64,000 nt of DNA, from the NCBI GenBank assembly GCA_934477125.1, contig CAKSOL010000004.1, forward strand, positions 106,664 to 170,663, read 5' to 3'. The position numbers and the translations under genes were made by a program. Origin of the DNA: an uncultured Eubacteriales bacterium. GTDB lineage: Bacteria; Bacillota; Clostridia; Oscillospirales; Acutalibacteraceae. The notes beneath the pieces are model-generated. The model was not told the DNA's origin, ran no database searches, and was given only the letters and a program-made list of their open reading frames with translations. Below are positions 1 to 64,000 of the stretch, piece after piece (the first letter of the stretch is position 1; the number at the start of each line of letters is the position of its first letter).

Positions 1-604
1 CCCCGGCTGTCACCGCTTTTAAAAATTCGAGCGCGTTATCGGTTCTTTCCGCGGCGGTCAAGATTTTCATCCGGCTGTTATCCGAGGAATAGCCCTCGCA
101 GTCATAAACAACCGGGTATGAAACGGAATAGCCCTTTATCGCCGAGAGAGTCCAGCCTGCTTCCTCGGCAGCCTCCGCCGGGCTGACGGCGGTTGAAAAG
201 AAATAAACGCCGGTAAGTATTCCTGCCTTTTCAGCCTGCTGCAAATTATAATCGGCGTTTGCGTCCTTATATATTTTACCGTTTTCACCGCGGAAGCCTA
301 TGCGGATAAAGGCAAAGTCTATCCCGGCGGCGCGGACGGCTGACCAGTTTATTGCGCCCTGCCATTTGGAAACGTCAATCCCGTTAGCCGCGCCCTTTTT
401 CGCCGTCATATGCTCTGCGGTTACGGTTTCTCCCGTTTCTCCGCTCTTTTCGGCGTTTTCCGGGTCGGTCATATCGCCGTCGGCAGCAGCGGCGGCAGGC
501 AGCCTTTCGGCGGCGCTTGAATTATTCTTCTTTCCGCAGGCGGCAAGGGAAAAAAGCATCAGCGCCGCCGAAAGAATACAAAAAATTCTTTTGGTTTCAG
601 CCAT
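1..604 (-). CDS. GH25-family lysozyme (muramidase) lipoprotein, C-terminus truncated by window edge
   Basis: Minus-strand ORF starting ATG at ~604 (MAETKRIFCILSAALMLFSLAACGKK, a lipobox signal peptide) followed by the GH25 motif GIDVSKWQGAINW and DFAFIRIG. It has no stop within the window, so it is absent from the ORF track. The 300-614 plus-strand ORF is its antisense. Confidence 0.7.
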   Translation of the reverse strand, partial: MAETKRIFCILSAALMLFSLAACGKKNNSSAAERLPAAAAADGDMTDPENAEKSGETGETVTAEHMTAKKGAANGIDVSKWQGAINWSAVRAAGIDFAFIRIGFRGENGKIYKDANADYNLQQAEKAGILTGVYFFSTAVSPAEAAEEAGWTLSAIKGYSVSYPVVYDCEGYSSDNSRMKILTAAERTDNALEFLKAVTAG

Positions 605-661
605 TATTTTATAACTTCCGTTCCTTGAATTTATTGCGGTCAGGCAAAATCCCGTTTTCTG

Positions 662-689
662 CGTCTGACATCTAACTTCTAACGTCTAA
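662..689 (+). repeat. NNTCTAA heptamer tandem array (4 units)
   Basis: CGTCTGA-CATCTAA-CTTCTAA-CGTCTAA, in the intergenic region upstream of the lysozyme gene and overlapping the stop of ORF 686-1225. Confidence 0.8.
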
Positions 690-1225
690 ATTCCAAGCTC
701 GCGCGCGTATTTCCTTATTTCGGAGAGGAACCAGCAGTAAACCGCCTCGCCGAGCTCCTGAAATATCGGGTCACCGTCGTGAGAACAGAGCATAGCAAAG
801 GTTTGTCCCATACGGCGGTCTATGTCTCCGCCCCGGCGGAACGCAAGATAATAGAAAGAAAACGCGCCGGTATCGGACGACGAACGGTAAAGCTCATCGT
901 CGGTTTTGCGCAATGTATCGAGAAAGCTTTTCTGCGCGATACCGTCCAGCTGGTCGTTATTGCAGCAAAGCTCAAAGCCGACAGTCGCCGTAAAGGAAAG
1001 CAGCAGCCGACGCTGAAGTATCATTTCATAATTTCCGTTTTCATCGTCCCCTGAGCCGGTTTCGCGCGCGTCCTCAACAAATCTTGCGGCAACCCTTCTG
1101 CCGAGCTCCACAGCCGCCGCTGCCTGTTCGGGAGAGCAGCCGGGAGGGGTATCGCCGGCGCGGCGCCTTTTCATCTCAAGCGAGGGCTTATCCCCCGCAA
1201 TTTTAATATCCTTATCGGAATCCAA
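686..1225 (-). CDS. hypothetical protein
   Basis: 179-aa ORF in the gene-dense minus-strand run upstream of the TSCPD gene. No recognisable motif. Confidence 0.45.
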   Translation of the reverse strand: MDSDKDIKIAGDKPSLEMKRRRAGDTPPGCSPEQAAAAVELGRRVAARFVEDARETGSGDDENGNYEMILQRRLLLSFTATVGFELCCNNDQLDGIAQKSFLDTLRKTDDELYRSSSDTGAFSFYYLAFRRGGDIDRRMGQTFAMLCSHDGDPIFQELGEAVYCWFLSEIRKYARELGI

Positions 1226-1231
1226 TCTTCA

Positions 1232-1483
1232 TCACCCTTTGCGCTTATATTCCTTTAAAGCCTCCGCCAGCTGCGCGGGACAGGAGGTATCCTTAAAGCC
1301 GCATTTGATACTGTCGAGGCGGGATATAACGTCGTCTACCTTCATTCCCCTGACAAGCGAGCCTATTCCCTTCAGATTTCCGTTGCAGCCGCCTGTAAAG
1401 GCAACGTCCTGCAGGGTGTCGCCCTCAACCTCAATATCAATTTTCCGGGAGCATACTCCCTTTGGTATATATGAAAATTTCAT
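1232..1483 (-). CDS. TSCPD domain-containing small protein (TIGR03905-like)
   Basis: 83 aa with a literal TSCP motif (KDTSCPAQLAEAL) and a GGCNGN segment typical of this family. Confidence 0.65.
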   Translation of the reverse strand: MKFSYIPKGVCSRKIDIEVEGDTLQDVAFTGGCNGNLKGIGSLVRGMKVDDVISRLDSIKCGFKDTSCPAQLAEALKEYKRKG

Positions 1484-1504
1484 CGCGAATATTCCTTTCC
1501 TTTT

Positions 1505-2575
1505 TTATCTGTCCTTAAATTTATTGCTTCTTACCGGATGTCTCAGCTTTCTCAGCGCCTTAGCCTCAATCTGACGTATTCTCTCTCTCGTTACGTTAAA
1601 TTCGCTGCCGACCTCCTCAAGCGTATGGCAGCGGCCGTCCTGCAAGCCGAAACGCAGTCTGATAACAGCCTCCTCCCTCGGAGAGAGGGTTTTGAGAACG
1701 GTATCGATATCCTCGTTTGTTATAGTTTTCAAAGCCGCCTCATCCGGCGCCAGAGCGTCCTCATCGCGGATAAAGTCCATAAGCCGGGAGTCCTCCTCAG
1801 GGCCTATCGGCGTTTCCATCGAAACCGGCTCCTGCGCAACGCGCATTATCTCGCGGACGCGCTCAACCGGCAGCTCCATCTTTTTGGCGATAAGCTCCTC
1901 GCTCGGCTCGTAGCCGTTTTCATGAAGCAGCTGGCTCTGAATCTTTTTAAGCCGGTTTATCGTTTCGACCATATGAACCGGTATGCGGATAGTCCTTGCC
2001 TGGTCGGCTATGGCGCGGGTTATTGCCTGCCTTATCCACCATGTTGCATATGTTGAAAATTTAAAGCCCTTGGTATAATCAAATTTATCGACAGCCTTTA
2101 TAAGACCGACGTTGCCCTCCTGGATAAGGTCGAGGAAATACATTCCCCTGCCGACATATTTCTTCGCGATACTTACGACCAGCCGCAGGTTTGCCTCGGT
2201 AAGGCGCTGCTTTGCGCGTTCGTCGCCCTCGGAGATTTTAACCGCAAGCTGAATTTCCTCGTCGCTCGTAAGCAGAGGAACCCTGCCTATCTCTCTCAGA
2301 TACATCTTAACCGGGTCGTCAAGGGACATATTATCGAAATTCAGGTCGTCCTGAAGATTTTCGATATCCACTTCCTCAAGCTTCAGGTCGTCGTCGGTCG
2401 GACCCTCCTCAAGGTCGATATCCAGAGTCGGCGGAACGGTGAAAAGCTCGTCGAGATCCTCCGGTCCGTTTTCAATCTCGTCTATCGAGTTGCTTTTGGA
2501 CTCCAAAAGCTCGTCCTGAGCCTCATCAAAGCCCTCGGCAGCAGTTTTTCCGTTCTTGTTTTTTACGTCGTCCAT
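1505..2575 (-). CDS. rpoD: RNA polymerase sigma factor RpoD/SigA
   Basis: Sigma-70 regions 2-4 are present ([43 protein letters not shown]). Acidic N-terminal region. Last gene of the dgt-dnaG-rpoD operon. Confidence 0.95.
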
Positions 2576-2579
2576 TCTC

Positions 2580-4349
2580 TTATTGTCCTTTCTTGTTTTT
2601 GATTATCTGAGTAAGGCTTGCCGCCCAGTCCTCAACTGAGCAATCCTTTAAAGAGGGCTGATTTTTGATACTGCTCTCCTGTAATATAACCGCAATCGAG
2701 TCTTTTAATACGGTTTTGGCATTATTATTGCCCTTTTCGCCGTTTTGCAGCGACACAAGATACCCGATTTCGGCATCGTTCAGCATATCTCCGAAATACG
2801 AAACGTCCGGCAGAAAGCCCTTTTCAACCGTTTCGAGCAGCCGCTCGTATATCCTGCGGTTAAGCGAGGTCAGCATTTTTTCGGGCGGCAGCTGCTCCGC
2901 GGCGGTTTCGCATAAATCGGGGTGTCTCAGCAGCACGGCGATAACCGTTTCCTCAGCTGCCGTTCCCCTGACATTTCCGCGCCGTTCGGGGTTTATATCG
3001 TCCTTTGAAAATTTCGGAGAAATAACGGCGCTTATTTGCTTTTTTCTTCTCTGCTCGGCGTTAGTTTTCCGCAGCTCGGAAATTTTGCTTTCAAGCGCCG
3101 TCCGCGATACTCCGAACTGCTCGCAAAGCCTGCCGGTATACATATCCCTTGCGATATCGTCGCCGGTTGAGGCGAGAATTGCCGCGGCGCGGGTAAGGTA
3201 TTGCAGCTTGCCGTCGTCGCTCTCGGTGTTGATTTCGTGAGCCAGACCCAAAAGCTTATATTCAATTTCGCTTACCGCGCCCTCAAGCAGCGCCGCGAAC
3301 CGGCTCGCGCCGTTCTTTTTTATAAATTCGTCGGGGTCCTTGCCGTCCGGAACGACGACTATTCTTACCTCAAGTCCGGTGTCCTTTAATACCTCCCCGG
3401 CTCTGCGAACCGCCTTCTGACCGGCGGCGTCGGCGTCCATCGTAAGCACGATTTCCTTTGTATACCGGCTTATGAGCTTTGCCTGTTCGGGAGTAAATGA
3501 GGTTCCGAGAGCCGCAACGGTATTCTTAAAGCCTGCCTGATGCAGCGATACAACGTCCATATTCCCCTCAACGAGAATTATTCTGTCGGCGCAAGCCGTT
3601 TTCGCAAAATTCATTCCGAAAAGGTTCTCGCTCTTTTTATAAACCGGGGTGTCGGAGGTGTTGACGTATTTGCCGCCGTGGGTATCGTCACCCGGCATCG
3701 CTCTGCCGCTGAAGCCGATAACGTTTCCCCGGATATTTATTATCGGGAACATAACCCGGCGGCGGAAGCGGTCGTAAAACGAGCCGCGCTCGCTTTTTCC
3801 GATAACGTTTGCCTGGAGCATATCCGCCTCGTCAAAGCCCTTTGAGCGCAGGTGTTTAATAAGAGCGTCCCAGGAATCGGGAGCAGCTCCGAGACCGAAA
3901 TGCTTTATGGTTGAAACGTTCAGTCCGCGCCCGGTAAGGTAATCCAAAGCCCATTTCCCCTGAGGGGACATCAGATAGGAATGATAAAATCTTGCCGTTT
4001 CGCGGTTGATATCGTATATCGTATTTTTAAGGCGCTGCATCGAGTCGTCGTAGCCGTTCTCCGGCAGGGCGACGCCCGACCGCTCCGCAAGCAGTCTTAC
4101 CGCCTCGATATAATCGAGGTTTTCGATAAGCTTTGTAAAGGTGAAAACATCGCCGCCGACTCCGCAGCCGAAGCAATAAAACGAGCCGTTTTCGGGGTAA
4201 ACGGTAAATGACGGGGTTTTCTCGTTATGAAACGGGCACAGCCCGACAAGGTTTTTGCCCCTCCTTTTCAGGTTCACATAGGGCGATATTACCGCCTCGA
4301 TATCGTTTCTGTATTTAATTTCATTGATAACTTCCTCGGAAATAGGCAA
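2580..4349 (-). CDS. dnaG: DNA primase
   Basis: Zinc-ribbon motif [13 protein letters not shown] and a TOPRIM region ([13 protein letters not shown]). Confidence 0.95.
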
Positions 4350-4367
4350 AATACCACCTCTTTTTTA

Positions 4368-5393
4368 TCACAGATTCCAGGATTTCGGGATATAGATATC
4401 CGAATACGCCGTAACGGCATAATGGTCGGTCATTCCGGCGATATAGTCGGTAACGGCGCGCCCGACGCCCTCGCGCTCGCAAATCGCCGTATATTCGCAG
4501 GACATTTTTTCCGGGTGGCCGCTGAAATATCCGAAAAGTCCGGCGACTATTCCGAAAACCTTTTCCTCCTCCGATTTCGCGGCAGGGTTTAGGTAAACCT
4601 CGGAATATAAGAATTTATGGAGCATATCATAGTATTTTTCGGTCACCGCGTCCATCCTTATATCCTCGCCGCTGTTTTCGATAATCGAATGAACAAGCGA
4701 GCTTATGCGTTCGCTCTTTGTTGCGCCGAGATGCTCGGTTATCTCGCGCGGCAGCTGCTCCGCGGTTATTATTCCGCCGCGAACCGCGTCGTCGATATCG
4801 TGGTTTATGTAAGCCACCCTGTCGCACACCCGCACGACGCGCCCCTCAAGGGTATGCGCCCATTCGCCGCGCGTATGGTGAAGTATACCGTCGAGCACCT
4901 CGGCGGTAAGGTTAAGCCCGGCGCCGTTTTTTTCGAGCCTTTCGCAGACCCTGACGCTCTGCTCAAAATGGGTAAATCCGCCGTTCAGCAGCTCGTTCAG
5001 CGCGCGTTCGCCGGCGTGACCGAACGGGGTATGACCGAGGTCGTGTCCCAAAGCAATCGCCTCGGTTAAATCCTCATTGAGCCGCAGCGCGCGCGATACG
5101 GTACGCGCAATCTGGGCAACCTCCAGCGTATGGGTAAGGCGTGTGCGGTAATGGTCGGATTCGGGAGAAAGGAAAACCTGCGTTTTATGCTTGAGCCGGC
5201 GGAACGCCTTGCAATGGATAATACGGTCGCGGTCGCGCTGAAAGTCGGTTCTCAGGTCGCACTTTTCCTCCGCGCGCTTTCTGCCCCTGCTTTCAGCCGA
5301 AAGAGCCGCGAGGGGCGAAAGAGTTTGACGCTCCAGCTGCTCGGTTCTCTGTCTTACATTCTGCATAAGCTCACCTCCGAAAAAGCCCTTCAC
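4368..5393 (-). CDS. dgt: dGTP triphosphohydrolase-like HD-domain protein
   Basis: HD motif (RTRLTHTLEVAQIAR...GHDLGHTPFGH) and a dGTPase-like N-terminus. Sits upstream of dnaG as in many Clostridia. Confidence 0.85.
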   Translation of the reverse strand: MKGFFGGELMQNVRQRTEQLERQTLSPLAALSAESRGRKRAEEKCDLRTDFQRDRDRIIHCKAFRRLKHKTQVFLSPESDHYRTRLTHTLEVAQIARTVSRALRLNEDLTEAIALGHDLGHTPFGHAGERALNELLNGGFTHFEQSVRVCERLEKNGAGLNLTAEVLDGILHHTRGEWAHTLEGRVVRVCDRVAYINHDIDDAVRGGIITAEQLPREITEHLGATKSERISSLVHSIIENSGEDIRMDAVTEKYYDMLHKFLYSEVYLNPAAKSEEEKVFGIVAGLFGYFSGHPEKMSCEYTAICEREGVGRAVTDYIAGMTDHYAVTAYSDIYIPKSWNL

Positions 5394-5443
5394 TACTTAT
5401 ATTCGCCGAAAAATCCGCAATTCCTCTTTTTTATTGCGAAAAT

Positions 5444-6079
5444 CTAAGAATTTTCATTTTCCGGCTCTGCGAAATACCCGATTTTCTCATCTTCTGCCGA
5501 AAGGCGACCCGAAAAGGCCTCGCAAAGCTTTGAAAGAAAATTTTCCTTTTCCTCCAAGCAAAACGACGCCTTAATAACAACATTTTCTCCGAATGAGGTA
5601 TCCGAAACCGAGCCGCCGCAGTCCGAAATAAGTCTTGAAAGTCGGGGGTGCTCGGAATAGGAGCAGGCAAGAGAATAGGTAACTCCCTGCCGCATAACAA
5701 CCGGCTTTGCGGCGAGAACCGCCTCGCGGGCGGCTGAGGAATACGCTCTTACAAGTCCGCCGGTTCCGAGGAGGGTTCCCCCGAAATAGCGCGTAACGCT
5801 GAGCAGGGCGCCGCAGATGCCGGAGCCTGCAAGGGTATCGAAAACCGGCTTTCCGGCTGTGCCGTGAGGCTCGCCGTCGTCCGAAAAGCGTGCCGCGCCG
5901 TCGGTCAGGACATAAGCATAGACATTATGCCGCGCGTCCCAGTATTCCTGTTTCAGCCGCGACATTATTTCCGCCGCCTGTTCGGCGCTTTCGCAGGGAA
6001 CGAGCCGCGCCAGAAAACGGGAGCGCTTTTCCTCATATTCCCCGAACGAGGGGGATAAAACAGTTTTATATTCCTTCAT
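5444..6079 (-). CDS. yigZ: YigZ/IMPACT family protein
   Basis: UPF0029 signature (RFSDDGEPHGTAGKP ... GGTLLGTGGLVRAY). Confidence 0.8.
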   Translation of the reverse strand: MKEYKTVLSPSFGEYEEKRSRFLARLVPCESAEQAAEIMSRLKQEYWDARHNVYAYVLTDGAARFSDDGEPHGTAGKPVFDTLAGSGICGALLSVTRYFGGTLLGTGGLVRAYSSAAREAVLAAKPVVMRQGVTYSLACSYSEHPRLSRLISDCGGSVSDTSFGENVVIKASFCLEEKENFLSKLCEAFSGRLSAEDEKIGYFAEPENENS

Positions 6080-6132
6080 TTCTCCGATAAAAAACGCGGC
6101 CGTCCCTCAGGACAGCCGCGATATTCGCATAA

Positions 6133-6339
6133 TTATTTGTCTTCAATACCAAAACGCTTCTTAAATCTGTCAACACGACCGCCGGTATCGACCAGCTTCT
6201 GTTTACCTGTAAAAAACGGATGACATTTTGAGCAAATATCCAAACGAATGTCCTTTTTGGTTGAACGGGTTTCAAATTCTGCGCCGCAGGCACACTTAAC
6301 CGTTACCTTTTCATACTGAGGATGAATTCCTTCCTTCAT
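6133..6339 (-). CDS. rpmE: 50S ribosomal protein L31
   Basis: [27 protein letters not shown]...[10 protein letters not shown]. The start was moved to the internal Met of the 83-aa ORF to match the canonical L31 N-terminus. Confidence 0.9.
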
Positions 6340-6432
6340 CGTTGTCACCTCTTTCTTACTCTTGTCACCATAAAATAATATCATACCGAATACAAAAATG
6401 CAAGGTATTTTTTAAAATTTTGCAAAAAAACC

Positions 6433-7047
6433 TCATTTTCCGTCCAAAAAGTGCTTTAAATCCTCAAAAATCTCTACTGTTTTGAACTTCATAACGTATT
6501 TTTGAGGCTGTTCGGCTATATCGCAGGCGGACTGCGGAACGCCGTCGGACAAGCGCGCCTCGGCTGCCGGAACGCAGACGGCAGGAAAAACTACGCACCA
6601 CCAGTTTTTGCCCCCGCCCTTTCCGAGCCTTACTATCAGGGAGCGGTATGTCCCGGCAGGCAGAGTAAAGCCGTCGTAATCCCGGTTTTCAAAATACGCG
6701 TCGCCTATCTCGACCGAGGCGGTATATTCAAAGCCTTTTTCCGCGAGAACGCGGTTCGCGGCGGCGGTCAGTCTGCCGGTATTCTCCCGCGCGCTTTTTT
6801 CGGCAGAGGAAAGGTCGGAGCTGTTTAAAAATATTTCGTCCGTTTCCTCAAGCAGCGCATCCCTTACGGCGATTTTAACCGCCTGATCCTCGGCGGAATC
6901 GGAATTTGCCCGGATATGGAGCCTGAGAACACCGCCGCGCAGGCTGTCGCAGGCGGCGTCGAACCGAGCCATACTCAGAGCCGCCGCGCAGATAAGTCCG
7001 AACAGCAGCGCAAGCTCTATGTTTCTTCTTTTTATTCTTATTTTCAC
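6433..7047 (-). CDS. spoIIR: stage II sporulation protein R
   Basis: N-terminal signal/TM segment followed by the LRLHIRANSDS motif characteristic of SpoIIR. Confidence 0.75.
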   Translation of the reverse strand: MKIRIKRRNIELALLFGLICAAALSMARFDAACDSLRGGVLRLHIRANSDSAEDQAVKIAVRDALLEETDEIFLNSSDLSSAEKSARENTGRLTAAANRVLAEKGFEYTASVEIGDAYFENRDYDGFTLPAGTYRSLIVRLGKGGGKNWWCVVFPAVCVPAAEARLSDGVPQSACDIAEQPQKYVMKFKTVEIFEDLKHFLDGK

Positions 7048-7102
7048 TTTTGTTTCCTCCGTTCATAGGTATCTGAACAGAGGATTGACAATTTTCCGGA
7101 TT

Positions 7103-7975
7103 TTATTCAAATTCCGTTCCGCAGTCCGCGCTCCGCACGGCAAAGGCCTTAAAGCCGGCTGAAGAAATCCTTAAAGCCGCGCTTTCCGCCGATTCCTTGG
7201 TTTCAAACACTCCGAAAGCCGCCGGACCGCTGCCCGAAAGGCTGACTGTCCGCGCGCCGTTTTCCCTTAAAAGTCCGAAAACCGGAGAGGTCCGATAAGC
7301 GAACATAAAGGCGTTTCCGCAGCAGCGCAGAGCGGCGTCCGCTCCGCCGCCCGCAAGCATCCTGATAAATTTCGGGGTATACAAGGCTCTGACCGGAACA
7401 TACGGAGAATTGACCGCCGCATCCAGTCTCGAATACATCTGAGCGGTTGATTTTTTCGTTCCGGCGTTCGCCGTAACGAACCAAAGCTCTCCGATAAACG
7501 GCATTTTTTTGATTTTTTCGCCTATTCCGCCGACCCTTGCCGTTCCGCCGCTTATGCAAAACGGAATGTCCGCACCTATCCTGAGCGAAAGCGCCCGCAT
7601 TTCCTCCTCCGAAAGACCGGCGCCGTAAAGCGCGTTGAGTCCCTTTAAAACCGCCGCCGCGTCCGCGCTGCCGCCGCCGAGCCCTGCGGGGTAGGGAATA
7701 TTTTTTTCGATAAATATTTCCGCACCGCCGGAAAGTCCGGTTTTTTCAAAAAACAGCCGCGCCGCCGAAAAGGCGATATTATTTTCGCCGCAGAGCGAGC
7801 TGTCGGAGGAGCTGACCACGATTTCCGACGATTTTTCCACCGTTACGGTATCATAAAGCGACACCGACTGCATAACCGAATCGATAAGGTGGTAGCCGTC
7901 AGCCCGTCTGCCGGTGATATCAAGTGTAAGATTAAGCTTTGCATATGCCCTCAGCTTCACTCGGTTCCCTCCCAT
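7103..7975 (-). CDS. ispE: 4-diphosphocytidyl-2-C-methyl-D-erythritol kinase
   Basis: GHMP kinase with AKLNLTLDI and PAGLGGGSADAAA motifs. Confidence 0.9.
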   Translation of the reverse strand: MGGNRVKLRAYAKLNLTLDITGRRADGYHLIDSVMQSVSLYDTVTVEKSSEIVVSSSDSSLCGENNIAFSAARLFFEKTGLSGGAEIFIEKNIPYPAGLGGGSADAAAVLKGLNALYGAGLSEEEMRALSLRIGADIPFCISGGTARVGGIGEKIKKMPFIGELWFVTANAGTKKSTAQMYSRLDAAVNSPYVPVRALYTPKFIRMLAGGGADAALRCCGNAFMFAYRTSPVFGLLRENGARTVSLSGSGPAAFGVFETKESAESAALRISSAGFKAFAVRSADCGTEFE

Positions 7976-8676
7976 ACTCCGAAGGTAAGGCGGCTCAGAA
8001 GTCCGCCGGCAGGCTTTGACCTGAACAGGAAAAACGCCGCCATCGCGCCCAGAACGTTCAGTATATAATCGTCGATATCCGAAGAACCGGTAAGCAGAAC
8101 CGCCTGAAGAATTTCAACCGCGACCACAACCGCGGAAATGAGCGCAAAAAACCGCCCCGCCTTTCTGAATTTTCCGAAAAGCAGCGGAATAAAAAAGGCA
8201 AACGGCATAAAAACCGCGAGATTGCCCATAAGATTTTCCGCAAGCGCCGAAAAGGAGAGCGCGCCGCAGCGCCAGCCGCGGATAAAAAGCCTGACCGTTG
8301 CAAAGGGAATCAGGTTGGTATTATTCTTCAGATATTCGGAAATCTGCTCAGGCGAGCGGGTAAAGATATTTGAAATTTTTCTTCCGAAGCTGTTGTCTAT
8401 AAGAGTGAAATCGGCAACAACCAGCAAATAAGCCGCAAACAGGAAAATCAGGGTGCGTCTCATAATCCGGTGAGCCGTTTCTGGACTTTCGGTCTGAACG
8501 CAGCGTATCGCGGTAGCTGCGTATCCGCATATAAACACAAGAAACGCGGTTATGAATTTGGCAAAGTGAGAAAAACGGCCGTCCGGCAGGATATCTATTC
8601 CCACAAGGCAGCAAAAGGACGTAACACTCACAAAATACATAACGGCGGATAGTGCTGCAAGCGGTCTTGCACGCAA
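7957..8676 (-). CDS. VanZ-family membrane protein
   Basis: Multi-TM protein with VanZ-like conserved segments (NLIPFATV, NLAVFMPFAFF). Confidence 0.6.
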   Translation of the reverse strand: MRARPLAALSAVMYFVSVTSFCCLVGIDILPDGRFSHFAKFITAFLVFICGYAATAIRCVQTESPETAHRIMRRTLIFLFAAYLLVVADFTLIDNSFGRKISNIFTRSPEQISEYLKNNTNLIPFATVRLFIRGWRCGALSFSALAENLMGNLAVFMPFAFFIPLLFGKFRKAGRFFALISAVVVAVEILQAVLLTGSSDIDDYILNVLGAMAAFFLFRSKPAGGLLSRLTFGVWEGTE

Positions 8677-8694
8677 TTAAATCACCGCCAGGAA

Positions 8695-8730
8695 ATTTAA
8701 AAATACAGCGGTTCTGTCCGAGCCGCTGTA
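8695..8730 (-). terminator. rho-independent terminator after sugar phosphate isomerase gene
   Basis: Minus-strand ACAGCGGCUCGGACAGAACCGCUGU hairpin followed by AUUUUU. Confidence 0.65.
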
Positions 8731-8758
8731 TTTATTGTAACCCGATACAGACCGGGTG

Positions 8759-9544
8759 TCAAGTCTCAATTACTCCGCCGCCGAAATTTTTGAGCGAGGA
8801 GAACACCTCGCGCTCGTCGCTGTATGCCCAGCGGTAGACCTCTATCATAGCCGAGCCGCAAAAGCCGCAGTCCTCCGCCGCGCGGAAAAGCGCGGAGAAA
8901 TCGTATTCCCCGTCCCCCGGAAGCAGGCAGTCCTTTTCGGCGTTATGGTCGCTTATATGAAGATGGCGGACGTTTTTCCCCACCGCGTCAAGCATATCCT
9001 GAGGAGTATATCCGCCGCGCAGGCACTGCTTAACATCGAGACAGAACGCCGCGCGGTCACCGAGCTGAGCAACCATATTTTTCAGGAAATCAAGGCTGCT
9101 CGCGCGGTATTTCGCAACGTTTTCCTGCAAAAGAACCGCGCCGTTTTGAGCGACAGCGTCGGATATGCGCAGAAAACGTTCGCAGTACTGATTATCGTCG
9201 AGAACGCCGTTGGGCTTTCCGCCGTGCATTATAACATATTTCGCTCCGAGCCGGGCGGCAATCTCGCCGTAGCGCTTATACCAGTCAAGTCCCTCGTGAA
9301 GCCGGCGGTCATACGCGGAAAAGAGCATAAACGATTCTGCAAGCGACATCGTGGGGTGAACCGAGCGGACGGCTGTGCCGTAATAATCGCTTATTCCTTT
9401 AAGCTCGCTTACGAAATCGGCGCCGAGCTCGCTTAAAGCATTGAAAAAAATCTCGGTTGCCTTAACGCCGTTTTTTCCGATAAGCTCAAGCGCTCTCTCG
9501 GTTTCAAGAGGATAAAAACAGGAGGTCGATATCCCTACTTCCAT
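8759..9544 (-). CDS. sugar phosphate isomerase/epimerase (xylose isomerase-like TIM barrel)
   Basis: AP endonuclease 2 / xylose-isomerase-like fold motifs (VIMHGG, LLQENV, HLHISDHN). Confidence 0.7.
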   Translation of the reverse strand: MEVGISTSCFYPLETERALELIGKNGVKATEIFFNALSELGADFVSELKGISDYYGTAVRSVHPTMSLAESFMLFSAYDRRLHEGLDWYKRYGEIAARLGAKYVIMHGGKPNGVLDDNQYCERFLRISDAVAQNGAVLLQENVAKYRASSLDFLKNMVAQLGDRAAFCLDVKQCLRGGYTPQDMLDAVGKNVRHLHISDHNAEKDCLLPGDGEYDFSALFRAAEDCGFCGSAMIEVYRWAYSDEREVFSSLKNFGGGVIET

Positions 9545-9547
9545 TTT

Positions 9548-11272
9548 TCAGCTCTCCTTTTCGGAAAATACGTTCACCGGCTTTACAAAAACGGTTTTAT
9601 TGGTCGTGTATATAACCATTCCGGGCTTTGCGCCGCCCGGCTTTTTAACGTATTTCACCGGGGTATAATCAACAGGCACCTGCTCGGACTGCGCCGCCTT
9701 TGAATAAAATGCCGCAAGCTGAGCCGCCGCAAGCATAGTTTCATCGCTGACCGGCTGACCGCCGCAGCATATAACAACGTGAGAGCCGGGGATATTCTTC
9801 GTATGGAACCACAAATCGTTTTTCTCCGCCATACGGGTCGTTACGGCGTCGTTCTGGCGGTTATTGCGCCCGGCTAAAATTCTGTAGCCCTCGGCGCTGC
9901 AGTATTCAAGGGGCTTTGTCTCGGTTTTTTTGCGGCGCGCGCCCTTTGTCTGCGCCTTCATATACCCTCCGTCGCACAGCTCCTCGCGGATTTCCGCGAT
10001 ATCGGCAAGGCTCCTGCACCTCGAAACGCTTTCCTCAACCGTCTCAAGATAGGCGATTTCCTTTTCGTCCGAGGAGATAAGCCCGGTCAGGGTCTGCTCG
10101 GCGGTATAGCTTTTTTTATAGTCCTTAAAATACTTTGCCGCGTTGGCGGCAGGAGAAAGCGCCGGGTCGAGCGGAATACTGACCTGTTTCAGCTCCGGGT
10201 CATAATAATTCGGAACTCTGGCAAGCGCGCTGCCGGGCGCAACCGAATGAAGATTAGCTTTAAGCAGCTCCCCGTAAATTCTCAGCTGCTCCCTGTTTTC
10301 GCTTACTTTCAGCTCATCGCGGCGCAGAGCAAGCCGCTTAACCGCCCTTGAGAGAGCGCGGGAGACGGCTCGCGAAACGTCCGCCGAGGCAAGCTTTACC
10401 CGCGCGGCGGTGTCGCGTCCGGCGTAAAATTCATCGAGCAGGCGGCTGAAGGAGTCAAACTCGCGCGTTTCGGTCTCGCCGTACTGCCGGATATCGGTAT
10501 ACGAATAATCCGCCGGCGCGCCGTTTCTTATAAGCATAACCGGCTTTCCCTTTTCCGAAAGCGCCAAAGAAAGGCGCGAAAGCGCGGCGCGGAGCCTTTC
10601 GGGGTCGGTATCGCGGACAAGCGGGTCGCCGCCTGCAAGGTAAGCCGTCTCGCGCGCGATAAGCGGAGATATACCGTCCGCCGAGGAGAGCAGCGCCTTT
10701 GACAGCGGCAGCTCCGGCAGGCTCATAATCCGCTCCGCAAGCTCCTCAGCCGGCGCCGACAGCAAATTCAGCTTATCCTGCGGCTCAGGGTAGCAGTAAG
10801 CCGCTCCGGGCAGCAGCAGGCGTTTTCCGCTTTCGAGGTCGCTGCGGCGGATAGCGTCTATAATCCTGCCGCTCTGCGAAACGAGAACGATATTCGCCTG
10901 ATTTCCGATAAGCTCGCATATAATGCGCTCGGTCACCCTGTCGCCCATTTCATCGGTCGTTTCAAAATGCAGCTCCAGAATGCGCTCAAGCCCCGGCTGG
11001 GTAACGGCAGTAAGTCTCGCGCCGGAAAAATACTTTCGGGCGAGCATACAAAAGGTCGGCGGAGTGTCGGGGTTTTCGTATTTCTGCTCTGTGAACTGAG
11101 CTCTTGCCTCTCCGGGGCGCGCCGACAGCAGCAGCTTTGCGGCAAAGCCCTTTTTGCGCAGCAAAAATACCAGCTCATCGCGCGATGGCTGGTAAAGCTT
11201 ATCTATATGGCAGTCCGCCGCCGAGCTCAGCTCACCGGCAATTTTATGAGTAAATCCGCCGTCGAACGGCAT
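9548..11272 (-). CDS. rqcH: ribosome quality control factor RqcH (NFACT/fibronectin-binding protein A family)
   Basis: 574-aa NFACT-N/NFACT-R architecture (DUF814-like C-terminal half). Its size and motifs match Firmicutes FbpA/RqcH. Confidence 0.8.
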   Translation of the reverse strand: MPFDGGFTHKIAGELSSAADCHIDKLYQPSRDELVFLLRKKGFAAKLLLSARPGEARAQFTEQKYENPDTPPTFCMLARKYFSGARLTAVTQPGLERILELHFETTDEMGDRVTERIICELIGNQANIVLVSQSGRIIDAIRRSDLESGKRLLLPGAAYCYPEPQDKLNLLSAPAEELAERIMSLPELPLSKALLSSADGISPLIARETAYLAGGDPLVRDTDPERLRAALSRLSLALSEKGKPVMLIRNGAPADYSYTDIRQYGETETREFDSFSRLLDEFYAGRDTAARVKLASADVSRAVSRALSRAVKRLALRRDELKVSENREQLRIYGELLKANLHSVAPGSALARVPNYYDPELKQVSIPLDPALSPAANAAKYFKDYKKSYTAEQTLTGLISSDEKEIAYLETVEESVSRCRSLADIAEIREELCDGGYMKAQTKGARRKKTETKPLEYCSAEGYRILAGRNNRQNDAVTTRMAEKNDLWFHTKNIPGSHVVICCGGQPVSDETMLAAAQLAAFYSKAAQSEQVPVDYTPVKYVKKPGGAKPGMVIYTTNKTVFVKPVNVFSEKES

Positions 11273-11308
11273 AGGCTACCTCCGTTTGTTTAAATTTTTC
11301 GCTGATTT

Positions 11309-12010
11309 TCAGCCGTTTTTCAGCTGTTTTTCGGCGCACATCGGATACAGCCGCTCGATTTCACGGACGGCTGCCGAAAGCGCGTTATATTCATCGCGCC
11401 TTTGCGGAATATTTTCTATATCCCCGGCGCAGACCGACAGCCGCTTATACTGCTTTTCGATATAAGCTCTGCCCGGCGCGGTTCCGGGGGTGATTTTCCC
11501 TATGTAGCGCTCCGCAGGGGAAAGCGCGCGCGGCTTTCCGCAGAACCTCGCGCATATAACCGAATAGGCTCTTTTTCCCTCTGCGGCAGCGGTTTCGCTC
11601 TCTGCCGAAAAGCCGTTTTCCGCGAGATAGTCCCGCAGCGCCTCGGCGGAGGTCATAGCCTGTAAAATAAGCAGAATGCCGCTGCTTTTAACCCAGCCGC
11701 AGCGGTCGATTATCCCGGCGATAACCTCTCCGCCCATTCCGGCTATAATAACGGTATCGGCCTCGCCGGCGTTTATTCCGGAAAGACCGTCGCACAGGCG
11801 GAAATCGAGCGATACTCCGTATCGGGCGGCGTTTTTCCGCGCAGATTCAAGCGGAAGCGGGCGCAAATCGGCGGAAATCACCGAACGCGCCCTGCCGCTC
11901 TTTGCGAGATATACCGAAAGATAGCCGTGGTCGCAGCCGATATCGCAGACTGCGGCTCCCTGCGGCACAAGCGAGGCGATAAGGCTCAGCCTTTCACCGA
12001 GGGGAATCAC
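11309..12010 (-). CDS. trmK: tRNA (adenine22-N1)-methyltransferase
   Basis: Class I SAM-dependent methyltransferase motif (VCDIGCDHGYLSVYL) with a TrmK-like C-terminal coiled region. Confidence 0.75.
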   Translation of the reverse strand: MIPLGERLSLIASLVPQGAAVCDIGCDHGYLSVYLAKSGRARSVISADLRPLPLESARKNAARYGVSLDFRLCDGLSGINAGEADTVIIAGMGGEVIAGIIDRCGWVKSSGILLILQAMTSAEALRDYLAENGFSAESETAAAEGKRAYSVICARFCGKPRALSPAERYIGKITPGTAPGRAYIEKQYKRLSVCAGDIENIPQRRDEYNALSAAVREIERLYPMCAEKQLKNG

Positions 12011-12207
12011 TTCTGCTCAAAATGGCGGTTGAGCTTGGCTATAAGCTCGTCGCAGTCGGTTCCGTGAACCTCGCACGCCTGCTCAATGCTCTCTCCGCGC
12101 GACGCAGGGCAGCCGAGACAGTGCATTCCTATCTCGAAAAAATACTCCGCGGCGCTCTGATCCATATCGAGAACCTCGCCTATAAGCATATCCTTTGTTA
12201 TTTTCAT
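12007..12207 (-). CDS. DUF1858 domain protein
   Basis: 66 aa with MKITKDMLIGEVL...HCLGCP, typical of DUF1858. Confidence 0.6.
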   Translation of the reverse strand: MKITKDMLIGEVLDMDQSAAEYFFEIGMHCLGCPASRGESIEQACEVHGTDCDELIAKLNRHFEQK

Positions 12208-12278
12208 TCTAAAACATTCCTTTCTTTTTCCGGCGGCAGAGCCGAACCTGTCGGCTCCGCGCCGCGCGGATAAAAAAT

Positions 12279-13247
12279 TTAAAACAATTTTGTTTCCTTT
12301 GTAAGGTCGCTGCGCGTATGATGGAAAAGCTTGCGGTTATCAAGCGCCCAAAGCCGCTGCGAAAAGTCGTTTTCAGCCGTCGCGCCGACCGCCTCGCGCA
12401 TTTCGTAAACCCGCGCGTCCATAAGGTCCAGCTCGCTGAGGATTTCAGCCTCGATAAACATCGGTCTGACCGCCGCGCCGAACTCCGGCTCGCCGTGGTG
12501 AGACAAAATCATATGCTCAACCAGCATTGCCGTTTCCGGGTTTATTCCGAGCCTTTCGGCGTATTTCGCAACCGTTACGGTTCCCATGGCGATATGGCCG
12601 AGAAGATTTCCGGCAACGGTATAGCCCTCAGGCGTTCCGAGAGGAGTTACGACAAATTCCTCGATTTTGGCGATATCGTGAAGTATAGCGCCGGCAAGCA
12701 GCAGGTCGCGGTCAACAAACGTATATATACCGCAGACTCCCTGCGCTAAGCGGACAATCGACAGCGTGTGCATTAAAAGTCCGCCGCGGATGGCATGGTG
12801 AAGCTTGAACGCTGCCGGCCAATAAAGCAGCGCGAGCCGCCTGTCCTTTAAAATCTCGGTTACGAGCAGTCTTAAATTATCATCTGCAAAGCCGCCGGCA
12901 ATATTCATCAGCTCATCGAACATCTGCTGACCGGAATACTCCGCGCTCTGAACCAGCTCCTCGGCTTTAACGTTATCCGCATCGGTTACCGGGCGGATGC
13001 GCTCGATATTGAACTGGTCGGAGCCGTTGAACTCGCGGATAACTCCGCGAACCTTAACCGCCTCGCCTGCCGAATACTCGCCGTGCTCCGACGGGATATA
13101 GCGCCAGAGCTTTGCGTTTATGCTCCCTGTCCGGTCGCCGAGGGTCATATCGAGATAGTCGCCGTTTTTTCCGCTTTTGCGCTCGACGGCGGTTACAAGG
13201 CAGAAGCCCTCGACGCGGCCGCTGTTTTCAATAGGAGTGAAATTCAT
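12279..13247 (-). CDS. yhaM: 3'-5' exoribonuclease YhaM
   Basis: N-terminal OB-fold plus an HD domain (HTLSIVRLAQ...ILHDIAK...HMILSHHGEPEFGA). Confidence 0.8.
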   Translation of the reverse strand: MNFTPIENSGRVEGFCLVTAVERKSGKNGDYLDMTLGDRTGSINAKLWRYIPSEHGEYSAGEAVKVRGVIREFNGSDQFNIERIRPVTDADNVKAEELVQSAEYSGQQMFDELMNIAGGFADDNLRLLVTEILKDRRLALLYWPAAFKLHHAIRGGLLMHTLSIVRLAQGVCGIYTFVDRDLLLAGAILHDIAKIEEFVVTPLGTPEGYTVAGNLLGHIAMGTVTVAKYAERLGINPETAMLVEHMILSHHGEPEFGAAVRPMFIEAEILSELDLMDARVYEMREAVGATAENDFSQRLWALDNRKLFHHTRSDLTKETKLF

Positions 13248-13254
13248 AAAACAG

Positions 13255-14532
13255 TTATTCCTTTATTATAATATTTTCTCTTGCCGGACCGTTGCTTACC
13301 ATTTTTATCTCAAAGCCTATCTGCTTTTCGATAAATTCGATATAGCGGCGGCAGTTTTCGGGAAGCTCGGAATACTTCGTTATTCCGGAAATATCGCATT
13401 TCCAGCCCGGCAGAGTTTCGTAAACCGGCTTTGCGCGCTCAAGCAGACCGGTTACCGGGAAATCGGTTGTTACCTTACCGTCGATTTCATAGCCGGTGCA
13501 GACCTTTAATTCGTCGAGATAGCCGAGAGCGTCAACAACGGTCAGGACCGCGTGAGTCGTGCCCTGAACCTCGCAGCCGTAGCGCGTGGCAACACAGTCG
13601 AACCAGCCCATTCTGCGCGGTCTGCCGGTTGTAGCGCCGTATTCGCCGCCGTCGCCGCCGTGGTCGCGCATCGCCTTTGCCTCGTCGCCGAATATCTCGC
13701 TGACGAACGCTCCCGCGCCGACAGCCGAGGAATAAGCCTTTATAACCGTATAGATTTCCTTTATCGCATAGGGCGGAACCCCTGCGCCGACAGCGCCGTA
13801 GCCGGCTATCGTATTTGAGGAGGTAACCATCGGGTAAATACCGTGGTCAGTATCCTTGAGCGAGCCGAGCTGACCCTCCAAAAGAATGGTCTTGCCCTGC
13901 TTTTCGGCGTTATAAACCAGCTTGCGGACGTCGCCCACAAACGGCTCAAGACCCTTTTTCCAGGTCATCATTTTATCGAAAATTTCATCGACCGAAAGCG
14001 GCTCCTTATGGTAAAGGTCGCGGATAAGTATGTTCTTGACCTCTAAAATTCTTTCGAGCTTTGCCCTCAGCGCCGTTTCATCGAACAGCTCGCAGACCTG
14101 AAAGCCGGTTTTCGCATATTTATCCGAATAAAACGGAGCAATTCCCGATTTTGTTGAGCCGAAACTCGCCTTTCCGAGCCGCTCCTCCTCGTAAACGTCA
14201 AACAAAACGTGGTAAGGCATAACCATCTGGCAGCGCTCCGAAACCATAAGCTTAGGCGCGGGAACTCCCTGTTCGACAACGCTGTTATACTCCTTCAGCA
14301 GCTTATCAACGTCCAGCGCGACGCCGTTTCCGATGCAGTTTATAACGCCGGGGTTAAAAACGCCTGACGGCAGGGTATGCAGAGCGAATTTACCGTATTC
14401 GTTCTTTATAGTATGCCCGGCATTGGCGCCCCCCTGAAAACGAACGACTATATCGGCGTTTCCGGCAAGCATATCGGTTATTTTACCCTTGCCCTCGTCG
14501 CCCCAGTTTGCGCCTACAACAGCCTTAACCAT
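13255..14532 (-). CDS. purA: adenylosuccinate synthase
   Basis: GANWGDEGKGK P-loop, GGANAGHT motif, and full-length similarity in feel to PurA. Confidence 0.95.
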   Translation of the reverse strand: MVKAVVGANWGDEGKGKITDMLAGNADIVVRFQGGANAGHTIKNEYGKFALHTLPSGVFNPGVINCIGNGVALDVDKLLKEYNSVVEQGVPAPKLMVSERCQMVMPYHVLFDVYEEERLGKASFGSTKSGIAPFYSDKYAKTGFQVCELFDETALRAKLERILEVKNILIRDLYHKEPLSVDEIFDKMMTWKKGLEPFVGDVRKLVYNAEKQGKTILLEGQLGSLKDTDHGIYPMVTSSNTIAGYGAVGAGVPPYAIKEIYTVIKAYSSAVGAGAFVSEIFGDEAKAMRDHGGDGGEYGATTGRPRRMGWFDCVATRYGCEVQGTTHAVLTVVDALGYLDELKVCTGYEIDGKVTTDFPVTGLLERAKPVYETLPGWKCDISGITKYSELPENCRRYIEFIEKQIGFEIKMVSNGPARENIIIKE

Positions 14533-14642
14533 AACAGAAACTCCCCCAAATTCAATTATCCTGCGCGAATTTTCGCACAGAGACTATTATACTATGCCGC
14601 GCCTGTAAATTCAAGCACTAACGGGTACATTTAATAAAAAGT

Positions 14643-15146
14643 TCATCTGAAAATACGATATCTCTTTACCGCATAAAACAGAGGATCGCCGAGCAGGAAG
14701 CAGGCGGCAAGCTCTCCGAGACCGACGGTTGCCGCCGAGGAAACAAAGCCCCAGACCGCCGCGCCCTCCGGCAGAAAGAAAATATCTATCTCAAGACCTA
14801 TAATAACCGCGTTCAGCACCACCGGCGACAGAAACGACAGCACCGGCAGACCCTTAACGCAGATTTTCCGCAGCAGGTAGGTTAAAACCGCCGCCGCGAG
14901 GGTTGCGCCCGTTCCGAAAATCATATCGACCGCGCCGATAGGCGAAATTATATTTGAAATAAAGCAGCCGAGAACCAAACCCGGAATTGCCGCGGGAGTG
15001 AAAACCGGGAGGACGGTCAGCGCCTCGGAAATCCGCAGCTGAACGGGACCGAAAGCGAGGTTAAGCAGATTGCTTATCATCGTAAGTCCGATATAAGCGG
15101 CGGCTATCAGCGCGCCCTCAACGATGAATTTTATTTTCCTGTTCAT
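14643..15146 (-). CDS. queT: queuosine precursor transporter QueT family
   Basis: 167-aa ECF-S-like membrane protein with the conserved QueT N-terminus ([19 protein letters not shown]). Confidence 0.65.
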
Positions 15147-15592
15147 TCCTTATTCTCCTGCAATGCCTTGTAATAAGCGACGGCAAGCGCGTCGCACCGC
15201 TCGTTCTCCGGGTGGCCGTTATGCCCCCTGACCCATTCTATCTCAACCGTATGACGTTCGGTAAGCAGCAGCAGTTTTTCCCATAGGTCGGCATTGAGCG
15301 CAGGCTTTTTATCCGCCTTGCGCCAGCCGTTTTCCCTCCAGGACGCCGCCCAGCCCTTGCCGATACCGTCCGCCACGTAGCGCGAATCGGTTACAAGTCT
15401 TACCCGGCATGGCTCTTTAAGCGCGGAAAGACCCATTATGACCGCAGTAAGCTCCATTCGGTTATTCGTTGTATTTTCTTCTCCGCCGGAAAGCTCCTTT
15501 TCTATGCCGTTATAGCGCAGAATCGCTCCCCAGCCGCCCGGACCCGGATTTCCGGAGCAGGCGCCGTCGGTAAAAAGCTCGATTTCCTTCAT
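15143..15592 (-). CDS. rnhA: ribonuclease HI
   Basis: [25 protein letters not shown], with DEDD catalytic residues in context. Confidence 0.9.
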
Positions 15593-15600
15593 ATCCTGCC

Positions 15601-16203
15601 TCAGTATTTGCGCCAGCTGCCGACAACGCGCCCCAAAACCTTGGGTTCCTTGGGGATTATCGGTTCAAAATCGGGATTTTCGGGCATAAAGACAACTCTG
15701 CCGCTCTTTTCGATAACGAGCCGCTTAACGGTCGCCTCCTCGCCGTCCATTCCGATTATTATATCGCCGCTGCGGCAGGGGGAATTTTTATCGGCTATGA
15801 TTATGTCGCCGTCGAGTATTCCGGCGTCGCGCATACTGAGTCCCTGAACGCGCAGGGCGAAAAGCCCGGACGCATCCTTAGCCGGATAGGGAATATAATC
15901 GACTATTTCCTCAACCGCCAGTATCGGCTGACCTGCCGTTACCCTGCCTATCAGCGGAACCATAGACGCATCGTATTCCGAATCGAGCCTTATAGCCCTC
16001 GAATAGCGCGAATCTCGCGAGATATAGCCTGCCTCCTCAAGGGCGTTTAAAATTCCGTGAACCGTTGAGGTTGAGCGGATACCGGTAGCGGCGCAGATTT
16101 CCCTTACCGTAGGCGGTATTCCGCCGGATTGCAGCTGACCGGCAAGGTATTCATAAACCGCGCGCTGTTTTTCGGATAACGGACGTTTTTCCAAAATCAT
16201 CAC
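15601..16203 (-). CDS. lexA: LexA repressor
   Basis: N-terminal wHTH ([19 protein letters not shown]) and a C-terminal S24 peptidase with catalytic Ser and Lys. A Cheo-type SOS box lies just upstream. Confidence 0.9.
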
Positions 16204-16211
16204 TCCGCAAA

Positions 16212-16227
16212 AAGAACATTTGTTTTT
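16212..16227. promoter_or_regulatory. LexA (Cheo-type) SOS box upstream of lexA
   Basis: AGAACATTTGTTT matches the Gram-positive GAAC-N4-GTTC consensus with one mismatch. Lies 10-25 nt upstream of the lexA start. Confidence 0.55.
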
Positions 16228-16275
16228 ATTATAGCACCGATACCGGCGTTTTTCAATAATTTTTAACCGGATTTT

Positions 16276-17841
16276 TTAAAAAGAGCGGATAACCGCCTCG
16301 GCGGCGCGTATTCCGTCAACGGCGGCGGAGGTTATTCCGCCTGCATAGCCTGCGCCCTCGCCGCAGGGGAAAAGTCCCGCTGCGTTTACGCTCTGCCCGG
16401 TCTCATTCCTCGTTATTCTGACAGGCGAGGAGGAGCGGGTTTCGGGAGCCGTTAAAACGGCTCCGGCGTTTGCAAAGCCCGGCAGCTTTTTATCAAGCTC
16501 GGGCAGTCCGGCTTTAAGCGATTCGATTATAAAATCGGGGAAAATCTCCGAAAAATCCGCCGGGGCGGCTTTCGGTCTTACCGTCGGCTCGACAGCCGCG
16601 CAGAACGCAAGCCCTTTACCCAGAAATTCGCCGACCGTCGTTACCGGAACGGCGCCGTCTGCCGCGCGGAACGCCGCAGCCTCGATTTTTCGCTGAAGCT
16701 CGCAGCCTGCGAGAACGCCGTCCCCCGGGAAATCGCCCGGCTCAACTCCGACAAGCACCGCGCTGTTGGCGTTTTTACCGTCCCTGCGGCTGCCGCTCAT
16801 TCCGTTTACGGCTATATGCCCGCTTTCGCTTGAAGCGTTGATAACACTCCCTCCGGGACACATACAAAAGGTATATACCCCTCTGCCGTTTTTAAGGTGA
16901 ACCGCCAATTTATAATCCGCCGCGCCGAGAGCCGGATGACCTGCCGCTCTGCCGTAGAGCGCGCGGTTTATATCGCTTTGCGGATGCTCTATTCTGACGC
17001 CGACGGAAAACGGCTTGCGCTCCAAGGCTATGCCTAATCGGCGCAGCAGCTCAAAGGTATCCCTTGCGGAATGGCCGCAGGCGAGAATAAGGCGGTTACA
17101 TTCAATTCTTTCTCCGCCTGCCTCAATACCGCAGACCGCGCCGTTTTCCGTTATGATATTTTCAAGTCTTGTTTCAAAGCGCACCTCGCCGCCGAGGGAG
17201 ATTATTTCCTCGCGCAGACGCTTTACGACCCCCGGCAGAATATCGGTTCCGATATGCGGCTTTGCGTTTATCAGGATATCCTCGGGCGCGCCGAACCGGA
17301 CAAAATCCTCCAGCACCGCGCGGCAGCGGACGTCCTTTATACCGGTATTGAGCTTGCCGTCCGAAAAGGTTCCGGCTCCGCCCTCGCCGAACTGAACGTT
17401 GGACTCCTCATTCAGCTCTCCGCCGCTCCAGAAGCGTTCAACGTCCTTTGCTCTTTCCTCAACCGCTTTTCCTCTTTCAATTATAACCGGGTGCAGTCCG
17501 GCGCGGCTGAGGGTAAGACCTGCGAACATTCCTGCCGGACCGAAGCCGACAACAACCGGGCGAAGCTGCGGCAGAACATCGGCAACGGGCGGAGCATAGG
17601 TTTTTTTAACATATCTCTGCGCCTTTTTCGAGCGCGATATAAGACGGTTTTCCCCGGCGGCGTCAACCAGCAGAGAACAGCAGAAATGCACCCTGTCGCG
17701 CCGTCTTGCGTCGACCGACCGCCGGTAAAGGCTCGCCGAGCGGATATACTGCAAATCGGTTTTAAGCTCCCTTGCCGCGGCCTCGCGCAGTCTTGAAAAA
17801 TCGGTTCCGAGAGGGAGGTCTATATTGCTTAAAAGTATCAT
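16276..17841 (-). CDS. NAD(P)/FAD-dependent oxidoreductase (COG2509-type)
   Basis: GFGPAGMFAGL dinucleotide-binding motif and an FAD-dependent dehydrogenase C-terminal domain. Confidence 0.7.
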   Translation of the reverse strand: MILLSNIDLPLGTDFSRLREAAARELKTDLQYIRSASLYRRSVDARRRDRVHFCCSLLVDAAGENRLISRSKKAQRYVKKTYAPPVADVLPQLRPVVVGFGPAGMFAGLTLSRAGLHPVIIERGKAVEERAKDVERFWSGGELNEESNVQFGEGGAGTFSDGKLNTGIKDVRCRAVLEDFVRFGAPEDILINAKPHIGTDILPGVVKRLREEIISLGGEVRFETRLENIITENGAVCGIEAGGERIECNRLILACGHSARDTFELLRRLGIALERKPFSVGVRIEHPQSDINRALYGRAAGHPALGAADYKLAVHLKNGRGVYTFCMCPGGSVINASSESGHIAVNGMSGSRRDGKNANSAVLVGVEPGDFPGDGVLAGCELQRKIEAAAFRAADGAVPVTTVGEFLGKGLAFCAAVEPTVRPKAAPADFSEIFPDFIIESLKAGLPELDKKLPGFANAGAVLTAPETRSSSPVRITRNETGQSVNAAGLFPCGEGAGYAGGITSAAVDGIRAAEAVIRSF

Positions 17842-19112
17842 TTTTCAGTTTCCTTTTGAGTTATTGCGTCCGCCGCAGCCATTGCGCTGCTCCAAGCCCA
17901 TTGCAGGTTAAAGCCGCCGCAGTCGCCGTCTATATCGAGAATTTCCCCGGCGGCGTAAAGTCCCCTGTCGCGCAAGGATTCCATCGTTTCAGCCGAAAAT
18001 GCCGAGGTGTCGAGTCCTCCGGAGGTGACCTGGGAATTTATAAAGCCGGTTGTTCCCGAAACCGGGAATTTCCAGCTATGTATCATTCGGGACAATGCCT
18101 TTATATCGCCGTTTTGAACCCTGCCGGAAATTTTGCAGAGCTTTAAAAGGGTCTGTCCGACGCGTTTATTGAGCAGACCGGTAAAAAATTCCTCCGCCGG
18201 GCGTTCCCCGATATCCGAAACGCGAAGACTGAGCAGGCGGACGGTTTCCGCGCCGTCATACTGCGGCATAAGGTCAAGGGAAATTTCAAGTCCCCTTTCG
18301 TTTCTTCCGGCGGCGCGGGAAAGCTGAAGTATCGGCGGACCCGAAAGCCCGTAATCGCAGAAAAGCACCTCGCCGCTCTCTCGCCTTACCGCCCTTCCGT
18401 CCTTCAACAGCGCTGCCGCCGCGTTTACCTTTATTCCTTTTAGCGGTCTGACGGCGGCAGGGTCGGTTTTAAGCTGAACTATCGCCGGGGCAGGAGCTAC
18501 GGTCGGGTAGCCCTTTTTTCCGAACATTCCGAACAGCGCGCCGGTGCTTCCGAGCTTATCTCCTCCGGAATACATTCCTCCGGCGGCTATCAGATAGCGG
18601 CAGGTAAGCGCGCCGTCCGCGGTTTTAACCGAATACCCGCCGTTTTCCCTTTTGAAATCGGAAACGGCGCAGTCGCACCGCACGTCAGCCCCGCATTCGG
18701 CGGCGGCGAAACGCAGCGCGTCAACAACCGAGGAGGCTTGCAGCGAATAAGGGTAGCCGCGCCCGGTTTCATCATAGGTTATAACAACGCCGACCGAGGA
18801 AAAAAATTCCTCCGTCCGCGCGCCGCCGTATTTTTCAAGGGCAGGCAGGCAGAAGCCGGGGTGCGCGCCGTGGTACCGCTCGGGGCGGATTTCGCGGTTC
18901 GTTATATTGCATCTGCCGTTGCCGGTAACAATCAGCTTTTTCCCCACCCTCGGCAGCTGTTCGAGCAGAACGACCTTTAAGTGCGGAAGATTTTTCTTAA
19001 GTCTTACCGCCGCGCAGAGTCCTGCCGCTCCGCCGCCGATTATTATAACGTCGCAGTCTGGTTTAATGCCGTTCATTTTCATCGGAAAAGGTCTCGCAGA
19101 ATCTTGCCGCAA
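17838..19112 (-). CDS. HI0933/BaiN-like FAD-binding flavoprotein (aminoacetone oxidase family)
   Basis: IIIGGGAAGL Rossmann motif and HI0933-like C-terminal segments. An alternative start at ~19082 (MKMNGIK) is possible. Confidence 0.7.
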   Translation of the reverse strand: MRQDSARPFPMKMNGIKPDCDVIIIGGGAAGLCAAVRLKKNLPHLKVVLLEQLPRVGKKLIVTGNGRCNITNREIRPERYHGAHPGFCLPALEKYGGARTEEFFSSVGVVITYDETGRGYPYSLQASSVVDALRFAAAECGADVRCDCAVSDFKRENGGYSVKTADGALTCRYLIAAGGMYSGGDKLGSTGALFGMFGKKGYPTVAPAPAIVQLKTDPAAVRPLKGIKVNAAAALLKDGRAVRRESGEVLFCDYGLSGPPILQLSRAAGRNERGLEISLDLMPQYDGAETVRLLSLRVSDIGERPAEEFFTGLLNKRVGQTLLKLCKISGRVQNGDIKALSRMIHSWKFPVSGTTGFINSQVTSGGLDTSAFSAETMESLRDRGLYAAGEILDIDGDCGGFNLQWAWSSAMAAADAITQKETEK

Positions 19113-19788
19113 AGGAGGCAGGCTCGCCGGCGGCGTTCAGATGGGAAAGGTCGCCGAAGCCGTTGCAGCGGAAATAGGCAACGCCCTTTTCCCTTTCCTC
19201 GGTTATCATAGTCGTAACCGAGGAGGGCAGCGCAACAAAGCCCTGCCACAAAACCAGCGGCGAAACGCCGAGCAGGTGAGACAGAAGAACGCACTCAACG
19301 CCGAAATGGCAGAACAGCGCAACCGTTTCGCGGTTCTCGCGCTCGACCCGGTAACAGCTTGCCTCGCGGACGTAGCCGTGGCTTTCGAGCAGGCTGTCAA
19401 GTCCGCGGCAGACCTCGCCGTAGCGTTTTTCAACGTTTCCGCTTTGGAAAAGCTCGGTTTTAAGCCATTTTGAGCGGTCGTAATAATCGGGAACGCGCGT
19501 CCAGTATGAGGGCATAAGGTCCCAGGGTATTCTTTTATCCCCGGTTTCGGGGTCTGTTATATATCCGGAAAATTCCTCGAGCCAGTCCATAGTCTGAGCC
19601 GCGGCGCCGTAACGCCTGAGGGTCGGCTCGGCGGTAGCCTGCGCCCTGCCGAGCGGCGAGCAATAGAATGAGGAAATACCGAGTCCCGACAGCCGTTCCG
19701 AGAGCAGCTCAGCCTCGCGCCTGCCCTTGGGGGTCAGGGAGTCGTTTACGTAATCGGGGTCGCCGTGACGAATAATTAAGAGTTTCAA
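19063..19788 (-). CDS. histidine phosphatase family protein (phosphoglycerate mutase-like)
   Basis: LIIRHGDPDY catalytic RHG motif. Confidence 0.75.
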   Translation of the reverse strand: MKLLIIRHGDPDYVNDSLTPKGRREAELLSERLSGLGISSFYCSPLGRAQATAEPTLRRYGAAAQTMDWLEEFSGYITDPETGDKRIPWDLMPSYWTRVPDYYDRSKWLKTELFQSGNVEKRYGEVCRGLDSLLESHGYVREASCYRVERENRETVALFCHFGVECVLLSHLLGVSPLVLWQGFVALPSSVTTMITEEREKGVAYFRCNGFGDLSHLNAAGEPASFAARFCETFSDENERH

Positions 19789-19810
19789 AAAATCACCTTT
19801 TCGACTGTTG

Positions 19811-19830
19811 GATTTAAGACGTTAGATTTG
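19811..19830 (-). repeat. degenerate inverted partner of heptamer array (TTAGAYN units)
   Basis: TTAAGACGTTAGATTTG. Its reverse complement reads AATCTAA-CGTCTTA. Lies 22 nt from the forward array. Confidence 0.5.
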
Positions 19831-19851
19831 CAGTAAATGAGATTGTGCGCA

Positions 19852-19886
19852 GGTCTAATATCTAACATCTAATGTCTAATGTCTAA
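19852..19886 (+). repeat. NNTCTAA heptamer tandem array (5 units)
   Basis: GGTCTAA-TATCTAA-CATCTAA-TGTCTAA-TGTCTAA. The last units encode the C-terminal RH and the TAG stop of fprA on the opposite strand. Confidence 0.85.
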
Positions 19887-21036
19887 ATTGCATCTCGTCC
19901 GCCAGAGCGGCAAGCTGTGCGCGGCTCTCGGCGTTCAGCGCGGATTTTATCTGAACCGTTGTTTCCGCAAATTTCAAATCCTTGCTCTTTTCGAGCATAC
20001 CGCGGATAACCCGCGCCGCCGCCGGAGCCCAGCTGCCGTTTTCGATAATGCCGACGGTGCGGTTTCTGAAACCGCGCTCGGTAAGGGCTTCTATAAAGGT
20101 GCGCATAAAGGGGAATATATCCGCATTATACGTAGTAGTGGCTAAAACTATACGGTCGTAACGGAAAGCGTCCTCAACAGCCTCCGCCATATCCTCGCGC
20201 GCAAGGTCTGCCGACGATACCCTGCACCCCTTGCTTTCAAGCAGGGCTTTAAGCTCTTTTGCGGCAGCGGCGGTGTTGCCGTAAACCGAAGTATAGGCGA
20301 TAAAAACACCCTCGCTTTCGGCGCGGTAGGACGACCAAATATCATAAAGGTTTAAATAATAGCCGAGGTTTTCGGAGAGTATGGGACCGTGTAGCGGGCA
20401 GATAGTCCCGATATCGAGCGCAGCCGCCTTTTTAAGCAGAGCCTGAACCTGAGCGCCGTATTTCCCGACAATTCCGAAGTAATATCTTCTCGCCTCGCAC
20501 GCCCAGTCCTCGTCCGCGTCCAGCGCTCCGAATTTTCCGAAGCCGTCCGCCGAGAACAGTATGCGGTCGGCGCTGTCGTAGGTAACGATAACCTCAGGCC
20601 AGTGAACCATCGGAGCGGCGATAAATTTAAGCTCGCGCGAGCCGAGGGAGAGGGTATCGCCGTCGGAAACCGTTATATTCCTGCCGGAAAAGTCGGTTCC
20701 GAAGAAATTTTTCATCATGGCGAACGCTTTCGCCGATGAGACTATAACGGCGTTCGGGTAACGCTCGGCAAACGCGGTTATTCCGGCGGAATGGTCAGGC
20801 TCCATATGCTGAACTATAAGGTAATCCGGCTCAGCCGAGCCCAATACCGCGGCTATATTCTCAAGCCATTCTCCGACAAAGTTCTTATCAACCGAGTCCA
20901 TAACCGCTGTTTTTTCATCAGCTATGACATACGAATTATACGCCATACCGTTCGGAACGGCATACTGACCCTCGAACAAGTCAATCCTGCGGTCATTGAC
21001 CCCGACATAAAAAACCTTTTCGCTTATATTTTTCAT
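19876..21036 (-). CDS. fprA: FprA-type flavodiiron protein (metallo-beta-lactamase + flavodoxin domains)
   Basis: HxExDH di-iron motif (QHMEPDHSAG) and a C-terminal flavodoxin-like domain (YTSVYGNTAAAA). Confidence 0.85.
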   Translation of the reverse strand: MKNISEKVFYVGVNDRRIDLFEGQYAVPNGMAYNSYVIADEKTAVMDSVDKNFVGEWLENIAAVLGSAEPDYLIVQHMEPDHSAGITAFAERYPNAVIVSSAKAFAMMKNFFGTDFSGRNITVSDGDTLSLGSRELKFIAAPMVHWPEVIVTYDSADRILFSADGFGKFGALDADEDWACEARRYYFGIVGKYGAQVQALLKKAAALDIGTICPLHGPILSENLGYYLNLYDIWSSYRAESEGVFIAYTSVYGNTAAAAKELKALLESKGCRVSSADLAREDMAEAVEDAFRYDRIVLATTTYNADIFPFMRTFIEALTERGFRNRTVGIIENGSWAPAAARVIRGMLEKSKDLKFAETTVQIKSALNAESRAQLAALADEMQFRH

Positions 21037-21133
21037 AATTTCGCACCCCGTTTGGTTGTTTTTTTAATTCTATGCTTATGTTAGGACTGAATTCAGTTTC
21101 CCTCGCCGTAAAGTAAACGAAACCGACCCGCGC

Positions 21134-21152
21134 CCCTTGCCTAAAGGGGAGA
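21134..21152. repeat. left inverted repeat bounding the AT-rich DUF559 islet
   Basis: CCCCTTGCCTAAAGGGGAG. A GCCGCGCATACGCGCGGC hairpin follows. Probably also the terminator of the DUF559 gene. Confidence 0.6.
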
Positions 21153-21179
21153 GGGCCGCGCATACGCGCGGCGAGGGGA

Positions 21180-21575
21180 TTATGACCGGAGGAGGGATTT
21201 TTTAACGAATAAATCGATATATTCGCAAACTCCGTTAAAATTTTTATTAACTTCATTATTCGGTATACGAATTACCTTCAAGCCCCTGCTTTCGATTTTT
21301 TCTGTTCTGATTTTGTCCTTCAGTAAACCGTTTTTCTCATAATGCTGTGAACCGTCAAGCTCGATTATAAGTCTTGCCCGGCTGCAATAAAAATCCGCAA
21401 TATAATTATCTATAACCTTCTGCCTTAAAAACCGTATCGGATACGAGCGCAAAAAGTCATACCATAAATGCCTTTCCTCTTTTGTCATATTCTTACGCAA
21501 GTATTTCGCATTTTCGGTTAGTTTTGCGTTGTGCTTACGTTCTATTTCGTATCCCTCCGTCTTTGCCTGCGGCAA
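21180..21575 (-). CDS. DUF559 endonuclease-domain protein (Vsr-like fold)
   Basis: AT-rich ORF with DUF559-like segments (FLRQKVIDNYIADFYC...LIIELDGSQH). The likely start is TTG at ~21575, preceded by a GGGAGG SD that lies inside a hairpin. Confidence 0.65.
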   Translation of the reverse strand: MPQAKTEGYEIERKHNAKLTENAKYLRKNMTKEERHLWYDFLRSYPIRFLRQKVIDNYIADFYCSRARLIIELDGSQHYEKNGLLKDKIRTEKIESRGLKVIRIPNNEVNKNFNGVCEYIDLFVKKSLLRS

Positions 21576-21580
21576 ATCCA

Positions 21581-21603
21581 CCTCCCTTTAGGCAAGGGAG
21601 GCT
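21581..21603. repeat. right inverted repeat bounding the AT-rich DUF559 islet
   Basis: CCTCCCTTTAGGCAAGGGAGG. Its core CCCTTGCCTAAAGGG is the reverse complement of the left copy. Contains the GGGAGG SD of the DUF559 gene. Confidence 0.6.
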
Positions 21604-21698
21604 TTTTTCATAACGGCAAGCATATATTAAATTAAATATAACATTTTTTATTATAATTTTCAAGCTATATATTTAAGCCGTCATATGTATTGCGCGTA

Positions 21699-21727
21699 TT
21701 GACAAGCGGGCGGCGGTGTGATACTAT
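21699..21727 (+). promoter_or_regulatory. sigma-A promoter of dapF-dapL-manA
   Basis: TTGACA, 17-nt spacer, TACTAT. Confidence 0.5.
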
Positions 21728-21756
21728 TTTTATATGATGATAAGGAGCCGGATTTA

Positions 21757-22608
21757 ATGAAAATAAATTTTACCAAGATGCAGGGAACGGGAAACGATTA
21801 CATATACATAAACTGCTTTGAGCAGAAAATACCCGACCCCGCCGCTCTCGCCGTTAAAATGTCGCCGAGGAGGCTGTCTGTCGGGGCGGACGGAGTTATT
21901 CTGATTTCCCCCTCCGAAAAAGCCGACGCCGAAATGAGGATTTTCAATCTCGACGGCAGCGAGGGGAAAATGTGCGGAAACGGGATACGGTGCGTCGGGA
22001 AGTACCTTTTCGATAACGGAATCGTATGCCGAAAAACAATGACGGTCGATACCCTCAGCGGAATAAAAAACCTCGAAATAACCGAAAAAAACGGAAAAGC
22101 AGAATATGTTACGGTCGATATGGGGCTGCCGGAATTTGAGGCGAAAAAAATCCCGGCTGTCTGCCCGGAGAAAAGAATGGTTGACTTTCCGATATCGGCG
22201 GCAGGCGGAGAATACCGCATAACCGCCGTTTCGATGGGCAATCCGCACGCGGTTATTTTCTGCGATTTCGACCCGATGACCCTTGACCTTGAAAAAATCG
22301 GTCCGGAATTTGAGTTCAATACGCATTTCCCGGAGCGGGTCAACACAGAGTTTATAAGGGTTATTTCTCCGGGGCATTTGCAGATGAGAGTCTGGGAGAG
22401 GGGCAGCGGAGAAACATTCGCCTGCGGAACGGGCGCCTGCGCGGCGGCGGCAGCGGCGGTTCTCTGCGGAAAATGCAGAAAGGAGACCGAAATAACGGTA
22501 TCGCTGCGCGGCGGCGACCTTATTATAACCTATGCCGCAGACGGACATATTTATATGCGCGGTCCGGCGGTTAAAGTATATGACGGGGTGTATGATTATG
22601 AGCCTTAA
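21757..22608 (+). CDS. dapF: diaminopimelate epimerase
   Basis: MKINFTKMQGTGNDYIYIN, with two catalytic Cys (GNGIRC, ACGTGACAA). The start was trimmed to the internal Met. Confidence 0.9.
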   Translation: MKINFTKMQGTGNDYIYINCFEQKIPDPAALAVKMSPRRLSVGADGVILISPSEKADAEMRIFNLDGSEGKMCGNGIRCVGKYLFDNGIVCRKTMTVDTLSGIKNLEITEKNGKAEYVTVDMGLPEFEAKKIPAVCPEKRMVDFPISAAGGEYRITAVSMGNPHAVIFCDFDPMTLDLEKIGPEFEFNTHFPERVNTEFIRVISPGHLQMRVWERGSGETFACGTGACAAAAAAVLCGKCRKETEITVSLRGGDLIITYAADGHIYMRGPAVKVYDGVYDYEP

Positions 22609-23791
22609 AATAAAGGTAAACGACAATTTTTCAACAATGGCGAAAAGCTATCTTTTTTCGGAGATAGCAAAGCGCGTCAGAGCCTACAAGGCGGAAAATC
22701 CGGGCGCGGAGGTTATCAGTCTCGGAATAGGGGACGTTACGCGTCCGCTGCCGAAAGTCTGCACAGAGGCGATGAAGGCGGCGGCTGAGGAGATGGCGCA
22801 TCCGGAGACCTTCCGCGGCTATCCCCCGGAATACGGCTGCGATTTTCTCCGCGGCGCGATAAGCCGGTATTACGCAGGAAACGGCGTTGAGATACCGGCG
22901 GACGAGATATTCGTTTCGGACGGAGCAAAAAGCGACGTCGGAAACATCGTTGACATTCTCGGAAAGAACAACGTTGTTATTCCCGACCCGGTTTATCCGG
23001 TTTACCTTGACAGCAATCTGATGAGCGGAAATCACGTTGAATTTATCCGCGGCGGCAGCGAAAACGGCTTCCGCCCGACCCCCGACTCGCTCGGCGGGGG
23101 CGGATATGTTATTTACCTGTGCTCGCCCAACAATCCGACCGGCGCTGTGTATAACCGCGCGGAGCTTAAAAAATGGGTCGATTTTGCGAATAATTCCGGC
23201 TCGCTGATAATATTTGACGCCGCCTACGAGGCATTTATCGGCGACCCCTCTCTGCCCCATTCGATATACGAAATCGAGGGAGCGAGGGAATGTGCCGTTG
23301 AGATATGCAGCTTTTCAAAGCTTGCCGGGTTCACCGGAACGCGCTGCGCCTGGAGCGTTTTCCCGGCTCAGCTTTTAACCGCCGGCGGAACGCCGCTTTC
23401 GGCGCTCTGGTCGCGCAGGCAGGCGACAAAGTTCAACGGCGTTTCATACCCCGTTCAGCGCGCCGCCGAGGCGGCTCTCTCCGGGGAGGGACTGCGGCAA
23501 TGCCGCGAATCGATAGCCTATTATCTCGAAAACGCCGCAATTCTCGCCGGGGTTTTGAATGAAAAGGGAATTGAATTTACCGGCGGCAGCTGTTCGCCCT
23601 ATCTTTGGATGAAATGTCCGGGAGGAGCGCTTTCATGGGACTTTTTCGACAGTCTGCTTTCCGGCGCGCAGCTGGTCGGAACTCCCGGCTCCGGTTTCGG
23701 GAGCGCGGGCGAGGGCTTTTTCCGGCTGACCTCCTTCGGAACGCGGGAAAACACGCTGACCGCCGCCGAAAGACTGCGCAGCTTTCTTTAA
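22598..23791 (+). CDS. dapL: LL-diaminopimelate aminotransferase
   Basis: MSLKIKVNDNF...YLFSEIAKRV N-terminus typical of DapL, and the PLP-lysine segment SFSKLAGFTG. Overlaps the dapF stop. Confidence 0.85.
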   Translation: MSLKIKVNDNFSTMAKSYLFSEIAKRVRAYKAENPGAEVISLGIGDVTRPLPKVCTEAMKAAAEEMAHPETFRGYPPEYGCDFLRGAISRYYAGNGVEIPADEIFVSDGAKSDVGNIVDILGKNNVVIPDPVYPVYLDSNLMSGNHVEFIRGGSENGFRPTPDSLGGGGYVIYLCSPNNPTGAVYNRAELKKWVDFANNSGSLIIFDAAYEAFIGDPSLPHSIYEIEGARECAVEICSFSKLAGFTGTRCAWSVFPAQLLTAGGTPLSALWSRRQATKFNGVSYPVQRAAEAALSGEGLRQCRESIAYYLENAAILAGVLNEKGIEFTGGSCSPYLWMKCPGGALSWDFFDSLLSGAQLVGTPGSGFGSAGEGFFRLTSFGTRENTLTAAERLRSFL

Positions 23792-23827
23792 GCAAATTAA
23801 AATACTGTAATAACAGGGGGTATTTAT

Positions 23828-24787
23828 ATGATTTATCCGTTACTTTTACGCGCTCCGCTCAAGGACTACATCTGGGGAGGAACAAAGCTCCGCGATGAAT
23901 ACGGCTTTTCCTCCGAGGCGGACCGCATAGCCGAGGCTTGGGTGCTTTCCTGCCATAAGGACGGGGCGAGCGTTGTGCGCAACGGCGTTTACGCCGGGAA
24001 AACCCTGCCCGAAGCCATTGCGGCGATGGGAAAGGAATGTCTCGGAGAGCGCGCCGCGGCTTTTCCTTATTTTCCGCTGCTGATAAAGCTTATCGACGCT
24101 AAGGACCGGCTTTCGGTTCAGGTTCACCCCGACGACGAATACGCGCTTAAAAACGAGGGCGAATACGGAAAAACCGAGATGTGGTATGTTGTTGACTGCG
24201 AAAAGGACGCGCGTTTGATTTACGGCTTTAACCGCGAAATCGACAAGGCGGAATTTGCACGCCGCATAAAGGATAACACGCTGACCGAGGTCTGCAACTA
24301 TGTTCCGGTTAAAAAGGGAGACGTTTTCTTTATCTCCGCCGGAACGCTGCACGCCATCGGCAAGGGTATTCTTATCGCCGAAATTCAGCAGAATTCAAAT
24401 ACTACCTACCGGGTTTCGGACTACGGCCGCTTAGGGGCGGACGGCAAGCCGCGTCCGCTGCACATCGACAAGGCGCTGAGCGTTACCAAAACCGCGCCGC
24501 CGACCGAGGAATACGGTCAGATAGGCGAGATACGCGAGTATCCGTTCGGAAGGGTGCGTTCGCTCGCGTCCTGCTCGAAGTTCACCTCGTCGCTGCTTTC
24601 CCTTGAGGGAACAGCCGCGCTTTCGGCGGACGGGAGCTTTCAGTCGGTTCTGGTGCTGGACGGCGAGGCGGTGCTGTCCTATGCGGACGGCTGCTTCAGA
24701 ATAAAGCGCGGAGACTGCGTTTTTGTTCCCGCCGGTATGAGCATAACCCTTTCGGGCTGCGCCGAAATAATAACCGCCGAGGTCTGA
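23828..24787 (+). CDS. manA: type I mannose-6-phosphate isomerase (cupin)
   Basis: PMI type I motifs (LSVQVHPDD, TEMWYV, HAIGKGILIAEIQQ). Confidence 0.8.
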   Translation: MIYPLLLRAPLKDYIWGGTKLRDEYGFSSEADRIAEAWVLSCHKDGASVVRNGVYAGKTLPEAIAAMGKECLGERAAAFPYFPLLIKLIDAKDRLSVQVHPDDEYALKNEGEYGKTEMWYVVDCEKDARLIYGFNREIDKAEFARRIKDNTLTEVCNYVPVKKGDVFFISAGTLHAIGKGILIAEIQQNSNTTYRVSDYGRLGADGKPRPLHIDKALSVTKTAPPTEEYGQIGEIREYPFGRVRSLASCSKFTSSLLSLEGTAALSADGSFQSVLVLDGEAVLSYADGCFRIKRGDCVFVPAGMSITLSGCAEIITAEV

Positions 24788-24833
24788 TTATCGCCGCCTG
24801 CGCTCCCGATTATCCCGTTTTCAACAAAAAAAC

Positions 24834-24862
24834 TTGACATTCGGGGCGTTTAGTGCGATAAT
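24834..24862 (+). promoter_or_regulatory. sigma-A promoter of rsmD-coaD
   Basis: TTGACA, 17-nt spacer, GATAAT. Confidence 0.5.
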
Positions 24863-24939
24863 ATTATGTGTTTCATTCTGCAAATTGCTCTTTTTGCCGG
24901 ATAAAATATTATGATGATTTTTAGCTGTCGGTGATATAA

Positions 24940-25479
24940 ATGCGAATTATAACCGGATCTGCGCGGGGAAAACGGCTCGTTACCCCGCAGGGAACCGATG
25001 TCGTCCGCCCGACGCCCGAACGGGTCAAGGAGGGGCTTTTCAGCGCCATTCAGTTTGATATAGAGGGCAGAAGGGTTCTTGACCTTTTTGCCGGTTCGGG
25101 TCAGCTCGGACTTGAGGCTTTGAGCCGCGGCGCCGAGAGCGCCGTATTCGTCGATACCTCGGAGGTATCGCTGGCGGCGGTAAAGCAGAATATTGAAAGC
25201 ACCGGTCTTTCCGGCGCGCGCGCCGTCAGGTCGGACTATGCTTCGTTTGCAGCCTCCTGCCGCGAGAAATTCGATATTGCTTTCCTCGATCCGCCCTATT
25301 CCGCGGGACTTTTTGAAAAGGCGATTGCCGCCTGCGCCCCGATTATGAGCGATTACGGCGTTATTATCTGCGAGCATCCCGAAAATGCCGTTTTATCGGA
25401 GGAAATTGCCGGATTTTCAGCCGCAAGAACCTATCGCTACGGCAAGGTATGCGTAACGCTTTACCGCAGAAAGGACTGA
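24940..25479 (+). CDS. rsmD: 16S rRNA (guanine966-N2)-methyltransferase
   Basis: MRIITGSARGKRL...LDLFAGSGQLGLEALSRGA...DPPY. Confidence 0.85.
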   Translation: MRIITGSARGKRLVTPQGTDVVRPTPERVKEGLFSAIQFDIEGRRVLDLFAGSGQLGLEALSRGAESAVFVDTSEVSLAAVKQNIESTGLSGARAVRSDYASFAASCREKFDIAFLDPPYSAGLFEKAIAACAPIMSDYGVIICEHPENAVLSEEIAGFSAARTYRYGKVCVTLYRRKD

Positions 25480-25484
25480 GGAGC

Positions 25485-25976
25485 TTGAAGAACAGCACGG
25501 TTATTTATCCCGGCAGCTTTGACCCGGTAACCCTCGGTCATCTCGATATTATACGCCGCGCGGCGGCTATGTTCGACAGGGTTATAGTCGTTGTTATGAG
25601 CAATATGAATAAGAAATGCTCCTTTTCGCCGGAGGAACGGCGGGATATGATTAAAAAGTCGGTTGACGGGCTGCCTAATGTCGAGGTCGATTTCTATAAC
25701 GGCCTGCTGGCGGACTATGCGCGGCTCAAAAACGCCAGCGCGATAATAAAGGGCTTGCGCGCAATGTCTGATTTTGAATACGAATTTCAGATGGCGCTCA
25801 CCAATAAAAAGCTTAATCCGCAGGTTGAAACGCTGTTTCTGACCACGAGCACGCAGTTTATGTATCTCAGCTCAAGTATGGTTAAGCAGATAGCGAGTAT
25901 GAACGGAGATATTTCGGATTTTGTTCCGCCCCAGATTTACGATGACATTTCGGAGCGGCTGAAAAGAGCAGATTAA
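25485..25976 (+). CDS. coaD: phosphopantetheine adenylyltransferase
   Basis: VIYPGSFDPVTLGHLDII HxGH-type motif. The start is assigned to a TTG just after the rsmD stop (uncertain). Confidence 0.85.
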   Translation: MKNSTVIYPGSFDPVTLGHLDIIRRAAAMFDRVIVVVMSNMNKKCSFSPEERRDMIKKSVDGLPNVEVDFYNGLLADYARLKNASAIIKGLRAMSDFEYEFQMALTNKKLNPQVETLFLTTSTQFMYLSSSMVKQIASMNGDISDFVPPQIYDDISERLKRAD

Positions 25977-26025
25977 AGACGCGGCAGAGCGTTTTTCAGG
26001 AAATAAAACGGAGGTTGAATTTAAA

Positions 26026-26496
26026 ATGACATTGGATGAATTACTTGAACAGTTTGACGAAGTGCTTGACAGCGGCATAAAAATCCCCGGAAAGAAAACC
26101 TTGGTGGACGTTGAGCGGCTGCGCGCGGTTGTTGACGATATCCGTCTCAACATTCCGAGCGAGATAAAGCAGGCGCGCGGCATTGTTTCCGACAGAGCCG
26201 ACATTATAACGACCGCAAAGCGCGAGGCGGACGGAATAATCAAGAACGCCGAGGAGCGCGCAAAAGCGATGGTTGCTCAGGAGCAGATCGTTAAGCTCGC
26301 TCAGGAAAAGGCAGCCGAAATAATTTCAAACGCTCAGGCAAAGAGCCGCGATATGCGCAAGGCGGCTCAGGATTTTGTTGACGACCTTATGCGCCGCGCC
26401 GATGAGGGCGTTACCGCAAATCTCGGCGAAATCCGCAAGACGCGCGCCGCATTAAAGCAGCAGATTCCCACCGCCGCAAAGCACGACGGACAGTAA
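26026..26496 (+). CDS. coiled-coil protein, ATP synthase subunit b-like (function unknown)
   Basis: 156-aa highly charged helical protein that resembles F0 subunit b/E-like stalk proteins in composition only. Followed by a strong terminator. Confidence 0.45.
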   Translation: MTLDELLEQFDEVLDSGIKIPGKKTLVDVERLRAVVDDIRLNIPSEIKQARGIVSDRADIITTAKREADGIIKNAEERAKAMVAQEQIVKLAQEKAAEIISNAQAKSRDMRKAAQDFVDDLMRRADEGVTANLGEIRKTRAALKQQIPTAAKHDGQ

Positions 26497-26539
26497 AAGC
26501 GCGGCAAGCCGCAGAACAAACAGTTTATTGACAAGCTTA

Positions 26540-26583
26540 CGCGGGTATTTACCGTTTGGTAAATACCCGCGTTTTATTCTTTG
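26540..26583 (+). terminator. rho-independent terminator after coiled-coil protein gene
   Basis: CGCGGGTATTTACC-GTTT-GGTAAATACCCGCG perfect 14-bp stem followed by TTTTATTCTTT. Confidence 0.8.
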
Positions 26584-26601
26584 CAGCAATAGGATTTTGT
26601 A

Positions 26602-26629
26602 TATCTAATATCTAATATCTAATATCTAA
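26602..26629 (+). repeat. TATCTAA heptamer tandem array (4 perfect units)
   Basis: TATCTAA x4 between convergent genes, adjacent to a hairpin embedded in the trmB 3' end. Confidence 0.85.
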
Positions 26630-27315
26630 CGATATACCGCCTCAAGGCGGTATATCGGCTGACCGAGCGAGGAAAAGCGGCGCTCGTATTCGGTTACGAT
26701 ATTCTCCCTTGCCGCCTCGGTCTGCGAATTATGCAAATCAAGCGACACATTTTTGAGCGCAAAGCCGTTTCCGCTGAGCTGTTCTATCGAAAATTCAAAA
26801 AAGCCCATATTATCGGTCTTTTGATGTATTTCCGCGCCGGGCGCCATAAGCCGCTTATATATTTCGAGGAAATTCGCGTGGGTCAGGCGGTGGGCGGCGT
26901 AGCTCTTTTTCGGGAACGGGCAGGAAAAATTAAGGAAAATCCGCTCTGCCGCGCCGGCAGGGATATAGCGTTCGAGGTATTCCGCTCCGCACTTTAAAAA
27001 GCGCAGGTTCGGCACTTCCACCCGGAAAGCCGCCTCGCATGCGCTGACAAGCACGTTTGCGCTTTTCTCAACCGCAAGCAGGTTTATTCCGGGATTGCGG
27101 CGGGCAAATTCAACCGCAAAGCCGCCCTTTCCGCAGCCGATTTCAAGGAAAAGCGGCTGTTTTTTGCCGAACCAGCGGTCGATATCTATTATTTCGCGGT
27201 TGCGGTCGTTATTCCGGAAATCCCGGTCGTCGCTGTCGGCGATATAGAGTATATCCTCAACCGCCGCAAGGCGTTCGTTCAGATGCTTTTTTCTTCTTCC
27301 GCGCATTTTCATCAC
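26626..27315 (-). CDS. trmB: tRNA (guanine46-N7)-methyltransferase
   Basis: LEIGCGKGGF SAM motif and TrmB-like conserved segments (RIFLNFSCPFPKK). Confidence 0.85.
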   Translation of the reverse strand: MMKMRGRRKKHLNERLAAVEDILYIADSDDRDFRNNDRNREIIDIDRWFGKKQPLFLEIGCGKGGFAVEFARRNPGINLLAVEKSANVLVSACEAAFRVEVPNLRFLKCGAEYLERYIPAGAAERIFLNFSCPFPKKSYAAHRLTHANFLEIYKRLMAPGAEIHQKTDNMGFFEFSIEQLSGNGFALKNVSLDLHNSQTEAARENIVTEYERRFSSLGQPIYRLEAVYR

Positions 27316-27464
27316 CGTTAATAAAAAATTTAAGCGCTGCTCCGGCGCCAGGCAAACTGGCGGAACCGCAGCAGGTTCGGCTCACGTCTGCCTCAGGGAG
27401 CAACGCTTTATATTATAACAAAAACCGCAGAATTTGCAAGAGCCGATAAATCCGGCGCGCCCGT

Positions 27465-28058
27465 TTACTTCATCCCGGCGAGCTTTTTAATCGCCGACGA
27501 GCGGAACAGCAGCGCAACGCCGACGGTCGTCAGAATAAGCTCCGGCAGCATATAAAAGCCGTTATAGGCGACCGAATAGAGAATCGGGCGGTTGGTAAAC
27601 ACGCCGCCGAAAATCTCGAACTGCTCAAGGTTTTTGAAAATTACGTAGCCCGATATAAAGTGGCTCACAAATCTCAGGAAAACTGCAAGCGCAGTTCCGC
27701 AGCAAATGCCGGAATAGCCCTTTTTAGCGAAAATTCCCGCAATTCCGAGAACCGTATATGCGGCTATATAATCGAACACGATTGTTCCGACAAGCATTGC
27801 CGGGGTAAGCCCCCAGGAAAGCACTTCGGGCAGACCGATAGCCAGCTGACCCAGCGAATAGACGAACGCCGCGCCGAAGCCCCATTTAAGACCGAACATT
27901 GCGGAAATCATAACGACGGGCAGCATTGAAAGCAGCGTAACCGAGCCGCCGAGCGGCATTTTAACCACCTTTATAAGGCTCAGCACCGTTGCAAGCGCAA
28001 TAAAGACGGCGCTTACGGTAATTTTGTAAATAGGTTTCTGAGGAGATGTTTCATTCAT
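27465..28058 (-). CDS. thiT: ECF transporter S component for thiamine
   Basis: 6-TM S-component. Placed directly downstream of a TPP riboswitch. Confidence 0.75.
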   Translation of the reverse strand: MNETSPQKPIYKITVSAVFIALATVLSLIKVVKMPLGGSVTLLSMLPVVMISAMFGLKWGFGAAFVYSLGQLAIGLPEVLSWGLTPAMLVGTIVFDYIAAYTVLGIAGIFAKKGYSGICCGTALAVFLRFVSHFISGYVIFKNLEQFEIFGGVFTNRPILYSVAYNGFYMLPELILTTVGVALLFRSSAIKKLAGMK

Positions 28059-28109
28059 TTTTTATTCTTCCTTTTCTTTTTGCCCGCAGGGCGCATATTT
28101 TTTGCAATT

Positions 28110-28262
28110 TCCCAATAAAACATAAAAAGCCGCAGGCAATAAACCTGCGGCTTCTGACAGTTTCCGTAATTTTCCTACGGCGGCATTATCCGCATCAGGT
28201 TACAGGTCGGGATTTAAGCCTTGCGGCAAATCCCCTCTCAGCCGGGTTTCACCCAGCTCCCT
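28110..28262 (-). promoter_or_regulatory. TPP (THI-box) riboswitch with terminator expression platform
   Basis: Minus-strand aptamer at ~28172-28262 reads GGGAGCUGGGUGAAACCCGGCUGAGAGG...ACCUGUAACCUGAUGCGGAUAAUGCCGCCGUAGGAAA, matching the CUGAGA and ACCUGAU..GGAUAAUGCC..CGUAGGGAA THI-box cores. A GC hairpin (GCCGCAGGUUUAUUGCCUGCGGC) plus U-run follows at ~28110-28150, ahead of thiT. Confidence 0.85.
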
Positions 28263-28368
28263 TATTGCATTGAAATTATATCACCCTGCAAGCCGCTTGT
28301 CAAGCGGTTTTGACAGCACATACCGGAAAAGCGGCGGGCGCTTTGGCAAAATGCAGCGGTAAGGTCTG

Positions 28369-29577
28369 CTATTCTGCGATTTTCCGCGCCTCAAGATAAA
28401 ACCTTTTATCGTCCGCACAGCCCATCGAAAAGGTTTTGCGCGGCAGAGAGCCGTCCGCAAGGACGCTGCCGAAAAGCTCCGATTTTTCCATTCCGCGGAA
28501 CAGAAAGCCGGTTGTATCGGGAGCGCAGCAGAGGGCGCGCAGGTTCTGCTCTCCGTGAATATAATCTATCCGCAGTTCGTTTTTTGCGGCGATTTCATCG
28601 AGTATCGGCTGGAGCGTTCCGACGGGCAGCTTTGCCGCAGGGCGCAGCGAAAGCTCTCTTTCTCCGCCGGAGAAAACGCAGGTGAATTTCTGCGCGTCGG
28701 CGCCGGAGTATTCCCCTCCCGCCGCCTTTTCAACAAGGCTTATAAGCGTTTCGGGGTCCGCTCCGAAAACGGCGCGGTAGATAGGCTCAAATTCGAGCGC
28801 GCTGTCGTGAATATTAACTATCTCAACCAGCGCATAGCGCGAAATACCGCCGGGATTTTTTTCGTATGCCGCCTTTGCCGCCGCGAGGGAATGATTTCCG
28901 TCGCCGACGCAGAAAAGCAGTCCGTCTCCCTTTTCGCGCAGCCGCGCAAGCGCGCCGTCAACCGAGGAAACCGCTTCATCGTCCGCCAGAAAGCCCTTTA
29001 TATGACCGCCGCCGTTCATAAGCTCAAAGTCATACAGCTTTTCAAGGCTCTCCCTCCTGCCTGCAACCGGGGCGATAACGGTATCCTCCGGGTCGTCCGC
29101 AAGCAGCATAACGTGCGGCAGCTCAAGAGGAGCGTTCTCCCTTATCCGGACGCGCGGCGGTATTCTTTCGGCAACCGTTTTCTCGGTTGCTCTTACAGCC
29201 GAGCGCGCGCCGGGCTTATAGTCATAGCTCTCAAGGTCAATCATTCCGACAAGTCCGCGGCGGAGCCTGCCGTTTTTCTGGCGGCGTTCGGTATAAATCA
29301 CCGCGTCAGGCAGAGTCTTAAAAACTCCGCTGTTCAGGTATTCGCGCATATTGCGGTTTATTTCTTCGATTTTCGCGCCGTCGTTCTCGCCGAGGTAAGC
29401 CTCAGGCAGTATAAGCCGCAGAGCCGAGGGGGCGCTGCCGACGTTCCTTTCCGCCGTTTCCCAGTATTCCGGCTCGGAGGTATACTGGTCGCAGGCTATG
29501 ACCGACCATTTTTCAAAGCCGCTTTGGGGCAGAAGAATATCGGCGGGAAAAAAGCAGCCGTTTTTCATATTTTTCAT
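28369..29577 (-). CDS. DUF1015 domain protein
   Basis: 402-aa COG4198-like protein with the conserved block GDGNHSLAAAKAAYE. Confidence 0.7.
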   Translation of the reverse strand: MKNMKNGCFFPADILLPQSGFEKWSVIACDQYTSEPEYWETAERNVGSAPSALRLILPEAYLGENDGAKIEEINRNMREYLNSGVFKTLPDAVIYTERRQKNGRLRRGLVGMIDLESYDYKPGARSAVRATEKTVAERIPPRVRIRENAPLELPHVMLLADDPEDTVIAPVAGRRESLEKLYDFELMNGGGHIKGFLADDEAVSSVDGALARLREKGDGLLFCVGDGNHSLAAAKAAYEKNPGGISRYALVEIVNIHDSALEFEPIYRAVFGADPETLISLVEKAAGGEYSGADAQKFTCVFSGGERELSLRPAAKLPVGTLQPILDEIAAKNELRIDYIHGEQNLRALCCAPDTTGFLFRGMEKSELFGSVLADGSLPRKTFSMGCADDKRFYLEARKIAE

Positions 29578-29579
29578 AT

Positions 29580-30308
29580 TTATCGGTACTCCTTGGTGCC
29601 GTAATAATACTTCTTGCGGAAGCGCGAATTTTTCTCCGCCTCGTTTATAACCGCGCCCAGCACCCGGCAGCCGCTTTTATCGAGCTGCTCCTTTACCCAT
29701 TTGGCGTTATTGCGGCTGACCTTGCCGTCCGAAATGACCATAATCGCGCCGTCGCAGCAGGCTGCCAGAACGGCGGCGTCGATAACCATACCGAGAGGCG
29801 GGGAATCAACTATTATATAATCATAGTCGTTTCTCAGCCGTTTTATAAGGCTTTCAAAAGCGCCTCCGCCTATAAGCTCAACCGGGTTGGGAGGAAAATG
29901 ACCCGAAAAAATAACGTCGAAATTCGGAATCTGAGTATGGCAGACAGCCTCCTCCGGCTCAACCATTCCCGAAAGAATTTCCGAAAGTCCCGCCGGAGCT
30001 CCGCCGCGCGCGCCGGTCTTTAAAAGGACGGATTTACGCATATCCGCGTCAATCATAATCGTTTTCTTGCCCGATTCCGCAAGGCTCCTCGAAAGCTCCG
30101 CCGAAACGGTGCTCTTTCCCTCGTTTTCATCACAGCTCGTAAGCAGAACCGTTTTTATCCCGGCTCCGCAGAAAAACAGGTTTGTCCGCAGGGTTTTATA
30201 TGCCTCGTTGGTTATATAGTCGCCCGACGAAAGGGTTTTGAAGTTGACGCGCGGCGCAGGCTTCCTCTCCCCCTCGGAATAGCTTTTCAAATCGGTATAA
30301 TCAGACAT
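29580..30308 (-). CDS. CpsD/CapB-family tyrosine-protein kinase (BY-kinase)
   Basis: Walker A (SCDENEGKST), Walker A' and B (DYIIVDSPP), and a C-terminal Tyr cluster (KKYYYGTKEY). The start was trimmed to MSDYTDL. A longer ORF-track start at 30404 is an alternative. Confidence 0.75.
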   Translation of the reverse strand: MSDYTDLKSYSEGERKPAPRVNFKTLSSGDYITNEAYKTLRTNLFFCGAGIKTVLLTSCDENEGKSTVSAELSRSLAESGKKTIMIDADMRKSVLLKTGARGGAPAGLSEILSGMVEPEEAVCHTQIPNFDVIFSGHFPPNPVELIGGGAFESLIKRLRNDYDYIIVDSPPLGMVIDAAVLAACCDGAIMVISDGKVSRNNAKWVKEQLDKSGCRVLGAVINEAEKNSRFRKKYYYGTKEYR

Positions 30309-31068
30309 TCGCTTTGCCGCTCCTTGCTTCGGAATTTCCGCCGGCGGCGGTATTTTTTCTTCCATAGCTCCTCTGGCGGCTATGGGCATGAGGTATGGTT
30401 GCAAGCACGCTTATTCCGAGATATTTTTCAACATCCTGCGTGCTGCTTATTTTATCGTTGAAAAAGCATGCCAAAAACAGTATAATCAGGGACAAAACAA
30501 CCCCTATCGCAAGACCGACGAGCATATTGCTGTGCAGATTAGGCGAGGACGGGGAGGACGGCATATAGGCGTCGCTTATAATATTAACCGCGTCGGTGCT
30601 GAGCAGCTCGACTATCTTATCCTGCGAAACCTCGCATATGCACTGGGCTATCTGCATCGAAAGCCTGGGGTCGGCGGTTCTTACGCTGACCGCGATAATA
30701 CGCGTATTTTCCGGATTATCTATAGAAATGCACCCTTTTAAGGCGTTTACCCCCATATCAAGGTCCAGCCGGTCTATAACATCGTTCAGAACGGCACGGT
30801 CGGAAATAAGCTCGGCATAGTCGCGCGTAAGGTAGGTCGATATCGCAAAGTCGCTTGAGCTTACTTTCTGGTCGGTCGTTTTTCCTATATATATCTTGGC
30901 AGTCGAATCGTAAAGCGGAGTGCAGATAAGCTTTGTATAAAACAGCGTTATAATAAGGCAGGCGGCTATAACTGCCGCGACAACATACCACAAATGAAAA
31001 AACTGTTCGAGCAAATCCCGCAAATCGAGCGTCCGCGGATCGGCGGTCTGGCTTTTTTTAACTTCCAT
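30301..31068 (-). CDS. Wzz/CpsC-type polysaccharide chain-length determinant (BY-kinase modulator)
   Basis: Two TM segments flank a periplasmic domain. The start was moved to MEVKK, which has a good GGAG SD. Overlaps the kinase gene. Confidence 0.7.
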   Translation of the reverse strand: MEVKKSQTADPRTLDLRDLLEQFFHLWYVVAAVIAACLIITLFYTKLICTPLYDSTAKIYIGKTTDQKVSSSDFAISTYLTRDYAELISDRAVLNDVIDRLDLDMGVNALKGCISIDNPENTRIIAVSVRTADPRLSMQIAQCICEVSQDKIVELLSTDAVNIISDAYMPSSPSSPNLHSNMLVGLAIGVVLSLIILFLACFFNDKISSTQDVEKYLGISVLATIPHAHSRQRSYGRKNTAAGGNSEARSGKANV

Positions 31069-31215
31069 TCGTTTTTCTCCTACATATAAAAATACATTAT
31101 TTAATATAGCACAACGCTCTCCCAAACGCAAGGGGTAAATCGCGGAAATTCGTCCGTTTATATGCAAATCCGGCGCGTTTTCTTTTAAAACGGCGGGCGG
31201 CGGCGTAATTTTTTA

Positions 31216-31245
31216 TTGACATACGATACCGTTATCGGTTATAAT
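31216..31245 (+). promoter_or_regulatory. sigma-A promoter of rpmH-rnpA-yidD-yidC-jag
   Basis: TTGACA, 18-nt spacer, TATAAT. About 100 nt upstream of rpmH. Confidence 0.55.
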
Positions 31246-31345
31246 CATAAATTGATAGGCTGTATATGCTGAGGAAAAATGCCCCAAATACCGAAAACGT
31301 TTCCCAAAACAGCCGGAAGTCTATATTGTGAAGGAGGGGTTTCAA

Positions 31346-31480
31346 GTGAAAAGAACCTATCAGCCGAAGAAGCTTCACCGCAAGAAGGAGCACGGTTTCT
31401 TAAAGAGAATGGCAACGGCGAACGGCCGTAAGGTGCTTGCCCGCCGCAGAGCAAAGGGCAGAAAGCAGCTGACCTACTAA
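31346..31480 (+). CDS. rpmH: 50S ribosomal protein L34
   Basis: GTG-start ORF of 44 aa ([44 protein letters not shown]) preceded by AGGAGG. It is below the ORF-track length cutoff. A TTGACA-18-TATAAT promoter lies upstream. Confidence 0.9.
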
Positions 31481-31560
31481 AAAACGCTGAAGCGTCTGTG
31501 TTTTTAAAGGGGCGGCGGTATGCCGCCCCGGCAGCGTTTCTCCGATTTTGAGAAGAAAAA

Positions 31561-31902
31561 ATGGAAAAGCTTAAACAGAATTATGAATTTCACCGGCTTT
31601 ACCGCCGGGGAAAATCCTTTGTAACGCCGTATTTTGTTCTCTATTGCGCAAAAGGACGGCGCGGAAAAACGCGTCTCGGAATAACCGCCGGCAAAAAGCT
31701 GGGCGGCGCGGTTCAGAGAAACCGCGCAAAGCGTGTCGTTTCAGCCGCTTTCCGGGAATGTCTGCCGGAGATAGCTCCGGGATTTGATTTTGTCATTGTT
31801 GCAAGAACGCGTATACTTGAAATTAAAAGCCCCGTCGCAGCAAAGGCTCTGCGCGGAAAGCTTGCGGAAGCCGGAGTGCTTTGCGATGAGTCCGGCTGCT
31901 AA
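31561..31902 (+). CDS. rnpA: ribonuclease P protein component
   Basis: Basic RnpA protein with the RNR-like motif ([15 protein letters not shown]). Confidence 0.9.
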
Positions 31903-32134
31903 GGCGGCGTCCGCTCTGATACGCGGATACCAAAAATTCATCTCGCCCCATAAAATCCCCTGCTGCCGTTTCACTCCGAGCTGCTCAGCTTATGCGCTTG
32001 AGGCACTTAGGGTTCACGGCTTTTTTAAGGGCTCGGCTCTCGCCATTTGGCGAATTCTGCGCTGCAATCCGCTCTGCAAGGGCGGATACGACCCTGTGCC
32101 GCAGCCGAAAAACAAACACACAAATAACGACTGA
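31886..32134 (+). CDS. yidD: membrane protein insertion efficiency factor YidD
   Basis: Internal-Met start overlapping rnpA. Conserved YidD segment [15 protein letters not shown]...[11 protein letters not shown]. Confidence 0.85.
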
Positions 32135-32175
32135 CGTTTTTCTATACGTCTGACACGGACGGTGCTTATAAAAAA

Positions 32176-33234
32176 ATGCAATCTCTTTTCAATCTTATAA
32201 ATATACCATTCAGCTATATAATGCGGTTTTTGGCGAACATTTTCGGAGGAAATTTCGCGGCTTCGGTATTTTTCTTTACGCTTATAATAAATATCGTTCT
32301 TCTGCCGCTTACACTTAAAAGTCAGAAATCAACCGTTCAGCAGACCCGCATCAAGCCCAAGCTTGATGACCTGAAGCGCCGCTACGGGGACGACAAGCAG
32401 CGCTACAACACCGAAATGCAGAAGCTTTATCAGGCGGAGGGCGTTTCGATGTCGGGAGGGTGCCTGCCGACGCTTTTAAGGCTCGTTATAATGATGAGCA
32501 TATACTGGATAGTTTTATCACCGCTCACCTATATGGCAGGAGCGGACAAGACTCAGGTTCAGAACATTTCAACCGCGATAACCGCCGGAATGACCGAGCT
32601 TGAGAAAAGCGACAACGCGAAATACAAGGAAATAAGCGCGGAAATCGGATGGGACAGCAAGAGCCGCCAGAATAGCCAGCTGCCGGTCGTCCGTGTTATC
32701 CGCGATCATCCGGACGTTATTGAGAAAATTCTGACCGAGGAGAAATATAACGAAATTTCCGGCGACGTTAAGGCTGTTACCGCGAAGATGAACAAGGCGA
32801 ACATCAACTTCAAGCTTTTCGGGCTTGACCTTACCGAAACTCCGAAATTCTCCTTTAATTTCTCGGAGGCGCAATGGATCTGGCTCATTCCTCTGGGCGC
32901 GTTCGCCGCTCAGATTCTTACGAGCCTTATTTCAAGCTTTATTCAGAAGCGCAACAATCCCGATACGCCGTCTATGGTCGGAATGATGCTCGGAATGTCG
33001 CTCTTTTCGCTGTTCATAGGTTTCACCCTGCCCGCCGGAGTCGGATTTTACTGGATATGCTCATCCCTCATAGGCGGACTTTTACAGGCGGCCATCCAGA
33101 GCTTTTACGGTCCGTTCCAGATGCTCTCGCGCGAGCGCGCAAAGGAGCTTGTTACCCGCTGTGATTTCGAGGCGGGTCAGCTTGCAAAGCTCTCCGGAAA
33201 GAGTGATGACGGCGGCGACGGCAAAAAAGAGTAA
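32176..33234 (+). CDS. yidC: membrane protein insertase YidC/SpoIIIJ (Oxa1 family)
   Basis: Multi-TM protein with an amphipathic basic region (KSQKSTVQQTRIKPKLDDLKRRYGDDKQ) and a GCLPTLLRLVIM segment. Confidence 0.85.
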   Translation: MQSLFNLINIPFSYIMRFLANIFGGNFAASVFFFTLIINIVLLPLTLKSQKSTVQQTRIKPKLDDLKRRYGDDKQRYNTEMQKLYQAEGVSMSGGCLPTLLRLVIMMSIYWIVLSPLTYMAGADKTQVQNISTAITAGMTELEKSDNAKYKEISAEIGWDSKSRQNSQLPVVRVIRDHPDVIEKILTEEKYNEISGDVKAVTAKMNKANINFKLFGLDLTETPKFSFNFSEAQWIWLIPLGAFAAQILTSLISSFIQKRNNPDTPSMVGMMLGMSLFSLFIGFTLPAGVGFYWICSSLIGGLLQAAIQSFYGPFQMLSRERAKELVTRCDFEAGQLAKLSGKSDDGGDGKKE

Positions 33235-33367
33235 CCGCACAAAAAACTAAACAGATAAAAAACAGCGCCCGGCAGTACTGCCGGGCAGACTTTAAAAATT
33301 CAAAGGCGAAAATCCGCCCTTTAAAATCGGGTTCGGATTTGCCGCTTTGCTTTAGGGAGGATTTACG

Positions 33368-34411
33368 TTGATAAAGGAAGCAACAGCAACCGGCGCAACC
33401 GTTGAGGAGGCGCGCGACAACGCGCTCGCAAAATTAGGCGCCGGAATTAACGACGATATTCAGTATGAGGTTATTTCGCGCCCCAAGAAAAAGGTTTTGG
33501 GAATTTTCGGAGGCGCTCCGGCAAAGGTGCGCGTTTTCATAGAGCTGCCCGACGAAAAGCCGGCAAAAAACCGGCAAAAGCCAGCCGCGAAGGCGGCTCA
33601 GCCGCAGGCAAAGCAGGCTCCTGCCGCAAAGTCTGCCCCGAAAGCCGCTCCGGCGGCTAAGGCTGCGGCTCCGGCAAAGTCCGCTTCCGCAAAGGCTGAG
33701 AGCGCTCCGGCGAAAGCTGCCGAGAAAAAGATTATACCGCCGGCAGGCAGCGTTGCCGACGATTTCAAGGACGCTGTTGAGGTTTCGGCTCTCCCGGAAA
33801 ATTCTCCGGCGAGACAGTCGGTTGCCTATCTTTTCGAGGTTCTTACCGCTTTCGGTTGCAAAAATCTGACCGCAAAGGTCGCCGAGCGCGAGCGCGGAGC
33901 CTTCATTTCGCTTGAGGGCGAGGATTTGGGCGCAGTTATAGGTCACCGCGGCGAAACGCTCGACGCGCTGCAATATTTAGCCGGTCTTGCCGCTAACAAC
34001 ACAAGCGGATATTATAAGGTATCTCTGAATTTCGGAAATTACCGCGAAAAGCGCGAGCAGGCGCTCAACGGCTTGGCGGCAAAGGTCTGCGAGCAGGTTT
34101 TAAGAACCGGACGCAGCCGCGCGCTTGAGCCGATGAATCCTTACGAGCGCCGCATAATCCACACCGCCGTTCAGGGGATAGACGGAGTTATTTCCGAATC
34201 TGTCGGCGAGGGAAACAGCCGCAGGGTTGTTATCGCAGTCGAGGGAACGGAAATCCGCGATATGCGCCGCGACAATCGCCGTCCGCGCGGCAGAGGGGGA
34301 CGTCCGTCCGGCTCGGCCCGCGACCGCCGTCCGAGCAGCACCGTTGCGACAGCTCCGACCCGCGAGCCGAAAAAGGACACCGATCTTCCGCTTTACGGAA
34401 AAATCAATTAA
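33368..34411 (+). CDS. khpB: RNA-binding protein Jag/KhpB (KH + R3H domains) with Ala/Pro/Lys-rich linker
   Basis: Jag_N start (IKEATATGATVEEA), KH region and an R3H motif (MNPYERRIIHTAV). Sits downstream of yidC as in the canonical locus. Confidence 0.85.
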   Translation: MIKEATATGATVEEARDNALAKLGAGINDDIQYEVISRPKKKVLGIFGGAPAKVRVFIELPDEKPAKNRQKPAAKAAQPQAKQAPAAKSAPKAAPAAKAAAPAKSASAKAESAPAKAAEKKIIPPAGSVADDFKDAVEVSALPENSPARQSVAYLFEVLTAFGCKNLTAKVAERERGAFISLEGEDLGAVIGHRGETLDALQYLAGLAANNTSGYYKVSLNFGNYREKREQALNGLAAKVCEQVLRTGRSRALEPMNPYERRIIHTAVQGIDGVISESVGEGNSRRVVIAVEGTEIRDMRRDNRRPRGRGGRPSGSARDRRPSSTVATAPTREPKKDTDLPLYGKIN

Positions 34412-34639
34412 CACCGCAGAAAGCTGCCCTAAGGCGCATTTTCCGGGAGCTTCCGGGCGATGCCGAGCGGGCGGCTTTTGTTTTTGCGCGGCTGACAAAT
34501 GCCGGAAAAAGGCAAGTCCGCGCGCAAACCGTCATAAATTCTTATTACAAATCCGGAGGGGATATCCGTTGTAGGAGTCGGAGAGCAAAAAGGGGAGCGG
34601 CATTGACGGCAAAATAATGCCTGTTATAAGCGGCAATAC

Positions 34640-35401
34640 TTGAAAAGAGGATATAATAACGTAATGGAAGAAAAAATCAAAGAGCCCCGTTCCTTGAACG
34701 AGCAGCTCAGTCTTGCGACAATGGTGGACGCCGGGCAGGCGGCAAGTCTGCTGGAAAAAACGCGTCCCTTTGCGCGGCTTATGATGCAGTACCGCTGCGC
34801 TATGCTCGAAATACGCACCAAGCTCGACGTTCTAAACAACGAAATGTCGCTCGACAGCGAGCAAAACCCGTTTGAGTCTATCGAATGCCGGCTTAAAAGT
34901 CCGATGAGCATTTTGGAAAAATTAGAGCGCAAGGGATACCCGGTTACGGTTGAGTCGATTGAAAAAAACATAACCGATGTCGCCGGGGTACGCGTTACCT
35001 GCTCATTCCCCTCGGATATATACCAGATAGCGATTAAGCTTGCCTGTCAGGATGACCTGAGGGTTATCGAAAGCAAGGATTATATCAAAAACCCCAAGGA
35101 AAACGGCTACCGGAGCTTACATCTGATAGTCGAGGTTCCGATATTTCTTTCAAACGAAAAGAAATATATGAAGGTTGAGGTTCAGTTCAGAACCATCGCG
35201 ATGGACTTCTGGGCAAGTCTTGAGCATAAGGTAAGATATAAGAAAAAGCTTGCCGATGGCGCGGAGGCTATCGCCGCCGAGCTGAAGGAATGCGCGGATA
35301 TGATTGAGGAAATCGACCTTAAAATGCAGGACATCCGCGACAGAATAGCCATGCTCAAGCTGAAAGAGAAGGACTCTGCGGCTTCCGGCAACGAAAAATA
35401 A
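34640..35401 (+). CDS. small alarmone synthetase (RelA/SpoT synthetase-domain only, RelP/RelQ type)
   Basis: Synthetase-domain motifs (DVAGVRV, YRSLHLIVEVP, VEVQFRTIAMDFWASLEH). An internal ATG at 34664 is an alternative start. Confidence 0.8.
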   Translation: MKRGYNNVMEEKIKEPRSLNEQLSLATMVDAGQAASLLEKTRPFARLMMQYRCAMLEIRTKLDVLNNEMSLDSEQNPFESIECRLKSPMSILEKLERKGYPVTVESIEKNITDVAGVRVTCSFPSDIYQIAIKLACQDDLRVIESKDYIKNPKENGYRSLHLIVEVPIFLSNEKKYMKVEVQFRTIAMDFWASLEHKVRYKKKLADGAEAIAAELKECADMIEEIDLKMQDIRDRIAMLKLKEKDSAASGNEK

Positions 35402-35413
35402 AAGGAGAAAACA

Positions 35414-37003
35414 GTGGAACTGAAACAGGAAATAAACCGCCGGCGCACCTTTGCGATTATTTCGCACCCCGACGCCGGAAAAACAACTCTTACGGAAAAG
35501 CTTCTGCTCTACGGAGGCGCAATCCAGACCGCCGGCTCGGTTAAGGGCAAGGCGACTGCGAAGCACGCCGTTTCCGACTGGATGGAGCTTGAAAAGCAGC
35601 GCGGAATTTCGATAACCTCCTCGGTTATGCAGTTTGAATACGAGGGCTGCTGCATAAATATTCTCGACACGCCCGGTCACCAGGACTTTTCCGAGGACAC
35701 CTACAGAACGCTTATGGCGGCGGACAGCGTTGTTATGGTTATCGACGCGGCAAAGGGAATTGAGCCGCAGACGAGAAAGCTGTTCAAGGTAACGGCTATG
35801 CGGCATATCCCGATTTTTACCTTTATCAACAAGCTTGACCGCGAGGCGCGCGACCCGTTCGAGCTGCTCGACGAGCTTGAAAAGGAGTTCGGAATAGGCA
35901 CCTATCCGATTAACTGGCCGATTGGCTGCGGAGTCAGCTTTAAGGGAGTTTTCGACCGCAGCCGCCGGCAGATTATGGCTTTCAACGAGATGCACCGCGG
36001 TCAGGAAAAGCTGCGCGCCATTGAATGCGACATAACCGACACGGCGAAATTAGAGGAGCTTTTGGGGCCCTACCAGAGCGCGGAGCTTGCCGAGCAGATA
36101 GAGCTGCTCGACGGGGCAAGCTTTGATTTCGACCTTGAAAAGGTTCGCAGCGGGGCTTTGACGCCGATATTTTTCGGCTCGGCGCTTACTAATTTCGGAG
36201 TTGAGCCTTTTTTGGAGAATTTTTTGAAGATGACTACTCCGCCGCTGCCGAGAACGACCAAAAGCGGCGACTCTGTTGCGACGGACAGCGATTTTTCGGC
36301 GTTCGTTTTCAAAATTCAGGCGAATATGAACAAGGCGCACCGCGACCGAATGACCTTTATGCGCATATGCTCGGGTAAATTCGAGCGCGACCGCGAATAT
36401 CTGCACGTTCAGGGCAATAAAAAGCTGCGTCTTTCCCAGCCTCAGCAGATAATGGCGGACGACCGGCAGATTATAAACGAGGCCTACGCCGGGGACATTA
36501 TCGGCGTTTTCGACCCAGGTATTTTCTCAATCGGGGACACGGTATGCGCTCCAAAGTCGCCGGTTGAATACGAGGGCATACCGACCTTTGCTCCGGAGCA
36601 TTTCGCGATGATTGAGCAGATTGACAGCCTGAAGCGGAAGCAGTTCGTTAAGGGCGTTGAGCAGATAGCGCAGGAGGGCGCCATTCAGATATTCCATGAG
36701 CCGAATTCCGGAATGGAACGGGTTATAGTCGGAGTTGTCGGAGTTTTGCAGTTCGAGGTTCTCGAATACCGGCTTAAAAACGAATATAACGTTGACGTTC
36801 TGAGAAACAACCTGCCGTATCAGTATATCCGCTGGATAAGGAACACCGATTTGGACATCAAGCGATTAAATCTGACCTCGGATACAAAGTGGGTTCAGGA
36901 TTTCAAGGGACACGACCTGCTTATTTTCACAAGCGAATGGAACATTAACTGGGCTCTTGAGAAAAACGAGGGTCTTATTCTCGAAGATTTCAGCAAAGAA
37001 TAA
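35414..37003 (+). CDS. prfC: peptide chain release factor 3
   Basis: Translational GTPase with G1 (AIISHPDAGKTT) and G3 (DTPGHQDF) motifs. Length and composition match RF3. Confidence 0.95.
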   Translation: MELKQEINRRRTFAIISHPDAGKTTLTEKLLLYGGAIQTAGSVKGKATAKHAVSDWMELEKQRGISITSSVMQFEYEGCCINILDTPGHQDFSEDTYRTLMAADSVVMVIDAAKGIEPQTRKLFKVTAMRHIPIFTFINKLDREARDPFELLDELEKEFGIGTYPINWPIGCGVSFKGVFDRSRRQIMAFNEMHRGQEKLRAIECDITDTAKLEELLGPYQSAELAEQIELLDGASFDFDLEKVRSGALTPIFFGSALTNFGVEPFLENFLKMTTPPLPRTTKSGDSVATDSDFSAFVFKIQANMNKAHRDRMTFMRICSGKFERDREYLHVQGNKKLRLSQPQQIMADDRQIINEAYAGDIIGVFDPGIFSIGDTVCAPKSPVEYEGIPTFAPEHFAMIEQIDSLKRKQFVKGVEQIAQEGAIQIFHEPNSGMERVIVGVVGVLQFEVLEYRLKNEYNVDVLRNNLPYQYIRWIRNTDLDIKRLNLTSDTKWVQDFKGHDLLIFTSEWNINWALEKNEGLILEDFSKE

Positions 37004-37025
37004 AGCGGAAAGGATAAACGCCGTT

Positions 37026-38357
37026 ATGAAGCTTACAGAAAGTATTCTGCGCCCCGTTAAAAAAATTCACGGCGGGGTTCTGCTGCCGCATCTCAAGAAA
37101 ACCGCCGAGAGCGAAACGGTTATTATGCCGCCGCCGGAGAGGGTTATAATCCCGATGCAGCAGCACATCGGCGCACCCTGCGCGCCGACGGTCAAAAAGG
37201 GCGACGAGGTTTTCGTCGGAACAAAAATCGGCGACAGCGGCGCATTTGTCAGCGCGCCGGTCCATTCGAGCGTTTCCGGAACAGTTTCGGCGGTTAAGGA
37301 ATTTTTGCAGAACGGCAGACCGGTTATGAGCGTTGAAATAGAGTCGGACGAAAAAATGACTCCCGACCCCTCTCTTGCGCCGCGCGAGGTTAAAACCGCA
37401 GCCGATATCGCCGCCGCCGCGCGGGACTGCGGACTTGTCGGTCTCGGAGGGGCAGGCTTTCCGGCTCACGTTAAGCTGACCCCCAAGGACGGCGTTAAAA
37501 TCGACACGCTGGTCGTAAACGCGGCGGAATGCGAGCCTTATCTTACCGCCGATTACCGCGAATGTATAGAAAACTCGGACGATATTATGGAGGGCGTTTA
37601 TCTGCTGAAAAGCGTTCTCGGACTCGAAAGGGTTATAATCGCGGTTGAAAGCAACAAGCCGCGCGCCATAGAAAGGCTTTACGGCATAGCCGCCGACCGC
37701 CGCGACGAGGATGATTCGGTTAAGCTTATGAAGCTCCCGACAAGCTATCCCCAGGGCGCGGAAAAGGTTATTGTTTATTCGGCGACGGGGCGGCTCGTTC
37801 CTGCCGGAGGACTTCCGGCGGACGTCGGCTGTATCGTTATGAACGTTACGAGCGTCGCCGTGCTTTACAGGTTCATAAAAACCGGTATGCCGCTCGTTGC
37901 AAAGCGGATAACCGTTGAGGGAAAATCGGCGGTTAATCCGCAGAACATACTTGTTCCGATAGGAACTGCGGTTGAGGACGTTATCGCCTTTGCCGGAGGA
38001 GCCGCGGAGGACGCCGCCTGTCTTATAGCAGGAGGACCGATGATGGGAAATGCTATAACCGACAAGGGCTCGGTTATAGAAAAGCGCAACAACGGGCTTC
38101 TGATTACCCCCGAACCGCCCGAATACCGCACAACCGCCTGCATACGCTGCGGACGCTGTGCCGACGCCTGTCCGCTGAAATTACGCCCGGCGGCGGTTGA
38201 AACCGCATACCGGCACGGTCTTGAGGAGCGGTATTCCGCGCTTAATGTAAGTCTTTGTATGGAATGCGGCAGCTGCTCATATGTCTGCCCGGCAAAACGG
38301 CCGCTTACGCAGGTTATGAGAACCGCAAAGGCTCAGATGAGGAGGAACGCAAAATGA
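37026..38357 (+). CDS. rnfC: Rnf electron transport complex subunit C
   Basis: NADH-binding GGAGFP motif plus two 4Fe-4S ferredoxin motifs (CIRCGRCADACP, CMECGSCSYVCP). The start was trimmed to the Met after the prfC stop. Confidence 0.9.
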   Translation: MKLTESILRPVKKIHGGVLLPHLKKTAESETVIMPPPERVIIPMQQHIGAPCAPTVKKGDEVFVGTKIGDSGAFVSAPVHSSVSGTVSAVKEFLQNGRPVMSVEIESDEKMTPDPSLAPREVKTAADIAAAARDCGLVGLGGAGFPAHVKLTPKDGVKIDTLVVNAAECEPYLTADYRECIENSDDIMEGVYLLKSVLGLERVIIAVESNKPRAIERLYGIAADRRDEDDSVKLMKLPTSYPQGAEKVIVYSATGRLVPAGGLPADVGCIVMNVTSVAVLYRFIKTGMPLVAKRITVEGKSAVNPQNILVPIGTAVEDVIAFAGGAAEDAACLIAGGPMMGNAITDKGSVIEKRNNGLLITPEPPEYRTTACIRCGRCADACPLKLRPAAVETAYRHGLEERYSALNVSLCMECGSCSYVCPAKRPLTQVMRTAKAQMRRNAK

Positions 38358-39286
38358 AAGAACGGCTTACTGTTTCTTCGTCGCCGCATATACGGTATAT
38401 CGACACGACACGCGGAATTATGGCGGACGTTATTATCGCCCTCTGCCCTGCCGCGGTTTACGGCTGTATCCTTTTCGGCTGGCGGGCGCTGTTGCTGCTT
38501 GTCTGCACGGTTGCCTCGGCGGTCGGCGCGGAATACATATGGTGCAAAATTTTCAGAAAAGAGGTTACCGTCGGTGACCTTTCCGCCGCCGTTACGGGAC
38601 TTCTGCTCGGAATGAACCTGCCGCCGACTCTGCCGGTCTGGATGGGAATTATCGGCAGCGTTGCCGCAGTTATCGTTGTTAAGCAGATGTTCGGCGGGTT
38701 AGGGCAGAACTTCGCAAATCCGGCTATCGCCGCGAGAATTGTTCTGCTGGTTTCCTTTCCGTCCGCTATGACCCGGTTTGCCGAGCCTGTTTTCAAGGCG
38801 AGCCGCGATATCGTTACCTCGGCTACTCCCCTTGCGGCGGAAAATCCGCCTGCGCTGCGGCAGCTGTTTTTCGGAATGCACTCCGGCTGCATAGGCGAGA
38901 CCTGCTCATTTCTGCTTATAATCGGCGGACTTTATCTGATTATCCGCCGTGTTATTTCCCCGATAATTCCGGTCTGCTTTATCGGAACGGTTGCGCTGCT
39001 TGCCCTTATCTTCGGCGAGAGTGTTACGCTCCAGGTGTTTTCCGGGGGACTTATTCTCGGCGCGGTCTTTATGGCGACCGACTATACGACCAGTCCCGGA
39101 ACGCGGCTCGGAAAGCTGATTTTCGGAATAGGCTGCGGAATTATAACCTTTGTTATCAGAAAATGGGCTAATCTTCCGGAGGGAGTTTCCTATTCGATAC
39201 TGCTGATGAACGTTCTCGTTCCTCATATTGACCGGCTTACCGCGGTAAAGCCGCTCGGAGTTAAGGAGGCGGCGAAAAATGAATAA
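38354..39286 (+). CDS. rnfD: Rnf complex subunit D
   Basis: Polytopic NqrB/RnfD-like protein. The ATG overlaps the rnfC TGA. Confidence 0.9.
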   Translation: MKERLTVSSSPHIRYIDTTRGIMADVIIALCPAAVYGCILFGWRALLLLVCTVASAVGAEYIWCKIFRKEVTVGDLSAAVTGLLLGMNLPPTLPVWMGIIGSVAAVIVVKQMFGGLGQNFANPAIAARIVLLVSFPSAMTRFAEPVFKASRDIVTSATPLAAENPPALRQLFFGMHSGCIGETCSFLLIIGGLYLIIRRVISPIIPVCFIGTVALLALIFGESVTLQVFSGGLILGAVFMATDYTTSPGTRLGKLIFGIGCGIITFVIRKWANLPEGVSYSILLMNVLVPHIDRLTAVKPLGVKEAAKNE

Positions 39287-39971
39287 ACCGTCATTCTGCG
39301 AAAAGCCGCTCTGGAGGGATATTTTCCGCCCGGTTCTGGTTCTTTTCGTTATAAGCGCGGTTGTTGCCGCCGCTCTTGCCGGCGCGAACGCCGTTACAAA
39401 AAATAAAATCGCCGCGCTTTCCGAAAAGCAGGCGCAGGAGAGTATGCAGACGCTTTTCCCCGGAGCGCAGTTCAAGCAGGAGCGCTATCCGGCTGACGCT
39501 ACAAGCTCGGTTTTGCCCTTTCTTTACTACCGCGCCGAAAAGGACGGACAGCACGAGGGGTATATTTTCACAACGAGCGCCAAGGGCTACGGCGGCGATG
39601 TTTCGGTTATGACCGCCGTTACCGCCGACGGCAAAATCAAGGCGGTTAAAATTCTCGATGTTTCAAACGAAACGCCGGGACTCGGACAGAACGCGGCGAA
39701 AGAGGATTTTTACGGTCAGTTGACGGGTCTTTCCGCCGAAACCGAAATATCGCTCAACAAAACCTCGCCGGACGCCGGCAAAAATGAAATCGCCCCGGTT
39801 ACGGGAGCGACGATAACCTCAAAGGCCGCAAAGGACGCGGTGAACGAGGCGCTCAGGCGGTATTCGCAGATTATCGGCGAAAATGCCGGCGCTTGGGAAG
39901 CGGACGGTCAGCCTGAGGCTCAAAATCAGCCCGAAACGGCGGAAACGGAGGGCGGAGAAAATGAAAAATAA
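39279..39971 (+). CDS. rnfG: Rnf complex subunit G (FMN-binding)
   Basis: N-terminal TM then an FMN-binding domain with the covalent-FMN Thr motif region (SGATITS). Confidence 0.85.
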   Translation: MNKPSFCEKPLWRDIFRPVLVLFVISAVVAAALAGANAVTKNKIAALSEKQAQESMQTLFPGAQFKQERYPADATSSVLPFLYYRAEKDGQHEGYIFTTSAKGYGGDVSVMTAVTADGKIKAVKILDVSNETPGLGQNAAKEDFYGQLTGLSAETEISLNKTSPDAGKNEIAPVTGATITSKAAKDAVNEALRRYSQIIGENAGAWEADGQPEAQNQPETAETEGGENEK

Positions 39972-40683
39972 AAATCTCAGCGTTTTAACCAACGGTATTT
40001 TAAAGGAAAACCCGGTTTTAAGGCTGGTTCTCGGAACCTGCCCGACCCTCGCGATAACGACCGCCGCGATTAACGGCATCGGAATGGGACTTGCCGCAAC
40101 GCTGGTTCTCGTCTGCTCGAACGCCGCTATTTCGCTGCTGAGAAACGTTATTCCCGATAAGGTGCGTATTCCGGCGTTTATAACGGTTATCGCCGGCTTT
40201 GTAAGCGTTGTTCAGATGCTTGTTAAGGCGTTTCTGCCTGCTATCGACAAGGCGCTCGGCATCTATCTGCCGCTTATAGTCGTAAACTGCATAATTCTCG
40301 CCCGCGCGGAGATGTTCGCCTCGAAAAACCCGGTTATTCCGAGTATGCTCGACGGGCTGGGAATGGGACTCGGTTTTACGGCGACCCTTACAGCCATGGG
40401 CATTATCCGCGAGCTGCTCGGAGCAGGAACGGTTTTCAGCCTGCAAATTCTGCCGAAAGCGGTATCGCCGATGATAATTTTCCTGCTGCCGCCGGGCGGA
40501 TTCTTCGTTTTCGGAATGCTGGTTGCAGCCTCTAACGCCATCGCGAAAAAGCAGGGCAAAAAAACGGCGGACAGTCTCGGCTGCGAGAGCTGCCCGTTAA
40601 GCGAGCAATGCGCCAATGCGGAGAAATGCGGCGCGGCGGAATGCAATGCCGGAGAAAACGGGGAGGTGCGGACTGATGAATAG
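39961..40683 (+). CDS. rnfE: Rnf complex subunit E, with unusual Cys-rich C-terminal tail
   Basis: RnfE/NqrD core (LGTCPTLAIT, LGIYLPLIVVNCIIL) followed by a ~45-aa tail carrying CESCPLSEQCANAEKCGAAEC. Confidence 0.9.
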   Translation: MKNKNLSVLTNGILKENPVLRLVLGTCPTLAITTAAINGIGMGLAATLVLVCSNAAISLLRNVIPDKVRIPAFITVIAGFVSVVQMLVKAFLPAIDKALGIYLPLIVVNCIILARAEMFASKNPVIPSMLDGLGMGLGFTATLTAMGIIRELLGAGTVFSLQILPKAVSPMIIFLLPPGGFFVFGMLVAASNAIAKKQGKKTADSLGCESCPLSEQCANAEKCGAAECNAGENGEVRTDE

Positions 40684-41260
40684 TACTACCGCGATCGTTT
40701 CGATACTTTTAGCCGGAATTTTAACCAACAATATGGTGCTTTCAAAATTCCTCGGAATCTGCCCGTTTTTAGGCGTTTCCAAAAAGGTAAACACCGCGCT
40801 TTCGATGAGCATTGCCGTAACGCTGGTTATGGTTATCGCAACCGCCGCGACCTGGCCTATCTACACCTATCTTTTGGCAGGCAGGTTTGAATATCTCGAA
40901 ACGGTTGTTTTCATTCTGGTTATCGCCGCCATCGTTCAGCTTATCGAAACGGTTCTGAAAAAGTTCCTGCCCCCGATATACCGCGCTCTCGGAATTTATC
41001 TTCCGCTTATAACGACCAACTGCGCGGTTCTCGGAATAACGATGCTCAATATAACAAATCAGCTCGGCTTTGTTGCCTCGCTGTTCAACGCGCTTGCGGC
41101 TGGGCTTGGCTTTATGCTCGCGATGCTGCTGTTTTCGGGGGTCAGAACAAAGCTTGAAACCGCCGACATACCGGAATTTTTAAAGGGACTGCCGATAACG
41201 CTGCTTGCGGCGGCGCTGGTTTCCCTTTCCTTCCTCGGCTTTGCCGGAATAGGAGGTTAA
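40676..41260 (+). CDS. rnfA: Rnf complex subunit A
   Basis: RnfA/NqrE core (LGICPFLGVS, LGIYLPLITTNCAVLG). Overlaps the rnfE stop. Confidence 0.9.
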   Translation: MNSTTAIVSILLAGILTNNMVLSKFLGICPFLGVSKKVNTALSMSIAVTLVMVIATAATWPIYTYLLAGRFEYLETVVFILVIAAIVQLIETVLKKFLPPIYRALGIYLPLITTNCAVLGITMLNITNQLGFVASLFNALAAGLGFMLAMLLFSGVRTKLETADIPEFLKGLPITLLAAALVSLSFLGFAGIGG

Positions 41261-41263
41261 GCG

Positions 41264-42043
41264 ATGGATATACTTATTCCCGTTTTAATAGTCGGCGCGA
41301 TAGGGCTTATCGCCGGAGTTGGGCTGGCTCTCGCCTCCAAATTTATGGCGGTTCCGGTTGACGAAACGCAGGAAAAGCTGCGCGAAGTCCTGCCGGGAGC
41401 CAACTGCGGAGCCTGCGGCTTTTCCGGCTGCGACGGCTACGCCGAGGCACTTGCCCTCGGAAAGGCAGAGCCTAACAGGTGCGCTCCCGGAGGAGCGGAC
41501 GCCGCCGCCGCGCTCGCGGAAATTCTCGGCGTTGAGGTTGAAGAAAGCGAGCCGCTTACGGCGTTTATCGCCTGTAAGGGAACGCCTGAAAATACTGTTT
41601 CCGGCTATGATTACAGCGGCTTAAGGAGCTGCACGGCGGCAAATCTGCTGCACGGCGGACCTCTCTCCTGCGCCTACGGCTGCATAGGCTTCGGCGACTG
41701 CGCCGCCGCCTGTTCCTTCGGAGCGCTGACCCTCGACGGCGGCAGACCGGAGGTATGCCCGGAAAAGTGCGTCGCCTGCGGAAAATGCGTTAAAGCCTGT
41801 CCCAAGGGTTTAATCTCGCTTGTTCCTAAGAATGCCAAGGTGCATATCGGCTGTTCAAACCGCAGCCGCGGTCCGGCGGTTGCAAAGGATTGCAGGGTTT
41901 CCTGCATCGCCTGTATGCAATGCGAGAAAAACTGCCCGACCGGCGCGGTAACGGTTAAAAACAATGTCGCGGTTATAGATTATTCCCTCTGCTCGGGGTG
42001 CGAAAAATGCCGCGAGGTCTGCAAGCGCGGGGTGATTTCATAA
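41264..42043 (+). CDS. rnfB: Rnf complex subunit B (polyferredoxin)
   Basis: N-terminal TM, CGACGFSGCDGYAEA cluster and several CxxCxxCxxxCP motifs. Confidence 0.9.
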   Translation: MDILIPVLIVGAIGLIAGVGLALASKFMAVPVDETQEKLREVLPGANCGACGFSGCDGYAEALALGKAEPNRCAPGGADAAAALAEILGVEVEESEPLTAFIACKGTPENTVSGYDYSGLRSCTAANLLHGGPLSCAYGCIGFGDCAAACSFGALTLDGGRPEVCPEKCVACGKCVKACPKGLISLVPKNAKVHIGCSNRSRGPAVAKDCRVSCIACMQCEKNCPTGAVTVKNNVAVIDYSLCSGCEKCREVCKRGVIS

Positions 42044-42525
42044 TGAGCGAAAAAGTGATGCGCGCCGAGCTGGAATACAGCGGTCAGAACATCGAAAGCG
42101 TTATCGCCGAGCAGGGCGAGGTTATGACAAGCACGTCGGGGACGAGTATGTATCCCATGCTCCGCCACCGCCGGGATATGATAAGGGTTGTAAAGCTGAC
42201 GCGGCCGCTCAGAAGAAACGATGTTCCGCTTTACCGCACAAAAAGCGGCAAGCTCGTGCTTCACCGGCTGCTGCGCGTAAAGCCGGACGGCAGCTATGTT
42301 ATCCGGGGCGACAATCTTTACCGCAAGGAGCTTAACGTTACCGACGATATGATAATCGGCGTTTTAAGCGGATTTTGGCGCGACGGTAAGTTTTACGACT
42401 GCGAAAAAAGCCGCGCCTATCATTTTTATATAATCGCTATGCGCGCGGCGTACCCTTTCAGGTATCTCTGGAAAATGATAATCCGCCCTCTGCTGAGCAA
42501 AATTAAGCATACAATTTTCAAATAA
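42043..42525 (+). CDS. S24/S26-family signal peptidase-like protein
   Basis: GTSMYPML Ser motif and a VLHRLLRV...RGDN box. The start was trimmed to the Met overlapping the rnfB stop. Confidence 0.6.
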   Translation: MSEKVMRAELEYSGQNIESVIAEQGEVMTSTSGTSMYPMLRHRRDMIRVVKLTRPLRRNDVPLYRTKSGKLVLHRLLRVKPDGSYVIRGDNLYRKELNVTDDMIIGVLSGFWRDGKFYDCEKSRAYHFYIIAMRAAYPFRYLWKMIIRPLLSKIKHTIFK

Positions 42526-42615
42526 AGAATTATATTTCTACCGAGTTCGGGCGGCGCAGGGTGCCGCCCGAATTTAATCGTCAGATGTCAGATATGCGAA
42601 GCGAAAGGTCTTGCA

Positions 42616-42650
42616 GGTCTAATGTCTAACATCTAATATCTAAAATCTAA
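42616..42650 (+). repeat. NNTCTAA heptamer tandem array (5 units) in DUF4317 promoter/leader
   Basis: GGTCTAA-TGTCTAA-CATCTAA-TATCTAA-AATCTAA. Preceded by degenerate TCAGA units (CGTCAGA-TGTCAGA). Ends 14 nt before the DUF4317 ATG. Confidence 0.85.
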
Positions 42651-42664
42651 CTTGGAGCCTTTTT

Positions 42665-43792
42665 ATGAATGAAAAAGAAATCGCGGAAATACGCCGCCGT
42701 TTTAACCCTCAGAAAACCAACATAACCAAAATCCGCGGCTGTCTCGTCAACGAAAAAAGCGAGATAGTCAGCGAGTTTTCCCAGCCGGTCGCAACCCTTA
42801 TGCAGGACGAGGCGGAGTCGCTTTTCGCCGTTCTCAAAAAGGTGCTTTCGGGAGGGATTGACAAAAATCTTATCGATATCGCCTTTTCAAACGAGCAGGT
42901 TCTCGGAGCAGAGGAGCATAAACGTCTGCTGGCTCTGCGCGACACCGCTCTTTCGGACGACAGCGCGGTCAGGTCGCTTTTTGCCGACATTATCTCCGCC
43001 GTTCATATAGACGGAAACTATCTTATTCTTCTCGCCTGCGACAGCTATGATGTTTTCACCTATTCAAAGGACGGCGAAAAGGGCGAGGATTCGGGCGAGA
43101 TGTTCCGGTATTTTGTCTGCGGAGTATGTCCGCTCAAGCTGACGCGGCCGCAGCTGAGCTTTGCCGCTTTCGACAACGCTTTTCACGGCATAGCCGCAAA
43201 TTCGGTTGTTTCCGCGCCCGAAATCGGGTTTATGTTCCCGACCTTTGACGACCGGATGGGGAATATCTACAATGCGCTGTTTTACGCAAAAAATGCCTCG
43301 GTTGACTATTCCGGGGTCGTTGAGTCGCTCTTTAAGGCGGAAATTCCGATGCCTGCCGCTCAGCAAAAGGAAACCTTCGGCTATATTCTGCGCGAAACGA
43401 TAAACGACGAATGTAACCTTGAGGTTATGCAGGCCATTCACGAGCAGGTAAATGAAATGGTTGAGGAGCACAAGGAGAGCCGTTCCGAAGAGCCGCTTGC
43501 CGTTTCAAAGGAGGATATTTCGGAAATTCTGCGCTCCTGCGAGGTTGCGGACGAGCGGATAGAGTCGTTTGAAAAGACCTATGACGAGACGTTCGGCGGA
43601 AAAACGCGGCTCAATCCTAAAAATCTTGTTGACACAAAGCAGTTCGAGGTTCATACCTCCGATGTTACGGTTAAGGTTAAGCCGGAGCGCTGCGAGCTGC
43701 TCCAGACGCGGATTATCGACGGGGTTAAGTATATTTTAATCCGGGCGGACGAGGCGGTTGAGGTCAACGGCGTTTCGATAAATCTCGAATAG
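42665..43792 (+). CDS. DUF4317 domain protein
   Basis: MNEKEIAEIRRRFNP N-terminus typical of DUF4317. Preceded by a heptamer array and a GGAG RBS. Confidence 0.65.
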   Translation: MNEKEIAEIRRRFNPQKTNITKIRGCLVNEKSEIVSEFSQPVATLMQDEAESLFAVLKKVLSGGIDKNLIDIAFSNEQVLGAEEHKRLLALRDTALSDDSAVRSLFADIISAVHIDGNYLILLACDSYDVFTYSKDGEKGEDSGEMFRYFVCGVCPLKLTRPQLSFAAFDNAFHGIAANSVVSAPEIGFMFPTFDDRMGNIYNALFYAKNASVDYSGVVESLFKAEIPMPAAQQKETFGYILRETINDECNLEVMQAIHEQVNEMVEEHKESRSEEPLAVSKEDISEILRSCEVADERIESFEKTYDETFGGKTRLNPKNLVDTKQFEVHTSDVTVKVKPERCELLQTRIIDGVKYILIRADEAVEVNGVSINLE

Positions 43793-43822
43793 CCGCCGAA
43801 AGACCGCGGCGGCGAATTTTTG
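43792..43822 (+). terminator. terminator after DUF4317 gene
   Basis: GCCGCCGAAAGACCGCGGCGGC hairpin then GAATTTTTG. Confidence 0.6.
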
Positions 43823-43932
43823 CAGTCCCCGGAGCATAGAATTTAGCGTAGGGCAGAGGGGTCTGACCCGTCTGCGCCCGATATTGCGGCTTTCCGCCGC
43901 GGCAAAAGCCGGTTTCGGGGTGGTAAAAAATT

Positions 43933-44940
43933 ATGAAAAAAGCGGTTTCGGTAATATTTGCAGCGGCGTTTATTCTTATGATGCTGATTTCTCCCGACCG
44001 CTGCCGTTCCGGCGCGCTTTCGGGGCTGGAGCTTTGCGGCAGGGTTGTTATACCCTCGCTTTTCCCGTTCGCGGTCTGCGCGCTTATGCTTATGAGAGCA
44101 GGCGCGGCAAACGGCTTTAAAAAAATATTCGGCGCATACGGCGAATGTGCGGCGGTTATTCTGCTTTCCTCGCTCGGAGGGTATCCTGTCGGAGCGGGGC
44201 TTGTAAGAGAGCTTTATTCCTCCGGCGCGCTCGACCGCAAAAGCGCGCGGCTGCTGCTCTGCTGTTCGGTCAATGCGGGACCCGCTTTTTTGGTTATCGC
44301 GGTAGGCAGCGGCGTTTTCGGCTCGCGGACTGCCGGTTATGTTCTGCTTTTTTCGCATATTGCGGCTAATCTTGTTATCGCGGCGGCGATACTGCCGTTT
44401 ATAAAGCCGTCAGGGGCTGCCGCCAGGGAGAAGTCTGCCGGTGATTTATTCGTAGGCGCGGCGGCGGACGCGGCAGGCTCGATGCTCTCGGTCTGCGCTT
44501 TTGTTATATTTTTTTCCGCTTTCACAGCCTATCTTTCGGCGGCGGCTGTCCGCTTTCCGTTTTTAAGGGCGGTTTCCGACCTTTGCGAGGTCACCGCCGG
44601 AACGGCGCGCTGCGGAAATTTTTATATTGCCGCGTTTTTGCTCGGATTTGCCGGATTTTCGGTCTGGTTTCAGGTTATGGCGGCGTCGGGCGAGGTAGGT
44701 CTGTCACCGCTGTTCGCTCCGGCAAGGCTGGCTCAGGGGGTTTTAAGCGCGCTGCTTGCGTTTCTGCTCTGCAAAATTTTAAGGCTCCGCCTGCCGACGG
44801 TCGGCAACGGGATCTCTTTCGGAGTTGGTTCAACGGTCTCCGGCGCGGCGGCGGCGGTGTCGCTGGCGGTTATGCTGCTGCTGCTGATTTTAAGGCTTTC
44901 CTCCGACAAGCCGTTCAGGCTCAAAGGGGAAATTTTATAA
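43933..44940 (+). CDS. polytopic membrane protein (nucleoside-recognition/YlbJ-like sporulation integral membrane protein candidate)
   Basis: About 10 TM segments, Gly/Ala-rich. The YlbJ assignment rests on weak composition-level similarity only. Confidence 0.4.
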   Translation: MKKAVSVIFAAAFILMMLISPDRCRSGALSGLELCGRVVIPSLFPFAVCALMLMRAGAANGFKKIFGAYGECAAVILLSSLGGYPVGAGLVRELYSSGALDRKSARLLLCCSVNAGPAFLVIAVGSGVFGSRTAGYVLLFSHIAANLVIAAAILPFIKPSGAAAREKSAGDLFVGAAADAAGSMLSVCAFVIFFSAFTAYLSAAAVRFPFLRAVSDLCEVTAGTARCGNFYIAAFLLGFAGFSVWFQVMAASGEVGLSPLFAPARLAQGVLSALLAFLLCKILRLRLPTVGNGISFGVGSTVSGAAAAVSLAVMLLLLILRLSSDKPFRLKGEIL

Positions 44941-44961
44941 CGTTTTTTTTGCGGTTTAAAA

Positions 44962-44983
44962 GGGACTGTCTTATGACAGCCCC
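44962..44983. terminator. hairpin between convergent YlbJ-like gene and RHH gene
   Basis: GGGACTGTC-TTAT-GACAGCCCC stem (one mismatch) with an A-run before and T/A after. Possible bidirectional terminator. Confidence 0.4.
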
Positions 44984-44993
44984 TTAAATTATA

Positions 44994-45188
44994 TCATTCT
45001 TCGATTTTCACAATATCAATCGCGGCATTTAAAAGCAAATTTACAAGCTCATTCCGCGAGCGGTTTGTTTTAGCCGATAAATCGTCCAAGCGTTTTATCA
45101 GCTCATCCTTCATTCTAACAGAAATAATTTTGCAGCCGTCATCGCCCCTGCGGACGTTCTTTTTTGTTATTTTTATTACATCTGCCAT
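44994..45188 (-). CDS. ribbon-helix-helix (CopG-family) DNA-binding protein
   Basis: 64 aa with an RHH beta-strand-helix pattern (KIISVRMKDELIKRLDDLSAKTNRSRNELVNLLL). Lies in an AT-rich islet. Confidence 0.7.
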   Translation of the reverse strand: MADVIKITKKNVRRGDDGCKIISVRMKDELIKRLDDLSAKTNRSRNELVNLLLNAAIDIVKIEE

Positions 45189-45218
45189 AATATCACCTCA
45201 TTATATTTATATTTTATC

Positions 45219-45248
45219 TTGACAAACGCGGTGATGATATATTATAAT
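45219..45248 (+). promoter_or_regulatory. consensus sigma-A promoter in AT-rich islet (drives small membrane protein gene)
   Basis: TTGACA, 18-nt spacer, TATAAT, followed by the shared 17-mer ATATTATATAATACAGT. Confidence 0.5.
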
Positions 45249-45316
45249 TATGTAGTATATTATATAATACAGTTGGTAGTTTAAATTTCGGCTATGAAAA
45301 TACAGAGGGGATTATT

Positions 45317-45610
45317 ATGTGGGGTGACTGGATACCGGTCATAATTTTATCTGCTTGTGTAGTTGTTTTAATGGTCGAAACAGTCTCTGTTTTAAAAGTT
45401 TACAGAAATACCGAAAACGATGAAAAGAAACGAAAGGAACATAAAGCAGAAGCTGTCGCCTGCTTGGCTTTTGCAATAATAACTACTGTGTTTATTATTT
45501 TTTATATGATACCGAATGCCGTTTATTACAGTAACCATCCTATGACGGTTTCGGTATTTTTAAAGCCCGGTATACGCTTTTCGGCGTATACCGGGCTGTC
45601 TAATGTCTAA
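45317..45610 (+). CDS. small two-TM membrane protein (hypothetical)
   Basis: 97 aa in the AT-rich islet, driven by a consensus TTGACA-18-TATAAT promoter. Its C-terminus and stop codon are encoded by a hairpin plus the start of a heptamer array. Confidence 0.45.
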   Translation: MWGDWIPVIILSACVVVLMVETVSVLKVYRNTENDEKKRKEHKAEAVACLAFAIITTVFIIFYMIPNAVYYSNHPMTVSVFLKPGIRFSAYTGLSNV

Positions 45611-45639
45611 TGTCTAATATCTAATATCTAACGTCTAAT
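45598..45639 (+). repeat. NNTCTAA heptamer tandem array (6 units)
   Basis: TGTCTAA x3, TATCTAA x2, CGTCTAA. Supplies the TAA stop of the small membrane protein ORF and abuts the comM stop. Confidence 0.85.
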
Positions 45640-47169
45640 TCAGTTCACTCCCCAATATTTTCGGTCGAGGCTGCGGAAGCGTATCGCGGTTAAAATATGG
45701 GTCTTTCCGATTTTTTCTTCTCCTGCAAGGTCTGCCGAGGTTCTCGCAACCTTTAAAATGCGGTCGTATGCGCGCGCGGAAAGTCCGAGCCGGTCAAAGC
45801 TCGCTTTGAGGTATTCCGCGGCATCGTCGGTCATAACGCAGAATTCTCTGAGCATTGCCGGGGTAAGTCTCGCGTTGCAGCTGATACCGCTGCCGGCGTA
45901 GCGTTTCTGCTGAATCTCTCGCGCGCGGCAGACGCGTTCCTTTATTTCAGCCGAGCTTTCCGAGGGACGGGCGTCGGAAAGGGCGTTGTAATCAACCGGC
46001 CCGACCTCAATTTGCAGGTCAATTCTGTCGAGCATAGGTCCCGAAATTCTGCCGAGGTATTTTGAAACCGCGCCCGGAGCGCAGGTGCAGCGGCGTGTCG
46101 GATGACCGAAATAGCCGCAGGGGCAGGGATTCATAGCCGCAACAAGCATAAAATTGCTCGGAAAGGTTGCCGAACCGCTCGCGCGCGAGACCGTTACGCA
46201 GCCGCTTTCAATCGGCTGTCGGAGCGCCTCCATAGCGCCGCGCGAAAATTCGGGCAGCTCATCGAGAAAAAGAACGCCGTTATGGGCAAGGGAAATCTCG
46301 CCGGGGCGCGGAACGGTTCCGCCGCCGGTCAGTCCCGGAGTGCTTATGGTATGGTGAGGAGCGCGGAAGGGGCGGATGCTCGTAAGCGGGTGTTCCCCGT
46401 TCAAAATTCCGGCTATCGAATGAATTTTCGCCGTTTCGACCGACTCCCCGAAGGTCATTTCGGGCAGAATTGTCGGCAGGCGCATGGCGAGCATACTTTT
46501 TCCCGAACCGGGAGGTCCTATCATCAGAATATTATGACCTCCTGCCGCGGCGGTTTCAAGCGCTTTTTTCGCGGCGATATGTCCGCGGACATCGCTGAAA
46601 TCAAGTCTCGCCGCATCGGGTATTACGGGGTCGGACGCAGGAACGGCAGCAGGAATAAGCTCCTCGCCGCGCAGATGCTTTATAAGGGCGGAAACGCTCT
46701 CGACGCCGTATACCTCAATACCCTCGGCGACAGCTCCCTCAGCCGCGTTTTCGGCAGGAACAAAGAGCTTTTTCGCATTTTCCGCGCGGGCGGTAAGCGC
46801 CATTGCGAGAACGCCGCGGACGCCCCTTACCCTGCCGTCGAGCGAGACCTCGCCGAGAAATATACAGTCGGAAATATCCGCCTTGAGCTGACCGGAGGCT
46901 ATAAGAATCGATATAAGAATAGGAAGGTCGTAAACCGACCCCTCCTTTTTTCTGTCCGCCGGGGCGAGGTTTACGGTTATCCGTCCGGTCGGAAATTTAA
47001 AGCCGCTGTTTTTAACGGCGGCGTGAACCCGGTCGCGCGACTCGCGAATCGCGGTATCGGGCAGACCGACGAGGTTAAAAGCCGGCAAGCCTGCCGAAAC
47101 GTCCGCCTCGACCTTTATCATATAGGAATCCAATCCGAACAGTCCGACGCTTTTCAGCCCTGCAAACAT
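45640..47169 (-). CDS. comM: YifB/ComM-family Mg-chelatase-like AAA+ ATPase
   Basis: Lon-like N-domain, AAA+ Walker A (IGPPGSGKSM) and a C-terminal ChlI domain. The start was trimmed to MFAGLKSV. Confidence 0.85.
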   Translation of the reverse strand: MFAGLKSVGLFGLDSYMIKVEADVSAGLPAFNLVGLPDTAIRESRDRVHAAVKNSGFKFPTGRITVNLAPADRKKEGSVYDLPILISILIASGQLKADISDCIFLGEVSLDGRVRGVRGVLAMALTARAENAKKLFVPAENAAEGAVAEGIEVYGVESVSALIKHLRGEELIPAAVPASDPVIPDAARLDFSDVRGHIAAKKALETAAAGGHNILMIGPPGSGKSMLAMRLPTILPEMTFGESVETAKIHSIAGILNGEHPLTSIRPFRAPHHTISTPGLTGGGTVPRPGEISLAHNGVLFLDELPEFSRGAMEALRQPIESGCVTVSRASGSATFPSNFMLVAAMNPCPCGYFGHPTRRCTCAPGAVSKYLGRISGPMLDRIDLQIEVGPVDYNALSDARPSESSAEIKERVCRAREIQQKRYAGSGISCNARLTPAMLREFCVMTDDAAEYLKASFDRLGLSARAYDRILKVARTSADLAGEEKIGKTHILTAIRFRSLDRKYWGVN

Positions 47170-47266
47170 CACGTTACCCCCTGATTCATCTGATCCGTCA
47201 GCCAGATATGACAATATTATACACCCTTTTACAAATAAATACAACGGGGAGTTTAAGCAAAGCCAA

Positions 47267-47287
47267 TGTCTATCGTCTAACGTCTAA
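47267..47287 (+). repeat. short NNTCTAA array (3 units plus degenerate tail)
   Basis: TGTCTAT-CGTCTAA-CGTCTAA then TTCTGAT. Lies between the comM start and the stop of the Cys-rich ORF. Confidence 0.7.
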
Positions 47288-47481
47288 TTCTGATGTCTTA
47301 CAAGCTCGTATTCGCCGTTATCCGGGCGGAAATACGGGCAGCCGGCGGTTTTCCCGGTTAAAAACGAAAGCATTTCGTCCTCATCGAGCGACTGTTCACA
47401 GCACCAGCAGTCGCTTTCAGGGTCGTAGCTGTAATTAACGCAGCTTTCGCAGCAGCCGCCTGAGTAACCGTTTCCGAGCAT
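47284..47481 (-). CDS. small cysteine-rich protein (hypothetical)
   Basis: 65 aa with GGCCESC, CWCCEQ and GCPYF motifs and a strong AAGGAG RBS. A copy of the conserved 55-nt hairpin element lies in its leader. Confidence 0.5.
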   Translation of the reverse strand: MLGNGYSGGCCESCVNYSYDPESDCWCCEQSLDEDEMLSFLTGKTAGCPYFRPDNGEYELVRHQN

Positions 47482-47514
47482 ATTTTTCTCCTTTTTTGAT
47501 AAATTTTTGAACGG

Positions 47515-47570
47515 GAATTCCGCCGCACCTGTCAGCGGAAAAACAAAATGCGGCGAAAACGCCGCAGAAA
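47515..47570 (-). other. conserved ~55-nt two-hairpin element, copy 1 (minus orientation, in leader of Cys-rich small protein gene)
   Basis: Minus-strand sequence CTGCGGCGTTTTCGCCGCATTTTGTTTTTCCGCTGACAGGTGCGGCGGAATTCC. It is about 90% identical to the two copies flanking dnaA. Confidence 0.7.
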
Positions 47571-47597
47571 GTAATCTGTTTTATAGAGTGGGGGATT

Positions 47598-48119
47598 TTA
47601 AAAATATTTCATTATTTTCGGTCTTATTCTGACCGAATACACAACCGAAATTCTCGCTACCGCTATATCGTAAACAACAAAAACAACGTTCGCCGCCGCC
47701 CACAGGGCGATTACTCCGATTTTCCCGTATTGCCCGAATTCATCGGTCGGGATACCCAAAAGCGGCGCAAAAACAAGGTAAACAACGGCTATCGCGCCGT
47801 TCGCCGCCGCCAGTCTTACTATCCAGCGCAGAAAAAACGGTATATGCTCGGTCGCCGCCTTGAGTATCGGGTAATACCCGAATATCAGCGCATAAAGCAG
47901 CTTTGCCTCCGGCTCGGCAAGCAGCAAAACGGGAACGAGGGAAACAAGGTATGTGCCTAATGCCCACTTGCAGCCGATTTCAAAAACCGGAACCATTATA
48001 AAAAGTCCGGCAACGGCAGGAACGGCGTATGTTAAATAAGGAAAATAGGAGACAAGCATAAGCGCCGCCGCCAGCGCCGCGGAAATTCCGCAGAGCGTTA
48101 TCCTTTTAGTCCGGTTCAT
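47598..48119 (-). CDS. membrane protein, ECF-S-component-like (hypothetical)
   Basis: 173 aa with 5-6 TM segments and no specific motif recognised. Confidence 0.45.
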   Translation of the reverse strand: MNRTKRITLCGISAALAAALMLVSYFPYLTYAVPAVAGLFIMVPVFEIGCKWALGTYLVSLVPVLLLAEPEAKLLYALIFGYYPILKAATEHIPFFLRWIVRLAAANGAIAVVYLVFAPLLGIPTDEFGQYGKIGVIALWAAANVVFVVYDIAVARISVVYSVRIRPKIMKYF

Positions 48120-48133
48120 AAATACTCACCCGC

Positions 48134-48742
48134 TCAGCAGCAGGGTATGAGGTCGCCGCCCATACACTCGCAGCAGCAATCGGCGCAGATTAGTCCCTGG
48201 CAGACGTCGCAGGCAGAGCAGCCGCCGTTATAATTCCCGGTGTTATAGGGGTTATAGCGCCGCCCGGTCTGTCTCTGCGCGTTGTTCATAGCCTGACGGT
48301 ATTCCGCGTTCGAGGGGTCCATCCGGCAGGCGTTTGCAAAGCTGGTAAACGCGTTATCGAACCAGCCGCGGCGATACTGAACGGTTCCGTTAAGAAAATA
48401 CCATTCCGCGCTGCGCGCCGCGGGGGGCACGCCGTCGAGCAGCTCCTGCGCCTCCTCAAGCTTGCCCCGGCTTATAAGCTGGCGAACCTCCGGAAACGCC
48501 GACGCGCCCTGATAGCCGCCCTGCGCGCCGCCGGCGCTGTCCTGAGCCTGACCGCGCCGCTCTGCCATTATCGTATCATAGGCTTCGTTGATTTCCTTCA
48601 TTTTTTCGCCGGCAAGATCCGAAAGGGGGTTATCGGCGTAATTATCGGGGTGATACTTCCTCGCCTGCTCGCGGTAAGCCGTTTTGATTTGTTCTTCGGT
48701 TGCGTCCCGGCTGACGCCGAGCACCGCATACGGGTCGTTCAT
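48134..48742 (-). CDS. J-domain (DnaJ-like) protein with Cys-rich C-terminal tail
   Basis: J domain with HPD (DPYAVLGV...KYHPDN), a TPR-like middle region and a C-terminus CSACDVCQGLICADCCCECMGGDLIPCC. Confidence 0.75.
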   Translation of the reverse strand: MNDPYAVLGVSRDATEEQIKTAYREQARKYHPDNYADNPLSDLAGEKMKEINEAYDTIMAERRGQAQDSAGGAQGGYQGASAFPEVRQLISRGKLEEAQELLDGVPPAARSAEWYFLNGTVQYRRGWFDNAFTSFANACRMDPSNAEYRQAMNNAQRQTGRRYNPYNTGNYNGGCSACDVCQGLICADCCCECMGGDLIPCC

Positions 48743-49572
48743 TTATTAAGCTCCTTTTTAAAAGTTTCTTCAAGTCCGAGGTAAATAATATTTCCGAGGA
48801 TAGGCTCATATTTATAAAGCTTCAGCAGCTCAAACGCCTTGCCCGCCTCATTTATGCAGAAATAAAGCTGCGGCTCTATCCTTTCCCTTATTTTTTCCTT
48901 TGTTTCAAGTCCGCGCAGAACGTTATACGAGCCGTTTTTCACGTCCTTTTCCATATCGCAGGCGGCGTCCAGCAGGTAAATATATCTTCCGAGGCAGTAG
49001 CCCAGTCTGTCAAGCACCCGTTTCTGCCCCTCGTCCTCGCTGCAAAGCGCGAAGATTTCGGAGAGCGCCCTCGCGGTAGGGTCGGCGGCGCGGTCGATAT
49101 CCCGGCAGTCCGCCCGTTCAACGGCGTTCTGCGCGGAAATATACTCCGCGACGATTTTTTCAAGCTGAGGGAAACGCCGGGCGGCTTTTTTATGCGCCGC
49201 GCTGAAAACAGGTTTCAGCAGGCGGCAGCCGAATCTTTTAACGCCCTTTTCATCGGCTATATCGTCGGTCAGCTTATAATAAAGCATTATCATCGCCGCA
49301 GACGCCGGCATTTCGAGAGCGCCGCTGTTTTTACAGTAATTGCATTTTTTAAAAGGGTTAAAGGCGCAGCGTTTTCTTTCAAAGCCGTCGCAGCCGGGCA
49401 TAAGCGCCAGCCGCAGGAGGGCTAAAAAGGTGAAATCATAGCTGAGGGTAAACCGGGAGAGAACGCCGTAGCTTTTACCGAGGCATCGGCAAAGGCTGCA
49501 ATAAACCGCCTTATAAAGCTCCAGCTCCCTGACCTTCAGCTCCGGCTGAGCCGCGCGGATATATCCGAACAC
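48739..49572 (-). CDS. DUF5685-like protein, conserved partner of the J-domain protein
   Basis: 277 aa with several Cys pairs (CSLCRC, CNYCKN). Overlaps the J-domain gene by 4 nt, so the two are translationally coupled. The family assignment is from memory of this recurrent Clostridia gene pair. Confidence 0.5.
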   Translation of the reverse strand: MFGYIRAAQPELKVRELELYKAVYCSLCRCLGKSYGVLSRFTLSYDFTFLALLRLALMPGCDGFERKRCAFNPFKKCNYCKNSGALEMPASAAMIMLYYKLTDDIADEKGVKRFGCRLLKPVFSAAHKKAARRFPQLEKIVAEYISAQNAVERADCRDIDRAADPTARALSEIFALCSEDEGQKRVLDRLGYCLGRYIYLLDAACDMEKDVKNGSYNVLRGLETKEKIRERIEPQLYFCINEAGKAFELLKLYKYEPILGNIIYLGLEETFKKELNK

Positions 49573-49641
49573 CCATCTTCACCCCTTTATATTTCCTATT
49601 TTATACGCGCCGGGGCTTCAAATGGTGAATAATGTGTAAAT

Positions 49642-49676
49642 TTAGACGTTAGATGTTAGATTTTAGACGGTAGATG
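49642..49676 (-). repeat. heptamer array in inverted orientation (TTAGAYG units, 5 units)
   Basis: TTAGACG-TTAGATG-TTAGATT-TTAGACG-GTAGATG. The only array in reverse orientation. Paired with the forward array ~100 bp away. Confidence 0.8.
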
Positions 49677-49776
49677 CGGGGGGCGGAGGGATTGTGCGCT
49701 GACGGGAATATTGATAAATACGTTGGTTTTTGCATTTTTTCTCAGCTTGCGGCGGCGATGATTTTGCCGGTTTGCA

Positions 49777-49825
49777 GGTCTAAAATCTAAAATCTAACGT
49801 CTATTGTCTAATGTCTAACGTCTAA
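49777..49825 (+). repeat. NNTCTAA heptamer tandem array (7 units)
   Basis: GGTCTAA-AATCTAA-AATCTAA-CGTCTAT-TGTCTAA-TGTCTAA-CGTCTAA. Contains the stop of the 49808-50242 ORF. Confidence 0.85.
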
Positions 49826-50242
49826 TCTTCCCTTTTCGAGTCTTTTTGAAATCATTCCGGCGAACGGAACGCCGACAAAGCTCAGCAGCAGCCAGAAAAA
49901 CGAATAGAGCGCGCATATCTGCCCCGAAACGTTAAAGGGCATACGGCTGTAATCCCAAACGTTCTTTTTAAGAATAATATTGAAAACAACGCCGAAAATA
50001 TATTCGATACCGGTTATAAACGCGCTGCCTGCCGCCGCCTTTAAAAATCTTCCGCAGCGTTTCATCTGCCGGGAAATCGAGCTAAGCCCCAAAAACGAAA
50101 ATCCGCCGGCGCAGAGCATTGACCAATGGGTATAGCCGCGCCAGATGACCTCAATCATACCGTAGCCGCAGGCGCCGATTGAAAAAATTAAAAAATTACA
50201 CTTTCTTTTGCTCATAATTATCACCGAATATATTATTAGCAA
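49808..50242 (-). CDS. small polytopic membrane protein (PF06541/DUF1113-like)
   Basis: 4-TM protein with a GIEYIFG...NVWDYS pattern. Its stop lies within a heptamer array. Confidence 0.45.
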   Translation of the reverse strand: MLIIYSVIIMSKRKCNFLIFSIGACGYGMIEVIWRGYTHWSMLCAGGFSFLGLSSISRQMKRCGRFLKAAAGSAFITGIEYIFGVVFNIILKKNVWDYSRMPFNVSGQICALYSFFWLLLSFVGVPFAGMISKRLEKGRLDVRH

Positions 50243-50299
50243 AACCGCCGTTTTAAAACAGGAAAAAATTTAATTTAAGCCGGGCGGGCAAAGTGCGGC

Positions 50300-50348
50300 A
50301 AAAAACATCAGGCTCCCCTGATAACGGGAAGCCTGACATTTATTTTTT
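50300..50348. terminator. bidirectional terminator between aroG (end of aro supraoperon) and upstream membrane protein gene
   Basis: CAGGCTCCCCTGATAACGGGAAGCCTG hairpin (one mismatch) flanked by an A-run on one side and a T-run on the other. Confidence 0.6.
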
Positions 50349-50428
50349 AAAATTTTTCGGCGAAAAAGACGTTCTGCGAAAAAATTTCTGCGTTGACAGT
50401 TACGCGCCGACGCGTCCTATGTCAGAAT

Positions 50429-51457
50429 TTAAAGCGTATCCGCTATATCGAGTATCAGGCGCTCGGTTTTTTCCCAGCCGAGGCAGGGGTCGGTTATCGA
50501 CTGACCGAAAACGTGGTCCCCGATTTTCTGCGCCCCGTCAACAAGGTAGCTTTCTATCATAAGCCCCTTGACGAGCGAGCGGATTTCCGGATTATGGCGG
50601 CGGCTGTGAACAACGTCCTTGGCAATGCGTATCTGCTCCAAAAACTGCTTGCCGGAGTTCGCGTGGTTGCAGTCTACTATCGCAGCCGGGTTTTTAAGCC
50701 CCGATTCGCAGTAGAGAGAGTTCAGCTCCAGCAAATCCTCATAATGATAATTTGAAACGCAGCGTCCCGAAAAATCAACATAGCCGCGCAGTATCGCGTG
50801 GGCGTACTCATTTCCCCGGCTGCGCACCTCCCAGCCGCGGTAAATAAAGGTGTGGCTGTGCTGAGCGGCGGTTATCGAGTTCATCATAATCGAAAGGTCG
50901 CCGCCGGTCGGGTTTTTCATTCCGACAGGGATGCCGAGTCCGCTTGCGGTCAGGCGGTGCTGCTGATTTTCAACCGACCTCGCCCCTACCGCGACATAGG
51001 CGAGCAGGTCGGAAAGGTAGCGGTGGTTTTCGGGATAGAGCATTTCGTCCGCGCAGGTAAAGCCGAAGTCCCTCAGAGCGCTCATATGCAAATCCCTGAT
51101 AGCTAAAATTCCCTCAAGCATATTCGGCTTTTCGTCCGGATGAGGCTGATGCAGCATACCCTTATAGCCGGCGCCCGTCGTTCGCGGCTTGTTGGTATAT
51201 ATCCTCGGAATAATCAGGATTTTATCCCGAACCTTATCGGCAGCCGGACGCAGGCGGGAGATATATTCGAGAACCGGCTCGCGGCTTTCGGCGGAGCAGG
51301 GACCGATTATCAGCAGGAATTTATCGGATTCGCCCTTAAAAACTGCGGCAATCTCCTCATCGCGCCCGCGTTTTATTTTTTCCATTTCCTCCGACAGCGG
51401 ATAGCGGTTTTTTATCTGCTGAGGAATCGGCAGCTTCCTTTTAAATTCAAGATCCAT
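50429..51457 (-). CDS. aroG: 3-deoxy-7-phosphoheptulonate (DAHP) synthase, class I
   Basis: AroG/AroF-family motifs (IIGPCSAES, KPRTT, DCNHANS). Confidence 0.9.
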   Translation of the reverse strand: MDLEFKRKLPIPQQIKNRYPLSEEMEKIKRGRDEEIAAVFKGESDKFLLIIGPCSAESREPVLEYISRLRPAADKVRDKILIIPRIYTNKPRTTGAGYKGMLHQPHPDEKPNMLEGILAIRDLHMSALRDFGFTCADEMLYPENHRYLSDLLAYVAVGARSVENQQHRLTASGLGIPVGMKNPTGGDLSIMMNSITAAQHSHTFIYRGWEVRSRGNEYAHAILRGYVDFSGRCVSNYHYEDLLELNSLYCESGLKNPAAIVDCNHANSGKQFLEQIRIAKDVVHSRRHNPEIRSLVKGLMIESYLVDGAQKIGDHVFGQSITDPCLGWEKTERLILDIADTL

Positions 51458-51458
51458 T

Positions 51459-52361
51459 TCATTCTACCTCTTTTTCGCTTTCGGTCTGCGGCTTTGCCGC
51501 CGGTTTATCAAATCTCGCGCGGCGTTCGGTTGAGCAGCGCATCATTTTGCGCATACCCTCGCGGTCGTCATTGAGTATACAGGTGTATAGACAGTTGAAC
51601 GCCGATTTGAAGGCGTCCATTTCTTTCAGCAGCGCCTTGCGGTTGAGCAGGAACAGCTCGCTCCACATATCGTCGTTTATACGGGCAATCCGGGTAAGGT
51701 CGCGGAAGGAATCGCCGGTATAATGCTCAAGACCGGGGGTATCGTTTGCGCACATAAGCGACACGGCGATACAATGGGTAAGCTGAGAGAGAAAGGCTAT
51801 CATTTCGTCGTGAGCCGCAGGGGTAAGCCGGGAAACATCGGCAAAGCCAAGCTCGCGCCCCAGCTCCTCGCAAAGCTCAATCGCGCCCTGAGAATTTTTT
51901 TCGGTCGGGACAACGATATAATTAGCGCCCTCAAAAATGCGTTTATCGGCATTGCGGACGCCGTATACCTCGCGCCCTGCCATCGGGTGGGCGGCGATAA
52001 ATTCAACATCGGGACGCAGCAGGGACTGGATTTTACCGACGATACATTCCTTAACGCCGGTTACATCGGTTATAACCGCGCCGGGCTTTAAATATTTCTG
52101 ATTTTCCTCAATCCAGCTTACAAAAATATGGGGATAAAGCGCCGTTACAATCAAATCGGCGTTTCCGATAAGCCGCGGGTCGGGAAAATCCGCGCCCTCG
52201 GCTATCCAGCCGCGCTCCAGAGCATAATCAACCGAATCCCGGCTGCGGGTTATCGCGGCAATTCTGTATCCCTTATCGGACAGCGCCTCGGCATAGCTGC
52301 CTCCGAGCAGACCGAGACCGACTATTAAAATGTTCATCTGTTTATTCAGGTGTATATTCAC
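51459..52361 (-). CDS. tyrA: prephenate dehydrogenase
   Basis: Rossmann motif VGLGLLGGS plus a TyrA core. An internal Met at ~52337 is an alternative start. Confidence 0.85.
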   Translation of the reverse strand: MNIHLNKQMNILIVGLGLLGGSYAEALSDKGYRIAAITRSRDSVDYALERGWIAEGADFPDPRLIGNADLIVTALYPHIFVSWIEENQKYLKPGAVITDVTGVKECIVGKIQSLLRPDVEFIAAHPMAGREVYGVRNADKRIFEGANYIVVPTEKNSQGAIELCEELGRELGFADVSRLTPAAHDEMIAFLSQLTHCIAVSLMCANDTPGLEHYTGDSFRDLTRIARINDDMWSELFLLNRKALLKEMDAFKSAFNCLYTCILNDDREGMRKMMRCSTERRARFDKPAAKPQTESEKEVE

Positions 52362-52362
52362 A

Positions 52363-53574
52363 TCAATCAGCCTCCTCTATGGGTATTCCGAGTTTTCTCA
52401 TATCCTCAAAAAAGCGCGGATAGCTTTTCGAGACTGCCTGCGCGCCGGTTATAACGCCGCCGGTAAGCGAGCAGAGAACCGCAAGAGACATTACTATGCG
52501 ATGGTCGTTATGACCGCTCAGCGGCGCGGACGGGCGGCGCAGCATTCCTCCGGCGACGGTTACGCTGTTTTCCCCGATTTCAACCGGCACGCCGAGCTTT
52601 GCAAGCTCCTCGCGCATAGCCTCGGCGCGGTCGCTTTCCTTTATTTTAAGGCGCGCCGTTCCGACGAATTTTCCGCCGTTTTTCGCGGCGGCAACGGCAA
52701 ACATTATCGGCGCTAAGTCCGGGCAGTCGGAAAGGTCGATAACAGGGGGTTCGGGGCGGCAGAGCGCGCGGAAAAGCCCGCGGTAGACCCGGTCGCCCTG
52801 GAGAGTGTTTTCGTCGAGTCCCTCAACCGCAACCGAGCCGCCGAAAAGATTAAGGCATTCGGCAAACGCGGCGTTCGAGCAGTCGCCCTCAACACGCATT
52901 TCGCGGCTTCTAAAGGTCTGACCGCCGGGGATGCGGAAGGTGCGCCCGTCGAGCCGGGAGGCTCTTACGCCGAATTCCGCAAGGCTTTTTAAAGTAAGCC
53001 CGATATAGGATGCGCTTTCCATATTTCCGGAAACCGAAATAACGCTTTCTGCCGGCAGCCGGGGGAGCGCGAAAAGCATACCGCTTATAAACTGGCTCGA
53101 AACGCTGCCGTTTATCTCGAATTTTCCGGCTTTCAGCGGTCCGCAGACCGTAACGCAGCCGTTTTCCCGGCTGAAAGGCAGTCCCTGCTCCTTGCAGATT
53201 TCCTCATAAATACCGAGCGGCCGCTGCATCAGTCTGCCGCGGCCCGAAAGGGAGACAGGCGCGCCGCTCAAAAGGCTCAGCGGCAGCAGAAAGCGCAGGG
53301 TGCTGCCGCTCTCGCCGCAGTCGAGCAAAGGGCGGCGGGGCGGCGCAAAGGGGTTAAGACCGCCGATAACAACGCGGTTTTCCGATATATCGACCTCGGC
53401 GCCGAGACGGGAAAGGCAGGAAAGGGTAGCCTTTATATCCTCCGAAAAATCGACCCCCGAAATCTCGCTGCGCTCCGAGAGGGCCGCGCAGATGAGCAGT
53501 CTGTGCGCCATACTTTTTGAGGGCGGCGCGGTTATTTTTCCTGCCGCCTTATGGGGAGCTATTCTGACAGTCAT
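52363..53574 (-). CDS. aroA: 3-phosphoshikimate 1-carboxyvinyltransferase (EPSP synthase)
   Basis: PPSKSMAHR and LDCGESGSTLRFL motifs. Confidence 0.95.
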   Translation of the reverse strand: MTVRIAPHKAAGKITAPPSKSMAHRLLICAALSERSEISGVDFSEDIKATLSCLSRLGAEVDISENRVVIGGLNPFAPPRRPLLDCGESGSTLRFLLPLSLLSGAPVSLSGRGRLMQRPLGIYEEICKEQGLPFSRENGCVTVCGPLKAGKFEINGSVSSQFISGMLFALPRLPAESVISVSGNMESASYIGLTLKSLAEFGVRASRLDGRTFRIPGGQTFRSREMRVEGDCSNAAFAECLNLFGGSVAVEGLDENTLQGDRVYRGLFRALCRPEPPVIDLSDCPDLAPIMFAVAAAKNGGKFVGTARLKIKESDRAEAMREELAKLGVPVEIGENSVTVAGGMLRRPSAPLSGHNDHRIVMSLAVLCSLTGGVITGAQAVSKSYPRFFEDMRKLGIPIEEAD

Positions 53575-54011
53575 TTTTTATCACCGTTTTTTCCGAGAAG
53601 AATATCGACCGCGTCGCAGTAGCCGTCGAATCCGCGCCCGATAATTGTCGCAACACAGGCGGCGCGGATATAGCTTATCTGACGGAAGGTTTCCCTTTTT
53701 GAAAGCTCGCTTATATGCACCTCGACCGTCGGTATTCCGACCGCCCTTACCGCGTCCGGCAGAGCCACGCTCGTATGGGTATAGGCGCCGGGGTTTATTA
53801 TTATTCCGTCGATATTTCCGTAGGCTTTCTGAATTTCGTCTACCAAATCGCCCTCATGGTTCGACTGGTAAAAGCGCACCTCTGCTCCGCGCGCGGCGCA
53901 GAAGTCCTCAATTTTCCGGCAGAGGTCGGCATAGGTCGCGCTGCCGTAGATTTCAGGCTCGCGGACGCCGAGCATATTGAGATTAGGTCCGTTTATAACC
54001 AGTATTTTCAT
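53571..54011 (-). CDS. aroQ: type II 3-dehydroquinate dehydratase
   Basis: MKILVINGPNLNMLG, HISE and the AroQ core. Confidence 0.9.
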   Translation of the reverse strand: MKILVINGPNLNMLGVREPEIYGSATYADLCRKIEDFCAARGAEVRFYQSNHEGDLVDEIQKAYGNIDGIIINPGAYTHTSVALPDAVRAVGIPTVEVHISELSKRETFRQISYIRAACVATIIGRGFDGYCDAVDILLGKNGDKK

Positions 54012-55258
54012 TTTCCCGCCGCCTTTTTAATCTGATTTAAATTTTCTTCCAAATCGCCCTCGCAGACCGCTCTTTCGCCTGCCGCAAGATAAAGCGGACG
54101 GCGCGCGGCGTAAATCTTTCCGAGCTTTTCGCGGCTGTCGGAAAGAGGGCGGTCGCCGGTTACGGCAAGGCTCTCAAGAGGGCGGTCGACGAATATTATT
54201 TTTCCGTTTTCTCTGAGCGCGCGCATATTTTCCTCTCTTAAAACCGCGCCGCCGCCGGTTGAGATAACCGCGCTCTGGCAGGCGGCAAGCCGGGCGATAA
54301 CCGCGCTTTCGGCATCGCGGAAGCGGCTTTCTCCCTCGCCTGAGATTATCTGAGCCGGAGTTTTTCCGGTATCGCGCAGGATTTCCTCATCGGTATCCAG
54401 AAATTCAAAGCCCAAATCATCGGCAAGCCGTTTTCCGAGGGTCGATTTTCCGCAGCCCGGCATACCTACAAGCACGACGTTTTCCTTTTTATCAGCCATT
54501 TTCCGCCAGACGCGGCAGCAGGTGTCCTCAGGGAGGGTCTGCCCGGTAAAAAGCTCGGCGGCGGCAACCGCCTGGGCAACGAGCATATAAAGTCCGCCCG
54601 ACGCCGGAATACCGCGTTCAAGAGCCGAGACGACCAGCGCGGAGCGCAGGGGATTATAAACCGCATCCGCAACGCCGGAAAGTCCGCCGAAACGGGAAAT
54701 ATCCAGCGCGGCGCTCCCTCTGTTCGGGAACATTCCGCAGGGGGTAGTGTTGATTATGACCCCGGCATCGCTGTGGATCCGGTAAGCCTCGTCGTAGGCT
54801 ATGCAGTCCGCTTCTCCTGACCGGGAAAGGCGGTAAATTTCGCGCGCTCCGAGAGCCGAGGCCACAGCCGCCGCGGTTCTTGATGTTCCTCCGCCGCCTG
54901 CGATAAGCACCTTTTTGCCCGAAAGCTCAATTCCGTTATGCTTTAAAAGCGAGGTCATACCGAAAAAGTCGGTATTATAGCCGTAAAGTCTGCCGGAGCG
55001 GTTTACAATCGTATTGACCGCGCCTATTTTCTCTGCGGCGGCATCTATTTCGTCCAAAAACGGAATAACCGCCTGTTTATAGGGTATTGTAACGTTTATC
55101 GCCCGAAAATCCCGCTTTTTGAAAAATCCGGTCAGCTCGCTTTCCGAAAGCTCGCAAAGCTCATAATCATAATCGAAAAGATAGGAATGAATTTCCTTTG
55201 AAAAGCTATGAACAAGTCTTTTTCCGATACAGCCGTATTCCATTATTCCGCCAGCCAA
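54008..55258 (-). CDS. aroE: bifunctional shikimate dehydrogenase / shikimate kinase fusion
   Basis: The N-terminal ~270 aa are AroE-like (NVTIPYKQ, GAVNTI, GGGGTSR). The C-terminal ~150 aa are AroK (VGMPGCGKSTLGKRLADDLGFEFLDTD). Confidence 0.85.
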   Translation of the reverse strand: MAGGIMEYGCIGKRLVHSFSKEIHSYLFDYDYELCELSESELTGFFKKRDFRAINVTIPYKQAVIPFLDEIDAAAEKIGAVNTIVNRSGRLYGYNTDFFGMTSLLKHNGIELSGKKVLIAGGGGTSRTAAAVASALGAREIYRLSRSGEADCIAYDEAYRIHSDAGVIINTTPCGMFPNRGSAALDISRFGGLSGVADAVYNPLRSALVVSALERGIPASGGLYMLVAQAVAAAELFTGQTLPEDTCCRVWRKMADKKENVVLVGMPGCGKSTLGKRLADDLGFEFLDTDEEILRDTGKTPAQIISGEGESRFRDAESAVIARLAACQSAVISTGGGAVLREENMRALRENGKIIFVDRPLESLAVTGDRPLSDSREKLGKIYAARRPLYLAAGERAVCEGDLEENLNQIKKAAGK

Positions 55259-56337
55259 TCCGTTCCGTATTTTATTGCGAGCATATCGCAGAGAACCAGC
55301 GCGGTAAGGCTGTCGGCAACAACCCGCGCGCGGTGGGCGATAAAGGGGTCGTGTCTCCCGGCGGCGGCAAGCTCGGCGTTTTCGCGCGTTTTAACGTTAA
55401 CCGTCTGCTGAGGCAGGGAGATTGTAGGCGTAGGCTTTACCGTACAGCGGAAAACAAGCGGCATTCCGTTGGTTATTCCGCCGTTTATTCCGCCGTTATG
55501 GTTGGAGCGCGTTCTTACCTCGCCGTTTTCATCATAATAAAAGCTGTCGTTAGCCTCCGAGCCGCACATTCCGGCAAAGCCGGTTCCCTCGCCGAATTCA
55601 ACCGCCTTTACCGCCGGAATTGAAAACAGCGCGTGGGACAGGAGGCTCTCGGCGGAATCGAACCAGGGCTCTCCCAAGCCTGCCGGCAGACCGCAGACGG
55701 CGGTTTCCAATATTCCGCCGACGCTGTTGCCCTCAGCCTTTGCCGCAAGTATTTTTTCCCTCATTTTTTTCTCCGCTTCTCCGCTTAAAACCGGGAAAGC
55801 GAGAGACGAAAGGGCGTTTATATCCGCGCTAAGGTCGCCGAACGGGCGGTCGGCAATTCCGGCACAGGCGGCGATATGGGTTCCGATAAAAATGCCCTTT
55901 CTGCGCATAGCCGGGATAACCAGAGCCGCCGCGGCTACTAAAGGCGCGGTTATTCTTCCGCTGAAATGTCCGCCGCCGCGGGGGTCGGAAAAGCCGCGGT
56001 ATTTAACAAAGGCGGTGTAATCCGCGTGACCCGGACGCATTTTATCGGCGATTTCGGAATAATCCGCCGAGCGGACGTCCTTATTTTCTATTCTGATACA
56101 GACCGGCGCGCCGGTTGTAAAGCCGTTATAAACGCCGCTGTCGAGCGTAAAGGCGTCCTGCTCGCGGCGCGAGGTTGATTCCGCTCCCGACGGGCGGCGC
56201 AATGTCAGCTGAGAGGCGATAAACTCCCCGTCCACCGGCAGTCCCGGAGCAAGACCGTCAACAACGGCGCCTATCGCCCTGCCGTGGCTCTCGCCGAAAA
56301 GGGTTACGGTCAGCGCCGTTCCGAGGGTGTTTCTCAT
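55243..56337 (-). CDS. aroC: chorismate synthase
   Basis: LTVTLFGESHG and RPGHADY motifs. Confidence 0.95.
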   Translation of the reverse strand: MRNTLGTALTVTLFGESHGRAIGAVVDGLAPGLPVDGEFIASQLTLRRPSGAESTSRREQDAFTLDSGVYNGFTTGAPVCIRIENKDVRSADYSEIADKMRPGHADYTAFVKYRGFSDPRGGGHFSGRITAPLVAAAALVIPAMRRKGIFIGTHIAACAGIADRPFGDLSADINALSSLAFPVLSGEAEKKMREKILAAKAEGNSVGGILETAVCGLPAGLGEPWFDSAESLLSHALFSIPAVKAVEFGEGTGFAGMCGSEANDSFYYDENGEVRTRSNHNGGINGGITNGMPLVFRCTVKPTPTISLPQQTVNVKTRENAELAAAGRHDPFIAHRARVVADSLTALVLCDMLAIKYGTDWLAE

Positions 56338-57347
56338 AAAGCTCCCGCCTTTCTCAGCTCCTCAAAAAGCTCGTCTGTCGTTATGTCGCTCATTTCATAT
56401 TTCCCGATTTCGGGTACTCTTATTACGGTAAGGCGATTTCCGGCGCACTTTTTATCATGGCGCACAGCCTCGATAATTTTTTCCGGCTCGGCGGAAAACG
56501 AAACCGGCAGGTTAAGGCTTTTAAGCACCGGGACAAGTCTTTCCCTCACCTTTGGCGCGCACATCGGCACCATTCCCGCCGCGACGCACTCGCCGTGGTA
56601 AAAATTCTGCATATTATTAGCCGTTTCAATCGCGTGAGCCAGGGTATGACCGAAGTTGAGTATCTTGCGCAGTCCGCCCTCGCGCTCATCGTTCTCAACG
56701 ACGGCGCGCTTTATTTTAAGCGAACGCTCGATTATCTCGTCCATATGCTCGTCACAGCCGCCCTTTTCAAACAGGGCGAACAGCTCCGGGTCGCTCGTAA
56801 GCGACATTTTGACCGCCTCGGCAAGACCGTTTGAAATCTGTCTTTCGGGCAGGGTTTTCAGCACGTCCGTATCTATAATAACCCGTTTCGGCTGCCAGAA
56901 CGCGCCGACAATATTCTTATATCCGGCGAAATCGATAGCGGTTTTTCCGCCTATCGAGGAATCGACCTGAGAAAGAACGGTTGTCGGAATATTATAAAAA
57001 TCTATTCCGCGCATATAGCAGGCGGCGACAAAGCCGGCAAGGTCGCCGACGACCCCTCCGCCGACCGCGATTACGCAGTCGGTTCGCGTAAGCTCCATTT
57101 CGACCGCCTGTTTAAGCACATACAAAAACGACGCGGAGGTTTTGCTTTTCTCGCCCTGCGGCAGAACAACCGTCCGGCTGCCGCGGCAGAAGGAGGCGAC
57201 CGTTTCGGCATATTCCGCCGGAACGCCGTCGTCGGTTACAATAAGCGCGCGGCGGGAAAGGTCAAGCAGCTCGCCGGCTCTCGACAGCGCTCCGCGCTCC
57301 AGAATTATATCGTAGCCTCCGCTTTGGGTTTTAACAGGAATAATCAT
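56334..57347 (-). CDS. aroB: 3-dehydroquinate synthase
   Basis: Glycine-rich NAD-binding GGGVVGDLAGF motif and the AroB core. Confidence 0.9.
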   Translation of the reverse strand: MIIPVKTQSGGYDIILERGALSRAGELLDLSRRALIVTDDGVPAEYAETVASFCRGSRTVVLPQGEKSKTSASFLYVLKQAVEMELTRTDCVIAVGGGVVGDLAGFVAACYMRGIDFYNIPTTVLSQVDSSIGGKTAIDFAGYKNIVGAFWQPKRVIIDTDVLKTLPERQISNGLAEAVKMSLTSDPELFALFEKGGCDEHMDEIIERSLKIKRAVVENDEREGGLRKILNFGHTLAHAIETANNMQNFYHGECVAAGMVPMCAPKVRERLVPVLKSLNLPVSFSAEPEKIIEAVRHDKKCAGNRLTVIRVPEIGKYEMSDITTDELFEELRKAGAL

Positions 57348-57353
57348 TTTTTA

Positions 57354-58442
57354 TCATCTCGCCAATTCTTTTTCGTAGCTGCCGACAACCTTTACGTTGT
57401 TGCAGCAGTATTTCAGTTCTTCAAGCATTTTTTCGCCCTCGGCGCTGTTTATGTTTCCCTCGCCCTCGGCATAGAAATAATAGCTCCAGATAAGCTCGCG
57501 GTTGGGGCGGCTTTTGAGCGCGCGCAGGTTAAAGCCGCAGCGGCCGATAACCGATATCGCGCGGGAAAGCGCTCCGGCAACGTTATTGACCGTGAAAAGC
57601 AGGATAAATCTGCCGTCGTTTTCGCCGCCGTCGCGTTTTGTTCTCGAAAAGACCGCAAAGCGCGTCGTATTGTCGTTTTCCTCGTTTATCCCGGCTTGCA
57701 GAACGCGCAGACCGTATCTTTCAGCCGCCTCGGCGCTGCCTATCGCCGCAAGGGACGCGTCGCCGCTTTCGGCTACCCTTTTCGCCGCAACAGCGGTATT
57801 GACAGCCTCAAGCGTTTCAAGACCGCGGTCGCTGATAAACTTTGCGCACTGTCCGAGCGCCTGTGGGTGGCTTATAACGGTTTTGATTTTGTCAATTTCC
57901 GCGTCCTCGGTTCCGAGGAGGTTCTGAACAATCGAAATATCGTATACCCCGTTTATAAACAGCGAGCCGGAAAAGGCAAGGTCCATAACCTGACCGACGT
58001 CCCCGTTACTGCTGTTTTCAACCGGCAGAACCGCGCAGTCGCACTCTCCGTTCACAACCGCATTATAGGCGGCGCGGAAATCGGGGTAGGCTATGGCGGC
58101 GGCGTCCGGAAAAATGCGGCAGGCGGCAACGTTCGCGAACGCTCCCTCAACTCCGCTGAAGGCGGCGCGCATACCGTCCATCAGTCTGTGCTGCATGGCG
58201 CGGGATATCTCCATATTCGCCTGCAAAAACCGCACGAAATACGAGCGGTATTCCTCATTTTCGATAAGCGCCGCGTTTTTCGCGATAACCTCCTGCTCGC
58301 GCGAGGGGTCGAACACCTGCAGGCCGCGTTCCTTTTTATAAGCCGCAACCTGCTTTACCGCGTCCATACGTCTGACAAACAGCCTTGCAAGGCTTGCGTC
58401 AACCTCGTTTATCTCCTTCCGCGCCCTTTCAAGCTCTGTCAT
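57354..58442 (-). CDS. pheA: bifunctional chorismate mutase / prephenate dehydratase
   Basis: N-terminal AroQ-class chorismate mutase (RKEINEVDASLARLFVRRM), then a PDT domain and an ACT domain (ESRP motif variant SRPNRELIWSY). Confidence 0.9.
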   Translation of the reverse strand: MTELERARKEINEVDASLARLFVRRMDAVKQVAAYKKERGLQVFDPSREQEVIAKNAALIENEEYRSYFVRFLQANMEISRAMQHRLMDGMRAAFSGVEGAFANVAACRIFPDAAAIAYPDFRAAYNAVVNGECDCAVLPVENSSNGDVGQVMDLAFSGSLFINGVYDISIVQNLLGTEDAEIDKIKTVISHPQALGQCAKFISDRGLETLEAVNTAVAAKRVAESGDASLAAIGSAEAAERYGLRVLQAGINEENDNTTRFAVFSRTKRDGGENDGRFILLFTVNNVAGALSRAISVIGRCGFNLRALKSRPNRELIWSYYFYAEGEGNINSAEGEKMLEELKYCCNNVKVVGSYEKELAR

Positions 58443-59629
58443 TTATTCTCCCCCCGGTATTCTTCAATAAGCGCGCGGAATGCAGGCAGGGAACGGCGGA
58501 TTGTATCGCTGTCGAGGCAGTAGGCTATTCTGACGTAGCCCTCATAGCCGAATGAGTCGCTCGGAACGAGCAGCAGCTCATATTTCTTAGCCCGCTCGGC
58601 GAATGCCGCCGCGCTTTTTTCGGGAGACTTCATAAACAGGTAGAACGCGCCGTCCGGCTTAACGACGGTATACCCCATTTCGGTCAGAGCACCGTAGAAA
58701 ATATCGCGGTTCTCGCGGTATACCGAAATATCGGCGGTTTGGTCAACGCAGTCGCGTATAACATACTGCATAAGGCTCGGCGCGCAGACAAAGCCGAGCG
58801 CTCTGCCTGCTCCGCAGACCGCCGCCCAGACGTCGGCGGCGTTTTCGATTTTCGGCGAAACAAATATATAGCCTATGCGCTCGCCCGGCAGGGAAAGCGA
58901 CTTGCTGTATGAGTAGCAGACGAGGGTGTTCGGATAAAACAGCGGAATATACGGCACCTCGGCATCGTATGCCAGCTCGCGGTAGGGCTCGTCCGCGATA
59001 ATGAATATCTCGCTGCCGAATTCTTTTTGCTTTTCTTTAAGCAGAGCCGCCAGCCGTTCAATCGTATCGCGGGAGAAAACCGCGCCGGTCGGGTTATTCG
59101 GCGAGTTTACTATAACCGCCTTTGTTTTTTCGTTTACCGCCCCGGCGAGAGCGTCGAAGTCTATCTGGAAATCCCCCTCGCGGCATTTAACGACGCGGAG
59201 TTCCGCTCCTGCCTTTTCGGCGAAAACGCGGTATTCCGGGAAGAAAGGAGCGAGGACTATAACCTCGTCGCCCGGATTTACTATTGCATTCAGCGAAACG
59301 GTAAGGGACGCCGCCGCGCCGCAGGTCATATAAATATGGGCGGCGTCCGCCTCGGCGCCGAAGCAGCGGCGGATATGCTCCGCTATCGCCTCTCTTGTAC
59401 CGAGGTCGCCGGGAGCGGAGGTGTAGCCGTGGAGCGAAACGGGGTCGCCTGCGGCAAGGCGTGTTATAGCCTCGGCAACGGCAGGGGGTGCCGGTATGCT
59501 CGGATTGCCGATACTGAAATCGAAAACGTTTTCATCGCCTATTTCGGCGCGGCGCTTTTTCGCATACTCGAATATCTCGCGGATAACCGAGCTTTTTCTG
59601 CCGAGTTCAGCCATTTTTTCTGAAATCAT
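58439..59629 (-). CDS. class I/II PLP-dependent aminotransferase (aromatic/aspartate aminotransferase)
   Basis: SPNNPTG and SYSKSLSLPGERIG (PLP lysine) motifs. The start was trimmed to MISEK, which has a GGAGGT SD. First structural gene of the aro supraoperon. Confidence 0.85.
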   Translation of the reverse strand: MISEKMAELGRKSSVIREIFEYAKKRRAEIGDENVFDFSIGNPSIPAPPAVAEAITRLAAGDPVSLHGYTSAPGDLGTREAIAEHIRRCFGAEADAAHIYMTCGAAASLTVSLNAIVNPGDEVIVLAPFFPEYRVFAEKAGAELRVVKCREGDFQIDFDALAGAVNEKTKAVIVNSPNNPTGAVFSRDTIERLAALLKEKQKEFGSEIFIIADEPYRELAYDAEVPYIPLFYPNTLVCYSYSKSLSLPGERIGYIFVSPKIENAADVWAAVCGAGRALGFVCAPSLMQYVIRDCVDQTADISVYRENRDIFYGALTEMGYTVVKPDGAFYLFMKSPEKSAAAFAERAKKYELLLVPSDSFGYEGYVRIAYCLDSDTIRRSLPAFRALIEEYRGENK

Positions 59630-59720
59630 AAATTTACCTCCGAAAATAAAAGAGCCCGCAAATGCGCCGCCCTTTAAGGGCAACGCGAAATGCGGACTCC
59701 GAAATACCTCTTTTGCGGCT

Positions 59721-59798
59721 TTACCGAGCCGCTGACGGGGTGTTCAGGTCCGCGATGTTAAAGAAGTAATAATAAGAAAACGCAAATGCTTTTTTCAT
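59721..59798 (-). CDS. Phe/Tyr-rich leader peptide (MKKAFAFSYYYFFNIADLNTPSAAR) of the aro supraoperon
   Basis: 25-codon minus-strand ORF with a GGAG SD 6 nt upstream. It carries 4 Phe and 3 Tyr within 9 consecutive codons, and is followed by GC hairpins and a U-run immediately before the aminotransferase RBS. Confidence 0.6.
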   Translation of the reverse strand: MKKAFAFSYYYFFNIADLNTPSAAR

Positions 59799-59864
59799 AA
59801 CGGACTCCGACACCTCTCTTTTTTCATTTTTTATTTATTTACATTTTAAACCCTCTGCGCGGAT

Positions 59865-59892
59865 TTGTCAAGAGGAAATTAGACGGTATAAT
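59865..59892 (+). promoter_or_regulatory. sigma-A promoter of pyk; transcript leader begins with a heptamer array
   Basis: TTGTCA, 16-nt spacer, TATAAT. The NNTCTAA array starts ~12 nt downstream of the -10 box. Confidence 0.5.
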
Positions 59893-59903
59893 TTAACGTC
59901 ACA

Positions 59904-59938
59904 GGTCTAATGTCTAACGTCTAACGTCTAACATCTAA
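59904..59938 (+). repeat. NNTCTAA heptamer tandem array (5 units) in pyk leader
   Basis: GGTCTAA-TGTCTAA-CGTCTAA-CGTCTAA-CATCTAA. Located between the pyk -10 box and its RBS. Confidence 0.85.
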
Positions 59939-59995
59939 ATTTATGTCTATTTTCCGCGGAAAACGCGCATAATATTGCTGACACAGGAGGGAATT

Positions 59996-61405
59996 ATGAG
60001 AAAAACGAAAATTATCTGCACTCTCGGTCCGAACTGCCGGGATATCGGCACTCTCGAAAAAATGCTTGCCGGCGGAATGGACGCCGCAAGGCTCAATTTT
60101 TCACATCAGAACCATTCCTTTCACCGCGAAAACATCGAAACGGTAAAGGAACTGCGGCGAAGAACCGGAAAGCCGCTCGCGCTGATTTTAGACACAAAGG
60201 GTCCCGAAATACGGACGGGGTTGCTTGAGGGCGGAGCGGCGGAGCTTAAAGCCGGAGAAAAAACCGTTTTATCCGCGGCGGCAGGAGAGGGAAACGCCCG
60301 GCTTATCGGAATAAGCCTTCCGGGTCTTGCCGATACCTTAAATCCCGGCGACATTATTTTAATAGATGACGGAAAAATAAAGTTAGCCGTTGATAAAATA
60401 AGCGGCGGCGAGATTTCCTGCGAAATTCTGCGCGGAGGAATACTCGGAAACACGCGCGGAGTAAATCTGCCGGGAATCGACACCGACATACCCTTTTTAT
60501 CCGAGCGCGACCGCGCCGACCTGCTTCTCGGCATCGAGCAGGGGGTGGACTATGTTGCCGCGTCGTTCGTGCGCTCGGCGGAGGACGTTCGTCAAATGCG
60601 GCGGTTCTTATGCGACAACGGCGGCGGAGATATACGCATTATCTCGAAAATCGAAAGCCGTTCGGCGGTAAAACGGTTTGAGGATATATTAAAGGAAAGC
60701 GACGGAATAATGGTAGCTCGCGGCGACCTCGGAGTTGAGGTGCCGTTTGAGCGGCTGCCGGGCTTGCAGAAAAAAATGATTTCCCTTTGCTACAAAAGCG
60801 GAAAAATGGCGGTTACGGCAACCCAGATGCTTGAAAGTATGATTTCCGGGGGCGACCCGACCCGCGCCGAAATAAGCGACGTTGCCAACGCCGTTTTCGA
60901 TATGACGAGCGCGGTTATGCTTTCGGGGGAGACGGCGATAGGAAAGGACCCTGCGGCGGTTGTTGAGGCGATGGCACGGATATGCTCCCGCGCTCAGGAG
61001 GACTGCGGCAGCTTTTGCACTGCCTGCCGCCGGGAACAGCCGGAACCCCTGTGCGACGCGACCGACGCGGTATGCGCGGCGGCGGTTACGGCGGCTGAAA
61101 GCATAAATGCAGCCGCGATAATCGCGGTTACGGCGAACGGGCGGACGGCGCGGCTTGCGGCGAAATACCGTCCCTCAATTCCGATAATTGCCGCCGCATT
61201 TTCCGAGAGGGTTTTCAATCAGCTTGCCGCGAACTGGGGAGTTATTCCGCTTTTGACCGAGCCGGAGCAAAACCCGGCGCGCGCCTTTGAAAGGGCGGCG
61301 GAGACGGCGGAGCGGCTCGGACTTATAAGGAGCGGCGACCGGCTGGTTCTGGTCTGCGGAGCGTCCCCCTCCTCGCCGGGGCATAATATGCTGAGGATTG
61401 TTTGA
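59996..61405 (+). CDS. pyk: pyruvate kinase
   Basis: MRKTKIICTLGP and MVARGDLGVE motifs. AGGAGG RBS. The track ORF starts at an upstream TTG. Confidence 0.95.
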   Translation: MRKTKIICTLGPNCRDIGTLEKMLAGGMDAARLNFSHQNHSFHRENIETVKELRRRTGKPLALILDTKGPEIRTGLLEGGAAELKAGEKTVLSAAAGEGNARLIGISLPGLADTLNPGDIILIDDGKIKLAVDKISGGEISCEILRGGILGNTRGVNLPGIDTDIPFLSERDRADLLLGIEQGVDYVAASFVRSAEDVRQMRRFLCDNGGGDIRIISKIESRSAVKRFEDILKESDGIMVARGDLGVEVPFERLPGLQKKMISLCYKSGKMAVTATQMLESMISGGDPTRAEISDVANAVFDMTSAVMLSGETAIGKDPAAVVEAMARICSRAQEDCGSFCTACRREQPEPLCDATDAVCAAAVTAAESINAAAIIAVTANGRTARLAAKYRPSIPIIAAAFSERVFNQLAANWGVIPLLTEPEQNPARAFERAAETAERLGLIRSGDRLVLVCGASPSSPGHNMLRIV

Positions 61406-61449
61406 GGTTATACAGAGTTTATGCCGCAGAAACAGAATTTTGGGGTTGG

Positions 61450-61485
61450 CGGCAGAAATACGGCAGACGTCCGACGTCTGCCGTA
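61450..61485 (+). terminator. terminator-like perfect palindrome after pyk
   Basis: ACGGCAGACGTC-CG-GACGTCTGCCGT 12-bp stem. The downstream tail is only weakly U-rich. Confidence 0.45.
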
Positions 61486-61546
61486 TGATTTATAAATTCC
61501 TATAAATTCTCCGCTTTTATTTATCCACTTTTTTCTTTATTTCCGG

Positions 61547-61575
61547 TTGAAAAGTAAAGCGCCGTATGTTATAAT
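61547..61575 (+). promoter_or_regulatory. dnaA promoter with adjacent DnaA box
   Basis: TTGAAA, 17-nt spacer, TATAAT. A near-consensus DnaA box TTATCCACT lies at ~61521-61529. Confidence 0.55.
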
Positions 61576-61626
61576 GGCTTTATAATAATATTATATAATA
61601 CAGTCTGCTGATAACCCTTTATTATT

Positions 61627-61680
61627 TTGCGGCGTTCACGCCGCATTTACGTTTTTCCGCTGACAGGTGCGGCGGAAAAA
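61627..61680 (+). other. conserved ~55-nt two-hairpin element, copy 2 (dnaA 5' leader)
   Basis: TTGCGGCGTTCACGCCGCATTTACGTTTTTCCGCTGACAGGTGCGGCGGAAAAACACC. Lies downstream of the dnaA promoter. A further AAAAACCGC-loop-GCGGTTTTT hairpin follows. Confidence 0.7.
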
Positions 61681-61829
61681 CACCTTGTAAGCGAAAAACC
61701 GCTTTTTCAGCGGTTTTTCAAGGGCGCCGGGGTGGTATTGGCGGGGATGGAGTGCAGTCAAAAATCTTTGATTTTTGCGAGCGGAATTCCCGCCAAAGAG
61801 CGCAGCGACTGTTGCGGAGTGTTAAAAAA

Positions 61830-63149
61830 ATGGCTATTCAATCTATCGGCGACATCTGGAGCGCCGTATGCGAGGAATGTAAAAAAAACATATCTTCTAT
61901 CACATTCGACTGCTTTTTAAAGGACCTAAAGCCCGTTTCAATCGACGCGGGGGTCTTTACAATCTCTATCAACAACGAGTACTTAAAAGACCTTATCGAA
62001 AAGAATTATTCCGACCTGCTCAAGACCTCGATAACGGTCGTTATGGGTATTCCTATGGAGCCGGTTATCATTCTTGAGGACGACGAGGAGAAAATCCGCA
62101 ATGCCGAGGAGCACTGCGAGGGGCTTACCTTTGAGGATTTCTTTACGTTTGACAATTTTATTGTCGGCTCTACCAACCGTTTTGCCCAGGCGGCTTCCTT
62201 TGCGGTTGCGGACAATCCTAACATAATATACAATCCGCTCGTTATCTACGGCAATTCGGGAGTCGGGAAAACTCACCTTATTTTAGCTATCAAAAATCAC
62301 ATAAAGAAGAAGTATCCCTCAAAGAAAATCGCCTATGTCCGCAGCGAGGACTTTACGAACCAGCTTATTCAGGCGATAGCTCTGGGCGCAGAGGCGGTTG
62401 ACGATTTTCACGCGAAGTACCGCGGAGTTGATATTCTGCTGATAGACGATATTCAGTTTATCGCCGGAAAGGAATCTACTCAGGAGGAGTTTTTCAATAC
62501 CTTCAACACGCTGCACCAGAACAACAAGCAGATTGTCGTTACGATGGACCGTCCGCCCAAAGAGATAAAGCTGCTTGACGACCGTATACGCTCGCGCTTT
62601 GAAAGCGGACTTTTCGCCGACATAACTCCGCCGGACTTTGAAACGAGGGTCGGAATTATCAACAAGAAGGCGGAGCAGGTACATATAAATATAGACGAAA
62701 ATCTTGTTTACTACATCGCCGAGCATATCAAGGACAACACGCGTCAGCTTGAGGGCGTTGTCAAAAAGCTGCACGCTTATATTTCCATTCAGGGCAAAAT
62801 TCCGTCGCTTTCGGTTGTTCAGGGCTTTATAAGGGACGTTATAAACGACACGCGCCCGGAGCCTATCAAAACCGAAAAGATAATATCCGAGGTTGCGAGA
62901 ACCTATAACGTTACCGAAAACGACATTCTTTCCAACCGCAGAACGGCGCCGCTTGCGCTTGCGCGGCAGGTTGCGATGTATATAGCGAGAAAAACGACCG
63001 ACCTTTCCTATAAGGAAATAGGCGAGGCTTTCGGAAAGGATCACACCACCGTGCTTTATAATGTAAAGCAGATAGAGAAGTTTTTATGGGACAAGCCCTA
63101 CGAAAAGGAGCTTGTTGACGACATTATAAAGAATTTGCAGGGGTCTTGA
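61830..63149 (+). CDS. dnaA: chromosomal replication initiator protein DnaA
   Basis: AAA+ motifs (GNSGVGKTHL, LLIDDIQF), DnaA box-binding domain IV (RQVAMYIARKTTDLSYKEIG). The start was trimmed to MAIQSIGDIW. Confidence 0.95.
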   Translation: MAIQSIGDIWSAVCEECKKNISSITFDCFLKDLKPVSIDAGVFTISINNEYLKDLIEKNYSDLLKTSITVVMGIPMEPVIILEDDEEKIRNAEEHCEGLTFEDFFTFDNFIVGSTNRFAQAASFAVADNPNIIYNPLVIYGNSGVGKTHLILAIKNHIKKKYPSKKIAYVRSEDFTNQLIQAIALGAEAVDDFHAKYRGVDILLIDDIQFIAGKESTQEEFFNTFNTLHQNNKQIVVTMDRPPKEIKLLDDRIRSRFESGLFADITPPDFETRVGIINKKAEQVHINIDENLVYYIAEHIKDNTRQLEGVVKKLHAYISIQGKIPSLSVVQGFIRDVINDTRPEPIKTEKIISEVARTYNVTENDILSNRRTAPLALARQVAMYIARKTTDLSYKEIGEAFGKDHTTVLYNVKQIEKFLWDKPYEKELVDDIIKNLQGS

Positions 63150-63177
63150 AAATAAGTACGCCGATAAAAACCGATTT

Positions 63178-63231
63178 TTTGCGGCGGAACGCCGCACTTT
63201 CGTTTTTCCGCTGACAGGCGCGGCGGAAAAA
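63178..63231 (+). other. conserved ~55-nt two-hairpin element, copy 3 (between dnaA stop and oriC/dnaN)
   Basis: TTGCGGCGGAACGCCGCACTTTCGTTTTTCCGCTGACAGGCGCGGCGGAAAAATACCC. The GCGGCG/CGCCGC stem is conserved while the loop varies (TTCA, GAA, TTTT). Confidence 0.7.
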
Positions 63232-63334
63232 TACCCTTTAAGCGAAGAAATCCCGGCTTAAAGTTATCAACTTATCAATGTTAATTAACATTTCGGTTTT
63301 TAACAGGACGGTTGATAATTAAAGGTTATTCATT

Positions 63335-63480
63335 TTATCCACATTTTTATTTTACTTTCTTTCCACAGGGAAATTTATCTTATATAAAGGCGCGGCAGGG
63401 GTTATCCACCGTTTTAACCGCCCCTATTATTTACTACTATTTTTATATTTATTATATACGCAAAATTTTGAAAATTTGAG
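63335..63480. other. oriC core between dnaA and dnaN: DnaA boxes plus AT-rich DNA unwinding element
   Basis: Perfect TTATCCACA at ~63335-63343, TTTCCACAG at ~63358 and TTATCCACC at ~63402-63410. An AT-rich run (TATTATTTACTACTATTTTTATATTTATTATATACG) follows at ~63425-63480. Confidence 0.7.
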
Positions 63481-63531
63481 TTTTCAGCTGTTTTTCGGTT
63501 TTCGGAGAACGGCGGCAAAGGAGATTAAAAA

Positions 63532-64000
63532 ATGACAGTTACCGTTGAAAGAGCAAAGCTGCTTGAGGGCGTTCAGAAGCTGCAGAGAGCCGTAGGAGCA
63601 AAAAGCACGATGCCTGTGCTTGAGGGTATTCTGATTTCAGCCGAAAAGGGACTTATAACTCTTTCCTCCTATAACCTCGAAATAGGAATGAAAAAGGAAA
63701 TGTATGCGCAGTGCGAAAAGGAGGGCGATATCGTTATCAACGCCCGGCTGCTTGCGGACATTCTGAGGAAGATGAACAGCTTACAGGTTGAAATAACCGC
63801 TGATGAAAAGCTGCTCTGCCATATCAGCGGAGGCGGCGCGGTTTTCGATATTATGGGAATGGCGGCGACGGATTATCCCGAAATGCCCTCCGTTGCCGAT
63901 GGAACGCGCATTGAAATCGACAGCAAGCTTTTCAGCAAAATGGTTTCGGGAACTATTTTCTCGGTTGCGCAGGTTGAGGGAACGCGGCCGATACTGACGG
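63532..64000 (+). CDS. dnaN: DNA polymerase III beta sliding clamp, N-terminal part (runs off window)
   Basis: MTVTVERAKLLEGVQKLQRAV... with GGAG RBS. Canonical dnaA-dnaN order. Confidence 0.9.
   Translation, partial: MTVTVERAKLLEGVQKLQRAVGAKSTMPVLEGILISAEKGLITLSSYNLEIGMKKEMYAQCEKEGDIVINARLLADILRKMNSLQVEITADEKLLCHISGGGAVFDIMGMAATDYPEMPSVADGTRIEIDSKLFSKMVSGTIFSVAQVEGTRPILT

Follow-up and report, generated by a model that had tools for sequence, protein, structure and literature searches.

The TCTAA arrays in this stretch of DNA (64,000 nucleotides, hereafter the window) are arms of a composite inverted-repeat element and not free-standing microsatellites. The element runs from a left arm, [TTAGAYR]n, through a core of ~100 nt (GATTGTGCGCTGACGGG...GCAGAATTTAACGGCTTGCAGG) to a right arm, [YRTCTAA]n. 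The arms are inverted and usually hold five heptads, and the core between them is asymmetric. We tentatively propose that this is a lineage-specific, non-autonomous repeat element of the foldback or MITE type, which would multiply by a copy-and-convert process and whose heptads would be read by a sequence-specific protein.

In the window, ten arrays lie at nine sites (Table 1), with a period of 7 and a chance expectation of 0. The motif TCTAANNTCTAANNTCTAA has 20 matches, compared with 0 in 100 dinucleotide-preserving shuffles, and TRF independently reports period-7 arrays at each listed site. This bears out the preliminary description of this DNA, which had proposed a genome-specific family of intergenic arrays; the family is real, lineage-specific and far from chance. 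TCTAA occurs 43 times on the + strand and TTAGA 9 times. Every array in the window is intergenic or overlaps a stop codon. The heptad was originally written NNTCTAA. Its TCTAA core stands, but the unit is better given as R-TCTAA-N, since G or A precedes TCTAA in 113 of 120 units; there is hardly any constraint on the other variable base. Entropy amounts to 1.76 and 1.26 bits at the two variable positions and to at most 0.5 bits in the heptad core. Adjacent units are mostly unlike at the variable positions, with TCTAA invariant, and the (near-)identical units that slippage would give within an array are not found. Arrays hold 2-7 units, rather than the 4-7 first reported, with a sharp peak at five across the species (18 of 30 distinct arrays). 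About 82 kb of the species carry 12 arrays, counting only sites common to the window's strain type; no arrays were found in the 8.5 kb left of the window.

Table 1. Repeat arrays in the window, their parts and the adjoining genes.
Position	Strand	Feature	Details
671..689	+	Solo right-arm array	3 units, preceded by degenerate unit TCTGACA
686..1225	-	178-aa gene (ORF)	TAG stop from array 671..689
19814..19886	+	Short-spacer derivative of the composite element	Left-arm remnant TTAAGACGTTAGAT 19814-19827
19841-19850	+	Core remnant GATTGTGCGC	Followed by junction AGG
19854-19886	+	Right arm	5 units
19876..21036	-	Flavodiiron-like gene	Ends within array 19854-19886
26597-26602		TTGTAT	17 bp, then TAATAT 26620-26625
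26604..26629	+	Solo array	4 units, all TA; between strong terminator hairpin and stop of TrmB-like gene
26626..27315	-	TrmB-like gene	Stop supplied by array 26604..26629
42581..42650	+	Site with both arms	Degenerate left arm TCAGATGTCAGATA 42581-42594; junction TTGCAGG 42611-42617
42618-42650	+	Right arm	5 units; ends 14 nt ahead of the DUF4317 start codon (ATG)
45599..45638	+	Solo array	6 units; hairpin directly upstream; fills entire gap between a 97-aa called ORF (+, stop inside array) and the next gene's stop
45640..47244	-	ComM/Mg-chelatase-like gene	Stop borders array 45599..45638
47268..47287	+	Short array	Two exact units (47276-47287), one degenerate
47284..47481	-	DUF6472 gene	Stop overlapped by array 47268..47287
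49642..49825	+	Sole full composite element in the window	
49642-49676		Left arm, TTAGAYR	Exact units on - strand 49642-49667 (4, plus one degenerate); 70 nt upstream of DUF5685 gene
49677-49771		Core	GATTGTGCGCTGACGGG at 49690-49706
49772-49778		Junction TTGCAGG	
49779-49825		Right arm	Exact units 49779-49797 and 49807-49825, 3+3 around one degenerate unit
49808..50242	-	CmpB-like gene	Stop supplied by right arm of the full element
59865..59938	+	Site in the pyruvate kinase 5' leader	ATG at 59995
59865-59870		Promoter-like TTGTCA	16 bp, then TATAAT 59887-59892
59879-59885		Single inverted unit TTAGACG	In spacer of the TTGTCA/TATAAT pair
59906-59938	+	Right arm	5 units, preceded by motif AATTTAACGTC and junction ACAGG

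A profile search with the core retrieved 8 distinct sites, all within this species. As in MITEs and foldback elements, terminal inverted repeats surround a short non-coding core at multiple sites. Besides the full copy in the window, the element is present at seven further sites, all in sister strains; several of these belong to a prophage-like region. A 32-nt block beside the left arm is 91% identical between window positions 49682-49713 and a strain-specific copy upstream of gyrB, and the array at 19854 has the 10-mer GATTGTGCGC in its short spacer. The arrays also share a right junction, which belongs to the larger conserved element. Four arrays were thought to begin with the same (T)TGCAGG; CAGG is indeed found in four, but GCAGG in three and TTGCAGG in two. 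Right arms have a common unit order, YG-AA-CR, and left arms a common degenerate unit, TCTACSG; these shared unit orders suggest that the copies descend from one master sequence. Short-spacer pairs and solo arrays, which make up most of the window's content, look like deletion derivatives.

Heptad core positions deviate from the consensus in 0.7-8% of cases (~3%), compared with 17.5% and 20% for the inner conserved blocks; these figures carry some ascertainment bias, because the arrays were found via their TCTAA cores. Arm-to-arm covariation was not found, with variable-position identities of 48% within elements and 49% between elements (control), and no conserved RNA fold was found for the core (RNAalifold consensus -0.33 kcal/mol). 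From the much stronger conservation of the heptad cores and the lack of covariation between arms, we infer that a protein reads the heptads as DNA sequence. Their pattern of conservation does not suggest maintenance as a hairpin stem.

In the proposed mechanism, composite copies sit in intergenic gaps, where they are gained, lost and overwritten between strains and would also slip and convert. Internal deletions would leave short-spacer pairs and solo arms, and arms would be tolerated at gene ends, where stops in six frames let them serve as stop codons. Each heptad would be recognised by a protein acting in trans with a binding period of 7 bp. This reader could be a transposase or recombinase responsible for copying the element; it could also be a ribbon-helix-helix (RHH) protein of the omega type. 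Heptad-long sites are short for known bacterial transposases, which counts against the former. Other observations count against the element reading as a whole. One absolute orientation is kept over ~95 kb, which would not be expected from simple cut-and-paste mobility, and solo arms with perfect cores are common, which would be odd for dead remnants.

Copies are gained, lost or overwritten from strain to strain. One strain differs by 180 bp, exactly one element, and an inverted pair occupies the place of the pyk terminator hairpin present in sister strains. Unit number changes as well, apparently by slippage: the array downstream of gyrA has 2-5 units across strains, and the array at 671 has 3 units in the window and 5, with other variable bases, in strain L440. 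Spread into neighbouring sequence is seen as substitution clusters that look like gene conversion. The C-terminus of one gene reads either ...HELDLRR* or ...HESDIKR* at equal length, and the latter form matches homologues from other species. Strain differences resemble replacements, not insertions, with no target-site duplication or clean empty site seen. Within the ~95 kb of genome reached there was no transposase, and no partner protein was found. These results, too, speak against the element reading.

At least eight genes obtain their stop codon from arrays. A run of three heptads is enough to put TAA or TAG into every one of the six reading frames, and therefore an arm can abut or slightly overrun a gene end and become its stop. 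Across ~250 loci from many phyla, about a third of the mixed arrays make contact with the end of a gene on either side. As they end open reading frames in six frames, the arrays can mislead gene calling and metagenome assembly.

Owing to the conserved right junction, exactly 17 bp separate TTGCAG from the TAAYRT hexamer in the third heptad. At the DUF4317 site, TTGCAG, 17 bp and TAATAT (42634-42639) form a sigma-70-like geometry downstream of a strong terminator. Judged from this sequence pattern, some right arms are probably outward-facing promoters, for example of the DUF4317 gene and the prophage terS gene. The putative -35 element TTGCAG agrees with the consensus at just 3 of 6 positions, and most window arms point towards the 3' end of an opposing gene; a promoter there would have no obvious use. 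Matus-Garcia et al. (2012) reportedly described putative mobile promoters as 'promoter propagation in prokaryotes'. The right arms may resemble these in placing a repeated -35/-10-like geometry (TTGCAG, 17 bp, TAAYRT) before unrelated genes; they differ in their weak -35 and in that most window copies face gene 3' ends. Should promoters indeed lie in the arms, promoter propagation would have a natural example in this element.

The omega repressor of the inc18 plasmid pSM19035, an RHH protein, binds 7-bp heptads with five conserved and two degenerate bases (WATCACW), arranged contiguously, direct and inverted, in promoter regions and parS. The 7-bp period, which the preliminary description had pointed out is not a helical repeat, is thus no obstacle to protein binding. 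The TCTAA heptads follow the same layout, with 7-bp units side by side, each with a conserved core between degenerate flanks, direct and inverted, in promoter regions; omega operators differ in sequence, in comprising 7-10 heptads and in occupying a handful of plasmid sites, compared with many chromosomal sites, including gene 3' ends, here. The arrays could be host operators, on which a chromosomal or prophage protein such as an omega-like RHH dimer polymerises, to repress transcription, block RNA polymerase or mark transcription-unit boundaries at many promoters and gene ends. We consider this unlikely. The omega-like architecture with ~5 units, the conserved cores and the lack of covariation fit it, as does an orientation irrelevant to the genes, which is expected of a DNA site. 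Arrays are found in 5' leaders adjoining the ribosome-binding site (DUF4317, gyrB, pyk, terS), at terminators and densely in the prophage regulatory region. However, the sites vary between strains and are not conserved in relatives, and many lie between convergent stop codons with nothing obvious to regulate. The window contains a 64-aa RHH gene (RHH_1, 44994-45188), which may be a coincidence since RHH genes are common; no link to the arrays was found for this or any other protein. Element and operator might also be combined: a small protein would polymerise with a 7-bp period on ~5 R-TCTAA-N units, and the element would be a mobile cassette of terminator, promoter and operator. This is a speculative and rather improbable scenario. 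If true, transcription-unit boundaries would be rewired across a gut Clostridia genome and its prophage, and pairs of a lineage-specific heptad and its cognate reader would account for the dispersed heptamers found in cyanobacteria, Beggiatoaceae, Bacteroidota and many phages, the TTCAAYG, ACTATYA and CATTAMG families from our control searches among them. A tie to replication was originally suggested by the orientation of the arrays, with TCTAA on the plus strand in eight of nine. The strong bias, which ignores the flanking gene strand, holds (now nine of ten; all 8 core-bearing sites on the + strand), and over ~95 kb 10 of 11 solo arms and 8 of 8 core copies are oriented alike. A replichore-polar signal set by replication direction, like KOPS, Chi or single-strand transposon insertions, would produce such uniformity. 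However, the window ends at dnaA/oriC (dnaA and DnaA boxes at 61.5-63.4 kb, with boxes on both sides of dnaA), and two arrays to the right of dnaA, in the gyrB leader and downstream of gyrA, are oriented as those to the left. There is therefore no mirroring at the origin, although this test is weak, because only 2-3 non-prophage arrays lie right of dnaA. We regard a replichore-polar signal as extremely unlikely.

Two further explanations invoke RNA or slippage. The transcribed inverted arms could pair into a stem of ~33 bp between cistrons, serving as RNase III processing site, mRNA-stabilising hairpin or terminator, while solo arms would either be bound as single strands (UCUAAYR or UAG-N4 repeats) by an RNA-binding protein or form stop modules for all frames ahead of start codons. 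Pairs do fold strongly, at -47.6 kcal/mol (z = -5.2) and -39.5 kcal/mol (z = -7.3), one stands in for the pyk terminator hairpin, and elements fill operon junctions of the prophage-like region from stop codon to ribosome-binding site. The TAACTGA repeats of Beggiatoaceae have been proposed to act in translation (PMC4679880). Against such a role, co-directional gene pairs show no preference (26 sense, 28 antisense), arm covariation and a conserved core fold are missing, and Rfam has nothing at the arrays or the core. Most window arrays are unable to form a stem because they are solo. An RNA-level element seems improbable. The arrays could also be plain heptanucleotide microsatellites, in which slippage favours 7-nt units and the heptamer persists simply because it does no harm between genes, without element or binder. 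Unit number does differ among strains, the unit carries stops in all six frames, and among the long simple repeats of prokaryotes heptamers are given as the commonest class (Mrazek 2007, as cited in PMC4679880). In IMG/VR, 4-unit arrays of the control cores TTCAA (78), ACTAT (63) and CATTA (37) are about as numerous as those of TCTAA (49). However, unlike neighbours around an invariant core are the opposite of slippage homogenisation, and six-frame stops require neither the invariant first T nor C over T at position 2. The sharp length peak at five units, the conserved junctions, the shared core and the shared unit order speak against it as well. This reading is very doubtful and already largely refuted by the composite architecture.

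STRR (short tandemly repeated repetitive) heptanucleotide arrays have been known since 1990, and we know of no established function or binding partner for dispersed heptanucleotide arrays. The preliminary description had not recognised the element; it is indeed not REP, BOX, ERIC, RUP or CRISPR, and the repeat strings had no match in the literature searched. However, dispersed intergenic heptanucleotide arrays are already described: as STRR in cyanobacteria, under the name of long simple sequence repeats and, in Beggiatoaceae, as TAACTGA repeats (PMC4679880; 10.1101/2022.06.06.494920). The TCTAA arrays belong with these, with STRR and TAACTGA as the closest known counterparts: they are tandem head-to-tail 7-nt units beyond chance, in many dispersed, mostly intergenic copies in one lineage (9 sites in 64 kb, more in the flanks and sister strains). 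Like STRR in heterocystous cyanobacteria, they are lineage-specific, typically of 3-8 copies, and intergenic near starts or promoters; a degenerate position is possible in both, as in GAC(C/T)AAT x8 upstream of Nostoc recO (10.1101/2022.06.06.494920). They differ from STRR in being arms of an inverted composite element with conserved core and junctions, in normally unlike neighbour units, in the length peak at 5, in the heptamer and in their host, a gut Clostridia MAG. TAACTGA arrays of marine Beggiatoaceae (2-6 copies; MacGregor 2015, PMC4679880) are likewise dispersed, intergenic, often a few nt upstream of start codons and patchy in phylogenetic distribution, suggesting horizontal spread. 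Because both repeats carry stops, their overlap with gene ends is limited to a few codons. In contrast, TAACTGA units are mutually identical and almost always direct (169 direct sets, one inverted), with no core element reported (PMC4679880), whereas TCTAA arrays have stops on both strands and inverted pairs. With REP/BIME, MITE and foldback elements the TCTAA element shares species specificity, about one copy per 7-10 kb, strain polymorphism, an intergenic position enriched between convergent genes, inverted arms and internal-deletion derivatives. Unlike them, its arms are tandem heptads and not a unique palindrome, all copies share a single orientation, and no RAYT, transposase or target-site duplication was seen in the sequence reached.

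The locus is unusually informative. It combines a strictly kept 5-6-base core, one free position, a five-unit preference, conserved junctions and a shared core. Elements are gained, lost and converted at strain level, and genes are affected directly, through the stop codons they receive and through a C-terminus that was rewritten. The question of what reads the heptads is therefore testable, with one probe in one gut bacterium. Conservation in relatives, raised in the preliminary description, did not hold where it was checked: in four relatives with GyrB identities of 83-91%, the 12-22 kb around dnaA-gyrA contain no arrays. In IMG/VR the core motif gave chance matches only, and phage and plasmid collections contained nothing related to the whole element. 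Similar right arms (CAGG-TCTAATG-TCTAAAA) and inverted pairs are found in termite-gut and other metagenome contigs, and another Oscillospiraceae MAG has similar arms and inverted pairs with a conserved spacer of its own.

The tandem NNTCTAA family put forward in the preliminary description is real. The pattern TCTAANNTCTAANNTCTAA matches 20 times in the window and 0 times in 100 dinucleotide-preserving shuffles, and Tandem Repeats Finder, which is independent of the pattern count, recovers period-7 arrays at every site first listed. The AATTTAACGT motif alone is not enriched in the window. On the + strand, TCTAA occurs 43 times and its complement 9 times. By exact-protein look-ups, this locus is present in numerous assemblies of human-gut metagenomes; since the arrays recur in independent assemblies, an assembly artefact is excluded. 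Pooling 30 distinct arrays from the window and sister strains yielded 120 complete units, in which entropy is 0.06-0.50 bits at the five core positions and 1.76 and 1.26 bits at the two remaining ones; the array finder's threshold of at least 4/5 core matches bounds these statistics and does not create them. A purine directly precedes TCTAA in 113 of the 120 units, so that the unit is R-TCTAA-N. Exactly five units are present in 18 of the 30 arrays.

Positions of exact heptad arrays and of origin features in the window
Feature	Position	Strand	Remark	Source
Exact array	671-689	+		pattern scan
Exact array	19854-19886	+		pattern scan
Exact array	26604-26629	+		pattern scan
Exact array	42618-42650	+		pattern scan
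Exact array	45599-45638	+		pattern scan
Exact array	47276-47287	+		pattern scan
Exact array	49642-49667	-		pattern scan
Exact array	49779-49825	+	two runs of 3 around a degenerate unit	pattern scan
Exact array	59906-59938	+		pattern scan
dnaA	61830-63149		right end of window	Pfam
DnaA boxes	61521, 63335, 63402			

The arrays are not free-standing tandem repeats; instead, they form the arms of a composite inverted element. Its consensus, derived from ten aligned copies, is [TTAGAYR]n-GTGCGGGGCGGAGAGATTGTGCGCTGACGGGAAGTTTGATAAA...GCGCAGAATTTAACGGCTTGCAGG-[TCTAAYR]n. An nhmmer profile of the core finds 8 distinct sites, every one of them on the + strand and from this species, and 0 matches among about 440 loci of other organisms. 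The window holds an inverted pair with a 111-nt spacer at 49642-49825, in which a 32-nt block beside the left arm is 91% identical to a strain-specific copy upstream of gyrB. The array at 19854 has the 10-mer GATTGTGCGC of the element again, within its 26-nt spacer. Right arms have the unit order YG, AA, CR... in common and left arms the degenerate unit TCTACSG, which means that the copies descend from a master sequence and not from independent slippage. At 19854, 42618 and 59906, the arrays still have degenerate units of the left arm as well as portions of the junction; we read these arrays and the solo ones as putative deletion derivatives of the element. The whole element has no true match in phage and plasmid collections, and its core 15-mer gave chance matches only in IMG/VR.

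A 180-bp segment that separates two strains is exactly one element. Right after the pyk stop codon, some strains carry an inverted pair and others a terminator hairpin; residual similarity suggests that the pair arose here by overwriting, not by insertion. Unit number ranges from 2 to 5 across strains downstream of gyrA, and is 3 or 5 at the first array (671). In an FAD-dependent oxidoreductase gene, the last five codons and the stop are made of array units (19656-19680 in L121, a locus outside the window, with an equivalent in L123, another such locus). The protein ends in ...HESDIKR* in one strain, resembling homologues of other species (HESDI...), and in ...HELDLRR* in the others, at equal length. 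The latter form is produced by a substitution cluster that converts the sequence to perfect heptads, an apparent signature of gene conversion. Our preferred reading, to which we give somewhat less than an even chance, is a copy-and-convert composite intergenic repeat whose heptads are read by a protein.

Deviation from the consensus affects 17.5% and 20% of sites in the inner conserved blocks and about 3% in the heptad cores. Variable positions match in 48% of cases between the two arms of one element and in 49% between arms of different elements; on this absence of covariation, hairpin selection on the arms was rejected. At the gathering threshold, the only Rfam match in the window is a TPP riboswitch away from the arrays (RF00059, 59.5 bits, 28154-28273, - strand, upstream of the thiamine-transporter-like gene Thia_YuaJ). 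Rfam in E-value mode on two 22-kb loci gave weak, unrelated matches only, and the element core has no consensus RNA fold. Accordingly, neither a known RNA family at the arrays or core nor a structured RNA in the core was retained. The lack of covariation, of a conserved fold and of an Rfam match makes it quite unlikely that the arrays act as RNA hairpins or RNA-binding sites. Three heptads place TAA in all three frames of one strand and TAG in all three of the other, a property that requires only CTAA or TTAA, so that stops leave the invariance of the first T and the second C unaccounted for. Taken together, heptad conservation, missing covariation, the absence of a fold or Rfam match and the shortfall of the stop property point to each heptad being read as DNA sequence with a 7-bp period. 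A trans-acting, sequence-specific reader would then bind one heptad per 7 bp. As 21 bp correspond to two helical turns, such readers would spiral around the helix, as do dimers of omega, the ribbon-helix-helix repressor of pSM19035, on their contiguous heptads. To our knowledge, ribbon-helix-helix proteins are the only class that reads contiguous heptads. A 64-aa ribbon-helix-helix (CopG/Arc-like) gene, at most a candidate for the reader, lies between two arrays (44994-45188, - strand). We regard it as unlikely that the heptads are instead host operator arrays. Further kinds of site, namely Spo0A 0A boxes (TGTCGAA), CtsR boxes, HutP-type (UAG-N4)x3 sites, Rho rut sites, cold-shock-protein heptamer sites, primase CTA sites and the 16S rRNA 3'-end mimic UCUAAGG, were dropped because of a misfit in period or sequence or because array orientation is untied to transcription.

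The alternative of plain microsatellites draws on a control search, in which 4-unit arrays of three composition-matched cores were as numerous in IMG/VR as those of TCTAA. Against it stand the shared unit order and shared degenerate unit, which imply descent from a master, and we consider it very unlikely. A replichore-polar signal, proposed in the preliminary description, has in its favour that the orientation bias itself holds, being common to 10 of 11 solo arms and 8 of 8 core copies. However, the bias is not mirrored at the origin: in a small right-hand sample, two more arrays beyond dnaA (gyrB leader; downstream of gyrA) have their TCTAA on the + strand as on the left, as do arrays in three further strains and in a prophage-like region farther right. 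The gyrB look-up extended the right side by 5.6 kb of prophage-like DNA. On this unchanged orientation across dnaA, replichore polarity was rejected as stated, and such a signal is extremely improbable as the explanation of the arrays. What was first observed thus stands, while its interpretation is only partly supported.

With dnaA at its right end and DnaA boxes around it, the window abuts oriC, which is probably located at 61400-63530. Part of this region is AT-rich, and TATAAATTCC forms a direct repeat of 10 bp at 61491-61509; certain strains have an inverted heptad pair whose end lies directly at the DnaA box TTATCCAC. Left of dnaA, Pfam identifies sigma-70, primase, aro genes, the Rnf operon and pyruvate kinase. 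Among named homologues, the closest come from MAGs that carry the label Clostridia, Oscillospiraceae or Ruminococcaceae.

In this species, the stop codon is provided by an array, or lies immediately beside one, in a 178-aa gene, a flavodiiron-like gene, TrmB, a 97-aa ORF, DUF6472, CmpB, the FAD oxidoreductase and a prophage terminase large subunit. Sense right arms stop 11-22 nt short of the start codons of DUF4317, gyrB, terS and two other prophage genes. Across about 250 loci from many phyla, orientation between co-directional genes is random (26 sense vs 28 antisense), convergent gaps are moderately enriched for arrays (32% vs 20%), and roughly a third of the mixed arrays are in contact with a gene end on either side. 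A 104-aa ORF at 300-614 (+) is probably spurious; sister strains have in its place a - strand gene for a GH25 muramidase of 544 aa with its start near 608, which puts the first array between two - strand genes and not convergent ones.

Some right arms may have been co-opted as candidate promoters, a role that their geometry makes possible. The conserved junction puts TTGCAG (or TTGCAC, TTGTAT) one base ahead of the first heptad. Exactly 17 bp separate it from a second hexamer, TAAYRT in the third heptad, in which the T, A and T of a -10 element are present; where transcription would be expected to start, close to the end of heptad four, there is a purine. Of the candidate promoters in the 94 nt that separate a strong terminator from the DUF4317 ATG, this pair is the best, and another such pair lies between the late-activator-like gene and terS of the prophage. 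The candidate -35 is weak, and many of the arms point towards the 3' end of a gene.

Dispersed, intergenic heptamer repeats near start codons, of unknown function, have been described as TAACTGA repeats in Beggiatoaceae (PMC4679880) and in Nostoc (10.1101/2022.06.06.494920), and the TCTAA arrays resemble both in these respects. Heptamers are the commonest long simple repeats in Mrazek's survey, as far as it is cited in PMC4679880. A literature search for the repeat strings returned nothing relevant. Our genome scan found TCTAA arrays at more than 120 loci in many phyla; given the equal frequency of the control cores, this breadth reflects heptamer repeats generally and the search pattern, and a universal TCTAA function was rejected. 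The 'CAGG' junction was also discarded as a metagenome family marker, as it retrieved mostly soil (A/G)GTCTAA arrays in which CAGG is a degenerate unit. Families from the control search have one or two degenerate positions, reach 9 arrays in 12 kb and frequently keep to a single strand, so that lineage-specific heptad families seem widespread in phage and bacterial DNA. Five IMG/VR contigs (L279, L299, L294, L415, L374) carry contig-specific dispersed families (TTCAAYG, TTCAAYT, CATTAMG, ACTATYA). Together, the control scans and published repeats assign the TCTAA family to a known but unexplained kind; new here are its architecture, which is composite and asymmetric with inverted arms, its preference for five units and an encroachment on coding ends that can be demonstrated. 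On three phage-like IMG/VR contigs (L158, L169, L145; GC 0.52-0.53), sense TCTAA(CG/TC/TG) arrays occupy nearly every gene junction, providing the TAA stop of the upstream gene and lying 10-20 nt before start codons without Shine-Dalgarno sequences.

The distribution across lineages is patchy. Four relatives (GyrB 83-91% identical) have no array in 12-22 kb around dnaA-gyrA and short remA-gyrB gaps; conservation at orthologous sites upstream of gyrB or downstream of gyrA was thereby rejected. Similar arms and pairs are present in termite-gut contigs, in the genome of a more distantly related member of the Eubacteriales and in a further Oscillospiraceae MAG with its own conserved spacer. In sister strains, a prophage-like region after gyrA (L441 15939-21947, some 5-11 kb beyond the right end of the window) encodes a CI-like repressor, a 129-aa late-activator-like protein (phrog_36) and small and large terminase subunits, and within 4 kb it carries 7 heptad arms along with 4-5 element cores, the densest cluster seen. 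A 4-kb contig of an Oscillospiraceae MAG (L034, bin66; 329x coverage) was considered as a transposase carrier and rejected, its ORFs being GDSL esterases. Five heptad arrays fall within 940 bp of this contig (1-1000), as inverted pairs around a 45-nt spacer (tttttacattNaaggtcttttcttaat) conserved within the contig, each pair bracketed by GC-rich terminator-like hairpins; they are a sister family with a different core.

Follow-up and report, generated by a model that had tools for sequence, protein, structure and literature searches.

Nine genes for aromatic amino acid biosynthesis lie on the minus strand of the window (the whole 64,000-nt stretch of DNA analysed here), and together they cover the common shikimate pathway as well as the Phe and Tyr branches. 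How is the expression of so broad an operon set? It had been proposed, from the letters alone, that a Phe/Tyr-rich leader peptide upstream of the first gene acts as an attenuator. Our analysis indicates that the leader is very probably a classical ribosome-mediated transcription attenuator sensing charged tRNA-Phe and tRNA-Tyr; most likely, the nine-gene operon would be on only when Phe or Tyr is short. The elements of the leader, their conservation, the reading frame, three covarying helices and the link to the operon were all computed here and are described in turn below, together with the features listed in Table 1.

The operon and the anatomy of its leader

Pfam confirmed all nine genes that had been assigned to the operon. 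They follow in the order aminotransferase, pheA, aroB, aroC, aroE-aroK, aroQ, aroA, tyrA and DAHP synthase, and neighbouring genes overlap or lie at most 6 nt apart. The first gene, whose product is presumed to be an aromatic aminotransferase, has an SD sequence (GGAGG) at 59641-59637 and its ATG at 59629 on the minus strand. At the other end, the terminator-like hairpin past the DAHP synthase gene is the likely end of the operon.

The leader is preceded by a predicted promoter with well-matched -35 and -10 boxes, from which transcription would start near position 59836 (minus strand); in the relatives, a promoter of the TTGACA/TAAAAT type is found at the equivalent relative position. The 25-codon uORF of the original prediction proved exact to the base, running on the minus strand from ATG (59798-59796) to TAA (59723-59721) and encoding MKKAFAFSYYYFFNIADLNTPSAAR. 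Its GGAG SD is likewise present, at 59808-59805 and 6 nt 5' of the ATG, and the claimed richness in Phe and Tyr holds: codons 5-13 (59786-59760, minus strand) read F A F S Y Y Y F F, seven of the nine being Phe or Tyr. When the 216-nt leader was shuffled with its dinucleotides preserved, an ORF with at least seven F/Y in nine codons arose in one of 20,000 shuffles and one with at least six in 24. A chance origin of the F/Y-rich uORF is thereby excluded, and its conservation in 44 related loci settles that the uORF is real. Another F/Y-rich ORF in the window, at 63312-63479, was rejected as an attenuator; it is a chance frame in the AT-rich dnaA-dnaN origin region.

Table 1. Positions of the leader elements and operon genes in the window
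Feature	Position	Strand	Details
Promoter of leader and operon, predicted, sigma-70-type	59843..59871	-	11/12 consensus matches
Promoter boxes	-35 TTGACA 59871-59866; -10 TAAAAT 59848-59843	-	17-nt spacer
Region 1, 5' arm of anti-antiterminator	59801..59814	-	spans the leader's own SD; 1:2 fold -22.0 kcal/mol
Leader-peptide SD GGAG	59805..59808	-	SD-like site precedes the start codon in 41/41 aligned leaders
Leader uORF, MKKAFAFSYYYFFNIADLNTPSAAR	59721..59798	-	25 sense codons + TAA; frame conserved in 41/41 aligned relatives
Regulatory codon run, codons 5-13	59760..59786	-	4 Phe + 3 Tyr
Region 2, GCGGACCUGAACACCC	59738..59753	-	leader codons 16-21; partners region 1 or region 3
Small hairpin, GCGGCU-CGGUAA-AGCCGC	59715..59732	-	from folding; leader stop UAA in its loop; lies inside the antiterminator loop
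Region 3, UUCGGAGUCCGC	59692..59703	-	antiterminator 3' arm and terminator 5' arm; 2:3 fold -31.1 kcal/mol
Intrinsic terminator	59643..59700	-	hairpin 59700-59651 (-36.0 kcal/mol), then UUUAUUUU at 59650-59643
First gene, PLP-dependent class I/II aminotransferase	58439..59629	-	PF00155; NF005305, 552 bits
Eight further operon genes	50429..58442	-	
Chorismate mutase-prephenate dehydratase (pheA)	57354-58442	-	
aroB	56334-57347	-	
aroC	55243-56337	-	
aroE-aroK fusion	54008-55258	-	
aroQ	53571-54011	-	
aroA	52363-53574	-	
tyrA	51459-52361	-	
DAHP synthase	50429-51457	-	
Terminator-like hairpin + T-run	50306..50323	-	~100 nt past the DAHP synthase stop; pattern match only

Conservation of the leader in related loci

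Related loci were gathered by means of the aminotransferase alone; Acutalibacteraceae/Oscillospirales genomes and metagenomes yielded 109 of them. Of these, 44 have the leader, so that the aromatic-rich leader ORF, whose conservation had been named as a check on the prediction, is indeed kept at the orthologous locus. Its presence follows the aminotransferase-pheA-aroB context: 42 of the 50 pheA-linked loci with upstream DNA present carry it, against none of the 56 unlinked ones. Eight pheA-linked relatives are without the leader, which is therefore dispensable in some lineages. A covariance model of the leader recovered a member on which it had not been trained (L037) at 95 bits, and a search with the model of the window and 60 loci (325 kb) found no second leader copy.

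The 41 leaders that were aligned carry the marks of a translated sequence. Each has an SD, whose duplex with the anti-SD has an energy of -5 to -13 kcal/mol, and the uORFs are 20-25 codons long with ATG, GTG or TTG as the start. Phe and Tyr make up 32% of the leader codons in that frame only (285 in frame 0 versus 70 and 72 in the other two), the stops across the 41 leaders number 0 in the uORF frame and 18 and 64 in the others, and every indel has a length divisible by 3. For each of the two amino acids both synonymous codons occur (TTT 100, TTC 28, TAT 103, TAC 54), and F and Y interchange among leaders. The Trp codon TGG occurs in none of the 41.

Alternative RNA helices

The GC hairpins described between the uORF and the first structural gene are present; they are not, however, separate alternative stems as had been supposed, but the upper and lower parts of a single terminator hairpin, with GCCCUUAAAGGGC at its tip and GGAGUCCGCA / UGCGGGCUCU at its base. 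The true alternative pairing partners sit upstream of this hairpin, at 59753-59743 and 59814-59801 (minus strand). With these partners, folding did reveal the mutually exclusive structures in the window that had been called for, namely a terminator, an antiterminator and an anti-antiterminator (-36.0, -31.1 and -22.0 kcal/mol, respectively). A simple pattern scan had missed the leader terminator because its hairpin has internal loops, and only folding brought it out.

In the antiterminator (2:3), 59753-59743 pairs with 59703-59692 on the minus strand, RNAfold giving 11 base pairs and a bulged A59698. Across the leaders 91.7% of cells are paired in this helix, compared with 21-42% when the partners are slid against each other, and five of the 10 pairs show compensatory change; the observed score was reached by none of 500 shuffles. 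The 2:3 duplex energy averages -17.9 kcal/mol (z = -3.7 versus shuffled region 2). When the 16 leaders taken first were folded without regions 1 and 4, region 2 paired with the 5' arm of the terminator in all of them.

The anti-antiterminator (1:2) joins 59814-59801 to 59752-59738 (minus strand) and is 82-93% paired across leaders. RNAalifold recovers this helix unprompted, and region 1 is an 82% direct repeat of region 3. The terminator is completed by region 4 (59660-59651, minus strand), after which the U-run begins; over 40 distinct sequences the lower stem of the hairpin has 96.9% pairing, with compensatory change in five of eight pairs. Taken together, terminator and anti-antiterminator have 89.4% of cells paired, versus 34-52% with slid partners. 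In three leaders (L038, L039 and L045), regions 2, 3 and 4 co-vary (GGAUUG / CAAUCU / GCAGAU), as read from the sequences and the alignment. Since the leader sequences are related, the covariation counts are in part inherited.

Region 2 begins 4 or 7 nt past the last F/Y codon in 41/41 leaders, and a hairpin at or beside the leader stop codon, like the small one in the window, is also seen in the folds of many relatives. A pairing between the terminator arm (AAUCG) and the conserved CGAUU of the F/Y run was considered and dropped, as the pairing does not persist across clades.

Proposed mechanism

The 5' leader thus contains a uORF that has a ribosome-binding site and a start codon of its own and is rich in codons for the end products of an operon that encodes pheA and tyrA. 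Between the uORF and the first structural gene stands a GC-rich hairpin followed by a U-run. An antiterminator exclusive with this terminator has its upstream arm, region 2, inside the uORF, where a ribosome could control it, and the 1:2 helix, with the SD/start region as its 5' arm, could capture region 2 when the leader is not translated.

From this arrangement we infer the dynamic part of the model: the stalling of the ribosome, its timing relative to RNA polymerase, the response to Phe and Tyr supply and the control of read-through. A ribosome would load on the leader SD and translate the 25-codon uORF while RNA polymerase transcribes the remaining leader, whose four RNA segments could form three mutually exclusive pairings, 1:2, 2:3 and 3:4. 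With ample Phe and Tyr, the ribosome would cross region 2 and reach the stop codon; because this codon sits in the loop between regions 2 and 3, 2:3 pairing would be blocked, 3:4 would form and transcription would end before the aminotransferase gene. When Phe or Tyr is scarce, the ribosome would stall within the F/Y run, that is, in the loop closed by 1:2, and would so free region 2 to pair with region 3 as soon as the latter is made. This pairing would block the terminator, and the nine-gene operon would therefore be transcribed. If the leader is not translated at all, 1:2 would form and the terminator would act.

Several constraints follow from the sizes and energies of these elements. The terminator is more stable at equilibrium than the antiterminator (-36.0 versus -31.1 kcal/mol), so the switch would have to be kinetic, which is the usual assumption for classical attenuators. 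A ribosome stalled at the F/Y codons leaves region 1 uncovered and one at the stop codon leaves region 2 uncovered; exclusion would have to be steric, through a ribosome held in an enclosed loop. A stall on the last F/Y codon, given the gap of 4-7 nt, would cover the first bases of region 2, and the effective stalls would therefore have to come earlier in the run.

It is possible, though we hold it only tentatively and think it rather doubtful, that this geometry constitutes a variant of attenuation in its own right and does not simply reproduce the trp/phe type, being marked by nested-loop occupancy, a single pioneer ribosome and a report on two amino acids. Helix 1:2 does enclose the F/Y run in its loop, and the stop codon belongs to a small hairpin within the 2:3 loop. 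If such a variant exists, the ribosome would set the fold by occupying one of two nested loops, not by covering a pairing segment. The 1:2 helix would also shut the leader ribosome-binding site after the first ribosome, leaving one 'pioneer' ribosome per transcript, and the mixed Phe/Tyr run would let a single switch report on two amino acids, but not on Trp, for the entire common pathway.

Alternative explanations

An RNA switch need not be run by a ribosome, and the one described here might respond to uncharged tRNA in a T-box-like manner, to a TRAP- or PyrR-like protein or to a small molecule, as in a riboswitch, with the uORF incidental. Three alternative helices would suit any antitermination mechanism, and the very high conservation of region 2 could be that of a binding site for a ligand or protein; the two alternative pairings of the region nevertheless account for it. 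Searches of Rfam retrieved no T-box (RF00230) and no other relevant family, either at gathering threshold in the whole window and eight relatives or at E values up to 10 in positions 59400-60200, where nothing but noise appeared. A TRAP site of the B. subtilis trp type consists of ~9-11 (G/U)AG triplets spaced 2-3 nt apart and overlapping the antiterminator. No such array is present in the 41 leaders or the window: with spacers of 2-3 nt, at most two (G/U)AG triplets follow one another in any of the leaders, and in the window the maximum is one. Moreover, the unpaired stretch between regions 1 and 2 keeps an open frame, F/Y codons, synonymous variation and multiple-of-3 indels, a frame-specific signature that only translation explains. 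We thus regard control by another factor as very unlikely. The nascent leader peptide could itself be the sensor or effector, either by TnaC-like arrest in response to free Phe/Tyr or by peTrpL-like action in trans, since trans-acting leader peptides are known (PMC7298713). A conserved R-F-Y-Y core and a (T/A)-D-C-L tail are candidate elements for such a role: RFYY and DCL are each found in most leaders, and 34 of the 41 retain the Arg codon CGA. Yet the codons for T-D-C-L, ACGGACUGCCUG, are none other than region 2, so that RNA pairing explains the conservation of the tail, while the peptide of the window does without RFYY and DCL (FSYYYFF...ADL) and still keeps the F/Y run and the helices. 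The sign of the response bears on the matter too, starvation sensed at codons being correct for a biosynthetic operon and TnaC-type sensing of excess being wrong. These points make a role for the peptide itself more improbable still.

Least probable of all, in our estimation, is that the uORF and hairpin are constitutive, whether as a leaky terminator, an insulator or a 5' structure that stabilises the mRNA, and that control is exerted at the DNA level. A constitutive terminator would need no covarying antiterminator or anti-antiterminator, nor an F/Y-rich translated frame. A candidate for control at the DNA level is a tandem heptamer array of 6.4 copies (59894-59938), which lies 5' of the -35 box in the interval separating the operon promoter from the divergent pyk gene; heptamer arrays occur, however, at about ten intergenic sites across the window, and this dispersal led us to reject the array as an operon-specific operator. 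Some leaderless relatives carry palindromic operator-like sites in its place, such as GTTAACAATGTTAAC in L017 and L018. A DNA-level regulator could coexist with attenuation and is no true alternative to it. Ribosome-mediated attenuation accordingly remains the preferred reading of the leader. The leader's repeated gain, loss or replacement among close relatives, which have the leader, a palindromic operator or nothing at this position, offers a useful case of regulatory turnover.

Comparison with known systems

The leader is a new RNA family of a known mechanism type, and it is absent from Rfam 15. Phe_leader (RF01859) and the Trp, His, Leu and Thr leaders gave no match at E values up to 10 in 59400-60200 and none at gathering threshold in the window and eight relatives. 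The Lactococcus leu/phe leader (RF01743) scored 15.9 bits (E = 9.2), below its gathering score of 70 and at the level of noise. The sole Rfam match at gathering threshold in the window and these relatives was a TPP riboswitch located elsewhere. A full-text literature search, in which subscription-only papers (e.g. Panina et al. 2003, FEMS Microbiol Lett) were outside the scope, returned no earlier report of an F/Y leader in aromatic operons of Clostridia.

For the uncultured Oscillospirales that are abundant in the gut and rumen, these results would mean that one translation-coupled switch governs the entire Phe/Tyr supply, from DAHP synthase to the final aminotransferase, and that it stands in place of the T-boxes or TRAP assumed to operate in the phylum. 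Aromatic amino acid prototrophy in leader-bearing organisms is accordingly predicted to be regulated by Phe and Tyr, and not by Trp. Annotators gain a model with which to label a region where gene callers report nothing or a hypothetical small protein, and the leader could, given its predicted response, serve as a compact natural Phe/Tyr-responsive part for Clostridia.

The original prediction held that leader-peptide attenuation would be unusual in Firmicutes. This was overstated: there are precedents in Bacillota, so that the leader is less exceptional than it had seemed, and classical attenuation extends beyond Proteobacteria and Actinobacteria. Documented or predicted ilv-leu attenuators with leader peptides occur in S. 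aureus (PMC5794164), Listeria (Rli60; PMC5864092), Streptococcus (leuA; PMC5314783) and Lactococcus (RF01743), and his attenuators in the B. cereus group, Peptostreptococcaceae and Erysipelotrichales (PMC9413887, PMC2965389). These share the mechanism class and the phylum with the present leader, although they serve other amino acids and other operons. With its 45 instances (44 loci and the window) and covariation in all three helices, the leader joins this short list of Bacillota amino-acid leader-peptide attenuators.

The closest functional precedent that we found, compared by description only, is the uORFC-13-1 motif upstream of aroF in Acholeplasma, where a predicted uORF with Phe codons precedes an intrinsic terminator (Brewer et al. 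2021, PMC8632094). It too concerns a shikimate-pathway gene in a lineage grouped with Firmicutes/Bacillota. It differs in its hosts, which are Acholeplasma and environmental sequences, in having aroF alone downstream, and in its U-run coding for at least one Phe, with a Tyr component unreported (PMC8632094).

The TRAP supraoperon of B. subtilis and the T-box-controlled aromatic genes of Bacilli and Clostridia resemble the present case in joining a multi-gene aromatic supraoperon to a terminator/antiterminator switch in the leader. They rely, however, on a protein with Trp or on uncharged tRNA, whereas here there is no triplet array and no T-box; nor is there Trp sensing, as all 41 leaders are free of Trp codons.

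The E. coli pheL-pheA leader (RF01859) is not similar to ours in sequence or structure model, and it carries Phe codons alone and controls pheA alone, whereas the leader described here combines Phe with Tyr codons and precedes nine genes that include the whole common pathway and tyrA. The geometry also departs from that of E. coli trp and phe: region 1 is the SD/start region of the leader here and the regulatory codons there, and the stop codon here is placed in the antiterminator loop, well past region 2. The hosts are Clostridia in one case and Gammaproteobacteria in the other. What the present leader shares with pheL-pheA and trp is a short uORF rich in codons for the end product, a set of 1:2, 2:3 and 3:4 helices and a terminator before the first gene; with pheL-pheA it further shares a chorismate mutase-prephenate dehydratase encoded by the first or second gene.

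The aromatic operon and its leader

Nine minus-strand genes for aromatic amino acid synthesis, running from 59629 down to 50429, were identified with Pfam and NCBIfam. Since adjacent genes overlap or lie at most 6 nt apart, there is no space for intergenic signals inside the operon. About 100 nt 3' of the last gene lies a terminator-like site, and the pyruvate kinase gene (pyk) lies upstream in divergent orientation. The region between the operon promoter and the aminotransferase ATG (the leader) had been read from the sequence as a leader-peptide attenuator, and the upstream ORF (uORF), its Shine-Dalgarno (SD) sequence, the terminator and the nine-gene operon are indeed all present. Codons 5–13 of the uORF read F A F S Y Y Y F F, in exact agreement with the original prediction; among 20,000 shuffles of the 216-nt leader that preserved dinucleotides, one gave an ORF with at least seven Phe/Tyr (F/Y) codons in nine. 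The GC hairpin sequence GCCCUUAAAGGGC of the original prediction is likewise present, but it forms the tip of a single long terminator hairpin. An 82% direct repeat (59801–59822 and 59693–59714) is the footprint of the switch design; regions 1 and 3 both complement region 2.

Features of the window discussed in the text
Feature	Position	Strand	Basis
Sigma-70 promoter, near-consensus	-35 TTGACA 59871–59866, 17 nt, -10 TAAAAT 59848–59843	minus	11/12 consensus matches
A-rich start region	between promoter and ribosome-binding site	minus	sequence reading
Region 1	59814–59801	minus	
GGAG ribosome-binding site of uORF	59808–59805	minus	sequence reading
uORF, 25 codons, MKKAFAFSYYYFFNIADLNTPSAAR	ATG 59798 to TAA 59723–59721	minus	sequence reading
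Region 2	59753–59738	minus	
Region 3	59703–59692	minus	
Terminator hairpin	59700–59651	minus	-36.0 kcal/mol by folding
Region 4	59660–59651	minus	
UUUAUUUU, then GGAGG, then aminotransferase ATG	3' of terminator hairpin; ATG 59629	minus	sequence and folding
1, PLP-dependent aminotransferase		minus	Pfam/NCBIfam
2, chorismate mutase-prephenate dehydratase		minus	Pfam/NCBIfam
3, 3-dehydroquinate synthase		minus	Pfam/NCBIfam
4, chorismate synthase		minus	Pfam/NCBIfam
5, shikimate dehydrogenase-shikimate kinase fusion (AroE-AroK), 416 aa	54008–55258	minus	Pfam/NCBIfam
6, type II dehydroquinase		minus	Pfam/NCBIfam
7, EPSP synthase		minus	Pfam/NCBIfam
8, prephenate dehydrogenase		minus	Pfam/NCBIfam
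9, AroFGH-type DAHP synthase		minus	Pfam/NCBIfam
RTCTAAY arrays	670–697, 19853–19887, 26603–26630, 42617–42651, 45598–45639, 47268–47287, 49778–49826, 59894–59939		
RTCTAAY arrays	19807–19827, 49641–49668	minus	
TPP riboswitch RF00059	28154–28273	minus	59.5 bits, above gathering score
dnaA	61752–63149		
Likely replication origin	63150–63532		DnaA-box-like sites, AT-rich stretch
dnaN	starts 63533		

Conservation in related genomes

A genome scan with the aminotransferase protein as the only query returned 30 loci, and 80 more came from scanning metagenomes with an alignment that combined this protein and seven orthologues (six from leader-bearing loci). Judged by their record titles, the close loci come from goat caecum, rumen and human gut MAGs of Acutalibacteraceae, Ruminococcaceae and Oscillospiraceae. 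No match exceeded 75% identity, so that the species of the window is not represented among the retrieved loci. The predicted aromatic-rich leader ORF recurs at the orthologous locus in 44 cases, as an F/Y-rich uORF of 20–25 codons (typical peptides MFGYIAYRFYYYSTDCLCAHKA, MIRNFVFRFFYFINADCLCTE, MFGKEFYFYYYFSTDCLPSFKNAAE and MFAKVDFSYFYYFTSADRQCTRAVN) with a terminator, 86–154 nt upstream of the aminotransferase start. Linkage was assessed by tblastn searches using pheA and aroB of the window: the leader was found in 42 of the 50 loci where pheA succeeds the aminotransferase gene and upstream DNA exists, and in 0/56 without downstream pheA; two further leader-bearing loci end too early to be judged. 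The upstream neighbour mostly differs from pyk, indicating that the leader moves with the operon rather than with its neighbourhood. A covariance model trained on 41 leaders retrieved one outside the training set (L037) at 95 bits, and no additional copy in 325 kb, whole window included.

In one relative (L084:895-962) an insertion between terminator and aminotransferase start adds a second GC-rich hairpin region (GCUGCGCCGCAUAAAUGCGGCUUCGGCGC...), the distance from leader stop codon to ATG being 154 nt, compared to 86–113 nt in most others. Some leaderless aminotransferase-pheA-aroB operons (L017:2900-3000, L018:2900-3000, L074:1400-1500, L081:1400-1500) carry a palindrome, GTTAACAATGTTAAC or GGTTAACACTGATAACC, between promoter and start codon, a sequence pattern suggesting that attenuation may have been replaced by a DNA-binding repressor. 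In other leaderless loci (L014, L057, L061, L088) the 5' UTR is short and bare.

Evidence for translation of the leader ORF

Translation is the sole feature distinguishing leader-peptide attenuators from other terminator/antiterminator switches. All 41 aligned leaders have an SD-like sequence ahead of a start codon (ATG, GTG or TTG). Stop codons are absent from frame 0 but number 18 and 64 in the alternative frames, and 285 of the 886 frame-0 codons (32%) specify Phe or Tyr, compared to 70 and 72 in those frames. Each of the two amino acids is encoded by both of its synonymous codons (TTT 100, TTC 28; TAT 103, TAC 54), Phe and Tyr interchange, Trp codons are absent from all 41 leaders, and length differences within the ORF are without exception multiples of three. 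The helix between regions 1 and 2 leaves the F/Y run unpaired in its loop, so RNA structure cannot account for these constraints on codons and frame.

Just 5' of the F-Y-Y core, an Arg codon, CGA, is kept at the nucleotide level in 34/41 leaders (UAUCGAUUUUAUUAC; alignment columns 52–54, e.g. L002:2860-2880) despite its position in an unpaired loop, and may act as a pause signal or a deliberately slow codon; in the window and its nearest relatives this position is a Ser codon (UCU or UCG).

Alternative RNA helices

Unguided RNAalifold analysis of the first 16 leaders yielded two helices: the terminator stem (3:4) and a long-range helix pairing the SD/start region with the segment directly after the F/Y run (1:2, anti-antiterminator). 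Folded without region 1 and the terminator 3' arm, this post-run segment paired with the terminator 5' arm in 16/16 leaders (2:3, antiterminator). Pairs were counted in a 41-sequence MAFFT alignment unfitted to any structure, with partners slid 1–3 columns as controls. Anti-antiterminator and terminator together had 89.4% of cells paired (slid, 34–52%), with compensatory changes in 10/21 pairs; the corresponding values were 91.7% (21–42%) and 5/10 for the antiterminator, whose pairing score was attained by 0/500 shuffles, and 96.9% and 5/8 for the terminator stem alone. In three leaders (L038, L039, L045) all three partners differ jointly, as read from sequences and alignment, with GGAUUG / CAAUCU / GCAGAU in place of the majority GGACUG / CAGCCC / GCGGGC.

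Mean duplex energies were -19.0 (1:2), -17.9 (2:3; z = -3.7 relative to shuffled region 2) and -14.1 kcal/mol (lower terminator stem only). The mutually exclusive stems anticipated by the original prediction were recovered in the window, at -36.0 (terminator) and -31.1 kcal/mol (antiterminator). The terminator being more stable at equilibrium, the choice of fold must be kinetic; in stepwise folding of the growing transcript 2:3 persists until the final bases of region 4 appear.

Control of the switch

The translated F/Y-rich frame and the conserved, covarying helices support the leader as a classical ribosome-mediated attenuator in function, every computationally testable defining feature of which was found. 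Without translation, 1:2 and 3:4 would form and transcription would terminate; a ribosome stalled in the F/Y run would favour 2:3 and read-through, and an unimpeded one 3:4 and termination.

Within the coverage of Rfam 15, operation of the switch by a T-box, riboswitch or any other curated RNA family is excluded, the leader having no match there: Phe_leader gave none, and the leu/phe leader scored 15.9 bits, well short of its gathering score of 70. No TRAP-type site is present in the leader. It is also unlikely that the nascent peptide itself is the effector: the T-D-C-L conserved in leader peptides is simply what region 2 encodes, and it is missing from the peptide of the window, where the switch is nevertheless retained.

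Other features of the window

The heptamer RTCTAAY forms tandem arrays of 3–7 copies at about ten sites, all intergenic and 8/10 in the same orientation; GTCTAAYGTCTAA has 34 matches (≤2 mismatches) against 1.4 expected by chance. Such arrays may represent dispersed binding sites or a REP-like element. One array (59894–59939) lies between pyk and the operon promoter, but was rejected as operon-specific control, since the array is not operon-specific; in some relatives the same promoter is preceded by three copies of another tandem motif, TTTAAAGC. The likely replication origin contains DnaA-box-like TTATCCACA / GGTTATCCACC sites, and a 55-codon ORF there (63312–63479) with a YYYFYIYY run was rejected as a second attenuator, being a chance frame. 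The TPP riboswitch is the sole Rfam family detected in the window.

Comparison with known attenuators

Leader-peptide attenuation, described in the original prediction as unusual for an aromatic operon in Firmicutes, is uncommon in Bacillota, but has documented or predicted precedents there: ilv-leu in S. aureus (PMC5794164) and Listeria (PMC5864092), leuA in Streptococcus (PMC5314783), the his operon in several lineages (PMC9413887, PMC2965389) and a Phe uORF (uORFC-13-1) upstream of aroF in Acholeplasma (PMC8632094). Full-text searches of openly accessible literature turned up neither a mixed Phe/Tyr leader nor leader-peptide control of a Clostridia aromatic operon. The leader, belonging to none of the Rfam leader families, is a new RNA family within a known kind of regulator. 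It is well supported and directly testable, helps annotation and informs the amino acid economy of uncultured gut and rumen Clostridia.

The switch would follow the same logic as the trp and phe attenuators. In detail its geometry departs from that known in E. coli: the SD region of the leader itself serves as region 1, the F/Y run falls within the loop closed by 1:2, region 2 begins a fixed 4 or 7 nt past the run, and the stop codon is 20–35 nt past the start of region 2, in a small-hairpin loop inside the 2:3 loop. With standard ribosome footprint sizes, a stalled ribosome would leave region 1 uncovered and a terminating one region 2, so that the ribosome would probably act by occupying the enclosed loop. 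The helix layout is somewhat unusual; the element as such is not mechanistically surprising.
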